DNA from: Botryllus schlosseri | Lineage: Eukaryota | NCBI GenBank assembly: GCA_051294905.1 | Contig: CM119375.1 | Location: 26,660,001 to 26,724,000, forward strand | Reading direction: 5' to 3' | DNA: 64,000 bases | Shown: in pieces, positions 1-64,000 of the stretch | Layout of the letters: each line of letters opens with the position of its first letter | Numbering within the stretch: position 1 is the stretch's first letter | Notes under the pieces: model-generated | Told to the model about the DNA's origin: nothing | What the model saw: the letters and a program-made list of their open reading frames with translations, nothing else | The model's database searches: none | Translations under genes and position numbers: made by a program

Positions 1-2169
1 ATGAACTAAAAAAGTCCTTTTGTTTTGATGTTGGGTTTAATACAATTTGTACGACTATAACGAATCCGATTCCAAAAGTGCTATGTTACATTTAACAAAA
101 AAGTTTGATGACTTGTATTCTGATATTGATAGATGTGAAAAGTAATATGACTAGTTTATAAAATCCCGATCATGTTCTTTGTCATGTCTGTGTTCAACAA
201 ATATGTGATCAAGTCTTACCATTCGATATTAACTTTCGCAGTCGGCGTAAGCGATAATTTGTTGAAGTAACAATATCGACGAGTTCAATAATATTCTCCA
301 TCGATGTATTCGAATAATCTGTCAGCTACAAGTGGATTAAAAACTTGATGCCGTTTTGTGGTTAACTCAAGTCGGTGGTCGCGTTTGTGTTGATTTGAGG
401 AATGATCATGACGAGTTGGTCGGGTAAATTAGATAATGTGGTTGTAACTATGACCGTAAAGAGTTGCTGACATTCCAATAAGACGAGTTGGCGGTATATG
501 CCTAAACCGAACTTGATATGTTTGTTGGTTGTAGTGATTACTTGCGTAGTCTTGACTACTTTTCGTAAGGATACTTTTTGTTTTGGTTGGGTAAGTTACA
601 AACGGATTGACTTGACAAGGTTTTTTGTATTTTACTCTTTTGTGTATGGGAATCACTCGATTGCAACAAAAAATAACCTGATAGTTTGTTCAAGGTTTCG
701 ACAAATAGATTGAAATATTCCGATTTAACTCATCGCGTCACAAGTCGATCGCGGTATGCATAAGTGGTTGTCAAGATAGAAATATTTACAACAGGTGTTA
801 TTTCATTGATTGATTCTATTGTGTGTAGTAACACATTAAAATATCGCGATAGTATTTACTGAAACTGATAAACGGAAAACTCAGTCGTGAATAGAGTTGT
901 AAGTTTCAAGGATTGTTTCAAAGTGTAATTTCGAAATGTGACTGGATCAAAGTTGGTAGTCATGTTTGTCAAACCTATTTCTATTCACACTATGTCAAGT
1001 CCAAATATTTCATTCTAGATTATTGGACGACTAGAACATTTCATCTTTTCTAAATTACGTTAGAAATACAACTACACATTTTCCAAATTAGATTATGATT
1101 TCTGAATTGGAACAAAATCAAGTTCCGTTCATCTCAAATCAGAGTTTATATTCATAAGCACGAGAAATGGCAAATATCTGCACACCGAGCTTGGCTCGTT
1201 TCACACGATATAATTTTGTAGCATTTTCAGGAAAAGTAGAAATTAGATTAGAATTGGATTACTGGCATTTCGCTCCAATTAGTCTAATTCGATAACTGGT
1301 TAATTAATTCTTTCCAAGTCAGCTGAACTGATATATGTCTTGAAAAGTGCTAGCAATAGCTCAGCATATTACTGTGACCAATGCTACTGAACGGCTTGAG
1401 CATTCAGTAGCCTACCGGGTAGCGGCATTGCATTAGAAATAGCGTTCGTAAATTCGTAATGTATGCTTGTGAAAATGCTCTGAGTTCACAATGTGGTGCT
1501 AACCGGGACTCCACCTCCCACACAGCATTGAGGTGTGTCAGAGGCGTCGACAGCGGTTCATTCATTGACATGGATCAGATTTCACTACAGACCCTATTTA
1601 TCACTCTGGTTCAATTGTCTATGTCTTGATTCTGTCCAAGGCTTCTAATAGGGAATCCCATCTGTGTGGACTAGGTTTTTGTGAATGGCGACTGACCACA
1701 GATTATAGTATGATAGCAGACAGGAGTTTGTTTGTTGCTGGACTGTACATGCTGGACTGTATATGTAGCGCTTGAACAATTTTGATGCTTAGTTTTGTCT
1801 TCTGTATGGATGGGTGTATTTTAAGTAAATTTAATAATATATCTTACATTTGATTTCATTTTGCGTTAGGTTGTTGAAATTGGATGAGTATGATGAATTG
1901 ACGATATTTAACATCTCTTGGTTCACTAACTATGCACCACCAACCAACCTTATAATTAGCGTAAATATTGCAGCCAGTAGCTAACGTGTATTCTTATCAT
2001 CATTAGCTATCTTTAATATATTGATGTATAACATATATGTTTATTGATTGACAGTGTGCCAACTTGATTCAGTGATGTGCATTGCATTATCAATATTTTA
2101 TTGTCAGCTGAGACACTCTGAGATAGCCCGATGGCATTAGCAATGCGGAAGTTTGATTCTCTAGCAATT

Positions 2170-3100
2170 ATTTATTTTAAATTTTTGGTGTGAGATAAAC
2201 AGGGGATCGACTTCGTAGCAACATCAAATTCTCTCCAGTGTGAGAAGCTCCACTTTGTGGCTAATGCATATTAGATGCGTCTTGCGGAAGCTCTTGCCTT
2301 TAGTGCTTGTTTACAACGCAAGTCTCGCCGACTGTTTTGATGCATATTGTAGATGATGGATGACCTGACCTGATGGTCCGTGCAAATGTATCCATTAGCT
2401 ACTTGTCCTCCGTGATTCAAAGCAAGCCTGTGACTGGTAGGCCTATCTATCAAAAATTGATAACACTCTCCAGTATCAGTTGCGACACTCATCTTTACAG
2501 TGTATTAGGGGGATTGCAACTGTATCTCCCAATATCTGGGTAGAAACCCAAATCTAGGTCGCCTGAATATTTGTATCATATGCGAAAAAATAACAATAAA
2601 TGTGATTGAAAACGTGGAGAGATCACAAAACTCGAAAATATGTACACTATGGCCCATATTGAAGAAACGTAACTTAGTGCTCAAACTAATTTTTCTTCAA
2701 AATTGCAAAGCAATTTGATCAGTGAAAGTATTACGGCTATTTACTTGCTTGCAAGATTTGACCGATCTGATTTTTTCTCAATGGGTCGCCTTAAAATGTG
2801 TTTTGAACCACTGCATTAGCTTGTATGTTGTAACTTGTAAAGGAGGCTAGCAAAGGAGTCTTTTGGAATTGAATGTGTGTCATTAACCTTATTCATTTGA
2901 ATTCGAAATTCAATAGAAAATTTATAGTCATGTTTCCACTCGCACTCTTCACAAAGTAAGAAATGTGCATGTTTCTGATCATTGTGAGCATCTGCTACTA
3001 TGCCTTGTGCATTAATAGACAAAGCTAAGTCTCAGTAGCGCTTGAGCACTGTATTAAATACGGTAGCTGCCAGCTCTTTCGTAGCAAGGATCTTACAAGA
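2170..3100 (-). pseudogene. Fossil hAT-superfamily (ZNF862-like) transposase fragment
   Basis: One minus frame (2492 to about 2170) reads SVATDTG...SHRLAL...IYNMHQNSRR...I*YALATKWSFSH...KSIPCL. This follows the order and approximate HRLAL-to-TRW spacing of the hAT motifs TD, HRLAL, YxFFxNSxxR and TRWLSH as I recall them. Upstream frames are only weakly compatible. Recognised by eye. Confidence 0.45.
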
Positions 3101-5993
3101 ATGTCTTTTTTGTTTGCCTTACTTTGCCTTGCAAATGCACAGACACACTTACGGCTTCCGAAAATTCCCATCAATCTAGAAATGGTGTGTTTTAGTTCTC
3201 CGAGAGACCATTGAATATTCATGTTGATTGGATGTGTGAGATGTTAGCTTCCATCACACACATTTTAATATGCCACTCTTGAGTTTGCTTTTCTGAAGGT
3301 GTATTGTAAACAACAGACATTTACTTTATCATCCGGCAGGGCTGTTTAGCCATTCAATTGCTACTGCCCCTTGATTGGGTTTGAATGACCTATGAAGAGA
3401 CAGAGAGAAAGAGAGTTTTATTGTTTCCTCAACCGGAACATAAATAACAAAACCGATTGAGTACAGTATATAAAAATACTCAAAACAAAAAATATGATTT
3501 TACAGTAAATCTGATATTTCTATATCTAATCTATTTTGATGAGATATTTATATTATGCAATGGCCGGTATTGTCATCATTTGGATTTTTGTTTATTTTTC
3601 TGGTAGTCAGCTGTGCCATCTTTACTCCATTTTCATCAATTTAGTGATGAGATGCAGGACACAGGCTATTATAAAGCTTAGCCAAGCGCATTATGGTGTT
3701 TTTCATGTGATGATAGGATCTTGAGTTACATCTGCTCATCAACTAAATCAGTCCCTCCCTGTAATCTCAGGGTTTAAGTAAATTTGCATTGTATGTAAGG
3801 AAAATATGAACATTCTTAATAAATGTGTCAATCAGCATCTCTTTGCCTAGTTTGTGTTCCTGTAGCCAGTGCAATTGTTTTATCTCGTCTATTCAGGTTA
3901 CCTACTGTGATCCCACTTAGTTTTTCATCTGTTTCTGATACATTGCGTATATGTTATATTTTTTGCTTGCAAATGTGTTATATTGTGTGATAAGTTTCAT
4001 ATTACAACCATCCTTTCAGGCTGTAGCTGACTTGATGATCTCCCGATCCCTTCGCTACAGCCTGGTTCTGAAATATATATACTTTGCTTTGTATTTATCT
4101 ATATGTGTATTATCAATGTTCATGGACCGAATAAATTCTCTCTCTCTCTCTCAGTTCCATAGAAATGTTTGTTCTCTTATCTAGAGGATACGTCTTATGC
4201 ATAGTAGCAATAAAATCTTATCCTATCTTGTATACTTGGTCCTTTGACCACAAATGTTATTATAATGTGAGTACTAGGCCTATACACCTGTGTATATAAA
4301 TGATAAATATATCAATGGACTCAGAGGATGTGTGATGTGTTAGTAATATTACTGGAACCAGATTTGCAATTTACAATGCCAATCTAGGCTTATTTTCTTG
4401 CTGAAGTTGCCTGTCTATTCTCCAGGACTTAATTGCCAAGCTGCGTTGCAACATGTAATTTAGGTCTACTTGTGTTGATCTGCTTGAAACTTGACTCTGT
4501 GATAACGAGTCGAGATAAGGGAGTGAGTCTAGTAGTGATAGATGCTTATTTTGCGCCAGATCCAAGATATGATTCCTTAGGCAGTCCTGTGTGCGATTTA
4601 GCGATTTCCTTTATGGGTTGACACTGACACCACCATCTATCAAACTTGGTAGCCCGAAGTGCTTTTGAAAAGGAATAATGAATGTATGTGAATGTAAGAA
4701 TGTACCATATGATAAAGGTTGTGTGGCATACAGTATGTAGTGTAGGCGTATCTAATTTTCAGAAATCGAGTTATTGTTACTGGTACTGAATTAGCTTTTT
4801 ATAGAATTTGGATTATCAACTGGCTGTCATAATCTCATTTGTGGGACTTAGAATCGCTACCATAAACAAATAAATGGCCAAAAGAATGTGAATGATATTC
4901 TAGTTAGGTCTGTACTAGTGACTAGAGAGAATATTCTATAAAGCATATCTGGTTTCGAAATCTCATCAATTTATTGCAGCTGATTTCTCTTGGTTACTCC
5001 CATTGGTAACTTCAAAGACTATATAGGATTTTTGATGCCTTGTTGCAATGACCATACAAACATTTATTTTATGGAATTATAATCGCAATACCTCTATCTA
5101 CAGCTTAGCTATGGACAAGTATTTCATATTCAGCCAATAGGCTCATGAGTGGATGATATCATTCACTTTGAACATCACATTCAAGTTTTTGCTACATTGC
5201 TCGGTTCTGAAAGGCTCCAAGTAAGTACCGCAATTGTATATTAAAATATGTAATGCAGGTCTCTAGTAATAGCTAATATAACAGCGTTCAAAGACAATGT
5301 AAATGAGAATGATTCTCAGGAGTGACAAAAATAAATCCCTAAAAGCCATATCAGTCTTATATTTTTATATCAGGGTCTTGGTTCCCATTATGATTCCTTA
5401 TATCATAAGTAGGGCAATTTTTTTTACCTAAAAAATTGAAATTTTGACATTTTTACCTTAATTTTTTTTGACCTAGAACAGATACAAATTAGGTGTCTTC
5501 CCACATAATGTTAAAATTATACTATTTATCTTCATTTCTGGTTTAAACTGTCTGTCCTCACGAAGTATGTTGACATGAAAAAACTAGTATTTTAACGAAA
5601 TCTGGCCCTATGATGAATTTTAGTAGTTCTAGTAGAAATAATTAAACTTTGTTGTAGTACAACAAAATATAATTTCCTACATTCTCGGGTAGAAAGTGTC
5701 TGTCCTTACTAAGTAGCTTGCCAAGAATGGAGAGAGAACGTTTAACAGTAGCAGTTGTTGGCTGAAAACACTGAAGTTGTACGTACCCAGCTGGTGAAAA
5801 ACCGTGTTGCTTCATTCTGACAATGCTGTCTACATCACAACTTTCATCGCGCGCTTCTTTATATAAGAACCATGCAATGCATACACAGTCTTGCTTCAGT
5901 TAGGATATTGCGGTACGTTGAGCATAACAGCATGTCACCCTATTTGTTTCATTTGAATGTTTATGCTTCACGATGAGCAGATAATGGGCCATC

Positions 5994-6112
5994 CAGACTT
6001 GGGCAACTAGATAATTCTAGTTGTCTAATTTCACTAAATTAGAGCGAAATGCCGGTAATCTAATTCTAATCTAATTTGAAAAAGCTGAAAATTTTCTAGT
6101 TGTCCAAGTCTG
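5994..6112. mobile_element. Short internally deleted hAT-type MITE (family A)
   Basis: TIRs CAGACTTGGGCAACTAGA / TCTAGTTGTCCAAGTCTG (1 mismatch). Flanks gggccatc / gagccagc match at 6 of 8 (TSD). Confidence 0.7.
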
Positions 6113-7097
6113 GAGCCAGCTATAATGGTAGGTCTATAAAGTAGGCTACAAGCTGTAAAATGTCATATGATAAATTCACCGATAGTGCGAAATCTACGAT
6201 ACAAACGAAATGCAGGTTGCAAAAAAATTTAGACTTCGTAAAAATTTTTGACTTTTTTTGACATGTACAAAAAAATCGCCCTAATCATAAGATATCATGG
6301 GATTTTAGATGATACTGTCATTTTTCATATCATAATGAGTGTTGGTCTCTGATGGTCGGATATATCATGCAATCAGTAGCGTATTGCATAAACCATATAC
6401 TGTAATCAAAGATTTACATAATGTAAAGCCTCCATGTGACGAATATTTCGCATTTGAATAATGGATCTGAGTCTCATTTGTGGCAGCAGCAGCTGTTGCT
6501 GTAAATTTATTTATCTTATAATGTCGATAGCAATAAAACTATGTCTTGCATTCAATACATTTATAATATCCGCCTATGTCAACTGTTCTTCTCTCAGTTG
6601 GCAGTTGTCAGCAAAGCAAATTTCTTTACACTTGTACATTTAAGTACATTTAAGTACATTCAATCCTCTCCACAGCAACATTTCTTTCTGTGCAGACTTG
6701 TACAAATTAATGAATTTTCTTGAAAATTGTGGACTACAACTGAACTACATACTTGTTAAAACTTGGAACTTGAACTTTGAAAATCCGCAAAAAAATAACT
6801 TAAACACAACAACTAGATCATATTCCGAAGCAAATCCACAACTAGAACTAGGGTCAGTTAGTTGACCGTTAACTAACTAAACTTGTAGTTTGTGCAAGTC
6901 TGTTTATGGGCTTTCTCTATTTTTGATTTGCATGTCCCCTTTGTGCAGCTTTTTATTGATAGGGTTTGTCTTGCCATATTTTAGGAAATGGTTACCCCTA
7001 TCTAACTGGATGTCATTTCCATTGTTTAACAGGTCGAAGAAAAGGATATTAATAGTTCAAAACTGAAATTGCTGTGGACAATACAATACATTGTAAA

Positions 7098-7323
7098 ATG
7101 GCTCAAAGCCCCCATTCACTCGGTCATGTTCCAGCGTCCATCGCTAATTTTAATAAACGGACCGCCTCGCCGTCGATATCGATGGGTTGTCTGCCATCGA
7201 CATCTACAAATGGATCGTACTATCCCCTCCTCCCGCAAACCCCAGCGTCGATCATCTCAACAGCTGCTAATCAAGCCGCGGCACTGGGACTGCCGATGTA
7301 TGGAACTCCTGGGCTCATGCCGG
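7098..7323 (+). CDS. RAR: Distal first coding exon, probable RAR isoform 1 A region
   Basis: ATG at 7098 with in-frame TAG at 7053. Acceptor ttgtttaacag| at 7032 leaves a 65-nt UTR segment. Encodes MAQSPHSLGHVPASIANFNKRTASPS...GLPMYGTPGLMP. Donor CGG|gtaagt is phase 1. Assignment to RAR is inferred from phase compatibility and from finding no terminal exon before the RAR exon. Confidence 0.7.
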
Positions 7324-9865
7324 GTAAGTGATACCTAACGTAGCCTGTCATTTTAACCTGCGAAGTAGTCATGTGACACTAATGTGCCGCAGCTCACGCT
7401 TTTGGAATCACTGGGTAACTGGTGTTAAGAATATTAGCTCCATCTTCTTTCGATAATTTTTTTTCCTCGTAGTTGTGTTTGGGTCAGGGTGTAACATGTA
7501 ACAATGGGTTTCAATAAAACCGTATGTCAAAATGTAACATAAAGAACAAAACAATGTTCTTCTCAGTTTTTACCATTGCATTTTCAGTAAGGTTTATCGT
7601 GTGTGTTTAATAATCACAAACGTATATTTCTTGATTTCCATTAGCTCCCGTCAAAGTTCGACTGTTCACAGCAGGGTGAGATCAGAACCTACCGTAGCCA
7701 CTACCTTGTCTTCTGTACTTTCTGTTAAAAGTACGATTGCATAGTAATGCGTTACTGGCGAAGGAAAAGACTCTACTGTGCAGAATTTGAGGACTCTTCC
7801 AAGAACAAATATTTGATTTATTCTTATCTGTTTGCCTACTCATTTTTCTCATGCCATACAGTAATCCAATGGCAATACGGGAGAAACGATATCATCTAAT
7901 TATGCAGCCTCGAGTTTTAGGTTACAATTATTTTCACGAAGAAGGGTCCGGTTTCCGAACAGAATAACATGATTAAGTAACTGGATTTCCAGCTGATCTA
8001 AGTTCTAGGGAACAGTGTTTTCGCTAGGTCCTTGCGCGTATAGTGATTTCAGAACCATATCCCAGTATACAGTTGTGGGACAATGCACTTGAACGTAAAA
8101 ACGCATGTATAGGACGTACTGTAATGATTTCACGCGCTTTTAAATGGAAGTTATATGCAACAGTGAATTTCAAGAGATTTTTGTCGTTGTGTTGTTATTC
8201 CGACCGCTATAAATATTACATCATGTTGTATAGATCAATTCTTCGTTGAGATGTAGGCCAAATTAGTCACGTGACTTATGCGTGTGTAATCAGGGTATTG
8301 GAATCGATTTTTCGCATCCATCGACATCTGTGCTATTTAGTTTCCTCTGTCCTGATTGGGTAATTGATGACTGATTTGATCCGAATTATGTATTTCGCAC
8401 CCTCCTTTGTGCCAAATCGCCGAACATTTTTCTAAATTTTGATTGATTGATTTAATTGATAAATGAAAATGATTATTGACACCTTGTGGAAACCTTGAAA
8501 CCTCGATTGGCCGTATCGCAGGATACGAAACATGTAGTACAAAGTTATTATACACGTTAGTGGAAATGACATATATGTGAAGTCGTAACCAACCCACAAC
8601 ATTGTCACGAAGCGCAACGAGATAGGTACGGTTGAAATAATACCAAATCATTTTTTATGTGGTGCAGAACTGGCGTTATATTGTTTGTGGAGGCATAAAA
8701 GGTACATATTTTACATATATTTCATACCGTTGTGACGTCGTACTGAAAGTCGAATGACGAACACCGTAATGCGCATGTAACTCTGTCCTTATTGGTTAAT
8801 TGATTGGATATTCAGTTACGCGATCAGATTACCAGCTTGTAATCACCAAACACGACTTTCCGAAGTCCTAACTCAATACAGCTGCAGTCCAGTCGGGCCG
8901 ACATTTGAAGTTTAGGATAGCCGAAATGGAGCGCGTATTTCTTGTCATGGTCGACAGATCCATCTAAAATGATTAATTACATCGCCGTGCTACTCTGACG
9001 ATATAAACAGTCCAATAATTGTTTATTCATAAATCTTTAAATGTTGCCCACATGAAAGCTTGGTCCGCGCCCTGAAGATCCCGTCATAATATACACCTTT
9101 GTGAAACTACTGCAAACATTGCTTTGTCTGCGGTTCTCAAACCATTTATTGCGCAACCCAAATCTGACACACCGAAAGAAATACATTTCTAGTTCTAGGA
9201 TGCTACGCTTTATGTATGTATGAAACAGAAAAGGGACAGGCAACCAATCGTAGTACGCTACACAAATCAATGAAACATAATGCGTTGGACGAGAAAGTCA
9301 TTGATGCAGTGTGATTAGTATTATTAAGATCGATCATAATCATTATGTCCGACTATCAATACCGGGCATCCCAAGCTTTTCATGGTCGCGACCCAAATTT
9401 CGATTTGAAAATGGTCTGCGACCAGACCTCTAAATTTATTGTGCTTATTACTAAAACTGTTCAGCACCTTCGTCCAAACCTACCCACGACGGCCTATGCG
9501 GGAAAGCTGGCGACTATGTGTCCAGCATAGTATCTAGTCCTAGTCACGAACTACGTGCAAAAAGTTGTCAAGCTCACGGCCCCCTGAATCATTGTAATTG
9601 GAACGCTTACCTATCATTTCACAAAACCACGCATTGCAAAACAGTGCGGGCCCTTTATATGTGGAAGGTTGCTTTCACTTAAGATCAGACCTTCTATACC
9701 TATTTATGACGCTGCCATATTGCCGTAACGAAATGTCTACGTGCAGTGCCCGACTCAGTGTACTTGGAAATGTGTACTGTATATACAAAAAGTGTGCGAA
9801 GATCGAAAAATTGTACGTATCTTTTGTCAAGAAATTCGGCAAATACCACTGTTTTATATCTTTAG

Positions 9866-10024
9866 ATCACGGAGCTTTGATCAACGCCGCTGCTGCGGCC
9901 TTGACGGCGGCGCTGGGGATGCCGCTAAGGATGAATTCCCCTGGCAGAATACCGAATATTCCTTCCGAACTAGTACAGCGGCAGATGCTTATGCAGGCCC
10001 ACTCCAATACTCCGATTCCTACAA
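9866..10024 (+). CDS. RAR: 159-nt symmetric phase-1 exon, Ala-rich, isoform 1 exon 2
   Basis: Acceptor gttttatatctttag|, donor CAA|gtaagg. Joined to 7323 it reads DHGALINAAAAALTAALGMPLRMNSPGRIPNIPSELVQRQMLMQAHSNTPIPT. Confidence 0.75.
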
Positions 10025-12704
10025 GTAAGGCGGCATTTTGCGCGTATAGCTCATTGCGTTCAGCAAGGTTTCTCAGACTTTTTGCAACTGCGTACCCGTT
10101 CGATTTACATGGCGTAACCTTTTCAAGAATAGGCGATGTGAATCGAAAGTAAATTTACGACGCCCGTAAAGTCGATTTTAGGGTAACTGTAAAAAAATTA
10201 ACGTAGGCCGAAAGACGCTGATGGGGGATACTATCCTTACATTAAATTTTTGCTAACAGAACCCTGGCTTACATCTCACTTAGGTATAATAGATGGATAT
10301 TGGATAGTCTTAACGGCCTTGCTACAGTGAACCATGTCTAGCGCAATGCAGAATGAGTTTGTCATAAGATCCACTTCACAGTGATCATCGGCCGCCCCAT
10401 AAATTATAGCCTGCTTATCATTGTACTGAAGATTGCAACACCGCTGATCAGGCAGCCTTCATAAACATGTGGCCCTGCTTCTAGTAAAACTAATCTACGA
10501 AAGTAAGCTACGCAAAACTCAACACAGCGACCGTAGAGAAACATAAATTTGCTACATTTGATGTGGATCAGACTAGTAATATACACAATACAGAGAAGTG
10601 TAAACGTTCATTAATTGCATCACGAATCTAGATATGTGTAAAAGCATTTTGGTTTAAGGCTACATTTGTACCCTTTATCTATTTTCTCTCTTGGCACAAA
10701 ATCGTCGAGACAGAAAATTATTACTGCGAAAATTGAACCTACTTGCTTACCCCAGTTTGAGAACCCTTGGCGTACACTGATCTTTCTTTGAGGTGCCACC
10801 ATTTACCTGTTGAGACCACCTATCGGCATGATAACATAGTGCAATGAAGTATCTTACGATACCGTAATTGTTTTTGTTTGGAATAGTGTTTGATCTGAAG
10901 CCATATCGCGACATTTTGATGCAAAAATTTGAATATAAACTCGTCTTCGATTTGCCGAGATGAAACAATGAGATATTTCTAGTTTCTAATGGCACTAAAT
11001 TAGGGAGAAATGCCGATAATTTAATTCTAATCTAATTTATGAGACGTTTCCTTGATATGATTTTAATTCTAGTCTGATTTCTGGTTTTCCTGTAAATGAT
11101 ACAGGAGTACAGACATTCGCCAATCGCCATTCTTTGAATTTATTCGATGTCCAGCCCAGTTTTTCGCGAATTCAGTAATTCTAATTCTAATGTAATTGGA
11201 GAAAACTGTAGCTATAGTTCTAATTCAAATATATTTTGGACAAAGTGTGTAAAATGCTGTGAAAAAATGTGTGATGCTTCCCTTGAATATGTTGAATCGC
11301 GGTTTGCGCGAGTCATGGTTAGTAGGTGCCACGTTCGATGCACATCAGGGCGCTGACCTATCTATTATCGAGAAATTGACCCGCGTCCAGTTGTCCGCTA
11401 CTGGTAATCGTGTCAGTGTGTTTTGGCATTCCGTCAGTTCGATATTTGCATATCGGAAACTGCCAATCTGTTAGTTGTAACGCGATTGTGCTATTTGTGG
11501 CGCGGATCTATTTTAATCTCGAAGAGTGATGGGGTTCTACTGCTGTAACATAAGTGTAGGTTGCTACATGGGTGCGATATGACATCATCTGCTTCTCTAA
11601 TACACTTGCAAGTCTGCAAGGATGGGATTTAGACATATGTCGTTGTAGCTACTTTCAGTACTCTGGATTAGGTACGCGTTTTGAGGTCGCTATTTATGAA
11701 TTGGATTTGAACGGAATGGAAGAAAATTTCCCGCAAGTTAATTGTAAAACCATACTGTAACGATACTTTCTGATCATTCCGCGTGCCATCTAGCAGAGAC
11801 GGACATTGGATGTGGATTCGGATTCGAATATGTGGATAAGAAGCTTCTGTCGGATTCGGTTCTGATTTGGTTTCGCGGCTCATGCAAAACTGGAATTTTG
11901 CGTGGGATTTCCAATAATTTTGAGTGTGATTTATGGAACATTACAATTTCAGTATACAGTACAATAGTACATGTCTGTAATTTACATGTTCTCGACCAAG
12001 CTGGGTGTTTGTTTAAAAGAATACTCCGCGTACTTTCGATTCCTTATCTTTTCACTTTATCTGAATCCTGTGGTGTTTTGAAGTGATGAAATTATTCATT
12101 ACTTGAATTCGAAAAATAATTGAAGATTTAGGTCGGATTCGGATTCGCATTCATAACTTCGGTTTTACTGGGTTGGGACGCGGAATTACTCAGGCTTTGA
12201 CATTGCGGCAACTTGGAATTTCGTCGTGTTGCAAAATTCTGGATTTGCATGGAAAAGTATCAGATCCGCCGGTCTCAACTAGCGAGCCCCGACATTTTTA
12301 AGATAGTTGTTAAATTATAGCGAAATGCCGGTAGTTTAATTGTAATCTGTGAAGCTGTTTTCTATGTTCTCATTTTACATCAAGTCTAGATTCCGGTTTT
12401 CCTGAAAATGCTATAGGAGAATTGTTTAGCGCGAAACGAGCCGTGCTTGGGGCACAGGCATTTGCTGTTGTCATGCTTATGAGAAGGAACTCTGTATTGA
12501 TATCAACTGAACTTTATTTTTATTGTATTGTTATTCTAATTCCCAAGTTTTCGCGTGCGTTATCAAGTAATTCTAATTCGAATCTAATTTGGAAACGCTG
12601 AAAATTGTATAGTTTCCCAACTTGGGACATAGTCGGTCACACAGCTGCTTCGATGCTATCCATCAAAGGCAATCAATAGCGAGACAATCTGTCTTATCGC
12701 GCAG

Positions 12705-12800
12705 GTTCCGATATGATCATGAGCGGCGTGATGCGGCGTCACGCGGACAGCATGACTGATGGATGTTCCGATTCGAAGAGATTAAGGAGCGAAAGTACAG
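12705..12800 (+). CDS. RAR: 96-nt symmetric phase-1 exon, isoform 1 exon 3 (not in the ORF track)
   Basis: Acceptor ctgtcttatcgcgcag|, donor CAG|gttggt. Open in phase 1-1: (S)SDMIMSGVMRRHADSMTDGCSDSKRLRSEST. Confidence 0.65.
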
Positions 12801-14341
12801 GTTGGTAATTGCATTTCGCGTCCTTGCCACGCAGGCTAATTGCGTTCGTTACGTTGATTTTTGCGGTGCTGCGTAGCGTGTTAAATTCAAATCTATTGTA
12901 GGCGGTGCTGTTTGGTAAATACGCCGGCCGTGGGCTGACTTGCTGTCGCGAAATCGCTTTTGAAGAAATATGAAACGTGATGAACATTATTTCACCACAA
13001 TAGACCATTCTTTGATCAACTTTTACTACGTTAGCTGTTAGCACCCAAACTGCACTCATTCCGTTGTAACAAACTCTTCCGGAACCATGAACACAGTCGA
13101 ATTGAAAAATTACCCAGCCAAGACCATTGTATCTTACTACATTAGTGGCTACACTCAAAACTTGAGATTAAATAAGCAAAAATAGAAATGTAGGAAAAAA
13201 CATCATCATGGACAATGATCAGAAATGGAACGAATAAGACGTATGGTAATTTCGCCGTTGCAAATACAATGTGGCTGTATCTTGAGAAGAGAAAGTCAAA
13301 ACATCGACTCAGATGAAGGTAATCTACGAAGTTCGTGCTGTACTGCTTTCAAACGACAAGTGCGCAATGGCGACATCAATTTGCTGTCATAGTTTTGTTG
13401 ACAAATGCGGTTCGTTTCCTGGTATGTTTGATTTACTGAGCGGTTTTGGTTATGCTGCGCGTAGCAATTTTTGCTAATGTATGCAATTTGCATAACAGAG
13501 GATCGATTTATTGTCGTCCCTAAATTTCGTCGATCTCCTGATTGTTTGTGTAGCGGGACTATTTCGTGGATTAGATATTCGTTTCGAACAAGTATCGAAA
13601 GTCATATTCAACCTGTGGGACCCAGTATCGAACTGTCTCGTACTTAGGTACCATAATACCCACTGGTTACCAGCGAATTAGGCACTTCACGGCCACTAAT
13701 CCTAGATAAATCCTACCTATATTCTTCCCTTGAACCGTAACCCAAATACATTATTAAATTGGATATATAGCTGGGTGAAACATTCATTTGGTATTACAAT
13801 ATTGATGCATCGTTAGTAGTTATTAGTACATGTCTCATGTGAAATTTAACACGTCGAATTCACTGACAACCGTCTTGAAAGCGTGACACGAAGCGTGTCC
13901 GATTAGTGACTAAACCCGCCACGTAGCGAAAGCCGACACAATACACAGCTGCGAAAAACACGACCTCGCAAAGCCAAGAACATCAAACTGCGAAGCCAAC
14001 CAGGATTTTCCCGAATGTAGAACCACGTTTTCGAGGCATCTGACGGTAGTATACCTTTATATATAAACAGAACCTACCTTGGAATATATCTCCAAGAGAA
14101 TTTTTGTATTTGACCCGGTGGAATGGGTGTGCGAAAGCAATACGTTGTACCGGAAAGTACCGTATACCTGACTTTGATTCTTTACTGTTGGAAATCGCTC
14201 TAATTAAACTTTTTCTCTTACATCTAGTAACCAGAGATGAGCTCGGATATTGTTTTCGTTTGGGCAAAATTAGATTACGGCCGGATATGTATTTCAATTT
14301 CGGTGAATAAGAACCGGATTCGGATAGGAAATATAAATTCG

Positions 14342-15571
14342 ATTGAATAATATCTTCATATTCAAATAAACCCGAAAATATTCGGCGCAGGGGTATCCTA
14401 ATCGTCAGCAACTAGTAGAGAATTGGAAAGCATATTGCAGATCAGCAGTCGAAAATATTCTGGCTTTTATTGTAACATGAAAAGGCCTATGTTGTTCAAT
14501 TGTATATTGGAGTTCTCAAACATTGTTCCTGAATATCAATCTAAGTTCAACGAGTATCGGACTCGGGACGGTTCAAATTGAATATATACTGGAAGTATAG
14601 ATACAGTGTAGGATTCTTGATTTGAAAATGTTCACTCATATCTCGGCTGACTCGGCATCCCATGACATCCACAATTGTAAATATCGATCCGCAGCTGGCG
14701 CGCGGGTCCGCGCTATCCCGAACTCAATGGCTCGTGTCTGCACGTTTCCTCGGCTGTGTGCGCGCGGCGAACGTCGACAATTCCCAGAGCCGCTTTTCAG
14801 TAGCAGCCTACTGTATTTTCGCTGCAAATGTAGCCTGTAACGTTGCTCGTTTATCATCGTTCGCGAGTGCGCTGACTCGGATCGCGCACCCATTTCCAGT
14901 CAGTTTCCTTGTTATTTCGAAATAGCAATTTCGAGCGTAGCGTGTGCCGTTTGTGTGAAGTCTATGGTCAACAAGGATATGATATGTACGTCATTTCTGA
15001 GTCTATAGTTTTTTTCCGCCAAGCCGACCCGATTGACCCGGAAAGTTGCAGTATTTGAAAAACTCTTGGAGACACAGAACTTCGATATACTATACAGTTG
15101 ATACTAAATACTATACGACTATTGAACATTGATATACCAAGTTCTTTTGAACTCTCTACTAGTTGCTGACGATTGCCCCTGACGAATGTCAGCCGAAAAC
15201 ATTCGGGCTTATTGCAATATGAATATATTACTAGGGTTACCATATTTTGGAAATCTGAAAAGAGGACACATTTTCAAAATTTTCAGACTTGCAAAACCGG
15301 AGGAAAATCCTGAAAAAATGTAAATTTTTTTCCACATCGTAGTCAATTACCTGAAAAAAGGTCAACTTCCGGCCAAGCTCCGGAAATACCCGGCGGAGCG
15401 TTACTTCAGTGCTGATTTACTCTATCTATGTCGATTTTGCCATATATTTAACCAAATGTATCAAAATAGAGGACAGTTGGGCGTCCTCCGTGGACACTTT
15501 TTAAAAAGTCAAAAAATAGGACATATCATCTTAGAAGAGGACGTATATGGTAACCCTATATATTATCCAAT
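14342..15571. mobile_element. Long-inverted-arm element (family C) with two arms, a CpG-rich core of about 450 bp and a nested MITE
   Basis: Left arm attgaataatatcttcatattcaaataaacccgaa...cgtcagcaactagtagagaatt is mirrored in reverse at about 15060-15231 and 15559-15571. Nine-bp flanks ataaattcg / tcaaattct match at 6 of 9. Confidence 0.5.
15232..15558. mobile_element. hAT-type MITE with TAGGGTTACCATAT termini
   Basis: Perfect 14-bp TIR. TSD tatattac / tatattat (7/8). Inserted in the end of a family C arm. Confidence 0.85.
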
Positions 15572-18500
15572 TCAAATTCTGTTCCGCGACCCTTATCCTG
15601 ATGCTGCGTAGGTTTCACGAAATACGTAAATCTAAATTTGGCCAATGAAAGTTGTTGAAATCCGGTTCCATGCTTCCTTCCGCTGGGTAAGCCACTAGCC
15701 GTTTGTCCTGTCCCAAACAAGGACATGGTGTCGTCATACTGGGATTGCTATCGGTCGTCAAGAATCGCTTCATTCCGTGATCGCGATTTTCGAACCGCCG
15801 CCGTTGTGCGATTTTCAAATTCACGTATGTTTGATATTACAACTTTCGCTATACACCTGATTACCGAGTATCGTAACGACTGAGGTCAAAATGATGTGTC
15901 TTGTCCGTGACAACTTGCGATGTTGGCAATAAGCGAAATACGCGTGTATCGACGTATTCAGAAATTTGCAACACGGCGATTACCCTATGATTAGAGCCAG
16001 ACTTGTAAAGATATATCGGTATCGGTCATTAGAGGTAAAAAAATGTCAATTTCCGTGACGTCACGGCGTAGTGGTGGAGAGTCAGAGAACTATAATCTGC
16101 GCCCGCTTGGCTGGGCATACTGATCTATTTCTTATAGCTTGCTGGTGAACATCGCTTCTGTAGACAACCTAGCACTTTCAAATTTTGTTTCAACATATAA
16201 TATTTATTAAATAGAAACTTTCTTCTCCTGTAGCAATGCGGCTACTCGCTTGAATTTAACCAAATTTGGTGTGTAGGCTTAAATTAGGTAACCTAACAAT
16301 TTTACCAAGTAGCCAGTACAATTTGAGAAAAAAAAGTCATTTTTGAACACCCCTATAATGTTCATATGCAATGCTCTTTCCAATTCTCTACTGGTTGCTG
16401 GCGAGTGTCAGTTTGAAATTTGAATGTATTTTTCAATTGCATATTGAAGTTCTGTACCTTCAAAAGTGTGATCTGATCATAAATAGTCACCAAAAGATTC
16501 CTTTGTCAATCGCCGACACGACTTCTAAGGCGCCATCCCATTAAAACCTGCGGCGGGCTCTGCGGCCATGCAAATTTCACCACACCCTGCCGATTTAGCA
16601 AACGACTTCGCAACTCCGCACGTATCTATCCGGCTACAATTAGCCGTTTCAGTTTTGCCACGCAAGATTTCAATGTCAAGTCACAGCCTGTTTGTGTTGG
16701 AAACACGTAAAACACTTAGACTTGTCATATTTGTCTAATATATCTGACGGCTGTAAACATAGAGGCGGGCACGTTGAATGCGGCTGCGGTCGGTCGTTTT
16801 CAGTTATTACCGTGTTGTGTAATTCGCTGATGATTATCTGGCGTTGTGTGTACGCGATTATACGTTTCTGACGCTGATACGTTTTCGGAATGGGACTTAG
16901 AACCAACGATCCTGCATTTTAGTTGTTGAAGGCCGGGACGCATTGTCTGCGTTTGTTCAAAAAAACTTTATTCAAATTTTATAGTCTAGTCTAGTTGATT
17001 GAATTGTTAGATTGCGTAAAAAGACGCGGGCATCGCATTTGGCTGTCTTACAACCTGAGCGGAGCTGTTACACAAAAAATGGATTTATTTAAATTTGTTC
17101 CGTTGTCGAAACAAACGGCTTATAATAAAATTGATCAAGTCCGGGCCCGTAGAAGCGAAGTTTAAGCAACATTTAGCGAAATGTTAGAATTTCCAACCTT
17201 ATATCCAAATTTTTCCAAGCCAATAACCTCGTTTCTACGAGTTGGAATTGATCTGAATTTGTTTTGCATCGGTTTTTTAGACAATGTAACAATGTCATGG
17301 AATAGGCGCTAAAATTAGAAATAAAAATATATTTGTTTAAGCATATGCAAAATATTTTACTCTTGTACCTCCTAACCTAACAATTGTATCAAGTAGCAAG
17401 CACAATTACAAACAAGTTGTTTTAACAACCCTGCGCATTTGCGCATTCACATCAGGGGAAATTGTGCAATGTGCATTCATCATCAACGGGTGTGTTAGCC
17501 CACCTTCAAGTTTGACGGATCATGTCTATGTTTATTGTTTACCGATAGATGTGACATGTGACTCATCGCCGATTGCTGCTTTGTTCTGGTATGAGTAACG
17601 CGCATAACGCAGATAAGGCCGGTTGACATGGTCGCAGTCGGGAAATGTTGAGGATCTGAGCTGGTAATCTTGTTCCCGAGTCATTGGTTTTCTCCATCAT
17701 TGACATATCAAGATGATCTTTGCCTTGCAACGTTAGCTCGTGCTGGGAGCATTGGCGAACGCACCCTATCGCCTCTCGTAACTAACCACGACCTGGAGAC
17801 TTCTACAGTACAAACTACCGATCTAGTTCGTTTACGGTCAACTAACTCCTGGTTTTTTGAGTAGTTCTAGCTCTAGTTGCGCATTTTGAAAAGTGAGTAG
17901 TTCTAGTTGCGCGTTTGTAGAACTAGAAAACACGTGTCGTCATTTGACGGGAATCCTGATACCGATGTTCTGTTGTGTGATGTTCCTGCAGCCATTGCTA
18001 ACTCAAAGAGTAATCACTACTAACAATGACTTAGCCATGGGGTGGTTTTGGGGGTCGAAACTACGTCCTTCTAAAATTCCGATTCATTTTCTTGTATTTC
18101 TTTGCTCATCTGCATTTCAGTAATTCGCATTGTAAGTTATTAGCTAGTTGTTCGAAATGTCGTTAGTTCTAGTTGCTAGTTTTTGAAAAGTGAGTAGTTT
18201 TAGTTACGCATTTTGGAAATCCAATATACTTGTTACAAGTCTGCACTGCTCCAATGGTCGCGTTGAAAGGTTGTTATCTTCTGACTGCACTGGTGTAGTA
18301 TATATACAATTATATGTTGGATTTTGTTGGCTGGCTTGTCGTGGTGTGTAACGTTGACCCCGTACGATAACTGCAGGAATTCCAATTATCATACATGCCT
18401 TTGGAAGGCTTACGTGTTCTGAAAATGTTGGCACCATTTCGCATTCCCGACGCTGCCTTTTTTGTCGTTCCATGCAAATCGGGTTTCATATCACGGCCGA

Positions 18501-19394
18501 CGCGTGTGAATCGACGCCAACTTTGTGACCTCTGCTCATGCATTGTTCGCGATCAATTGGGCGCGGTATGCGCGAGGTCTGAGACGTCAAAGTTTCATTG
18601 TCATTTCACTGGCGATACTTCAAAGCGCTTACGTCGATACGAAATATTTGGCTGCGAGTTGAAATCCATTCTCTTAGTCTCTGAACAGGACATGACTGTG
18701 GTCGTAACCGAGCGATTGGTCCCATAGGTCGGTCTTGTGCTGTGGACTTGTGGTTATACTTGTACTATATCGGAATATGCTAGTACAGGGGTCACCAACT
18801 CAAAATGGGTCGTGGGCTACTTTTCAAATTTCGTAGACGCCACGCGCCGCATGAATTCAATATCGGGATAAAATAGGCCACATTGTTTAACAGCCACGTT
18901 TTTAAAACTGTACGTCCGCACAACGCTGTGCTGTTTAAGATAGGCGATGGACATAGTTACCACAAAATAAATACAAATGCAAAGATATCTTCTATTCTAT
19001 TTTGAACTATGAGCTGCGCACAGTACCCGGCAACACTTTTCAACAACTATAGAACCGAAATTGGGGTTAGCTAGTCGCGGTATTGTTGGAAAACTATCTC
19101 CTCGTAAAGCTCGATCGTGTGAATAAGCCCGATATCGTCAGTAATCGTTTGGTGTTAGTCACGACAAATACATCCTGCAATTTAGAAAGTACTCACTTAA
19201 GGAAAAATGTACCACTCGTGATATGCGGGTGTGAATCTACATCACGCTCCGGCTCACCCATTAAGAGTGTTTTCTTGTGGTGACGTCATGTTATTCGCAT
19301 CCACCACATCAAATCATCCCCGATTTATTTCGCCTATGATTTCGGCATGTTCTGGCCCGATGGCTGTTTCTGACGCCTTTTTTCACGTTTACAG

Positions 19395-19496
19395 ACTCGA
19401 ATCCGCATGGTTCATCATCGCCCTCGTCTCATAGATTGAAATCACCAGTGCAATACCACGACCAAGCCATGCGAATGAACTTTCTACACACTTCGG
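19395..19496 (+). CDS. RAR: 102-nt symmetric phase-1 exon, Ser/Pro-rich, isoform 1 exon 4 (not in the ORF track)
   Basis: CTGAC branch candidate, tract ttttttcacgtttacag|, consensus donor CGG|gtgagt. Open in phase 1-1: (D)SNPHGSSSPSSHRLKSPVQYHDQAMRMNFLHTS. Confidence 0.75.
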
Positions 19497-22400
19497 GTGA
19501 GTTGTCAATTTCTGAAGTGTCCCGTCTAGTCTGCACTGCCGGCCGGCGGCGAAATTAGTGATTTAACGACTGTCGCGTGGTGGCGCGGTGTATGGTAAGC
19601 ATAAGCAATGAATTTATATGGCAGGGTTATCGTTCACGAGCTTACCATGCCACACAGCAAAACTACGACTGAATAATATATTCACATTGAAAGGAACCCA
19701 AATGTTTACGGCTGTCAAGGGTAATCACCAGAAGCTAGAGAATTGAAAAGAGCATTGTATATTAACCAAAACAATCGTATCACAAAATATATACTATTCA
19801 AATTGTATATTGAAGTTCTGCTGGATCGAATCTTAATGACGCCCCATCACTTCGTAATCTTACCTACAAAATGAATCCCGTTGACTGCTGAATTGACGCT
19901 AAAGAATAGCTTTTACCACTAGACTGCTTATCGCGATCCGCGTCACACGTTAGTTGACGTAGTCAACTGAATAACTCTAGTACGGAAGAGCATTCGTGTG
20001 AAGTTACATTTTAAAAATCACCCTCGACGGATTCGCGGGTAGATTTGGCGCGCTTGCGTTTAAAAATGGACAATTTTGCGATATCCGTTGATTGTGAAAG
20101 GTTATCTCGAAAAAGGAAGCCGATACGCTCTTCAGCTCTTGCTATTGTTGGACTCGGTGCTGAGTTCAGGAGCGCGGTAAGCATGTTGCCGTTTGCGGTG
20201 GTAATAACTAATAAGACGTGCATATTTTTATTCATATTCATTCTCGCTTTCGTGAATATAAAATGGACATTGTGTTATCCATCGACTGTAAAATTTGTCT
20301 CTCTCTGCTGGTTATCCGCTATTGTTGTTTAACCGAGTATTCCGTACCCGAGCAATCTAACTTGTCTGTTAACAGCTCAGCCTAAAGCAGGTGCAGGTTA
20401 GGTGTGACTGGAGAATCACATTGTATAGTACTACAAACGAAAAAAAGCGGATTTTCCCGTCTTTCATTGTTAGTAATCCAGTCAGCCGCGCCTTACGGTA
20501 CCAACTTCAGCACTGCACGCCCTTACCAGCAAGAGAAATACACCCATTCATAGAATGACATTGCTGTCAAGGAGTGAACGATACTCATCATGGTCAAGGT
20601 CTTGTTGCGCTACGAAATAGTCATGGTCCGGAACTGCGAAATTATTTTGGATGACGCATGACTGTCACCATTTTTAGTGTGGTCGCGAAACAATACACAT
20701 ATTTGAACTTTGCATTATTACTCTGCACTTTGGGGGAGGCAAGCGTACCACCACAGTGTACGTGTACAGTGTAATATACTCTTAACAAACAATGTGTACC
20801 ATTTGCTGTCTTCGCGTTGCGTTTCACGACTGTGTTGAACATTTCACGTCGGGGAGTTGGAATATCTTGGGTTACAGCTCACTCGCTAGCGCTGCATCCT
20901 GTCTTGTCCGCTGAATTCTAGACCAGGAAGTTTTGTATTAGTCTCCTTGAATGGTTTTAGACGGATTCCAGCGAAATATGAAGCGGCGTTTTCTCTTATC
21001 GCCCTGGTAATTCCGGTTCCACGGGTTATATATTTGAATGACGTTCAGTGTCTCCTTAAGCGAATATACATTTGCTTGTCACTTATTTGCATATACAATA
21101 AATCTCGGTGTAGCATCGCAGTAGGATATATCTTTGCGCGTGTCAACGGCATGAGTTGGCCGACTACGGGAGCTTGCTGCCAGGACAGTGTTGTTGATAC
21201 TGAGTGAAGTTTTCTTAGTACAAGTAAGGTACAGAATAGTTCGTTAATTACTGCATTGTACCCATATTCACTATAGCTTACACCGATGCTAGAATTTGGC
21301 TAATGCCATAGTTCCTGCAAACCAGAAGACACCTTTCAGTTAGAAGTTAAAGCCAACTATATTTTTCCCGAGTGCATGTGGAATGTGGATGCAACGAGAA
21401 CGTCAATGAGGTTCTATACGCTTCGCCCGTTATTTGACCGAATAAAAATCTATTTGCTGAGCATCATATGAAAGTGGCTTTCTAAATTAGCTAATCAATG
21501 CCCGAATCCATTGTCTATGAGCTCTGAGAACGGATGGCGTATGTAAAGATTGAGGCCATACATCTTCATAAATAGATATGATGGCAGAACCGCATGCTAA
21601 GATATTGACATTGCTCAACTGGCGACCGTCACATCGTCAATAGATGACAGTAGAGAGCAGTAAATCTTCACGTATTCACAGCATGTTTTTGAGTGTTGAC
21701 TAGGAATTTCGCTAGGTATGTGTCGTTAGCTACAGCGAATAAATGTAATAGAGTACTACGCTGCACGGGAACACAATAGGCTTACGCTGGTCGAGTTTTC
21801 CTGATGTAATTAAATGTTTGCCACCGATTATAGCTTCGATAATTTAGGATAGCCACCTATAGCTTACGAAACATCTAGAAATTTGTTTCGCCAGGCGCCA
21901 GGTCGAACTTCGAATTACTTTTTATGCGTGCCCAGTGCCCACTGCTCAAACTAGATCAACAGCGCCATACTAGCGCTTTGATACCAAGTCGAGTCGTTGC
22001 TGTTATGGTAAGCGCAAGCGGGGCCTACGGCGCAAGGAATGATGGAAATCCCTCAGTACCCTGTGCACCGCGCAGGAATAGATACTCAAGATTTCGCTCT
22101 AGCGGTGTCTGAGGTGACTCATTACATTATTCACAACAGGAATATGATATTTCAAGCATAAAGTCAAGAAATCAACTCACTTTCGACTATGTTAGGCTCA
22201 TCTACGTTTTGTGTCGAAGGCACAATCTAGCTTTCATCGTGATCCAAAGAGTGACCGAAATTGAAATTCATGGAAAGGTCTGTTTCACAAATATGCCCAC
22301 GGTGCAGAGGTTCCCATACTTTGTGCCGCCGCAGATTATCAGGTGTGTCCCGTATCTTTTTCTTTAAAATAAGGCATACATAAAAACTGACACAGAAACA

Positions 22401-22691
22401 CATTAGACGATGAATGGATTCGAAAACTCTAAGTTTTTTCTTCGATGAAACCTCCAAAGAAAAGTATTTTCATTTTCTATTCTAGCTGAAACGTGGTGGG
22501 TGTTCTGTTTCATCCCGACTTGTTGATAATAATCTGAAAAAGGACCATCTGAAAATATCACTACAGCAACTACAAAAAACTACGGTCATAATATGATCAG
22601 TTCCCGTTGCGGAAACAAAGGTTTCGAATATAGTCGTTTAATCCTTCGCGCTCAGATTAATTCATAAACAAGACATTATTCCGCAAATTAT

Positions 22692-23012
22692 GAGCACATT
22701 GTTGAAGTCCAACGTTACTTCCCAGAATTTGCTGTAAACAACGTTAGATGAGTACTTAATTCGTCCGGAAGCAATATATCAAACAATCATTCTGCAGAAT
22801 AACAACGGCACATTGATTTATGAAACGACCCATTTTCAAACCCTCTATCCACACAATAAGTAGATGAGTTTTGGCTGTCTACTTCCGAATAAATAGTAGG
22901 TGACTTGACGGTTTAGTTTGCATTCGGTTGCATTCGAATGTCTATGGCAAAGGCGTGTTTCATCAGACTGACTAAATCAAATGAACGCAACCTCGCGGAT
23001 ATTGCATTGAGC
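22692..23012 (+). pseudogene. Fossil hAT (Charlie/Buster-type) transposase C-terminal fragment
   Basis: A single frame with stops reads EHIVEVQRYFPEFAVNNVR*VLNS...E*QRHIDL*ND...VDEFWLS...LTKSNERNLADIALS. This parallels the Buster-type C-terminus (RYFP, WVxNPF, LIELxND, EFW, RNRL..ALS). Confidence 0.6.
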
Positions 23013-26000
23013 TGATAATAATCTGTATTTCACGGATTATAATTCGTCATTTTTATCCTCACCCATTGCCTTAGTAGTTCCTAAAAATAGGGTATGATGA
23101 CTTCAAAGCGGATGACCGGAAATCCGCATGTGCCAAACACAATGCAGTTTTCAAAAATCCATCCGCTTCTACTTGATATGATAAGATGTCCGGTACCAAG
23201 CTCACAAAACCTTACTTTCAAACTATTTAATTCACAACGTGAGCACAATGTTGCATATTGCATAGCAATTGGCTTTGCACTGATCAGCGGTCAATCCGCA
23301 GTGCCTGTGCGTTGGCTTTGAGAGCCATCCGAAAGCTTAGAAATATTCGACTGATTTCATACCATGAAAGATGTGCATCATTGTGACGACGTGTTCATTT
23401 GTCGCATCGCTGCTTTCGCTCTGAACATTTCGCTTCCAAAATTATTTGTTCTGGCCAATCTCCGATCTTTGAGTGAGTAATTTTGAGATGATAACGCCGG
23501 ATGAAAAAAATCGTATGCAATATAGTTGACACCTGCACACCCTATACTCCAAACCCAGGGATATCTACATACGTAGCAGTGGTGGATAATAACGATATGC
23601 TTATAATTTTTACTCAAGTTGGTTTGGAGTACTTACACAGGTTCATATCATTTTATAGACTATTCCAATTTTACGCAAAGCTAGGACTGGAATACTTACT
23701 TTTCAAATTGAAGAGCTTCTTGGAGGTACAGAACTTCAATTTGCAATTGAATAGTATATTGACTTTTTTAAAAATTACGTTGAACCCGCTACGTCAATAC
23801 CAACGATGAATAGATTGGTCACCTCGGCTATCCAGATATGTCTGGCCAAAACCGATTGGCCATCTGTACACCGGTACCACGTGAAATTTCTGCAGCATGG
23901 AACGTAAGCGGCATTCCTCACGCTGCGTATACTTAGTAATTCAACGATGGTGTTGACTCGGCTCGTTTATGCGCAGTGAGTCAAATCTTTGAAACAACGC
24001 GAACTGACGAATAGCTCGGCGTCCGTGTAATATCTCATCCTATCCGGGATAATCATGGACTATGTTTGGAAATGATGCAACCCGGTCGGATTTCAGCCCC
24101 TTGCTCAGGACTCTGATACCTATTTTGCGAGTTGACTGTTTTCGGGAATCGAGCTAACGGAGGAACTGTTTTGCGCTTCCTTGATGCCACTACATGCTCC
24201 CAAATGATCAATCCATCTTTCCAGAAAAACATTCCTTTTTCTGGCTAGTCCGATGCTGAGCAGCAGGCCTACGTCCCATCAGCGTATTGGCCTGTATTTC
24301 ACGAAAGCACGATTCGTAATCGTAACTGGTTTACTATTTGGTCATCTGCCACTGTCAATGCAAAACTTATACGAACATTTGTATTTTTAAAATGCCCAAC
24401 TAGAACTGCTCAGCGTTCGTTTTTCAAAACTAGAACTAACTACTTTAAAAGTCCGAATTAAACTAACTAAAACACAGCTGGCTAGATTCAATTACGAATC
24501 ACGAACACGCATTACCGAATTGCAAATTCGCTAGGAAACATTGGATATAGAAACAGCATTTCTAAACGACGGGGTTTCAAGTTTGAAATGGAATTGTTTT
24601 CGACCCCAAACCCGCCGATTCTGTGCTAGCAATGGCTGCTAGAACATCAATCGACAGAACTCGCCAAAAGGCGACATGTTTTCCAGTTCGACAATTATTA
24701 AATTTTGAACTACTCACTTTTCATATTTCGCAACTAGAACTAGAGCTGGCACAAATACTAAACCAGTCGTTGGTTGAACGTGAACTGACCATTAGTAGTT
24801 TGAGCAAGTCTTAGCCAACAGCACATTGCAAAATTCCGCCACACTGCAAAATCTTGACTTGGCTACCTCGCATTTACTCACTGATCCCCGCAACGCGATT
24901 CGCCCAAATTTGATCATGTCGAATGAAATTTATTCCATAGCCGAAGCGGATACTGCGGTGGTAACCCTCTGTTTTCAATCAACATACGTTGCATATTTGA
25001 ATACCGATGTCATGGAGGACAGTCGCAAAAGCTGGCAATCGTTGGACTAATGCCGCGGCGGGGTGTTCAATTCAAGCTAGAACTTAACTAATGCCGTGGA
25101 ATTACAAGTGTGACGCATGTTGGCGTGTCACAATTCTATTAAGTGAGTTGTGTTTCAATCACTACACGATTTCGCGGAGCCGTTTCCTGTCAGAATTTGA
25201 TGTCTGATGACATACACGCCGCCAATATATATGGAAGCGGTACTGCATGACGGGCCGAGCAGATTTTGGCGACCGATTGCACCGTATTGATTGAATTTGC
25301 GTGAATGTGTGCCGTCTTGATTTAGAACATTACATTTTGCTAAAATAACGTGGCGTGTTCGAGGTGCAGTATGTTTACCAGGCAAGCAAGTAATTGATCG
25401 TCATGCTGAGTTTTCATAACTGGGCGTGTTTTGGGGTAAAAACACGTGATGCATTTCACAGAATCGCGTTGCTCGTTAATAGTTTGCCATGAGATTCGGA
25501 AGAGTCACAGTTCCTAAGAATGACTTCATAGGGAATGCTCAGTTGGTTATGAAACCTGGTGGCGTGTAAAACCTAGACATCGTTGCAAATTATAAATGGA
25601 ATCTGGACATAGTTCTCATTTCCATTTCGGCAAGCTGATGCATCAGAACGCACGGAAATCGTACTGCATATATGTTGATCGGCTGGGTGTACAATGTACA
25701 TGCGTTGATTATCTTGAGGCGCTACTGTAGCTACTGTAAAATTTGTTAATCCGAGCTAATCTTCTGTAAAATTCCAAAGGCCTATAGGCTTCCCGTGCGA
25801 AATTTGTAGGACGCTGTACGTAGACTAATTCGCTAATCGTACCAATTCCGACGTTATAGAGTTGAAGAAATATGCAGTACTGCAAACTACGGATACCATG
25901 TGCTGGTGTCGTATACCCTGAATCGAATCCCTGAGAAATGTATCCTTCGTTAGCTGCGGTGCGGCGGTAGGGTAAGAGGATCATATGAGCGTAAGAATAC

Positions 26001-29000
26001 TTTCGAGTCAGTGTAAATAGCATGTCATGGCAAAGATTCGGCCCGCGATGCAATGCTGAGTAAATGAAGAATGCTTTTTTTATCAAGCACATTTCTTTTG
26101 AAAAGATGATATTTCACTAAAAAATACTCACAAGTGAATAACTGCAAATGTCGAACATGTTCATATGCCACATTATGTGGCGTGTTCACTCTAATATCTA
26201 TTAGTAATTAGTCTGTCATATCGACAGTGAATGAGGAGAAGGGCAAAGAGTAGGCATACGGAGTGCAGAATTTTCAGGAAAATGGATGGAAAGCTAGTTA
26301 TCCCAGAAGTCCGATCAACATGTGACAGTGTGATGAGAATGTATTAGAATTATCCGGTTGTCACTCTGTCGCGTAACTTATGACTCAGTAGGTACAGCCG
26401 GGGCGGGGCCTACAATAACTTTATATAAATTATCGTAGACCCCGGTACAGCCTTGCAAAGTCACTTGGCATATTTGTATTAGTCAAATGTGCATCTTAAA
26501 AGTTGCAGTAAAAAGAAATTCTTCACATCTCCACTGGTGTAGCGGTTTAGGCATCGTGTGACACCACCAAGTGTTTCAGCAATCACCACTAGCTCTATCG
26601 TTGCTCCGACGCGATCAGAATGCGATAATCATAGGCGCATGTTGCTGAATTTCTTGAAAGCGGTCAATCGCTGCCGGAACCCTTCGCACAGCCCTCGTCC
26701 GGCTTTCAAAGTAACGTTTGCATTGCATACACTCTTACCGCTGTAATCGGTGGTTTGCTGTATTCACGCTAGGCGATCAGAACTACAATCTATTTCTACA
26801 GCTCATGCGAAATTGTTAGTGTGGTGATAGCGTGCGTGTGTGATCATGACCATACTCATTTATAAAAATCTTCGACATTGGCATATTGTTAGGTATAGTC
26901 GTTTCTTGAGTCTTAGTCAATAGTCACCCAAGTACAGTACAGATTGAGGCGATGTCTCGTGATTCGTCTGTCGGAGGTCGTCAGAAACGCTACACGTAGA
27001 CATTCATATCATAGACCAGTGTTGTTGCTTTGCTAGTTGGCAGAATGCACCTTATGTGATGCAGTTTTAGTCGGCTGCTTTACGTATTTGTTAGTCACGT
27101 TGAAATTTTCTTGCTATCCCGTTCCAGATTAGCTGATTGATTATTTTGTTTACGGTGATTTGCCAACCACGAAACTTATAATATGAAACGTTGCTGTCAG
27201 CCAATGTCGACTCTACAGTTCATATTTTACTTCGTTTTCTGTTCATTTTATCTCGTTCATCACTATCAACACGCGCTTCTTGCTTTGCTTTATTAAAGCC
27301 TTGTGCTAATACGTTCTGGCCCGTTTTTATATCCATCATGCGACGTACGTAGAAATATTTTCGCGTCAAAGCGTCTTTGATCATGAAATAATTGTCCAGA
27401 ACTTCGAAGTGGGATTGGAAAATTCCCATATCGATATGCATAGGTCTCGATGTCATAACATTTCGAATACCACAATGCCGCGAATGCAATTTTATGTAAT
27501 GCATTACGCCATCGTATTTGATGACTCCGCGCATCGTTATGACTCAATTACTCGCAGAAGCTTCGTGACTGCGGCAATTTTCATCAAGCTACCAGTACAA
27601 GTGCCGCAATTGATATGAGTTTCGTTCGAATGGAAGTCTTGATGTGGTGTGCTTTTATCACCTTCCTGTATTTGACCATTGCGCAGAGAACTGCGATGGT
27701 TAGTCTGGTTTCCGACGATGTGTACTTGTGTGTGAGTTATGAGTGTGAATTCCCCGCTGAACATATGACCGAGTTTTAGAAAGTGGGAGTGATGGTGTAT
27801 GATGCATATATTGCACTTTTGGCGTTGCGGAAATGTTTGGAGTCTGCTGTCCAGCCCTTTTGCAAAGTAACTTCAACATTTTAACAATTACCGCCAAGTC
27901 AAAACGCATCCCCAACCGGTCCACAGACACTACTTTAAGAACCCCTGTTTCAGATAATGTGCGTGACTGTTTCATATCGTAACTTTCTGATTTAAATGCA
28001 AACTGGTGTTGACTGCGAATTTGCGCAATCAATTTTTGTTAATTTATATATTGCTCACTTTCACGAACTTAGCGTTTTTCATCTGCAAGTGGGATTCTTG
28101 CGGGGCTTCGATCAGCCCGAATCTCTTGCAATTCAAATTGAGGCAAACAAGGAAATCACCGATGACCCCCAGCGATGCGGCTGGTCATTTATTGCGTATT
28201 CACGAATGCATAAATACTGCCGTTTAGCATGGCGCTCGTTAAAAATAGCGTGAGTGTCAATAATATCAGACTCTATTTCCCCTGTCGTGGACCCACAGCA
28301 GTCACACCAGGAAGTTTTTTCACAATAGCATAAAAAACATGCGGGGTTTAGGGTTGAATTGCAGTTTATACGTCATCTTTTCGAGTTATGTCAACTAACC
28401 GTCTGATGTGGCTTTTTAACAGTGGCTTTATAGGCAATGCCAAATGCAATACACATGTAGAATGGGTTGTGCAGTTTACAAATCCCCGCTGACCACTGCA
28501 AGATGTCCAATGTCCATACAACTTTCGTCCACTTCGATGCATATTTACATACATTATGGTAATGCTTCGTCCGTTGATGCAGCACTTCAGTTATCCATTA
28601 TCCCTTTTTAGTGGCATCCCATGATAACGTTTCGATATCAACATTTTATGCGTTATATGCTGATTCAATCCAGACGCATGGCATGTGATCTTAGCTGACC
28701 AACAAAAATGATATCTTTTTGTCGAGTGGCAACGGTGTTTGAGCGATTTCGGGTTCATTTTAATCCACCGCATCGGAGAACTAGGTGCGTTTCTTTGCAT
28801 CGGAATAGCGGTCAAGTATGGAACCGCTTTACCACAGAGATGGGGTGCCAAAACAATGTCTGAAAAAACTAACGGAGTAAGTAACATGACTGCTTGGCCA
28901 CATCATATTCCTGATCGACTCACAAAAGACAATTCGTAAATTCTCACCAATAATTCCGCAATGTTTGGTGGAGTGATGAGCTTTCAACCCAAGGTGTAAT

Positions 29001-29857
29001 TAACCGTCCTAACTTTTGATTGTCGAATTTTTAGAATTTGTTTGCAGTAGACACCTACGGTACGGTATTTTAAAATTACCAGTATAAATGATAAATGCAC
29101 AAACCAGTTAGAGATGTGCCTGTAAAAGACAGATAAGTCCATGTCAACGGCTATGACACTTTTCGTTTAAGCGTAATGAGAACACACGAGGAAAATAAAA
29201 AGAATATCGGCCTGGTGTAAATGACCATAGTAGTCGACAAACACCATGAATACCACAAACCAACCAACACACGAGTTGCACATTTACCGAAAAACTATCA
29301 AGTTTGTACCTCCAAAGTTCAAGCCAGCTGTTGTAAGCAATGGTCATTTTCGGATCCATCGGTTTCAAAGCATTGTCGAAACCTTATTGGCTTCTTGACC
29401 ACTGTTATCGGTAGATTTATCAGAAGTTACCAAAGTGGCCAATACATCCACATGCATTTATGTACGAAACAAATGCGCTGCATGGTACACGCGTAATGCG
29501 CTATACCGTGACAACGGAATTGGGCCTTCACGAAGTCCCGTTTCCGGCCGATCATACTCAATGAAATATATGACGACACAGCGGAGGAGAGTATTCCGTC
29601 CGTCCTGTACAGCGTAACAAAGCAACGGATACATTCTCATTGCAAGAACAAATTCGATGGTTCACAGTGAACTGTTACACTGTCGTTTTATTAGAAATTC
29701 GTGTTCCATTTTAAATTTCTATTATTTGGTTCTGTAATGACGCGCGCCCGTCGTAGTGATGAACTTTGCCGGTTCACTGGATATGGGATAAAGATATACG
29801 CGCGTCACAAAACCAGTGCTTCCTCTTTCCTAATATTGAGAGACGAAATTTACTGTG

Positions 29858-29899
29858 ATTGGTGAACACCGCGCGAGACTTTAATTGGCCACCCCGCCC
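29858..29899. promoter_or_regulatory. Promoter-like block with two CCAAT boxes and a GC box
   Basis: ATTGG at 29858 and 29884, CCCCGCCC at 29892, in CpG-rich sequence. Confidence 0.25.
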
Positions 29900-31320
29900 T
29901 CAATGAGCGTTAGTTATACGAGGTTTTCGCTCGGCTGTCTGTGCTTAAGAGCTATCCTAGCGGAGCACGCGGGGACAGGCGGTTAGGGAGAATTATAGTT
30001 TCGATACCATTTTCCACTGTGAATGCCTATAAATATGTTTTATCAGATTTGAACTGACTTTGGCTTGTGTCCATAATTTTGTAATGATTTTCGGCAAATT
30101 TGGTCCTTCGTATCGGCAATAGACCGTGCTTATAGTGCTTTTGAGCCGTGATTTTATGACATTGTAAATGAAAGCTATCCTCGTGACGCACACGTCACAG
30201 TGCAGTTTTGTTGTTTACTTGTGAATCAGGGGTCCCCAACCTAGAGGCCGGAACCCCCTAGGGTTCGTTTGCCTTTTATTCGTGGGGTGGGGTCGCGGTG
30301 ACGACCTTCAAATATTCATTATCATGCCTAATTTTCCTTTGCGGGCCTGATGAAAGTTCTGTTACTTTAATATTTTCACTAAATCAATATAATCGTACTG
30401 TTTTTCGCTCGCGCACGCGCCAATCCTAACCCGACACGTGTAATGATGTAATTTGAGGAAATTCGCTTTCGAAAAATCTTATGATTGATCAATTATGCAG
30501 GGCAGGTTCGCGCTTAACCCTCTACATGCCTATTCGCGAGAAGTCGCGGCAATAAAGCCTTCGAGGTCGTATTGCGCGAATCAGCAAAGGTGTCAGTTGA
30601 ACTATTTGCATTGTTGACCTAACGAGTCACTCCAAGTTTAAGCGGCTTACGCCGCCCAGGACGGAACATTGATGTGATATCATGTTAAACAAGATTAATG
30701 GCAGGGCCGCTGTGCCTTGTCAACGTGCAGTATGGTGGGTATTCATCATCGCAAATGTTCAATCTATCCGTAAGCAGTTAAATGAAGGACATAATTTTAT
30801 CAACATTAACAATTGGGATAGAATACTAATAACGTATTTTTCTGATATTATAATACTACCATAATGTGTCAGTGTCATGTACGTTGCGAATACTATGTGC
30901 ACTATTTAGTAATTGTGTGACCTTAAACCAGACCTGGGCAATGTATGGCCCCCAACGCGATTTGAGTCGCCCGCTAAACTTACCAGGAATTCAGAACATA
31001 AAACCTACTTTTGGATGCAATCCTTGGGATAAGTTCATAGGCTATATAATCTGAACTGGACATTCGATCACTATGAAGCCTGTATGTTTATTTGGATACT
31101 TACGTCGCACGACTAATACAGATTCCGAATAAAGCCAATGTATCAAAGTGGGCCGTAGCAATTTCAGGTTAACAAGAAGCTACCGTTTCCCTATAGTTTG
31201 GAGTCCAAGACTTTATTGTCGTCATTTTCACATTTACACGGTTATTCTTGAAATTGTTAGACGATACGTTTCCAAATCCCAAATTCGTAAAGTCAATCAG
31301 TGCTCTTGATTACTAATCAT

Positions 31321-31699
31321 TAGGGCAAGTTTTTGCAACTTTTGCAACTTTTTTTACGGCTTCCGGCAGCTTCCTAAATACTCGTAAGATATGTAGAATG
31401 CTGTTTTAAGCTGTTTGAAGGAATCTTATAGTGCAACTTTTTGCAACTTTTACGATTTTTCATGAAAGTATTTTTGATTTTGGTGAAATACACGGCCAAA
31501 TTCGACTGAAATACCATAAATCAGCACTGAAGTAACGCTCTTACGGGCCTTCCGGGAGCTGAGCCGGAAAGTTGACCTTTTTAGTCAACCGAGCTAAATG
31601 TGGTCTTTTAGTGCAACTTTTCGTGAAAAAATAAATGCAACTTTTGTCAAAAATAAATGCAACTTTCCACGGATTTAACTGCAACAAAAACTTGCCCTA
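31321..31699. mobile_element. hAT-type MITE with TAGGGCAAGTTTTT termini
   Basis: Perfect 14-bp TIR. TSD ctaatcat / ctaatcac (7/8). Many subterminal TGCAACTTT motifs. Confidence 0.85.
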
Positions 31700-32945
31700 C
31701 TAATCACCGTTACCCATCAATGATAAACGAGTGGGTATCTCAAGAAAGGCCTAAAACCTATTTGATTACTGGAGTCAGAGGTGAGACCGTCATTTTAGAT
31801 TGTGGCCAGCAGGTCGCTGTGAAGTATAATTTAAGTCGGTATAACGACAAAAACACGAAGGTGGCGGATTTCGGAGCACTGCTAGTTTCCATCAGCAACA
31901 AGGCTATTTCACCAAGCTGCACACTGCTCGGGAGGCTGCGATCAAGACAAGCTTTGTAGTATCCTAAATACGTGTAAAATGTATCATGTTTTGAACTATG
32001 ACGGCGAATGAATACCGGTATTATTTTTCTTAATTACCCGTCACTTTCCCCATTGCCCAATATCCATACATTCACTGAGCAACATGTATTAACAATATAA
32101 TTCACTGAAATGCAATTAATACGCCGCAGAATATAGTTAAAAATTTGGACTCGGCCCGACAACGTATTTCTGCTTTTCATTTGGCCCGCGGGAAAAATAA
32201 TTGCCCACCTCTGCCTTAGTTGGACCATGGCCTACTAAAAACAGGCCATGGTTGGACCCACCCTATATTTGTGACGCCTTGAATTTTGGTGCATACTCCT
32301 AGTATCCTCTATGCATCGCCGCTTGTGAAAGTCCGACAATGTTATTTGCTGCGATGTATCATTGCTGTTTCGCTCAAATTCTTAACAGTTGACAGAAATA
32401 TGTGTGACATTCTGTAAGTCATGATTACCTACAGTAGTAATTTGCTACGCATGCAGCAGTACATTGGTATCGACTATTAGTATGGTAGGTTCAACTCAAA
32501 ATGAGCTATATTCGCCTATTCCATTATCCACTGATGTTTCGGCGTCGAGTATCTTTGAGAGTGTAGTTGACTTTAGTGGATATTATATAATACACCACAA
32601 AACGTTTGCATGTCGAATACGGTGTCGGTAAGCATTTTCTTTGCCATTTTCACAGATTCGAATCATCGAAACTAGAAAAAGGGTTATGCAAAGTATCGCG
32701 GACGGCTTTCCGTATTGCGTGTCTGAACGATAGACAGCACAGTCCTATGTTTTGAGTAATCCACACCTGAATATAGGCTTTCAGTATCCGCAAATTTTCA
32801 TATACCTCTATGATTAGGTTTCAATTATTCAAATCGATCTGCGAAATTAAATTTAAATCGGTGCGAAAATGGCTGAAAAAGCCGCAATCAATACGGGCGT
32901 TTACATAATATCGCGTTATTTGAGGATTCTAGCCTTGTTCTATTC

Positions 32946-33326
32946 CAGTGGTTCCCAACGTCAGAGATATCCATCCCCCGGTGGGCGATTTTAGGAAACA
33001 GGGGGCGACTGGGTGTGAAAACGTAGGAAGGAGGCGATAGGGGGTGAAAATGTTAGAACGTTCAGTCGGATATATTTCATTACCCGGCAAATGGATACCG
33101 GCACAAAATACATGTAAAATGGGTTATGCCGGAACTGCCGCGAAAGTTATCTAAAAAAATCAACTCGCCACAAACCCTCCTCAAATACCGAGATTTTCAG
33201 TAACGACATAGAATGTTGTCTCTATTGGTCAATTTACCAGCGAACAGAGTCAGCTGTATCAATGTCAATAAATATATGTCGAGCTTTGTAAGGGAGCGAA
33301 GAGTCGAAAAAGGTTGGTAACCACTG
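32946..33326. mobile_element. hAT-type MITE with CAGTGGTTCCCAAC termini
   Basis: TIR CAGTGGTTCCCAAC / GTTGGTAACCACTG (1 mismatch). TSD ttctattc / ctctattc (7/8). Confidence 0.85.
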
Positions 33327-34349
33327 CTCTATTCGAATCTTTTTGTTGCGTACATAGCACTGTCCGAAATTTACGCCATCGCCTGTCCACTATGATATAG
33401 GTGCTAACCGCCCCTTTCCTTTCACAATAGACTCTATTCATTTGTTTTTGTTACCACGAAAAAGCAGGCATCAGCTCTGATAATATTCTGATTCACCATC
33501 AACGTCCAGCACTTCCCCTTATACCTTATTGCTAAAAAATTCTGTTGCTATAGGTGAAATTATGATCCGTTTTGGAAAAGCTGACAATTTTCAAGTTGTC
33601 TAATTCTACCCGATATACCTCGGCGTGATAGCGATGTTTTCTTTGCGCTCTACTTGCTAACTACCATCTTTCAACTTGGTAAGACAATGCGTTGAGATGG
33701 GAGGCAATGCATGTTTGTAAATAGCATGTCACAACAACCTAATGCGGGCGTTTTGTATACCGATTGCACACGCTAGCCATTAAATCAATGACCTATATCT
33801 AGGCAAGATGTCACAATCAGGTGGAATTCCGATTAAAAACTTGTTCGCTGACTTTCAAAATCGGACTGAAACAAACTCCTTTGTTGGTCAAGTATCTTCC
33901 TGTCTGTTAGCTGTTTTGGTCTCGGAAATTTCGTGTCCGGAAACCTTGGTATGATCCGGGCTGCTAATACCAGTTGAGACATGGGGAGTGCTTCAGTTAA
34001 TTACTCCGCTCGTCGGTTAGCGGTCTTTGATTACTACATTTTTGCGGCTACATCCATAGACTTGAGGAATCGCTCAAATGTAGTCAAGTGCGTCGGAATA
34101 TTTTCGGCGTACCACTGCGCGCTGGCGTAGCAGTTAATTGTCGGGATGCTCTCGTCGTGTCTACATGTTTGCTAAGAGGTAGAGGTCTTGATTCGGACAG
34201 CTTATCTGTAGGCCATTGTGGGATTACCTAGAAACCTCGTCAGAGGCATGGAGATGCACCTCTTCAATAACTCAGGCTCCCAGAGCATGTGCTTGTGCAT
34301 TATGCATGTAACCAAATATATCTCAATCCCTGGTTGATTAGTAGCTGTT

Positions 34350-34411
34350 GTCAATGAATGTGTGTCTGTATGAAGGCCGTGTCAATGAATGTGTGTCTGT
34401 ATGAAGGCCGT
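34350..34411. repeat. Perfect 31-bp tandem duplication
   Basis: GTCAATGAATGTGTGTCTGTATGAAGGCCGT x2. Confidence 0.95.
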
Positions 34412-37400
34412 ATCGTATGGCAGGTAGCCAAAGTACGACCTAATGCTGTACTCCCACGTGTGTCACTCTTCCTCGCGATTTAATTAGTGATATGTGTCAA
34501 CGATGTACTGACAGTGTGTATACGTTGTGTTATGTCTGCTCGAAAGCTCATACGGGTTCGGCCTCACCTGCGACGGCCATCGGACATGTTGTAATTGATC
34601 AAAATCTTGTATTTTCAACATGAAGTAGTTCTCGGGTATGTCACTCCCGGTCGATGCTTAGCGTAATTACTCCGAGTTCGTGGTGTTATGATTTCACAAA
34701 GGCGGTACAGATAACCTGCTAAGCCTTTGTTTATGTCTATTCTACGAGCCTGTGGAGTGGTACCGTAGCGCACAGAATGTATGGAATCGTTGTACTATAA
34801 GGCCAATGTCCTCAAAATATCGATACCATGCTCTGTGCATAAGGTCTTGAATATAGGAGAATATGAAAAAGTCCGGTGCCCCGTCTGTCCATTAAAGGCC
34901 AGGAATGCGTCCTGTTCCAAACCATCTCAATGTCTTATATTGAACCTGGCGGGAACGGAAATCGCAAGACGCTAATTTCGAACTTGGTGTGTCTGTAGAA
35001 AACAACCAACACTGCAGCCTCGTGTTATTACTCATCGGCGATGTCAATCCGCGCAATCAAGCTATTAAACCGTGGTTTTTCAAACTCCTATACTAACACA
35101 CGATAGTATAGTAGTTTTGACAGTTTGATTTTGATAGGTTTGTCTCCAACTGCAGTGTTTTTTAGATTATCTATTCCTCCGTCTCTAAAGAGGCGGGATG
35201 ATTCAGTGCCGTAAGTATGTAAGGCTACATTGGGCCGAACGTTCAAATCGAGGGTGTAAGATTTCGTGTGCGCATTCCTGTTTACGATGCGTAGCCCGGG
35301 TCGGAATAAACCTCATTAATCATTTCGACATTAGAAATACACGCGCAAAAATAGTTCGTGAACTCTCTCGGCTCAGGCCTAATGCGAATACAGAATACTA
35401 AGTTACCGTGTAGTTATTATACGTACATTACAATCTGATCCTCCGTTCTCTTGTCTATCAGGCATGTTCAAGCGCGAGGTTGACTAGCTGAATTGCCGCG
35501 CTGTTACGTCACGGGGTCACAGGTCTATGACATCGCAGATTGGTAACTGTTGTCACCATAGTCTGACATTGGCGCCGAAGCTTGTTGTTGTTTGTTGTTA
35601 CTTTACATGCGATCACTTGTTGCGTATTTTCCATGGGCTTCATTTTGGATCATTGGTCCTATAAATGTATGATTTGTCAACTCTTAGCCGTCAATATGTT
35701 CTTAATTATGTGTTTGATTGCCAGGTTTCATGTAACGCAGGCTGTAGGGCTCGATTCGCTTCGAATGTCGGTGCGTTTCTCTCGCGTAGCCGCGCTTTCA
35801 AATTGTTTATGATATTATAGTTTCTGTTTGAATGGACTTTTTTCAAAAAACAATCGCTCATCGCGTTTGCATAAACACAGACTCGTAGCCGAGCTGTGTC
35901 TCGCTCCGATGCGTCCCTGTAGTTTAGCCGCCGTGTTTTCTTGAACGCGCTCCAGTTACCTCACGACTTGTATTGTTTTCACAATCCTCTTCGCGTGTTA
36001 TGTAATTCGTATCTAATAGGCAAGAGATTCCCTGAATTTAGCAATGTACGATACGCTGTGTTAGTAGGTGGGTTTGCATATATTTCTTAGTGCGTGGCAC
36101 ATATTTAAATCAGCTTAGGCAGGATTGTCGTTGACGAGGTAGCATGTATCATAAATCCGATTTGTGGTGGTTCTACAATCCGCATGGCAATTACAGTTCA
36201 TTCTCACCGACGGGATTAGAAAAGTCTAAATATATCCGGCGTGCTTCATGAAATTCGTTGGAATGCCTATCCATCGCTGGAGGATATTATTTTCTGCGGC
36301 GCTGTTTAACGGTAGATAATGTACGAGGTATTTATCTGCTCGTGAACAATTACGTTTTCGCGGTGCGAGAAATAATGAGTTGTCGCTACTTAACAGTATA
36401 ACTGTAGTATTAGGTGGCTTGCATTGAGACCCTCTGCAGCCTGCGATGTTGCGCTAGTGCTGGCGAGGCAGTGAACTTGTAATGTCAGTAATCCGCTTAG
36501 TAAGTTCTAGCAAGCGTGTTATTTCATGGATAGGTTTGGTGGGAATGGAGTAAGCTGATTACAACATAACAAGTTCTCTGTGTCAGGCTTATTTTGCGAA
36601 GGTCTGTGGTGCCGTGTTGCCGACGCGATTGGAACGCATCAATCACAGCGTATGTGTCCCGTAAGGAATCGTTGTGGATGTCATATTTTGCTTATGTGAG
36701 ATTATCCAAAAATGTTTATTCTCGAAATTTCGATCTTCCTCAGTTTTGGATTAAATCCTTCTTCAATACTGCTTAGCAATCAACTCGTTACGCATGTACT
36801 TGAAAACCACTATATCGTTGCGCAGTTCTTGTGATAGTCGAGGACATATCAGTTGATGAGTGCCTTGTTTTTGTAATATAGAAGGTTTTTATACAGTGTA
36901 AGTTCAATCCAATTAAGCTCAGTGTAATAATATAGCTCTAACAGCAGTTACAAAACTACAAATGACTAAGATTGCGATAAACATGACGAGGCTGTGTTAC
37001 ATTTTCACTGGCTAGACGCTGAGATATAAAGTGATTTTCGTATAGTCTACCAACGATTTCTAAAATAGATCCAGTTCATCACGTTGATGGTGAAAGCGTC
37101 TAATTAATTCTAGTTCTTGATTGAAATAGCACTTCGTGACTGCGTCTGCGCTAGTCTTCAGTACAAAAAATACAAATTTAATGAAACGTTTGAATAATCT
37201 ACTACCGGATTTTAGGTCGGAATCTCCTGGTTCTGTCTATCACGTTTTAGTGCGGTTTTCCTATGTAACCGTTATCAAGATTCGTGTGGGAGTTAGCGAT
37301 CGCCGCAACACTGCATGTGGGATATGATTATGATTACTCTCATTATCCCGATGCCACACTGCTGTCATCAAAATCAGCTATTGCGTTAATTAATATATTA

Positions 37401-37957
37401 CGATCCCATATCAGATATGATTGGGCGATCCACTAGACATGATGAGCTTTGTATATTCGCAAAAGTGGCGCCAAGTACGTTGGTAGCCGCGACAGTGACC
37501 AAGCCGAATTTACAATGTAGTCCTGTGACTCATAAACCATAGTCCATTCGGAGTAGTATTCATTTTACGCAGCCACTGAGTCAACTCCATCCTAGCATCT
37601 TCTCGACTGGCATACTGGGTTTATGCATAAAGTGCGATTTTAACTTCATAAGGTGAAGTTGTCGCGTTCGCGGCAGGCTGGTAAGCTTGTGGAAGCCGCT
37701 GGTAAACTTATTTGTGAATATTCGGCGCGCGATTAAGTTGACGGTAGGCAAGCTTCGCTGAACACGGGGGCAAAAGTGCTTTTGAAGCATGCTTTCTCCC
37801 AGTCAAGAGTTATGGGCTAATTGACTTTGGTAGTAGGGGTAGGAGATATCGAACAGGTAGCTAATACTGGATTGACGTATGTTGACGTATGTTCGGCTAG
37901 CTGGTGATAACATTCCATCATATTCTCACGGGTTAGATATTGACATATAATTATAAA

Positions 37958-38310
37958 CAGGGCTGAGCAAAATTGAGTACCTCAGTTATTTGATTGTGAA
38001 TCGAGTCCACTATTCCAGTATCAAATACATACCTTTTATGCGGCCACAAAGAATACAATGTCAGTCTACAACTCTCTACATCATGATTTGGTATTTTTCG
38101 GCCATGCCAATATCATTCCACTTTTGAAGCTGCGCTGTTGGTTAATCACGACTTCCCAGACATATCATATTCACTAACGTACCTATTTAGAGCAACGTGT
38201 TTCGTATGCTTTGATACAAGCAATCGCGGTTTACAGTCAAATAGCATCAAAATAAAATTCTCAATGACAAGAAGCTTATCATTTCAATACTCGAATCGTG
38301 TTCAGCGCTA
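37958..38310. mobile_element. Diverged second copy of the 41990-42488 MITE
   Basis: Starts cagggctgagcaaaattgagtacctc, shares internal blocks (ttttatgcggccacaaag, ggtatttttcggccatgcc) and has a decayed right end (actcgaatcgtgttcagcgcta). Confidence 0.55.
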
Positions 38311-40455
38311 ATTGTAAATAGTGAGATATCGGTGATTTTTCCGTGTGTTTTACCCGTTATGATGTCAAAATATGTGACTTTACGATGCAGACCTACATTT
38401 ACATTTTCATCGGTTGCAAACGAGGTTGAGTGCCGCACTGGGAACCCTTCAGTAGCATTACACGATAGTCGGTACCAGCGACGTTTGAAATTAGATATCT
38501 CAAAATCGAGTCCTTGTCTTCATGTCAGTTCGCGTGGCACGCTTGCCGGGACTCATCACTGGAGCGATTCGTTTCGATGAGGCAAAAAGAGGCGGAAATA
38601 ATTGCGTTCGCTACACGCCTATTTCTTCACTTGAACTATTTCGTCAATGTATTCAATGCCGGCGCTGTGTCGGCATTCGGGTGTGACCGTACTGCGTTGT
38701 ATCACCGGTACTGCCAACACCACAACGTTTGTGATTGGGTTTTGCAATGCGTCACGATTCTGCATTGGAATCATCGCACGCCTGTTCGGTGGATGACGAA
38801 TAGTGATTTGCAGGCACGTTACGCAACGCAGACCGTGTTAGTCGAATGGTTACATCACAGACAAAAGAAATGAGGATTTTGTTGCTTTGTTACTACGTAG
38901 CGTTGCTATGATTTTACATCGAACAAGTTTAATAGTATTCAGGCTGGTACAAATTACAAATCTCGTTAGTTGGCGGTCAATGGATTACTTTTTGGAGTAG
39001 TTTTAGTTCTAGTTCCGTATTTCGTTGTCGAATAATTATCAAACACGTGTCGCGTGATTCGCTAACTAAGAGTCATCACTACTAAAAGTGGCGTAGCCAG
39101 GGGTGGGTTTTGGTGGTCGAACCCCCTCCCATTTCAAACTTGATCCGATTCCGATGAAATAAAACTGATGAGTTGCTTCCGAATGCAATCTAATTAGTTG
39201 TGTTTAGTTAGTTAGTTAGTTAGCTGCAGATTTTTAAATCTGGGTAGCTCTAGTCATGAGCTTTGAGAAGCGAGTAGTTCTAGTTCTACTTGCGCATCGT
39301 GAAAATTCAGTAGTTTGTAAAATTCTGATAGTATTCATTGCGTTGAACACTGCAAATGCTTCTCTACTGATGAGATTTCCCATCCAAGTATATCCTGACG
39401 CAGAAGCATGCAACGTTCGGGCTGACCACATTGTTCGCTTATGTTCCGCAAATTTTAATATTAATATTATGAATTTCGCCTTTCTGAATGTCATAGGTTT
39501 CAAACGCCTAGTATTGTAGTGAACACTAAATTCATCGGCAGAAAAGTGCTGTAACTCTATCCAGATACCCAATCTTCTATTGGGTCGCGACTATTATGGA
39601 CTGTCTTATGACCTAATAAAAGACAAAAGGTGTTTATTCTCCGTAAAACAAAAACACGGCACACTACAAGACTAGTCGATATTCGGCGGGAATTGCGATA
39701 TAGTAGCAGATTAACGGCGTGGAACGGTGCGGTAGAACTGTGACAGTTCGTCCAAGGTTACAACTTAATGTTCGGCGTGAGCGTTAGCTGCGAAAATTCG
39801 GTGGCGATTATGACAAGCGGTGAAAGATTATCGCCCTCTGCAATGTCGAAACATGCGTACGTCTAATTATTATCACCTGAATATGACAGACAGTGTTAAT
39901 TACTGCGTGTTCAGTACTTTGTAACGCGGCTTTTATGTAGCATGATAGGTTACAGGATTTGATGCATACACGCAGTGTAGCAATCCGGATTTTTCACTTT
40001 ATTTATTTCCGTATCAGAACATGAATCACAATTGAGTATAATATCTAATTATTTGAGTGTGTTAGTGAGATATGATTCTTTAAAACTATTATCAGATTTC
40101 CAGATTGCGTTGATTTATCAACGAGAACTATAGTTTCGATACTGTTTTATAATGAGGAAGACAGTAAACCTCGATTAGTCCTATCGCAGCATATAAAATA
40201 TGTAGCAGGAAGCTATGTACGTTAGTGAGAATGACATATCCGTCAAGCCGTGATCGACCCACAGCACAAAGTGCAATGAAATAGGTACGGTCGGAAAAAT
40301 ACAGGTCGCATGAATAATTTCAAATTATACACGCTGTAATAATATGATATATTCTAGAATTTTCGTCGGATATCTTCATATTGCTGACTGTTGCTGTTCT
40401 TACATATCAAGATATTCTTAAATAATACTTGGTGGGCGAATGTCATACAGCTGCC

Positions 40456-41179
40456 ATGTCGAATTGCTTGGATCCGAACATGATAGATCTGATATCGTTG
40501 GAAATCGGCGGACGTGGCAATCCGTTGAGAATGCCTCAACCTTCAAACGGCCATGTCCCAGTCAATAAACACAACGTCGACCATTTCAATCGGCAGGATG
40601 TCGGATATCCCATGCAGCAATCACACCGCGGGATTGTTCCAGAATTGAGCCAGTATTCTGCTGATATTACCAGCCAGCCTATGAATGTAACATACTCCCA
40701 TTCCAACGCTATGAATGTCTCGACGCCTTTCACATCACCGCAAGTCAAGACTGAATTTACACAGTCTTATCAGTATCAAGGATATCCCATGGATTCGGCG
40801 CCTTCTTACTCAAACATGAATGTATTTCCAACTGACAGACCTAGCTATTCCCCCAACCAACAACTGACCCCAGAAATGCCGCAGCCTTCCCCTCAAATTC
40901 CTAATCGTTCCCCTCCTGGTTTTGATTTCGCAAAGTTCGCTATGATGCCTTCGAAAGCCATCGATAACATCTACGCGGACTTGTACCCGAGCTATAAACC
41001 CAGGCCCGCCCCGACCCCCGGCCGTAATTTCGTGATCCCCAGTCCTGTGGGGTACGGGAAGGGTCCGAATCAGTATAATTATCAAATGGAACAGTTTCAA
41101 GACCGCGAGAGACAAGACGGATATTACGAACGCAGGGAGCCAATGGCCTACCACGCTGGAATGCATATGCGCAATGGAG
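40456..41179 (+). CDS. RAR: Large P/S/Q-rich exon, probable RAR alternative A-region exon (isoform 2, first coding exon)
   Basis: Long GC-richer ORF (MSNCLDPNMIDLISLEIG...YHAGMHMRNG) with in-frame TAA at 40423 upstream. Sequence turns T-rich after GAG|gttctg at 41179/41180, a weak phase-1 donor that is in frame with 42814 and 61828. The 3' boundary is less certain. Confidence 0.7.
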
Positions 41180-41989
41180 GTTCTGTATTATTGCATCGGT
41201 TTTTCGAGCTCCACTCTTTCTTGCCTCACGTTGTGTACTGTAGCACTTAACTTGAGTCAAATACACTGATTCTTATGGAGGTTGAATAGTATATCTTAAG
41301 CGACTGGCAGACTTTAGATATACAATGTTATTTTCAATTCTCTACCAGTTACCGACGATTACCCGTGACAAGTATTCATTTAGATACTATTCATTTGTAT
41401 ACTGAAGTTATGTACCCCAAAGAATCTCGTCTTATGGAGATATATCACAGTGGTATAGGGGGTGCTGTTTTCGTTTGTCACCCTAAATAATTCCCAAAAA
41501 GGTGGTACACGAAATAGAGTCCAGTTCACCGAATTGAGGTGTTTGACTCGATTTCCCCGTTTGGAAGGGGTGTGACGTATTTTCCTCCCATGGATTCAGA
41601 GTGGGGTATGGATCTTCTTAGGGCGTGTCAGTATGTCTTCCATAGTCTGAGCTGTGCGTGCAATGTATTTAAGCCTAATCCTTACTGGAAGTTTCTAGAT
41701 GACTTCAGTGCAACTTAGGATCGCGTATCTTAGTATTCTTCGATAATTGATAAAATTGCTGTAAAGGAGAAATGATTACGAATCACTTTATTAAATTGCG
41801 ATTGTCTTTTCCGTTGAACGATAAAATAATGAAATTTAGGGTGACGCATATTATGTGGATTCACCACTAAATATATTAGCATACTTCGAGATTTAAGAGA
41901 TTTGGAAAGAACATTGTATATTTGTATATGATTTGTCGATTGCTGATATACAATGTTCTATACAATTCTCTACAAGTGGCTGACGAATT

Positions 41990-42488
41990 TAGGGCTGGGC
42001 AAAATCGAGTACCTCGGTGATTCGATTCTGAATCACGTAATTTGCTTCGAGTCGAGTAATCGAGTATCACTCATTATGACGTCATAACAAAATGTAATAT
42101 GTCGAAGTATGTACCGTTTATGCCACCACAAAGGATATAATGCCTGTTATCCATCTGATAAATGGTACTAAGGTATTTTTTCGACCATACCGAATTCATT
42201 CCTCTTGATGACAATGTTGTGGGATAATCATGGAGTTCGGAAATGTGCTACGTCCAGTAACCTTCGTAGATTTGTACTCTATGTTTCGTATGCTACGATA
42301 CCGCCAATCAAGGCTTCAACAGTGTAAATTAGTATTGAAACTATAATTCTCGTTGATGAATTGACTTTCAGTGGCGAGAAGCGTATAATTTCATTACTCG
42401 AAAAAATCGCTTTTTACTACTCGACTCGAATCATTAAAATTAATACTCGATTCAGATTCGAGTACTCGAATCATTTTGTCCAGCCCTG
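41990..42488. mobile_element. MITE with (T/C)AGGGCTGG termini, nested in a family C copy
   Basis: TAGGGCTGGGCAAAAT / ATTTTGTCCAGCCCTG (14/16), with subterminal CGAGTA/TACTCG motifs. It splits a family C consensus (...gctgacga | ...tgacgattacccctg). Confidence 0.7.
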
Positions 42489-42813
42489 CAGTGACGATTA
42501 CCCCTGACAAGTGTCAGCCGAACATATTCGGATTTATTTCTGTATAAATATATTATTAAATTGTATACTTGAAGATTCTCAGCGTGTAAAACACGGCGCT
42601 GGGATGTGTGCGCGGTCCCGCGGCGAGCCAAATTAGATTTCATCAAATTAAACGCGCAATTCCGTGACTCGCGCGCGACTAATCGAATGCCGCGATTGCT
42701 CAAAGCTTTCGTAACGAACACGGTCCGTGTTGGTGCGTCTTCTGCTGCGATTTGCGCCGAAATTAAGGGCACTCGACGTCATCCGCTAACCCCGTTTCGC
42801 TTGTGTTTTGTAG

Positions 42814-42930
42814 GCGAACATTCGCACCTTGCCAAGCAGAACGGGGACTCTAACAACAATAGAGTGATTCAGCAGGCCGGGATGGAACAAAACGTGAACG
42901 GACGGAGGAGCAGTAGCGAGAAATGTAGAG
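42814..42930 (+). CDS. RAR: 117-nt symmetric phase-1 exon, probable RAR A-region exon of isoform 2
   Basis: Branch point GCTAAC at 42785-42790, tract cccgtttcgcttgtgttttgtag|, donor GAG|gtaaga. Open in phase 1-1: (G)EHSHLAKQNGDSNNNRVIQQAGMEQNVNGRRSSSEKCR. Confidence 0.8.
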
Positions 42931-44160
42931 GTAAGAGATACGCGGTTTGCTTTGATAGAAAACGGGCGGACTCTCGCATCTCCTGGTGCGTGCCGGATTA
43001 AGAAATTAAGTTAGGAAAATGGGTGATTCATTGAGATTATGCTGCGTGGTATTGGCTTCGGTTTCCTACACCTTGGGTGCTTGTTGGGGCGGTGGTTTAC
43101 GGCGGATCGTGAAGCTTGGCGAAGTTTTAGTATGCTTGTGGAATGGGACTCCTTGTTGAAGCATGATCGATATTTTGTAGTCTAATGGCCGGGACACGGA
43201 TATTTCTTTCGAAGTGGGATATTGACTCGATATGATAGGCGAACCGAAAATAGTTATCGGCTTTATCGGAACCGGCTCAAAAATCCGAAATCGGTCGGGG
43301 TCTAATCTAATCCCAATCACAGAACCTATGCAAATTACTAGAATTTCAAAATGCTCAACTAGAACTACAACTACTCACTTTTGACGATGTGTAATTAGAA
43401 CTAGAACTGTTAACTTTTCAAAATGCGCCTCTACAACTAGAACTATATTCACTTCATTTTCAAAACCAGCAACTAGAACTGCTTGAAGAAAAACAGTCTA
43501 GCTAACAGTCACCTAATTAATTGATAGTTTGTACATGTGCGGTTGACGGCCGGAATTTTAGAAAAAAAAAACATCTCGCACGCACTTCAACTTGACGAGC
43601 GCACACGACATTGAGTCACACCTTAATCCCGATTTGACTCGGCCCGCTTCAGCCAAATCCCGTACGCTTAACGTCGGCAGTCGTTTCCTGTGTTCATGTG
43701 TCTGACGCTTGACACGAAGCTGCGGTGTCCTAACACCGCGCCAAGTCATAGGTTAACACCGTGCGGATTACAAAAAGGATTTCGATTACGTTTTTACAAC
43801 TGTGTTTTACCGCCTCGAGGATTTGTTGTGGTGATCGACACAGTTATTTTCGCTCGACTTGGCCGAAAAGGGTTTTCGGGAGACTGAACCCGTTAGAACT
43901 TGAAGCGGTTTTGATGAGAAAGCGGGGCGCTTCTACAATTTTACGTAGCGTGGTCTTCGCTACTAGTTTGTGATCAGTACTCTTGTCTGTTTCCAATCAT
44001 CTGTTGTTAGACTGCTCTTTTCCTTGCTTGTTTCAAAAGAGGATCTTTGAACCAGTAATAAAAACATTTGGCGCAATATTAGAATATAGGGTGCCCTTGT
44101 GATTATTCCTGTCGATTCGCTTTTCGTCATCTGGCTCGACATTCCAAATTCATGAGCTCA

Positions 44161-44339
44161 ATTGAATAATATCTTCATATTGAAATAACCCCGAATTCGT
44201 TCGGCTGACACGCGTCACAGGTGTAATCTTCGTCAACTTGCAGAAAATCGAAATGAACCGCATTATTGCTGACGGTGTCCTCTTGATGAGTGTCAGCCGA
44301 AAAGCTTCGCGAATAAATATGAATAGATATTATTCGAAT
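44161..44339. mobile_element. Minimal palindromic family C element
   Basis: attgaataatatcttcatatt...ttcggctgaca at the left, inverted tgtcagccgaa...gatattattcgaat at the right. Confidence 0.6.
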
Positions 44340-46270
44340 GCATTTCCAAGAGTGTCTTCAAATGACTGGAATTGGCCAGCATGAAAATTGATTCGTTTTA
44401 CCCACCATAGTTAAAAAGTCGTTCCGCTTTTCCGCATTAAATTAGAATTATAGCTACAGTTTTTTTCAAATTAGAGCAAAATTAGAATTGTAGCTACATA
44501 GTTTTTTTTTACAAATAAGATTAGAATTGAAATTATAGCTACAGAGGTTTTTCTAGATTAGAATTAGAATTACTGAATTTGCGAAAAGTTGGAAATTAAA
44601 TCAACCTCAGCTCGTGTCAAATCATAGTCGCTCTCATATGAATGAGAATGGCAAATGTTTGTACAGCAAACTACGCTCGTTTCGCAGTTCTGTAGCATTT
44701 CTGGAAATCCATAAATTAGATTGTAATTAAAATTAGAGCGATGAAACTTTTACCAAATGAATTAGAATTTGATTACCGGCATTTCGCTCTAATTAGTCTA
44801 ATTATACAGCTAAAATTGTGTAGTTTTCCAAGTCTGCAGACTGCAGTATACCGTGATGGTTCAGTGCCGTGTGCTACATCGCAGCCTTAGTCGTCCCCGA
44901 AATCAGAAGTCGCTATTCCATAAGACTCCGAGAATGAGTAATTCATAATGCCGCATTAGCGCGGGAGTGTCCTCTGCCAGTTTGGTTACACTCAAAACAG
45001 CTGACATCATCGGAATCCGCCGCGTTTCCGTCATAAGCCGTGTTTGACGTCTTGGCACTCTGTGAAAATTGTCCACAAACCTTGGAATGTTTTCCGCGTG
45101 ATTTTGAGCGGCCGTGTGTGAAAGCTTGACAGCGTGGTGTTTCGCGATCAGACTTTGACAAATAGATAATTCCACGTGCATTTCGTGCATTCAGTAATTC
45201 TAATCAAATTTGGAATGAAACTGCGTAGCTATAGTTCAAATTTTTTGAGGATTTTGAGTAGTTGTAGTTCTAGTTGCAGATTTTGAAAATTGAGTAGTCA
45301 ACTGCCGCTACAGCATACTCGGTATAGCGAGCAGACTTGGACTACTGTAAATTTTTCAGCTTTCCCAAATTAGATTATAATTATAGATTTATAGCTACAT
45401 ATTTTTCCAAATTGAACTATAATTAGACTTATAACTACGCATGATTTTCCAAATCAGATTAGAATTAGAATTAGAGATACACGTTTTCCCAAATTAGGTT
45501 AGTTTCAAGTTACTTAATTCATGAAAACTTAGACATCGAATCTATAGCTCAGCTCATATCAAACCAGAGATCCTTCTCATAAGCATAATTTTCCATGTCT
45601 GCGTACTGGGACTATTTCACGCGTTTCTCATCACGATTTCACACAAATGTGATGCAAACCTACCCAAAACTACGTTGTAGTTGTCAAAATCCAAATTCTA
45701 AACTGTTCTAGCTGAAGAGCGAGTTCTTTAAAACCATAACTACTTGAGTAAACTCTGACAACTACGGTTGTATGTCATCCGTTACCTGTAATCGTGTGAT
45801 TGTTGTGGATATTTGGTCGCCAATACGAGGTTATGTAGTACATTCTGCTCTCTATTCTACTTCTCTACTGTCTCATGACGACATTGTAGTTGAAGAAATT
45901 GTATCTGGCAAGATGGTCCCGCGTCTATTTCGTCTTATCAGCAATTCCGCACGCCGTCTTTTGGCGTCACGTTATCCTCGCTACTGTTTTGAAACCTATC
46001 CATCTGACGCGTCTGATTTGCGTGTACCGAAATTCTGGTAACGTTTTTCCGCAATGCGTAATGACGGATGAGGCCCGATTGGGCATTGAGCAATGAGCAT
46101 AGTAAACAGCTATAGAACTACTGCGTACCGGTGTTTGTGAGTGGTCGAATCGATCGTTTAACGCCGTTAGGTGGCGACGGTGGCTGGGATTGGCCGCTCG
46201 TTTGTGAATTCAAATTTGGAGATACGAGGATAGTAAGTAACCAAGTCGCAAGGTTCCGAGCCACACTTTT

Positions 46271-46590
46271 ATAGTTTTGACTCGAGTCAAGTCGAATTAT
46301 TTTCAATTCGCCATCGAGTCAAGTCCACGTCATAGTGTTGACTCTTCAGAGTCGAGGTGAAGTCACGTGAAACTGACTTACAAGTCTGCTTGGTGATATC
46401 GAATGCATCGCGTTCATAATATACGAATTTCCTTCGCGTTTATCAGTTTCTGGTAGCATTTTCAAGTACCAGTACTGATACACGAAACAGCAATAGTGTG
46501 GTACAAGTATAAGTCGAGTCATTTTCCGTAATTCAAGAAAAGGACTCGAGTCAAGTCGCCAAAAATCGCGATTCGGGTCGGACTTAAATT
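46271..46590. repeat. MITE-like element rich in GACTCGAGTCAAGTC motifs
   Basis: gactcgagtcaagtcg occurs at about 46279 and 46543, plus partial copies. Termini not resolved. Confidence 0.4.
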
Positions 46591-47869
46591 TGAAGGAACT
46601 AAGTTCAATTCATATCGAATCATAATAAGAATGACACGGGTCTGTACATCATGGTTGGTTCATTTTGTACTTTTCAATTCTCCTGCAGCGTTTAAGAAAA
46701 ATCAGGATTGGAAAGATTTCACAAGGTAAATTGGCATTAGATAGATACATATCTAGTTATATATAAAGATAATCTGGCATGACAGTATGGGCAATCGTCT
46801 GTAATTTGACTTGGATTGTCACGAAAACCTTGCATTTGGAATCTATGACCGCTCCTGCCGCTACGGCAGTACGAAAGGTTGAATTTCTTACGAAAATCCA
46901 GATGACATTTTGCCGATTTTTCCTGGATCCGTGACCTTTAAGTGGCTAACATGCATGCGTATTTTTAGCTAACGGCAATTTTGCTTGTTAGCAGCTGCTT
47001 GTCGAAAACCGCTGTCATGCAGCACTGCGTGCACACTGTTAGCTATCGAAACTGATTCTACGCAGGGCTTAGGAAAACTTTCCGCGATCGGCTATCTTAT
47101 CATAGATCATCGGGACTGCGCAACTTTAATGAGATTACTGCCCGAGATTGCTCAGATAATGGTATTACCTTACAACTTGAGTGAAGATGTTTTGCTTGTG
47201 CCGCCCCCGACCCCTTTGTCTTTGAGTGGGGCGATCCATCATCGGCGAGCGCCTTGTCAGATAGATTTTTTAAACCGTGGCCGTTCTACCGGAACGACTT
47301 GTCAGCAAAAATAGGATTAGTCGATTTACGGGGTGCATTAGGCGCCACTTTATCTCTCCTAGACCCTAATAAGGTGATACGGGATCTGAATTTAGCACGG
47401 GGGATTTCGAAAACAAGGTTCGGCTGCAGTAATGCGCCTTTACGCACCTGGCAATGCATTTTCCGACGGTGCTGGTACAAGCTCATGCCCGAATCTTGGG
47501 GTGCATTGTCAATATTGGCTTAGTATGTATAATTAGCGGCTGTTTTGCGCGGGTGCGGAGATTACGTGCTTTGCGCGGGTCATATTTGAACATCTGTACC
47601 GGTCGAAGCAATGTAACCTTCATGCAGGTGCATTTTTGCACGGTAAACTCCACAAAACGTCTTATTTAGGCATTGTCCGTGACTTGTTGTAAAAGATTTT
47701 TCAACTTTCGGGTGGCTTCGGAAGTACGGGTTCGACTCGCTCGATTCGTTGGCCATACCATGCTTCTGTCTTCGAAAGGAAGGCAGAATATCAAACATGC
47801 AACCCACATTAAACCGTGCATATATCATATACGCTACGTGACTATGACATTGAATAGTATATTTCTATT

Positions 47870-48031
47870 TGGGTGACCACTACCGACCATACGTTCTACT
47901 TTGGGAGGATTTGCCCGCCTTCTTAAATAAATCGAAAATGTCATCCCAGGGTCTTCAGTGAGTCCGATATTATAACCTTTGTGATTTGAAAAAGTGTCCA
48001 CTTTTCCGAAACTCAAAATATAGTAACTCTA
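47870..48031. mobile_element. Degenerate, shortened relative of the 15232-15558 MITE, again inside a family C end
   Basis: Right end tgtccacttttccgaaactcaaaatatagtaactcta aligns with the reverse complement of 15232-15270. Left end is tgggtgacc...accatacgtt. Confidence 0.5.
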
Positions 48032-49301
48032 GTCTAATTCATATTGAAATTAACCCGAATATATTCGGCAGACATTTGCCAGGGGTAATCCTCAACAATT
48101 AACAGAGAATTGAAGAAACATTGTGTATCATCATTCTATTCATTTCAATGTGATTGTATAATGTATTATTCAATGTTATGCTGATTTTCTGTATCTCTTC
48201 TCTTCAAATACCTGTATTGATACACGCGGTTAGGATGAAAAATATGTATCCCGCGTGGTCGTGCCGTATGTCAGGCAGTGACTGTCTAAAACCTGGTAAA
48301 GCATCGATATTGTTAGTTATAATTTTATAATCCGGCTGGTATCTGGGCAAGGCGCGATTATACCACTTTCACGCCCAAACCGCAACGTATTCCGGCATTG
48401 TGTCGTCACGCGAGTGCCGCATTGTTTGGTTCTCATTCCGAATCAACTTTGAGACAGTTCACCTGCAATTAAAAAGTTGAAATTATGAGCGATGATACAT
48501 TGTTTTACGCTTCCCGTGTCAAGTTACTTGGGTTCGCAGTGAGGACAAACGCAACCCTCGGGCGATTGCCACAAAACCTGCAGGAATCTGTAAGGTTAGC
48601 CCTGTGTGTGTGGAAAATCGCTAGCCTTTTCACCTTCATATAATAATATGCTCATTCACATTCCTAATAAAGGCGATATTGTGTCCCGGGAAAGTTCCGT
48701 ATAAGCGAATTCAATGCTATTGGGATGATGTTCATAATTCTATTTTTACAATTTTGCGATGTGTTTAATAACGTGTCAGTGCGGTCCTGTTGAACGTAGA
48801 TATTTAAATTCGTCAAACTGCGAATGGTTTGTCCCTCATCGATATCAGAGGCTTGTTATAAGCGTATGCAAATATCCGTTCTTGGAATATCACGCCATGC
48901 CCTTCCAGATGGCATCTGAGTTCTCGATTTCAACAATTTTGGTGGTATGGAATTTTCTTAACGTAGGAATTACTTCGTGGAATATGCGTAGCATGTCTTG
49001 TTCAATAGGAAAATCTTGTAATGTGCCAGAGCTGGTCGAAGTAGTTTTCGTCTTTACTCAAACCGAAGTAGAAGTAACTGCAAGACGTAATAATGTCAGC
49101 ATGTTATTCGCGTTTCATGCGACTCAAATTGGGCGTGAACAACTGAACAACATCAGTTGCAGCAAACGCGCCATATCGCGTAATAGTCCCGCGGCTAGAT
49201 CTTGCTTTGGAAACCGCAGTCCTGCTATGGCGCACCGAGCATAATCTCTCGTTTCTCTCTCGCCGTATATCTCTCGTTTCGGGATCATACAAAGGACACG
49301 G

Positions 49302-49318
49302 GGTTCACGTGAGGGTCA
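49302..49318 (+). promoter_or_regulatory. Perfect DR5 retinoic acid response element
   Basis: GGTTCA cgtga GGGTCA matches RGKTCA-N5-RGKTCA. It sits in CpG-rich sequence outside any repeat I could recognise, about 12 kb upstream of the proximal first exon. Confidence 0.7.
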
Positions 49319-52300
49319 CGCCGTCACGCTACGCCAAGCGCGATTGATGTCTGTTGTTTTGAGAGCGAGCTTGGATTTGTTTGACTTGGTCTTATCCAAA
49401 TACGCGTTTAATGATGTCCCAAACAGTGTGCAAACACGTAACGAGATAGCGACTGCCCGGCTCCGCTCAGCTGGTCATATATACATATGATATGCAGCGA
49501 ACCAACTGTGTAGCACTGCGCCAAGTTTTGACATCTAACTAATTAGGATCTTTTTGGACTTGAACCTTGCGTTTCAACAGAGGTTATTTAATCACGCATT
49601 TAGGGCTGTTCAAACTTCCTCGCTAGTTTTAACTGGTCCGTGTACGCAGCCCTTCGCAGACGCTGACAAGTACATAAATTCTGGGTAATTAGACTAATTA
49701 TAGCGAAATGCTGGTAGTCTGATTCGAGTCTAATATATAAGATGTTTATATGCTACCATAATTATGGATCTAATTCCTGATTTTCCTGAAAATTCTGCAG
49801 AAGTGTATAAATGCAAAACGAGCCAAGCTTGCCATATACAACCATTTGCCATTCTCGTGCGTATGAGCATCAACTCGTATTTGATATGAATTTCATTTAG
49901 TTTGTGTTGTGTTTCTTCCTAATCCTGAATTTCAGTCAATTTTGTGTTTTTGCGAGTTCTGCAAATCTATACTCTCCAACTCTGTTAAGTAAGTGTCTCT
50001 GTGTGAAAGTTTGGAATGTAAGTGATTAGGATCGCGTTGGACTTGTAGCGTGCGTTCCGACAAAGGTTGGTAAATCTAGCGTTTAGGGCTGTAGGCCTAC
50101 TGCTGATTTTTCATCCAAGGCAGTGCTTATCTCGTCCTAATCTTATGAGATGGCCGCTATTTCCAATTTTCCCAGCGACTCGAAAACAGTGACGTACCCA
50201 ATTGCTCGGTGATTGCTAATAGAAGATTATCACAAGTGTGTTGCATTGCGTTTAACGACTTTGTCGGATATTCGATCGTTATAATTATTGCGCGCATGAT
50301 ATGTCGCGCTGTACGTTGGAGGTTGGTAACGCCCCGAGCACTCGAGCGCCGTGCGAACGCTCTGGGAAGTTTTGCTTGTATCCTAGATACGAAATTGGTA
50401 ACATAGCAGCACTCCACCAGGCTTTCTGGAGTGCGAGGCAATTTTATTACAACTGCGTATCTTACGCCCATCACACTTTTAGTTTTAGGAATCTGTGTAC
50501 TTATTACAAAATCCATCGACTTTGCTAACCACATACAGTTCTGCAGTGCGTGGTGCAAAGATGCATTTGTAAACTCGTCCGCTAGACAGCAATTGCATAC
50601 TACTGCGCGAGACTTGACTTTTGGAATTCTGTTTCTCATTAACATCGTGTGAGTAAATCCTGGGCATGAGAAAATTGTAGACATAACATGGGATAGGCGA
50701 TGCATTTTATCAAAACGTCAACCACTGGCCCTTAGGTTGAGATGTAAACTTCTGCAAGTTTCGTTTCGCTTCCTGTCTAGTTCCAATTTAGCGCTGAACG
50801 CAGTTAAGTACTCACTCCAGTAATCCGATTCGGCAAATCATTTGTTGATCGTGGCAACGCGTATAACGGAAATTTTATTGCCCCGCAAATTATTTTAATT
50901 GTCGGCTGATGCATCGTTCTGCTACTGTTAAATGTTTATTTCCCCAATGGCCGATTAAATATCGCGCGCGGTAATCATGCCGATTGCGACATTACTGCAG
51001 CCAACGTTTGTTGTTGGTGGTACCGCGCTCGTTTCCGCGTAGCGCCAAACAATCACAGTTTCCCACAAACTTCAGTTGAAGTTACACGCCGCACAATTAT
51101 ACAATTTATGCGTGTTTATTTCGAGAGTGTACAGTCAGATAAGAACTTATGCGTAAGCTCTTTAAGGTAGTTCAGTTGTTGATGAGATCTTGTACGAGAT
51201 ATGTGACCTGGTCAACTAATTCCACATCGGATTATGAAAGCATGGTCACATGTTATATATGTATGAACCAAAAACCAATCATTTCTGACATGGACAACTA
51301 CATAATTTTAGTTGTCTAGAGCGAAATGCTGGTAATGTAGTTCAGTTGTAATCTAATTTGCGCTATGCTACCATGCTCCCATTTTAATTGTAATCGAATT
51401 TCTCGTTTTCCTGAAAACGCTACTGGAGGACTGTGCAGTGTTCATAAAGCTAATCTTGGTGTACAGACATTTGCCATTCCCATGCTTGCGAGAATGAACC
51501 GAACCGATATTTGATATGTTAAGAACTTGATTTTGTTGTTTTATCTTCCAAGTTTTTGCGTTCGGTAATTCTAATCGAATTTCGAAAACCGGAAAATATT
51601 TAGTCCAACTTCGATACTAAGATAGGAACCAATTCCCGTGCTCCCGCGCTAGTTCAGTTGTTGATATGATCTTGTATCAGATATGAGCACAGGAAAACTA
51701 ATCCGGTGACGAAATAGGAAAGAATTCTCACATGTTACATACATTACATGGACCATTCATTTCTTGAAAGTTTTACACTCCGTTGAACTTGACGCTAGGT
51801 GGCCTCAATGTGACAAGGTGCTTGTAACGCAATAAAGGTAGCGCTTTGATGAGGGCGAAAATAACGGTATCTAACCGGTGTTGGTACATGCCGTGTACCA
51901 CTGCGAATCGATGCTTCGGCAATGCTCATATGCCTTGTTTATCGCAGTCCAGATTTTTGTTTAAGATAAGATAACACCGATTCATCACATTCATGATGAT
52001 CGTGTATGTTCGGTATGCATCATACGCCGTTGAAGCCCGATGACATGCTGCACTGTGGCCTTAATCGGGCCCGTAAGTGTCAGTTTTTTTTCTAGAATGA
52101 TCGTGTAGCTTATGTCTTGTGTACAAAGTGCCAATCTTGTTAGATGACGGTCAAGTAACTGCTGTTGTTGGAGTCGTTCTAGTTCCAGTTCAAGCTGCGG
52201 ATGTCTACTATGCATTGCGCACCACTGCACGCGTATATCTAAGGGTATTGTCTCCAGTAGTTGAAATTAGACTGTCGTGAAGGTGTATGAAATCGATTTT

Positions 52301-55300
52301 CCGCTGTACCTTTGTATGAAATCAGGCGTCTTTATTGAGTCGGCGGTAAGGCTCGCGTTTGTTCTCCATCGTTATTGGAGATGAAGCAATTTGCGGAGGC
52401 ATGTGTTATTTCATCTGCGTTATGCGGCCGTCCCCGTAACGACCCTGGTGTAGTGTTTTCAAGAAGCGTCGAGTATTACATCGAGGATTGTTTGCTCAAA
52501 TGGTCTCGAGCGCAATTGGATCGCGTTGTCACTGGGCAAATCAGTGACGTGGTTGTTTTGTCGAGGCAGCGCAGCTGTAGGGTAGGTAGGTACGTTCCGC
52601 CGGCACTTGTTTTGTCCCCGTAAAGAGCTTTATGCACTGAGCCTATAACGCTAAGTTCATCATTGCGATCGCATCGCGCGGTTTACCGTGCGCGTCTATG
52701 CGTAGTAACTTGGGGAAATATGGCGGTTAGACAAAGGCTTTTTTACAACACCATAAGATGCGTTTCTACAAACGATGCGTCATATCGACTCTTGCTATTC
52801 ACGCGATCAATGCGTGCGCTTTGCTGGTTCCAAAATGCTTGTTGTACCTTGCTTATGTAACCATATGTTTGAAATGGTAGCAGAAAAATTTCAAATTTTG
52901 TAAGAATTCCTGAGTTAACAAAATCTGTATTTAATCATAGTTCATTGTGATAATGAGTATGACAAATGTCTGTATACCAAGATCAGCTTGTTGCGCACTG
53001 TGCAGTTATTCTGATGCATTTTCCGAAAAGGCAGGAATTCGATTAGAATTAAAATGAGACCATAGAAACATTGGACGAATTCGATTAGAATTAGATTACC
53101 TGCATTCGTTCTGATCATGCAACTAAAATTGTCTCGTTTCTCAAATCAGCAATGCGTACTTCGTGGGCCAGACACGGTTGCTGCATGTATTTGTACAATG
53201 TACATCATTCAACTCCGTTTCAGGGTTTGAATTCTTTCAACGCTACGTTTTGACACCTCGTTTTGACTTTACCTTAAAGTGCTTGTCATCCTCGTACGCA
53301 GTTGCAAAATGCGCACTCCAAAAGCGTGTTTTAGGCGGCTAATAGGCGAAGCCTCTTTCGACGGAGGCTCATTAGAGGTGTGGAGTCGCGGGTAGAATGT
53401 TGATAGGTTTTCCCCAGAGTGCTGCCGTGTAACGCCTTGTAACGATGGGTTGGACAAGGCGATTTGTAATTAAACGTTGAAAGACGCTGTTTCGACAGCT
53501 GCATCTGGATAGCGTTGGGAAGCCTGAGCGCGGCGACCCTAAGCTTCCATGGCTGCTGCGTGCTCCTACGAATACTTCTTACACCCAGTGATGGCATGGT
53601 TAGTGGTAGTGGTTGGTTCATTTCGCTTTAAGCATGTCGATTTTACGAAGTGAATCCACGCGAGTTACACTTTGAATTCATGATCTATCCACAACATTGT
53701 GGCAAAATGTAATGAAACAGGCATGGTCGAAAAATGTCCAAATTTTCTTTCATTTGATTCATAGCTGGTAATAATTTATTACGTGGCAGCATAAAAAGTG
53801 CATGTTTGAAGATTCCACGCCGTTCCTGATGTTGTGACGACATAACGAGTGATTACCCGAACACTGGACGGGACTCGAAGCCGAATACTCATTCGGAATC
53901 GAATCTCTCAAGTGGTCGATTTTGCTCAGCCGTAATCATTAGCAGTTAATGGCATGTCCCAAATTAGAAGCACAGAGGCAAGTTTGTCGCTGTGGCGTGA
54001 TAATTCGTTATAAATTACGTCATCATAATTGTTTCTACATGTCGAATTGGATTTTACGCACATTGAACTGTTCCTCTCGGGATGAGAAAGCCAGTCGACA
54101 AGGTTGTAGCAGATGAATTTGGATTTATATGAATAGCCTTTAATTATGTTTGTGCCATGATAACGAATTACTGCACCCTTACTAGTTTGTTTGAGGGGCG
54201 ACACCTTGGAAATCTGGAGAATTGCTTTGTGACGCCACACGCGCATCGTTCTCATTTCAAATTGGCTGCATCGGGTTATCAAAAGCCGGTCGAAATAGGT
54301 CGGACGGATTAATTAGCTATGCAAACATGCCGTTGAAGTTCTGGTCCTAGATAATACTTCTTTCCGGTGAATTGAACGCTGTCCGTTGTGATAATTATTC
54401 CGTGCTCGGTTCTCTTTAGGATTGTGCAATGGTAACGCACATGTATCAAAAAATTCAGTGTTTGACAATAGCTTTCGGCAATCCTATCCATTCCTATTAG
54501 TCTAGGCCGGCAGTAAATTGTGGCCAGTGGGCAAATACACTTCTTTTCTGTTGGTCGTCAAACAGTCTTGGATATGTGTGTATTTGAGCGGTAATATCAA
54601 TCTATTGTTAGTCTGGGAGAGTTACAAGAATGGGACATTACATTAATTTGAACTAGTGACATTATTATTCAATTAAGGAACGGGATAATATCCGTGCTGT
54701 ATACGCTGTTTTCCGAAATGTAAGCAAACCTTAGGCAGAATTTAACCGCCGGCCGTTGGACGCCATTTTGGGACCTCCGCGTCGTTTTATCATTCGGCCA
54801 TTACCGAATTTGACCGCTCACTCTTTATAATACTTGAATGTGTTTGTTGTTCCATGTGTTTAAGCTTGTAGCACGCCGAATTGTAACCGAATCCAAATCC
54901 TTTATTCGCCGGTACAGTAGGTATTGGCTCTGATTTCATGATAATTTGCATGAACCTTTTTTGTCAACCAAAATCATCAACTCTAAATCCGGACCCGGTT
55001 TTCCAAAAACCCTGCTGATATATTCAAAGGCGTGTTGCTAACAGTTTAATTCCGTGGAATTAGAGTGAAATGCCGGTGTGGTAATTCTAATCTAATTTGT
55101 GAAATGTAAATATGCTCGAATTTTAACTGTTTTTTCTGAAAAGGCTACTGGAGAACTGCATAGTGCGAAACGAGCCGAACTTGGTGTTCAGACATTTGCC
55201 ATTCTCGTGCTTATGAGAATATCTCCAATTTGGTATGAACTAAACTTAGTTTTTGATGTATTTGATGCTAATTAGGAATGGAATTCAATTTTCAAGTTTT

Positions 55301-56934
55301 TGCAAATTCAGTAATTCTAAATCGAGGATAATTAGGAATTTTTTTACTTGTCCATATCTGTTTCCTAAAAGCGAAACCAGTTGCCCATCTACGGTAACGG
55401 CGGCTCAGCTTTACGTAATGCGAGGGCGAACACGGCCTGTGATAAAATTAGCGAAATTCTGGACCACGATCCCTGTTTTGTTTTGAGCCTGCGCCTTTTC
55501 GTTCCGACACTCCGCTGCCTACATCAATCGACTCGCAGGGATAATTCGAGTAAATATTTATCCGCCAGCTCAAAGCCTTGCTCGAGGTATTTATTAATAG
55601 ATGTAACTCACTCGGCTATCGTAAAAGTCTGTTTGGACAAAAAGAGCGCCTGTTGAACCTCACTCACTGCGATGATTATTTACTGTCGAGTATCGAACGC
55701 GTGTCGTTACGTTATTTTGGTGAGAGTTTTTCGGCGAGGGTGCCGTTATAGAGGCGAAGTCACGGTCATGTTTGAATATGTGTTCGCAGAATTGTTGGCA
55801 GTTTGATGGTCTTAGCGTATAAGCTTGCTAATGAAACCTTTGAGCCTAGTGCTAAAGGCGGAAATGTTTATAAGTCTAGATATAATAGCGTGTATTCTAG
55901 GCCTAGTGTTACCCACAGAATTTGTGTGCTTAGCATAATGTAGGCCGCATCTGTAGACTGTAGTACAAGGCCTTGGATCGGCCCTGTGTCAACAGCGTGC
56001 GGCTAGAACTATTGAGGGTTGTGGTAATTCCATGGGATAGTGGCGGTTCGTTTCAGCTGCGCGTTGATAAGAATCCATAAGGAGAAATAATGCGAGATGC
56101 TTTTTTTAATTGCGTTTCAAGTATGGTTGCGTCATGTCGGAGAATGGGTGGAGCGTGCTTGATTTGATTCGGTGCTATTTTGAACAGGTCGGTTTATGAA
56201 TCGTGTAGTCGTGGCTTGCTTGCAGAACAGGGAATCGTTGTTCTGTAAGTTGCGGTGTCTTTAGTATCAGATAAATACCGCTTCTGGTTACCGATATCTG
56301 TTTTATCTTCTGGTCAAACTTTTCTGTAAGCGTGATGTTTCACATAGTCTAGGCAGAAAAAGTTGTCATCTGGTGTGCTACTGTCTTGTACCTGTTACAA
56401 GTCACAAGGGTTGACTGGTCTAGCAGAGCTTAGCCGGGTTTACGCACTTGTATTATGCGAATGGAAGGAAGATAAGTTCTGTGTTCTGTTACAACTGATC
56501 CCATCCTGACGTGAAGGTTACTATGTGGTTGATCGCTTGGTATTAGCCTGCTGTTTTTTTTACCTTGGCCGTCTATATCGATTGTCGCTGCGTGTATGTT
56601 CTGCGCGCGTGTTATGTATGTCAAAACGATCTGTTCAAGCTTCAAGGCGCCATAAATCGTTTTCGGTTGTAATCCGCGATATTTTGAATGACGAATGATC
56701 AGAATATGCGTTCCCCCGTCAATAAATACTCGTTTAACGCAATGTCATGGGGCGGTTTCGTCATATATATGCTAGCTAACTTCCGCGTGTGTACTCTACT
56801 CCTGGTTGCGATGTAGTTCAAACATGATGCAGCACAGATCTTGCAATATTGTCTCACGCGTGGGGATCGACTTTCAACCCGCGTGGTAAATATGTTGGCG
56901 CAGCCGTATAGAAGCAGATTGCAACGTTTTTTAA

Positions 56935-56942
56935 TGACGTCA
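56935..56942. promoter_or_regulatory. Palindromic CRE/ATF site next to the DR5
   Basis: TGACGTCA, separated from the DR5 at 56958 by 15 nt. Confidence 0.4.
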
Positions 56943-56957
56943 GTGGTTCTAAACCGG

Positions 56958-56974
56958 GGTTCACACAAAGGTCA
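56958..56974 (+). promoter_or_regulatory. Perfect DR5 retinoic acid response element
   Basis: GGTTCA cacaa AGGTCA, about 4.4 kb upstream of ATG 61367. Confidence 0.75.
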
Positions 56975-58884
56975 CGATACACCATACGCGAAAGTGACAT
57001 CGATTTGCAATCATCTTTTTGTTTTGTGTGAACATCAGTTTATCAGGGTTTTGTTCTTTTAACAGTGTTGGTAATGCACAGTTTATTTTGTGCACCAGTA
57101 TTTTGTAGCAATGTATTACACGTGTGATGTGGTTGGTTTTTGTGCCTCGGCGGAACTTCGGGTTTCACGGAAGGCTTGCACAATAGCGTAAGGGTTCGCC
57201 ATGTTGGTAAAACTTCAAGGCCACTGACCTAAACGTACGATTAATCGTTTGCCATGCGAACCGGAGTAAAGGGTACTTAGCAATAGCATATATACGATAA
57301 TTGACCTTGACGTGCCCGCTTCTCCATAGCATATAATGGGTAATCGTCAGTTAAGTTGCGCTTAACTTTACGCCTGACAGGCGTGCGAGTGCGTACGGAG
57401 TTATAATCGTTCTCCACTGAACAACGTTTTCAAGTGGCAAGGCTTCCATCTGATTCGCCTATTTTGAAGCCGATGGCTAGCTCGATTTTTCGCTTACCTT
57501 CGGCATAATATCGCCGCGCGGCACTTGGAATGAAAGGCTGAGAGCGTGCGTCACGCATTCAATAGCCCTTCAATCGTCAGCGGGCGGCTGTGAAGGAATC
57601 GGAGTGAAATTTCGAACGTTGGTGGCCATATCAACCACGTTCGACTGAGAGCTTTCAGTATGCACCGCATCGTACGATGCTGTCAAACAACTGGATTTTC
57701 CAAATGCGCAACTATAAACTAGAACTAAAACTACTCGCACCTAGAACTATTCACTTCTCAATACTAGAAATTGACTTTTATAAATCCGGCCAATTATTTT
57801 TTTTTTCATTTAAATGCGCAACTTGAACCAGAACTGCTCAAAGAACCAGTTGTTGGATTGGAGGTTTGTAGAAGTCTGAATACTGTGAAATTGATGTTCG
57901 TTAGTATCGCTTGGGAAAGTCAGGATTGATAATACGGATGGTTGAACAATGAGCATAGTAGCTGAACACCCTTATACTGTACTGAATTTTTTTTTTAATA
58001 CCCACATTCGCTTGCGAAGTTGATTGACTTATACCAGCAGATACACAATTGTATACATGTTCATCTCAGATTCGATCGCATTTGGCTAATCAATTACGCG
58101 GTTTTGTCACGCATAATTATGCACACTCGCCGACCAATTGTTCTCTGCGTCTTAAAATAAAGTTCGCAAGAATTGATGGTTTTAGCTAGCACGAATTCCC
58201 ATGACGTAACAAAACAGTTGGATGTGAGTTAGATTGGATTAAAACTGAAGCGATGGTCTTTTGGTTGTATTTACGAGAGTGGCAATTCGTCGCGCGCGAT
58301 CGCTCTCTCGGAACTTTCGCCAGGACGGCAGATCTTAATTTAGTTGGGTAGAGATTCCCAGTGTTCAGGAGCGAGTCATTACTAAGAGTTCTACTCTCTG
58401 AGAATATAGTGTGTTAGGCTGCTAGATAATTGCGTGTCTGGCTGTTTGATATAAAGATCGAGCAGTCTGATTATGCATGTGTTGTGAAAAAAGATGTAAT
58501 TTGTATGCGCTGTGGCAGTCTATTTGAACAGCTTCTCGGAGGTACAGAGCTTCGGTATGCAATTGAAAAATATATTCTTATTAAAAAAAAAACAATATAT
58601 GTTCTATAAAATGTTCTTTTCAATTCTCTACTAGTTCTACGATTACCCCTGACTAGTGTTCGGGTTCGGGTTGATTTCAATATGACTATATTTTCCAATA
58701 ACATACTGCCGATGTACGGTTGAATTGAAAAACTACATGTCGCTATTTAGAAATTGCTTGAAAAGACAAGACGTGGCTGAAATAGTTTGTCGGCCTGCAG
58801 GAAGTATCCAATAAACGCCTCGTTTCCGCCGCGCGGTCTTCCACCCGGGCAACCTTTCCGAGTCAAGTAGCGCAGCTTCGACTC

Positions 58885-58915
58885 GGTTCACCCGATCTGA
58901 ACTCGCTCTTGACCT
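58885..58915. promoter_or_regulatory. Cluster of three perfect nuclear-receptor half-sites
   Basis: GGTTCA (58885) n7 TGAACT (58898) n6 TGACCT (58910), i.e. an IR7 plus a minus-strand DR6. Confidence 0.35.
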
Positions 58916-61366
58916 TTCATTGTTCCGCAAGATAGGCGTTGATAATCCTGTTACGTAGGAAGGCGGTTGTAAGTGAAAGTACCGATAAAGTCTTGCGTTC
59001 GCACTCGGAATCATTGTAAATGTGTCAGGGTGTTAAAGTTTGTGTTGACACCGTGGGATAGTTTTCACTCCGTTCCATTTCAAAAGCGTAATACGACAGT
59101 GTCTGTTGTTGCTCCAGACAGCTAGCTGTCTTTTGCGGTTGCTTTAACTGACCTCGACTTCTCTTAAGCTTCCTGAACGGATGAATTATGCATTTTCAAA
59201 TGAATTGGGAGCGCCGGGCCTTTGTCGGGTCCTTGTTATTTTTCGTTACTTGATTCGATACGCTTTCGCAATGTTTGCGCTGCAGCGTTTCCGTTGCTTT
59301 ATGCGAGATTGTTCACACAGATAGCGCACTTTTCATCAGTTGTAAGGCATTGCCGAGTATACAGCATCGCTCGCGTACAGGCCCGAATCAATTGCCGTTT
59401 CTAAACAGCCCACGGCTAAATGTAGACGGTTTGATAACGACGGATGATATTGCATTCACCCTGTCTTTAGTAGGCTAGTTAGTCTCGTAATAAGCAAGTG
59501 GGACAATGCGATTTACGGCGGTGATAGTCGGCAGGGTTGGATACCTCGAAAATTGCCAGCTTTTGTGAATTCTAACTCAATTAGTGAGAAATGCAACATG
59601 TTCAGTTTATATCAAATCAGAGTTCATAAGCGCGAATCAAACGTCGGTACAGCAAGCTTGGCTCGTTTAGCACGATACAGTTCTGCAGCATTTACGGGAA
59701 ATCTATAAATTGATCAGAATTAAAATGTGAACATAGAAACATTTCAAATGTTGGATTACCCACATTGGCTCTAATCACGCAACTGGAATTATCTCGCTGT
59801 TCCAAGTGTCGGAGTCGGATTTCGCGTGCTGCATGAATGCTTCCATGAGACCTTTTGACATGATTGCGTTCGCTTGCTGCCCACGCTTGACGGGAAATCT
59901 AAATATTGCTTTACTATGTTTTGAAGCGCCAGTGGTCATCGCAAGAGATAACATTGAGAGGCGGCGTATCGGTGGCGATTAGTTCTCGCGATCTATTTCA
60001 AGGCACTTTACTGCCGAAGTGAAGAGCGACCGTTTCCACCCCTGTATTAGTCATAATGGAGGGTTGATTCGGTTGAAAAGTCAGCGTTTTCTGTGACAAT
60101 GTGCCGCCGTACTAGACGTACGGATGGTATGTCGCGGATATCCACAGTCGGCTAGAAAGGAGGTTATGACATTGTACGCGGATTTAGAGTCGGTAATATG
60201 ACGAATGGTGCAACATGTTTCTGCTTGATGTTTCGAAAACTGTGTGATATGAAGAATATGTACAGCTCGTTATGTACGATTTTTTCCTGACTTACACAGA
60301 GTACCAATCTATAAACTATCCATCTATCAACTGAATATTGGTTTTAAATAGTTCTAGTTGCAGATATTGAAAAGTGAGTAGTTTCGGTTCTAGTTTTTAC
60401 AAGTCTGAGGCAGGTATATTATCCTGTTCGCATGTCGCGGTATGCTGTTATGTTTACGACGCCAATGAGGTTTTGGTAGTCGGTCTACTTTCCAAATATC
60501 AATCAGCATTTCGAATTACCGTTAGCGCGAAATTACTAGTGACAACGGACGATGTTCCTTTGACAAGTTCGCAGGCGCCTGGCTGACGCGTCTCTCGGCG
60601 TAATTTGCCGTTCAATTGTCGTGTAGTACTGTAGTCCCGTTTCTCATCAAATTGTTGTTGCTTGTTATTGTTGGTTGGGCTGATCATTGCGTCTGCGGTG
60701 CTGATCGATGACATTTCGCGTAGGCTCGGTTTTAGTCCGGTCACGATAATTCCAAAAACGGCACCGATGCGCTAGTATATCTAGCAGCATGTTTTTTATG
60801 TACATTCCTTCCTATCATTAACGGTATTGTACGTTGGTAAAGGAGCGTTTGTGTGTATCCCCCAATTCGTATTCATTTCTCGATCTGGTTTACTTTCGTC
60901 ACTGGCTTTGTGTAATTGTTTGAAAGCGTTTTAGTAATACACAGCGGACATATACAATACGTTAACGCACCGTAGTTTGCTATCCTGTGAACGCGCTGGG
61001 TTGATTCTAAATATAAGAGTGCGGTTTCCTGCTTTGTTTTCTACTGGGGTTTCGAGAACACAAAGAGAATGAAGGTCGTTTTTGTTGTATTTGAAACCAT
61101 TTGATAATGTGTATATCATTCAAATGATGATGTGATCTATGACCCACTGAAATCAGCGTCATGACCCATGGGTGTATATCTTCAGGTCCAGTGATTTGGG
61201 TATTTCCGACCAAGCATTATTTGATATGCATATAGTTGATGTGTGTTGTGAAATTTGATCCTAGTCTCTCAACAGTTTTCACGTGTCTCCGGCAGGATCA
61301 TATTCTAAAATAGCACAGTAAGCCTGAAAATATCGATAAAGCTTGCGCTCTTGTAAGCGAAGCACG

Positions 61367-61643
61367 ATGAACATGGTTGAGTTCCAAGAGCAATGGCGCA
61401 ACAGAATGAACGGCATTCTCACTGACATCTTCACGACGGGCGGCGGTCTGGTGATGGACTCGCAGCCGCCCGGCATGCACATGAACCATCGCCAAAATAA
61501 CGGACACGCGGGGGTCCACGGGATCGTATACAATCAAAATCACCACGCGGGGTACCCGCACAGCCAGCCACAGATGGCGCCCCAGCAAGTGTCCGGGAAT
61601 AACTACACCAGTCCGTATTATTCGTGGGAATATTCGTCCAGAT
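61367..61643 (+). CDS. RAR: RAR proximal alternative first coding exon (A region, isoform 3)
   Basis: ATG at 61367 with in-frame TAA at 61337. Encodes MNMVEFQEQWRNRMNGILTDIFTTGGGLVMDSQPPGMHMNH...YYSWEYSSR (Q/H/N/P-rich). Donor GAT|gtgcgt is phase 1 and joins in frame to 61828 across a 184-nt intron. Confidence 0.85.
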
Positions 61644-61827
61644 GTGCGTAATGATTTAGTGCGCTGTAGCGACGATAGGTCTCGATTAGGCCTGGGTATC
61701 GTATGCATAACATGGATGCTTCCAATTTTGACCTTCAATGTTATCGCAACGAAAATAACGCCCAACCTTAGTTTCAACTGATTCAGTTTGGTGAACAAGT
61801 GAATGAAAACATTCCTTTTCGTTACAG

Positions 61828-62021
61828 CATCTCCCGACAGCGTGGGACTTTCCTCAGCCAGTAGCAACGCGTCCGGTTCCGAATCAGAAGGGGTGATGCA
61901 CGGCTACCCGCAACAGCCCCCGTCTCCGCCCCCACCCCCGAGAGTTTACAAACCGTGTTTCGTGTGCGGGGACAAGTCGTCCGGGTATCACTACGGCGTC
62001 GCGTCGTGCGAAGGATGCAAG
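61828..62021 (+). CDS. RAR: Retinoic acid receptor (NR1B) common exon: B region plus first zinc finger of the DNA-binding domain
   Basis: Translates to (x)[64 protein letters not shown], a near match to vertebrate [38 protein letters not shown]. Acceptor ttccttttcgttacag|CA (phase 1), donor AAG|gtgaga (phase 0). Both phases match the equivalent vertebrate RAR exon. Confidence 0.97.
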
Positions 62022-63418
62022 GTGAGAGATTTTTTTGTGTTTATTTTCAAAGCCTTTGAGATTGATTTAAAAATTTCAGTATGTATACAATTGAATAATA
62101 TATTATATTAAAATTAACCCGAATATTTTCGGCTGATACGTCAAGGGTAATCGCGACCGTAACTAGTGCGGAATTCAATGGAGATTTGCATCGCTTACTG
62201 TTATGGGAATGAGATATTTGTATCATTCCAGTAGTTAGCACTGCATTGTATATTTTGTAATCGATGCGATGGGTGGCTGTTTCTATTCAACTATTCGCGC
62301 CTCAGCATTCGCTTTCACTTCATCGAATCGCGCATGCTTGGAATAGTTACGTAACTTGTGATTTATGACTCTGGCATGAAGATGTAAACTTTATAGGCGT
62401 GTTTTCTCAACCCGTTATTGACTTGGGTCGGCGCTACCAATCTGGTTGTGATCAATCCTGGCTCATTGCTCTTTGTGCCTTTGCGAATGCTCTAGTGCTG
62501 TAAAACAGGGTTGTACAACCTGCGGGCCAAATGAGGCCCGCTAATAGGGCTTTTAATTTAATTTTGTGTGGTAAGTTTGAACTGAGCTCAAGCGGACTAT
62601 AACGCTATAAGAAAAGCCACGAAGACACCAAAACCATCCATGTATGCTTGTTTTATGTGGAACGGGTTGCTGTTGTTGCCCGGGCGCGATATTTACTGTC
62701 ACGATCTGTTTCCTATCGTCACGGCCCTGCAACTGCGCCACGGTTTCCTGGCTGTTAGCATCCATCATTCACGCCGCACCACTCTCGCTAATGAGTAAGG
62801 AATGCGACTCGCGAGCTGACTGCTTCTGTTAGCGCTCATCTGGCTTCTCTCCCCCGGCTGAACAGCGGCTCTGGCTTTGTGGAATACGTGGCCGACTTCA
62901 GATGGCTTAGTCACGTTGTTTTGATAGATATGCTTTACAGCTCTGTTATCGACGATCGTTGTTATGAGTTGGTCATAGTTTCATGTTGGTTACGCCCGAA
63001 ATTTTTACCAGGCCGGCGTGTGTTATATTTCTGGTCTAGTTCAAATAGATTAAATTTGTCTCGCCCGTAGTGACGGAGTGATTGTTGAAATGCTTTTTCG
63101 TCGCTGGGTTTGGAAGGTGTCGGGTGCGTATGGTATCTTCTGCGGATTGCTAGTACCCTAGAGAATTTCCAGGCTGACCTCGCATGCACTGCGTGCTTGC
63201 GCGCGGCTTACGTCTGAACTGCGTTTGATACTTCCATGGGATACTGTGAGCGATATTGGATAGTGACCCGATGTTTTATTAAGAATTGGCAGTTGCAATT
63301 GACGGCAGCATCGCGGGTAGGGCTCGATGATTAATAAGAGTTATATTATCAACGAGAAATATCGTTTCCATGCTTTTTGTCCAGCGTGAAATCCTTGAAA
63401 CCTCAATTAATGGTATCA

Positions 63419-63781
63419 CGGTGTTCGAAATAGGGTTGCATTTAAAACAAACTTGTTTAAAACAAGGCCCTGATTTAAAACATGTTTTTTTAAGCAGTGA
63501 CGTCACGAATATTCAATTGTGACGGCATAGTGGATTGACATTTACAATTGATAAGGGTAAAATAGCTACTTCGACGAAATACATGTACTATTGCCCTTGA
63601 ACCGACTATTTCGAGAGTTCCAACCGTCCCATATTGATATACGTCGACTATATCGGGTGGAAATGATCCGTAGGCTCATACAACATGTTTTTTGTTGAAA
63701 AACCACAATATTTTTTTTCAAAAGGCCTTTTTTTAAAACTAAGTTCAAAACAGGTTTTTAAAAAAGTGTTTTGAAACACCG
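63419..63781. mobile_element. Probable MITE with CGGTGTT / AACACCG ends
   Basis: 7-bp perfect TIR with extended imperfect A/T-rich inverted arms (tttaaaacaaggcc / ggccttttttaaaac). No clear TSD. Confidence 0.4.
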
Positions 63782-64000
63782 GTCGTTCGAATGCAACCAT
63801 AGTTCAAAAGATTACAAAGTTACGCACGTTACTGGAAATGCCATGTCTGTGAAGTCGTGATTCACCCTTAGCATTGTCACAAAGTGCAAGGAAATAGGTA
63901 TGGTCTAAAAACTACTAAATTATCTTTAACTGGGTTTGTTTTCGTATAGAAGGTACATATTTGAACTATTCACATCATTCATACTAATGAGTTCTACTCG

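What the first reader, a model, noticed from the sequence alone, without database searches (positions are those of the whole stretch)
7033..62021. Three mutually independent N-termini for one RAR across about 55 kb, all ending in phase 1
Seen: three ATGs (7098, 40456, 61367), each with an upstream in-frame stop, head exon groups encoding about 194, 280 and 92 aa of unrelated low-complexity sequence. Every donor is phase 1 and matches the phase-1 acceptor at 61828. Established: vertebrate RAR isoforms swap A regions at this same phase-1 A/B junction, typically from two promoters. Inference: this invertebrate RAR has at least three promoters and unusually long AF-1 regions.
Basis: partly seen in the sequence, partly recalled or inferred. 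Interest (0 to 1): 0.7.

Follow-up and report, generated by a model that had tools for sequence, protein, structure and literature searches.

The report
Sea-squirt RAR gene, three alternative N-termini
This is the 5' half of the single retinoic acid receptor gene of a sea squirt. Three alternative sets of first coding exons give three different N-terminal ends, a layout already annotated in related sea squirts, so it is a sound but fairly ordinary gene-structure finding.

Summary
ATGs at 7098, 40456 and 61367 each have an upstream in-frame stop. Each heads an open exon chain of 194, 280 or 92 codons plus one base, and each chain ends in phase 1, matching the phase-1 acceptor at 61828.

The gene is a true RAR: the rest of the DBD and the LBD lie 4-10 kb past the window. 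The organism is a stolidobranch ascidian.

All three N-termini have orthologues on RAR proteins of related ascidians:
- A matches Styela clava isoform X1.
- B matches Styela isoform X2.
- C matches the short RARs of Polyandrocarpa, Clavelina and Ciona savignyi.

RNA contigs from three studies join 41179 to 42814 across a GT..AG intron.

1. The N-termini are not fully independent. In Styela, and in the same layout in Ciona, the A and B forms both pass through the small exon corresponding to 42814-42930. So 19496 probably splices to 42814, not directly to 61828.
2. Three promoters are not shown. One RNA contig carries the species' spliced leader directly in front of exon B1, so that 5' end is set by trans-splicing.

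Long AF-1 regions are normal for ascidian RARs. Expression of A, and the joints 19496->42814 and 42930->61828, were not seen directly. The three forms may not have been described together before.

The parts
7033..7323 (+). Exon A1. Candidate acceptor at 7032/7033, ATG at 7098, donor GT at 7324 (phase 1).
   Evidence: Sequence. In-frame stop at 7053. tblastn of Styela X1 residues 70-119 onto 7170-7322, E 1.5e-8.
9866..10024 (+). Exon A2 (phase 1 in, phase 1 out).
   Evidence: AG/GT boundaries. Styela X1 residues 122-171, E 5e-7.
12705..12800 (+). Exon A3 (alternative in-frame donor at 12794).
   Evidence: Sequence. Styela X1 residues 175-205 onto 12710-12796, E 0.025. It fits collinearly in the 182-aa alignment.
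19395..19496 (+). Exon A4, last A-specific exon, donor in phase 1.
   Evidence: Sequence. It is part of the spliced A region that aligns to Styela X1 residues 76-251 (49% identity, E 1.6e-32).
40412..41179 (+). Exon B1. Probable spliced-leader acceptor AG at 40410-40411, out-of-frame upstream ATG at 40440, start ATG at 40456, donor GT at 41180 (phase 1).
   Evidence: RNA contigs of X5, X6 and X9 cover 40405/40409-41177 and continue into 42814. Spliced-leader letters lie ahead of 40405 in one X9 contig. Orthologues: P0001 E 1.2e-61 and Styela X2 E 1.6e-18.
42814..42930 (+). Exon S: 117 nt, phase 1 in and out. It follows B1 and probably also A4.
   Evidence: Joint 41179->42814 with GT..AG in three runs. 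62% identical to the segment shared by Styela X1 and X2. Contigs stop fitting the genome exactly at 42930 with 22-28 letters to spare.
61367..61643 (+). Exon C1, the proximal alternative first coding exon (5' UTR start not mapped).
   Evidence: Sequence. 51% identical to the Polyandrocarpa RAR N-terminus (E 1.2e-26). Also matches Ciona savignyi and Clavelina. Word shares in RNA runs are consistent with it being held.
61828..62021 (+). Common exon: B region plus first zinc-finger half of the DBD. Phase-1 acceptor.
   Evidence: Pfam zf-C4, E 2.8e-9. 86-89% identical to Styela and Polyandrocarpa RAR.
49302..49318 (+). DR5 element (GGTTCA n5 GGGTCA) between exon S and exon C1.
   Evidence: 2 matches in the window against 0.09 expected.
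56958..56974 (+). DR5 element (GGTTCA n5 AGGTCA), 4.4 kb upstream of exon C1.

Best explanation
The window holds the 5' 55 kb of the single-copy-looking RAR (NR1B) gene of a stolidobranch ascidian. Three alternative 5' coding exon sets give three AF-1/A regions on one common body (B region, DBD, hinge, LBD).

- Type A uses four exons (7098-19496).
- Type B uses one long exon (40456-41179).
- Both A and B most likely feed into a shared 117-nt exon S (42814-42930), which joins the common exon at 61828.
- Type C (61367-61643) joins 61828 directly.

All junctions are phase 1. The junction codon takes its first base from the variable exon: G gives Ala after S, and T gives Ser after C1. Any combination therefore stays in frame.

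The mature B mRNA appears to get its 5' end by spliced-leader trans-splicing about 44 nt ahead of its ATG.

Shown here: the sequence anatomy, the orthology of each N-terminus to RAR proteins, the B1->S splice in RNA, and the leader on B1 in one contig.

Inferred: A->S and S->61828 in this species, expression of A, that each N-terminus alters AF-1 activity, and how many promoters exist.
For: RAR identity:
- zf-C4 in 61828-62021.
- Second finger and LBD exons at C5:26726274-26731600.
- 4385 RAR-like hits, with ascidian RARs at the top.

Type B:
- Scored against all 1.84 billion representative proteins (every protein read by HMMER), the 243-aa exon has four hits at E<=0.001. Two are true relatives; the other two are repeat proteins.
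- One relative is the 688-aa Styela clava RAR isoform X2, matched at its residues 1-220 (E 1.6e-18).
- The other is a 272-aa ORF from another relative, in which similarity stops at the donor.
- A GT..AG joint 41179->42814 appears in contigs of three studies, with zero depth in the unique parts of the introns.

Type A:
- The spliced 194 aa align collinearly to Styela X1 residues 76-251 (49% identity, E 1.6e-32).
- In Styela X1 this continues into the S-like segment and then ASPDS.

Type C:
- Conserved start MN(M/V)(V/M)EFQEQWRNRMNGIL, shared with Polyandrocarpa, Clavelina and Ciona savignyi RARs.

Junction codon:
- Ala after S and Ser after C1, exactly as in the orthologues.
- Vertebrate isoforms show T/A/S/P, i.e. 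NCN, at the same place.

Spliced leader:
- 17 letters on an X9 contig ahead of 40405 are absent from the window.
- The same 17 letters occur 639 times in the genome against 1-2 for the control.
- In 3 of the 6 copies read they continue TATTAAG|GT; two more carry variant ends before a GT, and one has no GT.
Against: No read or contig was seen that joins 19496 to anything, so expression of A in this species rests on orthology alone.

The letters that follow 42930 in the RNA contigs were not printed, so S->61828 is inferred from Styela and Ciona.

Styela X1 and X2 are computed RefSeq models.

Similarity of A and B to the Ciona and Phallusia N-termini is not significant in profile searches. Only a short N-terminal motif links B to Phallusia; it ranked best among about 10,000 shuffled sequences.

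The leader rests on one contig of one run. The aligned junction (40404/40405) is not at an AG. The AG at 40410-40411 fits only because the leader's last 7 letters nearly equal the genomic TATCAAG.

The bulk raw-read run X23 gave almost no reads on B1.
Confidence: 0.8

Rival explanations
1. Three fully independent first-exon groups each splice straight to 61828, and each is driven by its own promoter. Exon 42814-42930 belongs to B only.
For: Every donor (19496, 42930, 61643) is phase 1, and the direct joint 19496->61828 reads open. Exon S is symmetric (117 nt), so skipping it is possible. Low RNA depth 350-650 nt upstream of B1 in X9 and X23 could be the outron of a nearby B promoter.
Against: Styela X1, the A-type orthologue, contains the S-like segment between the A-specific part and ASPDS. 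The two Ciona forms likewise share a segment ending EKCR before ASPDS. The 5' end of B mRNA carries a spliced leader, so it does not mark a transcription start (PMC3074122).
Confidence: 0.15
2. One or two promoters only. A long primary transcript starts upstream of A1. The B form, and perhaps the C form, arises from it by spliced-leader trans-splicing onto internal acceptors. Isoform choice is then made by acceptor choice, not promoter choice.
For: The leader sits on B1. A1 itself begins at a good acceptor (7032/7033) rather than an obvious start site. Patchy low RNA depth occurs at 38.4-40.3 kb, inside what would be the A-type intron. Trans-splicing removes the evidence of where transcription began (PMC3074122).
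Against: Nothing shows that the trans-spliced pre-mRNA began at the A promoter. An ordinary B promoter with a short outron fits equally well. Other unique parts of the introns have zero depth. The two DR5 elements upstream of C1 suggest a separate proximal regulatory region, as at vertebrate RAR P2 promoters (my own knowledge, not tested).
Confidence: 0.25
3. Exons 7098-19496 belong to a separate upstream gene, or are a decayed relic, and do not contribute to RAR protein in this species.
For: There is no direct RNA evidence for A here. The only clear orthologue is one computed Styela model, and a search with its A part found no other protein.
Against: All four exons keep open frames, AG/GT boundaries and matching phases. 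They are 49% identical to Styela X1 over 182 aa while the flanking DNA shows no similarity. No Pfam domain or other coding signal that would make up another gene was found around them.
Confidence: 0.07

Closest known systems
Styela clava RAR isoforms X1 (705 aa, P0006) and X2 (688 aa, XP_039274751, P0002)
   Same: The two long N-termini are orthologous to A (49% identity) and B (37-45% identity). Both run through a shared segment equal to exon S (62% identity) and then ASPDS... and the DBD. The common part is 84-93% identical exon by exon.
   Different: Styela X1 has about 70 extra N-terminal residues. No C-type Styela isoform was among the hits. The Styela proteins are computed models.
Polyandrocarpa misakiensis RAR (K7ZRU3, 503 aa), and the Clavelina and Ciona savignyi short RARs
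   Same: The N-terminus is orthologous to C (MNMVEFQEQWRNRMNGIL...SW(E/D)Y..R|SSPDS). The junction codon is Ser, as here.
   Different: Only the short form is on record for these species. The middle of the A region is poorly conserved.
Ciona intestinalis RAR (Q4H2W2, 638 aa; isoform X1, 645 aa) and Phallusia mammillata RAR (694 aa)
   Same: Same architecture: two different long N-termini converge on a shared segment ending EKCR, followed by ASPDS. Phallusia and Ciona X1 share with B a motif at residues about 9-19 (IDL.SL.IG).
   Different: Overall sequence similarity of their A regions to A and B is not significant.
Vertebrate RAR alpha/beta/gamma N-terminal isoforms (type 1 from a distal promoter, type 2 from a proximal RA-responsive promoter)
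   Same: Alternative A regions join a common B region at a split codon N|CN (T/A/S/P in vertebrates, A/S here). There is a distal and a proximal arrangement, and DR5 elements lie upstream of the proximal first exon.
   Different: No detectable sequence homology between tunicate and vertebrate A regions. The tunicate A regions are 2-4 times longer. At least one tunicate form appears to be leader trans-spliced, which vertebrates do not do.

Membership tests
Retinoic acid receptor (NR1B) | C4 zinc-finger DBD with P-box CEGCKG | tested here: met
   Pfam zf-C4 on 61830-62021. Second half at C5:26726274-26726429. CEGCK|GFFRRS reads across the intron.
Retinoic acid receptor (NR1B) | Nuclear-receptor ligand-binding domain downstream in the same gene | tested here: met
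   PF00104 hits at C5:26729562 and C5:26730686. Seven downstream exons are collinear with Styela and Polyandrocarpa RAR.
Retinoic acid receptor (NR1B) | Closest relatives are RARs rather than THR or other NR1 members | tested here: met
   The window's exons map collinearly onto Styela and Polyandrocarpa RAR at 66-93% identity over the DBD and LBD exons. The relatives of that Styela RAR are tunicate and then vertebrate RARs. One source labels the Styela protein 'thyroid hormone receptor beta-like', another 'retinoic acid receptor alpha-A-like'.
Retinoic acid receptor (NR1B) | Binds retinoic acid and activates through RAREs with RXR | not testable with these tools
   Needs binding and reporter assays.
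RAR-type N-terminal isoform system | Alternative first coding exons, each with its own ATG, joined to a common B-region exon | tested here: met
   Anatomy. Each N-terminus is found on RAR proteins of other ascidians.
RAR-type N-terminal isoform system | Junction at the A/B boundary inside a codon (phase 1) | tested here: met
   G|CA and T|CA here. A or S at that residue in tunicate isoforms. T/A/S/P (NCN) in vertebrate isoforms.
RAR-type N-terminal isoform system | Each isoform seen as RNA in this species | tested here: inconclusive
   B: splice 41179->42814 in three studies. C: only word shares of 0.41-0.50 in runs shown to be RNA.
RAR-type N-terminal isoform system | Separate promoters for the isoforms | not testable with these tools
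   Needs capped 5' ends. The leader on B1 hides the start site (PMC3074122).
Spliced-leader trans-spliced mRNA (tunicate type) | RNA 5' end carries a leader not encoded at the locus | tested here: met
   17 leader letters lie ahead of 40405 on one X9 contig. No copy in the window at up to 3 mismatches.
Spliced-leader trans-spliced mRNA (tunicate type) | The leader is a multicopy genomic sequence followed by a GT donor | tested here: met
   639 copies against 1-2 for the control. Of six copies read, three continue TATTAAG|GT, two carry variant ends before a GT, and one has no GT; upstream flanks are unrelated except in two near-identical copies. Many copies are probably leader-headed retroposons (earlier notes s1-253985 and s1-278689).
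Spliced-leader trans-spliced mRNA (tunicate type) | Junction at an AG acceptor | tested here: inconclusive
   The aligner puts the break at 40404/40405 (no AG). The leader's own end, TATTAAG, is nearly the genomic TATCAAG at 40405-40411, so the true junction is probably after the AG at 40410-40411.

The most novel reading that the evidence does not exclude
The triad of A, B and C N-termini, with A and B converging on a shared mini-exon, is an ancestral ascidian RAR architecture. In this reading, the choice between at least some isoforms is made by selecting a spliced-leader trans-splice acceptor inside a long primary transcript, rather than by selecting a promoter. The DR5-flanked proximal C form would be the counterpart of the RA-inducible vertebrate type-2 isoforms.
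Probability: 0.15. Interest if true: 0.55.

Novelty: new member of a known kind. Interest (0 to 1): 0.3.

Why it matters
RAR is the central receptor of retinoic acid signalling. In budding ascidians it has been linked to bud development and regeneration (review PMC7827873).

Knowing that one gene offers three conserved AF-1 variants gives exact exon coordinates for isoform-specific probes and knock-downs. One variant appears to be leader trans-spliced, and two DR5 elements sit ahead of the proximal form.

The shared split codon with vertebrates supports an old origin of the A/B swap point.

None of this changes the general picture, because the isoforms are already present as database models in Styela and Ciona.

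Tried and rejected
- Profile searches of the A and B regions against the Ciona and Phallusia N-termini did not score above shuffled sequences. Only the first 24 residues of B pick Phallusia as best of about 10,000. I therefore claim shared architecture with Ciona and Phallusia, not sequence homology.
- I tested homology of the C region, and of the 'MxxC(L/M)(D/E)' start of B, to vertebrate A1/A2 regions. Neither scored above shuffles. Rejected as unsupported.
- A word-index search with the A part of Styela X1 found only itself.
- Look-ups of the contigs encoding P0001 and P0002 gave no DNA.
- Larger ORFs elsewhere in the window and in the 10 kb upstream have no Pfam match and do not look like genes. 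A weak Pfam hit of exon B1 (Lig_chan-Glu_bd, 17.9 bits against a cut-off of 30) is noise.
- Literature searches found no paper describing ascidian RAR N-terminal isoforms. That is a gap in what I could search, not proof of novelty.
- Contig depth ratios between B1 and S differ between runs, so I did not use them as evidence for a second input into S.
Full report
**Observation**

I read the claimed places directly and recomputed the chains.

- Group A is 7098-7323, 9866-10024, 12705-12800 and 19395-19496. It is 583 nt, i.e. 194 codons plus one base.
- Group B is 40456-41179 and 42814-42930. It is 841 nt, i.e. 280 codons plus one base.
- Group C is 61367-61643. It is 277 nt, i.e. 92 codons plus one base.

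Each ATG has an in-frame stop upstream (7053, 40423, 61337). All boundaries are AG/GT. Each chain reads open into 61828-62021. The three N-termini show no similarity to one another.

**What the gene is**

Exon 61828-62021 encodes a Ser/Pro-rich B region and the first half of a C4 zinc finger (Pfam zf-C4).

The window is G000:C5:26660001-26724000. Searches of the genome with the Pfam DBD and LBD families place the rest of the gene 4-10 kb beyond the window end. The ORFs there read as typical RAR DBD, hinge and LBD exons.

tblastn of ascidian RARs maps eight collinear exons, from the common exon at 61828 to the stop, at 66-93% identity over the DBD and LBD exons and 59-62% over the short C-terminal tail.

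The nearest proteins are Styela clava RAR X1 and X2, Polyandrocarpa misakiensis RAR, and then Clavelina, Ciona and Phallusia RARs. The animal is therefore a stolidobranch ascidian. Its own RAR protein was not among the database hits.

**Are the three N-termini RAR N-termini?**

*Type B.* I scored the 243-aa first exon against all 1.84 billion representative proteins, each read by HMMER. It has four hits at E<=0.001; two are true relatives and the other two are repeat proteins.

- The first relative is a 272-aa ORF from another relative's sequencing run (E 1.2e-61). In it, similarity ends exactly at the donor (..NGG) and the ORF then runs on into unrelated sequence.
- The second is the 688-aa Styela clava RAR X2. 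Its residues 1-220 match (E 1.6e-18), and it carries zf-C4 and LBD domains further on.

In Styela X2 the next 39 residues match exon 42814-42930 (62% identity), followed by ASPDS and the DBD.

*Type A.* The spliced 194 aa align collinearly to Styela X1 residues 76-251 (49% identity over 182 aa, E 1.6e-32 pairwise). Three of the four exons are found separately by tblastn.

*Type C.* It starts with the same 18-residue motif as the Polyandrocarpa, Clavelina and Ciona savignyi RARs. It ends with the same SW(E/D)Y..R before the junction.

**The shared exon**

Styela X1 (A-type) and X2 (B-type) are identical from the segment that equals exon 42814-42930 onward. The two Ciona forms, Q4H2W2 and X1, likewise have different long N-termini that converge on a common stretch ending EKCR before ASPDS.

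Here that exon is 117 nt, phase 1 in and phase 1 out. It accepts either donor, 19496 or 41179. Skipping it also keeps the frame.

The most likely map is A4->S->common, B1->S->common and C1->common. This corrects 'three mutually independent N-termini'. A and B probably share their last 39 residues.

**The junction codon**

After S the split codon is G|CA (Ala). After C1 it is T|CA (Ser).

The orthologues show the same pattern: Ala in Styela X1/X2, Ciona and Phallusia, and Ser in Polyandrocarpa, Clavelina and Ciona savignyi.

Among the vertebrate RARs returned, the residue before (I/V)ETQS changes with the N-terminal isoform among T, A, S and P. These are all NCN codons that differ in the first base only. 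This is what a phase-1 junction predicts.

**RNA evidence**

I had one reads call and used it on 38101-43100.

- Contigs of three runs from three studies (X9, X5, X6) cover exon B1 from 40405/40409/40521 to the donor. They jump 41179->42814 over a GT..AG intron.
- Unique intron bins (41441-41774, 42610-42776) have zero depth, so these runs are RNA.
- Contigs of exon S start at 42813 and stop fitting at 42930 with 22-28 letters left over. This fits further splicing, but the letters were not printed.
- The raw-read bulk run X23 (6% sampled) gave almost nothing on B1.
- For C1, the same RNA runs hold 0.41-0.50 of the words of 61340-62030. That is more than the common exon alone could supply (about 0.25), but it is not proof.
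- Type A was not examined at RNA level.

**Spliced leader**

One X9 contig has 17 letters ahead of 40405 that do not fit the locus. The 17-mer is absent from the window even at three mismatches. It occurs 639 times in the genome, against 1-2 for the reversed control.

I read six copies. In three of them the 17 letters continue TATTAAG and then GT. Two near-identical copies continue TATTTGAAG and then GT, and one has no GT at that point. The upstream flanks are otherwise unrelated. That is the signature of a spliced leader. Earlier notes of this scan on other parts of the genome describe leader-headed LINEs and SINEs, which explains the high copy number.

The leader's last seven letters nearly equal the genomic TATCAAG at 40405-40411. 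The real junction is therefore probably after the AG at 40410-40411, 44 nt before the ATG.

In trans-spliced genes the original 5' segment is discarded, and the mature 5' end says nothing about the transcription start (PMC3074122). The inference 'at least three promoters' is therefore open. A separate B promoter with a short outron and a long transcript from further upstream both fit.

**Comparison and novelty**

Alternative A regions on a common RAR body are textbook for vertebrates.

Long ascidian RAR N-termini are already in the databases: Ciona at 638 and 645 aa, Phallusia at 694 aa, and Styela at 688 and 705 aa. I found no paper that describes the three classes together.

I could not show sequence homology between tunicate and vertebrate A regions, nor between A or B and the Ciona N-termini. 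Only a short N-terminal motif links B to Phallusia.

The finding is a correct and useful annotation of a new member of a known kind, with two refinements: the shared exon and trans-splicing.

**Limits**

- Expression of A, and the joints 19496->42814 and 42930->61828, are inferred from orthologues.
- The Styela isoforms are computed models.
- The leader rests on one contig.

Noticed in passing
window 49302-49318 and 56958-56974 (+): Two DR5 direct repeats (GGTTCA n5 RGGTCA) lie between exon S and the proximal first exon C1. That is 2 matches against 0.09 expected by shuffling. They are candidate retinoic acid response elements ahead of the C form.
   Followed up: partly
window 41942-42609 (intron between B1 and S): A repeat containing long inverted 'tcgagt/actcga'-rich arms shows very high RNA depth (up to about 18,000 summed word depth), with many odd joints and loose ends. 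It is probably a transcribed dispersed MITE-like element, not part of the RAR mRNA.
   Followed up: no
G000 genome-wide; examples L006-L011 at position 1501: The 24-nt spliced leader (17-mer plus TATTAAG) occurs in about 640 dispersed copies, followed by GT in most of the copies read and mostly with unrelated flanks. That is far more dispersed than a tandem SL RNA gene cluster. It fits the leader-headed retroposons reported elsewhere in this genome.
   Followed up: partly
window 40440-40568 (+): The B mRNA leader region holds an out-of-frame upstream ATG at 40440, 16 nt before the conserved start. It opens a 42-codon ORF that overlaps the start of the RAR reading frame. This may be a translational brake on the B isoform.
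   Followed up: no
G000:C2:6819054-6838091 (-), L002: A second NR1-type nuclear receptor gene has a first zinc-finger exon 77% identical in DNA to 61927-62023 of the window. Its DBD and LBD exons are spread over about 19 kb. Its identity (THR or another NR1) was not examined.
   Followed up: no
window 39728-40280: Low-depth RNA contigs (X9, depth about 5) and a few raw reads (X23) lie 130-680 nt upstream of the B1 trans-splice site. This could be outron sequence from a nearby B promoter, or intronic pre-mRNA of the A form.
   Followed up: no

What the first reader, a model, noticed from the sequence alone, without database searches (positions are those of the whole stretch)
49300..56976. Twin perfect DR5 RAREs upstream of the proximal RAR first exon: candidate RA autoregulatory loop
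Seen: GGGGTTCACGTGAGGGTCACG (49300-49320) and GGGGTTCACACAAAGGTCACG (56956-56976) are both perfect DR5s. They match at 17 of 21 positions, including bases outside the half-sites, yet share no wider flanking homology, so they do not look like copies of one transposon. They were the only perfect DR5s in my manual scan. Rough estimate: at about 40% GC, roughly 0.1 such sites are expected by chance in 64 kb on both strands. Established: vertebrate RARa2 and RARb2 are RA-induced through DR5 elements upstream of a proximal first exon. Inference: the isoform starting at 61367 is RA-inducible, which would suggest an ancestral chordate or convergent feedback architecture.
Basis: partly seen in the sequence, partly recalled or inferred. 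Interest (0 to 1): 0.8.

Follow-up and report, generated by a model that had tools for sequence, protein, structure and literature searches.

The report
Conserved retinoic-acid response elements inside RAR
Two perfect retinoic-acid-receptor binding motifs sit inside a sea squirt's own retinoic acid receptor gene; one belongs to a four-half-site module kept at the same place in four sea-squirt species, and similar motifs crowd the amphioxus gene, so the receptor probably regulates itself as in vertebrates.

Summary
The window holds exactly two perfect DR5 repeats (RGKTCA-N5-RGKTCA), at 49302-49318 and 56958-56974. Both are on the sense strand; 0.09 are expected by chance.

The gene is an RAR of a styelid ascidian. 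Both sites lie in the intron between the long-isoform N-terminal exons (about 40.4-42.9 kb) and the short-isoform A exon (61367-61643).

The same sense-strand module sits at the same gene position in Styela clava, Ciona intestinalis and Clavelina lepadiformis. In a 64 kb by 88 kb comparison with Styela, it is the only non-coding block that survives.

Site 2 has a positional analogue in Styela but no conserved flanks.

The amphioxus RAR locus carries eight perfect DR5s against 0.13 expected.

My reading is a selected RAR/RXR response element giving RA feedback on RAR, with the same layout as the vertebrate internal (P2) RAR promoters. RAR/RXR binding, RA-inducibility and the target promoter are untested. 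A published title states that RA does not upregulate RAR in Ciona. I rate it a new member of a known kind, of moderate to high evo-devo interest.

The parts
49282..49318 (+). Four-half-site module, i.e. two DR5s in tandem: GGATCA-tacaa-AGGACA-cgg-GGTTCA-cgtga-GGGTCA. The 3' DR5 is perfect; each half-site of the 5' DR5 has one mismatch.
   Evidence: Sequence. Aligns with four-half-site modules in Styela (L004 53371-53409), Ciona (L002 19126-19164) and Clavelina (L003 4152-4198).
49302..49318 (+). Perfect DR5, site 1 of the finding.
49319..49330 (+). Conserved 3' flank of the module, CGCCGTCACGCT (CGTCGTCACGCT in Styela).
   Evidence: Part of the blastn block 49285-49330 ~ L004 53374-53421 (81% over 48 nt). 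This is the only non-coding hit at E<=1e-3 in the whole-locus comparison.
49397..49419 (+). Second conserved non-coding block, colinear with the module. It contains TAATGATGTC.
   Evidence: blastn 49397-49419 ~ L004 53501-53523, 91% over 23 nt. Motif search.
56958..56974 (+). Perfect DR5, site 2 of the finding: GGTTCA-cacaa-AGGTCA, 4.4 kb upstream of the short-isoform ATG.
   Evidence: Styela has a positional analogue 3.0 kb upstream of its short A exon (L004 68123), but only the DR5 itself matches (14/17) and the flanks do not.
56935..56942 (.). Perfect palindromic CRE-type site TGACGTCA, with 15 nt between it and DR5 site 2. It lies inside TAATGACGTC.
   Evidence: Sequence. TAATGAYGTC occurs only twice in the window, each time within 100 bp of a DR5.
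61367..61643 (+). Short-isoform A-domain coding exon (MNMVEFQEQWRNRMNGIL...), phase 1 donor.
   Evidence: Matches the N-terminus of Polyandrocarpa RAR P0001. The A domain is conserved in six ascidians. The splice junction itself was not seen in the RNA data.
61828..62021 (+). Common exon encoding the B region and the first zinc finger ([35 protein letters not shown]).
   Evidence: Pfam zf-C4. The top five PDB sequence hits are all RARs. Donor confirmed by RNA contigs of two studies that run on into GFFRRSVQK.
40456..41103 (+). Long-isoform A-domain exon. The ORF spans 40429-41250; the exact exon ends were not determined.
   Evidence: tblastn to Styela clava isoform X2, P0002 residues 1-219. 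ORF listed.
42807..42929 (+). Small exon of the long isoforms (…NGRRSSSEK…) that joins to the B/zinc-finger exon.
   Evidence: tblastn to P0002 residues 235-275 and P0280 residues 249-294.
7188..7322 (+). Far-upstream exon of a third N-terminal variant (Styela isoform X1 type).
   Evidence: tblastn to P0280 residues 77-120, 55% identity.

Best explanation
The window carries the 5' half of the single RAR gene of a styelid ascidian. The gene has alternative N-terminal exons. In the intron that separates the long-isoform exons from the short-isoform A exon lies a tandem-DR5 module of four RGKTCA-type half-sites (49282-49318), under purifying selection. A second, isolated perfect DR5 (56958-56974) lies next to a CRE-type site.

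Most likely these are retinoic acid response elements. RAR/RXR heterodimers, up to two on the module, would bind them and couple RAR transcription to RA level. The probable target is the downstream short isoform that starts at 61367. That would be a positive autoregulatory loop with the same layout as the vertebrate RARbeta2/alpha2/gamma2 internal (P2) promoters.

Shown here: the motifs, their statistical excess, their gene position, and their conservation across four ascidians. A large DR5 excess in the amphioxus RAR locus is also shown.

Inferred, not shown: that RAR/RXR is the binding factor, that the effect is RA induction, and which promoter is the target.
For: 1. Motif excess. There are two perfect DR5s against 0.09 expected in the window. 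The orthologous loci give 3 against 0.14 in Styela, 3 overlapping against 0.02 in Ciona, and 2 against 0.03 in Clavelina, every one on the sense strand.
2. Spacing specificity. Across the five RAR loci that contain any perfect half-site pair, DR5 occurs 18 times, while the nine other DR spacings together occur 12 times.
3. Same topology in all four ascidians: long A exon, then DR5 module, then short A exon, then B/zinc-finger exon.
4. Orthology. In blastn of the whole window against the 88 kb Styela locus, only four blocks pass E<=1e-3. Three are coding exons and the fourth is the site 1 module with its 3' flank. A second colinear block lies about 80 bp downstream.
5. Architecture. Styela and Ciona each have four half-sites in exact 11-bp register. 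The window has the same with a 2-bp shorter middle spacer, and Clavelina has a 13-nt middle spacer.
6. Spacer signature. The spacers (cgtGA, cacAA) fit the N3-R-V signature of the amphioxus DR5s that bind RAR/RXR in vitro (PMC5247814). Ciona's first DR5 has the same ccgaa spacer as the human betaRARE GGTTCAccgaaAGTTCA (PMC8997856).
7. Amphioxus. The RAR locus has eight perfect DR5s against 0.13 expected. Four sense-strand sites lie in the intron before the B/zinc-finger exon and one lies about 110 bp upstream of an A-exon ATG. They are not repeat copies. Amphioxus RAR is used as an RA-responsive positive control (PMC5247814).
8. Not repeat-derived. Neither window DR5 is in a repeat family.
Against: - No binding, chromatin or expression data were obtainable.
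- A published title states that RA acts 'without upregulating the retinoic acid receptor' in Ciona intestinalis (seen cited), although Ciona has the cleanest module. Ciona embryos are described as weakly RA-responsive, with only the Hox1 RARE known (PMC3227721).
- Site 2 has no conserved flanks.
- An unidentified phlebobranch-like contig (L001) has no DR5 in the 4.5 kb available upstream of its short A exon.
- The DR5s lie 4.4 and 12 kb from the short A exon, not next to a TATA box as in RARbeta2. No transcription start was mapped.
- Other nuclear receptors can occupy AGGTCA repeats, for example COUP-TF, or NR4A on AAAGGTCA.
- Shared spacers may reflect binding preference rather than common descent.
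Confidence: 0.62

Rival explanations
1. The module is a selected nuclear-receptor element, but its main role is not RA induction of RAR. It could mediate unliganded RAR/RXR repression or tissue-specific basal expression. Or it could be occupied chiefly by another receptor, such as COUP-TF, NR4A or TR.
For: The cited title says Ciona RAR is not upregulated by RA. Ciona embryos are weakly RA-responsive (PMC3227721). Several 3' half-sites read AAAGGTCA, which from my own knowledge is the NR4A monomer motif.
Against: The 5-nt spacing is strictly kept in all species, while other spacings stay at background. From established knowledge, DR5 is the RAR/RXR-preferred activating geometry. Vertebrate and amphioxus RARs are RA-inducible.
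Confidence: 0.22
2. The DR5s are chance or neutral occurrences, or are carried by a transposon, and have no function.
For: Site 2 has no conserved flanks. The introns are rich in MITE-like repeats. L001 lacks a DR5 in the sequence available.
Against: No shuffle in any locus reached the observed count. All ascidian sites are on the sense strand. Site 1 is the only non-coding block conserved with Styela. Neither DR5 is in a repeat family.
Confidence: 0.05
3. The elements are RAREs, but they control the whole gene (all promoters) or a neighbouring gene as a distal enhancer, not specifically the 61367 isoform.
For: The distances to the short A exon are 4.4 and 12 kb, and no transcription start was found near either DR5. 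In Styela the module is 17.8 kb from the short A exon but only 4.3 kb downstream of the long-isoform small exon.
Against: Neighbouring genes differ between Ciona, Clavelina and Styela, while the position inside RAR is constant. That ties the element to RAR. The vertebrate precedent is control of the downstream isoform.
Confidence: 0.3

Closest known systems
Vertebrate RARbeta2 internal (P2) promoter RARE (betaRARE, GGTTCAccgaaAGTTCA), and the analogous RARalpha2 and RARgamma2 promoters
   Same: It is a DR5 of RGKTCA half-sites on the sense strand, inside the RAR gene, downstream of the distal-isoform exons and upstream of an alternative A exon. Ciona's first DR5 has the identical ccgaa spacer. 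The human promoter also contains an upstream imperfect DR5, GGGTCAtttgaAGGTTA (the sequence appears in a RARB promoter primer, PMC4131979; its 13-nt distance from the betaRARE is from my memory). That gives a comparable tandem-DR5 layout. A CRE-type site lies near window site 2, and from memory a CRE-related motif lies near the betaRARE.
   Different: [quoted passage not shown] The ascidian elements lie kilobases from the A exon, with no TATA box or transcription start identified. RA induction is proven in vertebrates and untested here.
Amphioxus RAR, an RA-inducible gene
   Same: It is a single-copy invertebrate-chordate RAR with alternative N-terminal exons, and it has a large excess of perfect DR5s inside and upstream of the gene. 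Its spacers tacaa and ccgaa are shared with ascidian sites.
   Different: Amphioxus has many dispersed single DR5s, two of them antisense, rather than one four-half-site module. No flanking sequence homology with the ascidian module could be shown.
Ciona Hox1 epidermal RARE (Kanda et al. 2009, as cited in PMC3227721)
   Same: [quoted passage not shown] It was the only functional one reported by 2011.
   Different: It is in a different gene. I could not read the paper, so its sequence and spacing were not compared.
CYP26A1 R1/R2 DR5 RAREs, conserved across deuterostomes
   Same: They are DR5 elements with A-rich 3' spacers (for example AGTTCAcacaaAGTTCA in zebrafish, the same cacaa spacer as window site 2). 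They mediate feedback in the RA pathway and have been traced by motif conservation across phyla (PMC5247814).
   Different: They give negative feedback through RA degradation and lie in an upstream promoter. Here the element is in the receptor gene itself and is intronic.

Membership tests
DR5-type retinoic acid response element (RAR/RXR site) | Two RGKTCA half-sites as a direct repeat with a 5-nt spacer | tested here: met
   Two perfect matches at 49302-49318 and 56958-56974.
DR5-type retinoic acid response element (RAR/RXR site) | Spacer fits the N3-(A/G)-(A/C/G) signature of in-vitro validated invertebrate-chordate DR5s | tested here: met
   The spacers are cgtGA and cacAA. The signature is quoted from PMC5247814.
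DR5-type retinoic acid response element (RAR/RXR site) | Evolutionary conservation at the orthologous position | tested here: met
   Site 1 module: conserved with its flanks in Styela, and conserved in architecture, strand and position in Ciona and Clavelina. Site 2: positional analogue only, with no flank conservation.
DR5-type retinoic acid response element (RAR/RXR site) | Bound by the RAR/RXR heterodimer | not testable with these tools
   Needs EMSA or ChIP.
DR5-type retinoic acid response element (RAR/RXR site) | Confers RA-dependent transcription that is lost when the half-sites are mutated | not testable with these tools
   Needs reporter assays.
RAR P2-type autoregulatory promoter (RARbeta2/alpha2/gamma2) | Internal position: downstream of the distal-isoform exons and upstream of an alternative A exon that splices to the common B/zinc-finger exon | tested here: met
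   Exon map from tblastn. The same layout holds in Styela, Ciona and Clavelina.
RAR P2-type autoregulatory promoter (RARbeta2/alpha2/gamma2) | RARE within about 100 bp of the transcription start or TATA box | tested here: inconclusive
   The DR5s lie 4.4 and 12 kb upstream of the ATG. The RNA contigs gave no start site or leader-exon junction.
RAR P2-type autoregulatory promoter (RARbeta2/alpha2/gamma2) | The downstream isoform is induced by RA | not testable with these tools
   No RA-treatment data were available. The literature title for Ciona argues against induction in embryos.
Retinoic acid receptor gene (NR1B) | RAR-type B region and first zinc finger | tested here: met
   The top five PDB sequence hits are RARgamma, RARbeta and RARalpha at E 1.5e-18 to 1e-12, and the next family scores 2.7e-08. 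Full-length homologues are RARs of Polyandrocarpa, Styela and Ciona. The ligand-binding domain lies outside the window.

The most novel reading that the evidence does not exclude
A tandem-DR5 autoregulatory RARE inside the RAR gene, placed between the distal and proximal N-terminal exons, was already present in the last common chordate ancestor. It would be homologous to the vertebrate RARbeta2-type P2 RARE. On this reading it was retained through the genome-wide compaction of tunicates, even in Ciona, whose embryos respond only weakly to RA.
Probability: 0.4. Interest if true: 0.7.

Novelty: new member of a known kind. Interest (0 to 1): 0.62.

Why it matters
RAR autoregulation through a DR5 is a textbook feature of vertebrate RARbeta2. 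Tunicates, however, have been described as having a reduced RA response, with a single known RARE (in Hox1) and no RA upregulation of RAR in Ciona.

A four-half-site DR5 module kept at the same spot in the RAR gene across three ascidian orders says that this feedback wiring is under selection in tunicates. The dense DR5 content of the amphioxus RAR locus says it probably predates vertebrates.

The result also gives a short, precisely defined element of 37-39 bp in three of the four ascidians (47 bp in Clavelina). It can be tested directly by electroporation in Ciona, and in colonial styelids, where RAR drives budding and whole-body regeneration (PMC1808485).

Tried and rejected
- Chance: rejected by shuffles in every locus.
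- Transposon or repeat origin: no repeat family covers either DR5. The amphioxus DR5s share no flanks.
- RNA evidence for a transcription start or leader exon: read laying on 56500-62499 gave only patchy, intron-like contig coverage. It showed no joint at the 61367 exon, no laid reads from one raw-read run, and only repeat-derived reads from the other. It did confirm the 62021 donor.
- Exact look-ups for Polyandrocarpa RAR, Styela isoforms X2 and the older X1, and Ciona X2 found no contig. The longest isoforms did work.
- L001, an unidentified Ciona-like contig, has no DR5 but offers only 4.5 kb upstream of its short A exon.
- L005 is a 1.8 kb fragment and useless.
- The B. floridae loci and one of the two B. 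lanceolatum places exceed the size limit, so no DNA was returned.
- A metagenome scan for the module plus its flank found nothing.
- My own Markov simulation timed out. I used the tool's shuffles instead.
- Fujiwara 2005 (Dev Dyn 232:1124), on Ciona RAR promoter activity, is not held. I therefore cannot exclude that it mentions the Ciona element.
- No paper in the held library describes a DR5 in an ascidian RAR gene.


Full report
**Observation**

A pattern search for RGKTCA-N5-RGKTCA on both strands finds exactly these two sites, 49302-49318 and 56958-56974, both on the + strand. The expectation from dinucleotide shuffles is 0.09, and no shuffle reached 2. A scan of every direct, inverted and everted spacing from 0 to 9 finds only four other half-site pairs in 64 kb, one per class. 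The two sites share no wider homology, and neither lies in a repeat family detectable within the window.

**Gene context**

- Positions 61828-62021 encode a nuclear-receptor first zinc finger (Pfam zf-C4). The preceding B region is nearly identical to that of RARs. The five best PDB sequence matches are all RARs (E 1.5e-18 to 1e-12), and the next family scores 2.7e-08.
- RNA contigs from two studies run from 62021 straight into the codons for GFFRRSVQK, which confirms the donor.
- A full-library HMMER search with this exon returned the RARs of Polyandrocarpa misakiensis (91% identity), Styela clava (87%) and Ciona intestinalis (84%). The window is therefore from a styelid ascidian.
- The 503-aa Polyandrocarpa protein begins with the same A domain as the exon at 61367-61643. 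The 688-aa Styela isoform begins with the long ORF at 40429-41250 plus a small exon at 42807-42929. A third Styela N-terminus matches 7188-7322.
- The short A domain (MNxxEFQEQWRNRMNGIL … YYxWDYxxR) is conserved in six ascidians.
- Both DR5s therefore lie in the intron downstream of the long-isoform exons and upstream of the short-isoform A exon, 12 kb and 4.4 kb from its ATG.
Its transcription start is unknown. The RNA contigs covering it also run through its donor, and no joint was reported.

**Conservation**

I fetched the RAR loci of Ciona intestinalis (L002), Clavelina lepadiformis (L003) and Styela clava (L004). Each has an excess of perfect DR5s, every one on the sense strand:

| Species | Observed | Expected |
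|---|---|---|
| Styela | 3 | 0.14 |
| Ciona | 3 (overlapping) | 0.02 |
| Clavelina | 2 | 0.03 |

Exon mapping shows the same order in every species: long A exon, DR5 module, short A exon, B/zinc-finger exon.

Aligning the regions shows that window site 1 is the 3' half of a four-half-site module:

| Species | Module |
|---|---|
| Window | GGATCA-tacaa-AGGACA-cgg-GGTTCA-cgtga-GGGTCA |
| Styela | AGGTCA-aacaa-AGGACA-cacgg-AGTTCA-ttgaa-GGGTCA |
| Ciona | GGTTCA-ccgaa-GGGTCA-cacct-GGTTCA-tggaa-AGGTCA |
| Clavelina | GGTTCA-cctaa-AGTTCA-(13 nt)-AGGTCA-tacaa-AGTTCA |

In Styela and Ciona the four half-sites are in exact 11-bp register.

The strongest single result is a blastn of the whole 64 kb window against the whole 88 kb Styela locus. 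Only four blocks pass E<=1e-3. Three are coding exons, and the fourth is the site 1 module with its 3' flank CGYCGTCACGCT. A second colinear block (49397-49419) follows about 80 bp downstream.

Site 2 behaves differently. Styela has a sense-strand DR5 3.0 kb upstream of its short A exon, but only the 17-mer matches (14/17), with no flank similarity.

One further contig of an unidentified Ciona-like tunicate (L001) shows no DR5, even allowing one mismatch. It offers only 4.5 kb upstream of its short A exon.

**Outgroup**

The Branchiostoma lanceolatum RAR locus (L006) has eight perfect DR5s in 41.7 kb against 0.13 expected.

- Four sense-strand sites lie within 1.7 kb, in the intron just before the B/zinc-finger exon.
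- One lies about 110 bp upstream of an A-exon ATG.
- They share no flanks and fall in no repeat family.
- Some spacers recur between lineages. The spacer ccgaa appears in amphioxus, in Ciona and in the human betaRARE. The spacer tacaa appears in amphioxus, in Clavelina and in the window's degenerate repeat.
- Across the five RAR loci that contain any perfect half-site pair, DR5 occurs 18 times, while all nine other DR spacings together occur 12 times.

**Literature**

- The human betaRARE GGTTCACCGAAAGTTCA lies 3 bp upstream of the RARB TATA box (PMC8997856).
- A RARB promoter primer contains GGGTCATTTGAAGGTTA, an imperfect DR5 just upstream (PMC4131979). Its 13-nt distance from the betaRARE is from my memory.
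- Amphioxus DR5s bind RAR/RXR in vitro with the signature RGKT(C/G)A-N3-R-V-RGK(T/A)CA, and amphioxus RAR serves as an RA-responsive positive control (PMC5247814).
- For Ciona, only the Hox1 epidermal RARE was known by 2011, and the embryos are described as weakly RA-responsive (PMC3227721).
- A 2003 paper is titled as showing RA effects 'without upregulating the retinoic acid receptor' in Ciona (seen cited).
- In colonial styelids RAR is switched on in regenerating buds and is needed for regeneration (PMC1808485).
- From memory only: Hisata et al. 1998 reported RA induction of Polyandrocarpa RAR mRNA.
- I found no paper in the held library that describes a DR5 in an ascidian RAR gene. The most relevant paper, Fujiwara 2005 on Ciona RAR promoter activity, is not held.

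**Interpretation**

The site 1 module is a selected cis-element; I put that at about 0.85. Its strict DR5 geometry, its RARE-type spacers, its location in the RAR gene, and the vertebrate and amphioxus precedents make RAR/RXR the most likely occupant, at about 0.65.

The most likely function is feedback of RA signalling on RAR transcription, probably on the downstream short isoform. Which promoter is controlled, and whether the effect is induction, remain inferences. The Ciona title is real counter-evidence for embryos. The element may act later, at metamorphosis, budding or regeneration. It may also act in a restricted tissue, or through unliganded repression.

Site 2 is a perfect DR5 with a perfect CRE palindrome (56935-56942), with 15 nt between them. 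It may be a lineage-specific addition, or a turned-over copy of the Styela site at 68123. Its function is less certain, at about 0.5.

**Verdict**

Only site 1 is demonstrably conserved. The sites are distal to the A exon rather than promoter-proximal.

In kind, this is a new member of a known class: a DR5 RARE in an RAR gene. Its value is evolutionary. It makes the question of whether RAR autoregulation is ancestral to chordates directly testable with a short defined element of about 40 bp.

Noticed in passing
window 49409-49418 and 56932-56941; L004 53513-53522: The 10-mer TAATGAYGTC occurs only twice in the window, both times on the + strand and within 100 bp of a DR5 (91 nt after site 1, 17 nt before site 2). 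It is conserved next to the Styela module. At site 2 it contains a perfect CRE, TGACGTCA. It may be a partner site (bZIP or homeodomain) of the DR5s. The pattern was found post hoc, so the statistics are weak (10 of 100 shuffles give 2 or more).
   Followed up: partly
window 58885-58915: A cluster of three perfect half-sites, GGTTCA-7-TGAACT-6-TGACCT (an IR7 overlapping an antisense DR6), lies between site 2 and the short A exon, about 200 bp from a MITE-like repeat.
   Followed up: no
window 49306-49311: A canonical E-box, CACGTG, overlaps the first half-site and the spacer of DR5 site 1. It is not conserved in Styela, which has TTCATTGA there.
   Followed up: partly
window 29659-29776: A perfect IR3 (GGTTCAcagTGAACT) and a perfect ER5 (TGAACTttgccGGTTCA) lie about 100 bp apart, far upstream of the RAR long A exon. 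These are further nuclear-receptor-type half-site pairs of unknown meaning.
   Followed up: no
window 58500-58699 and 62100-62299: Copies of short interspersed repeats related in opposite orientation (reads join 58636 to 62136 on opposite strands). RNA-run depth there is 10-30 times higher than in the surrounding intron. Many related MITE-like families are scattered through the window.
   Followed up: partly
window 61086-61696: RNA-run contigs covering the short A exon run straight through its predicted donor at 61643/61644 into the intron, and no 61643-61828 joint was reported. This may be unspliced RNA or contaminating DNA, so the junction rests on homology to the Polyandrocarpa protein only.
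   Followed up: partly
window 7188-7322, 40456-41103, 61367-61643: There are three alternative N-terminal exon sets for one RAR. They match Styela isoform X1, Styela isoform X2, and the Polyandrocarpa/Ciona short form respectively.
   Followed up: partly
L006 9877-9904: Amphioxus RAR has GGTTCA-gtcag-AGTTCA-gcaag-TGAACT, a DR5 overlapping an IR5, about 110 bp upstream of the ATG of one A exon. That is a promoter-proximal arrangement much closer to the vertebrate P2 type than anything seen in the ascidians.
   Followed up: partly
L004 82064-88033 (-): In Styela clava the gene immediately downstream of RAR encodes a short-chain dehydrogenase (Pfam adh_short). Retinol and retinal dehydrogenases belong to this family. 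The neighbour is not shared with Ciona or Clavelina.
   Followed up: no
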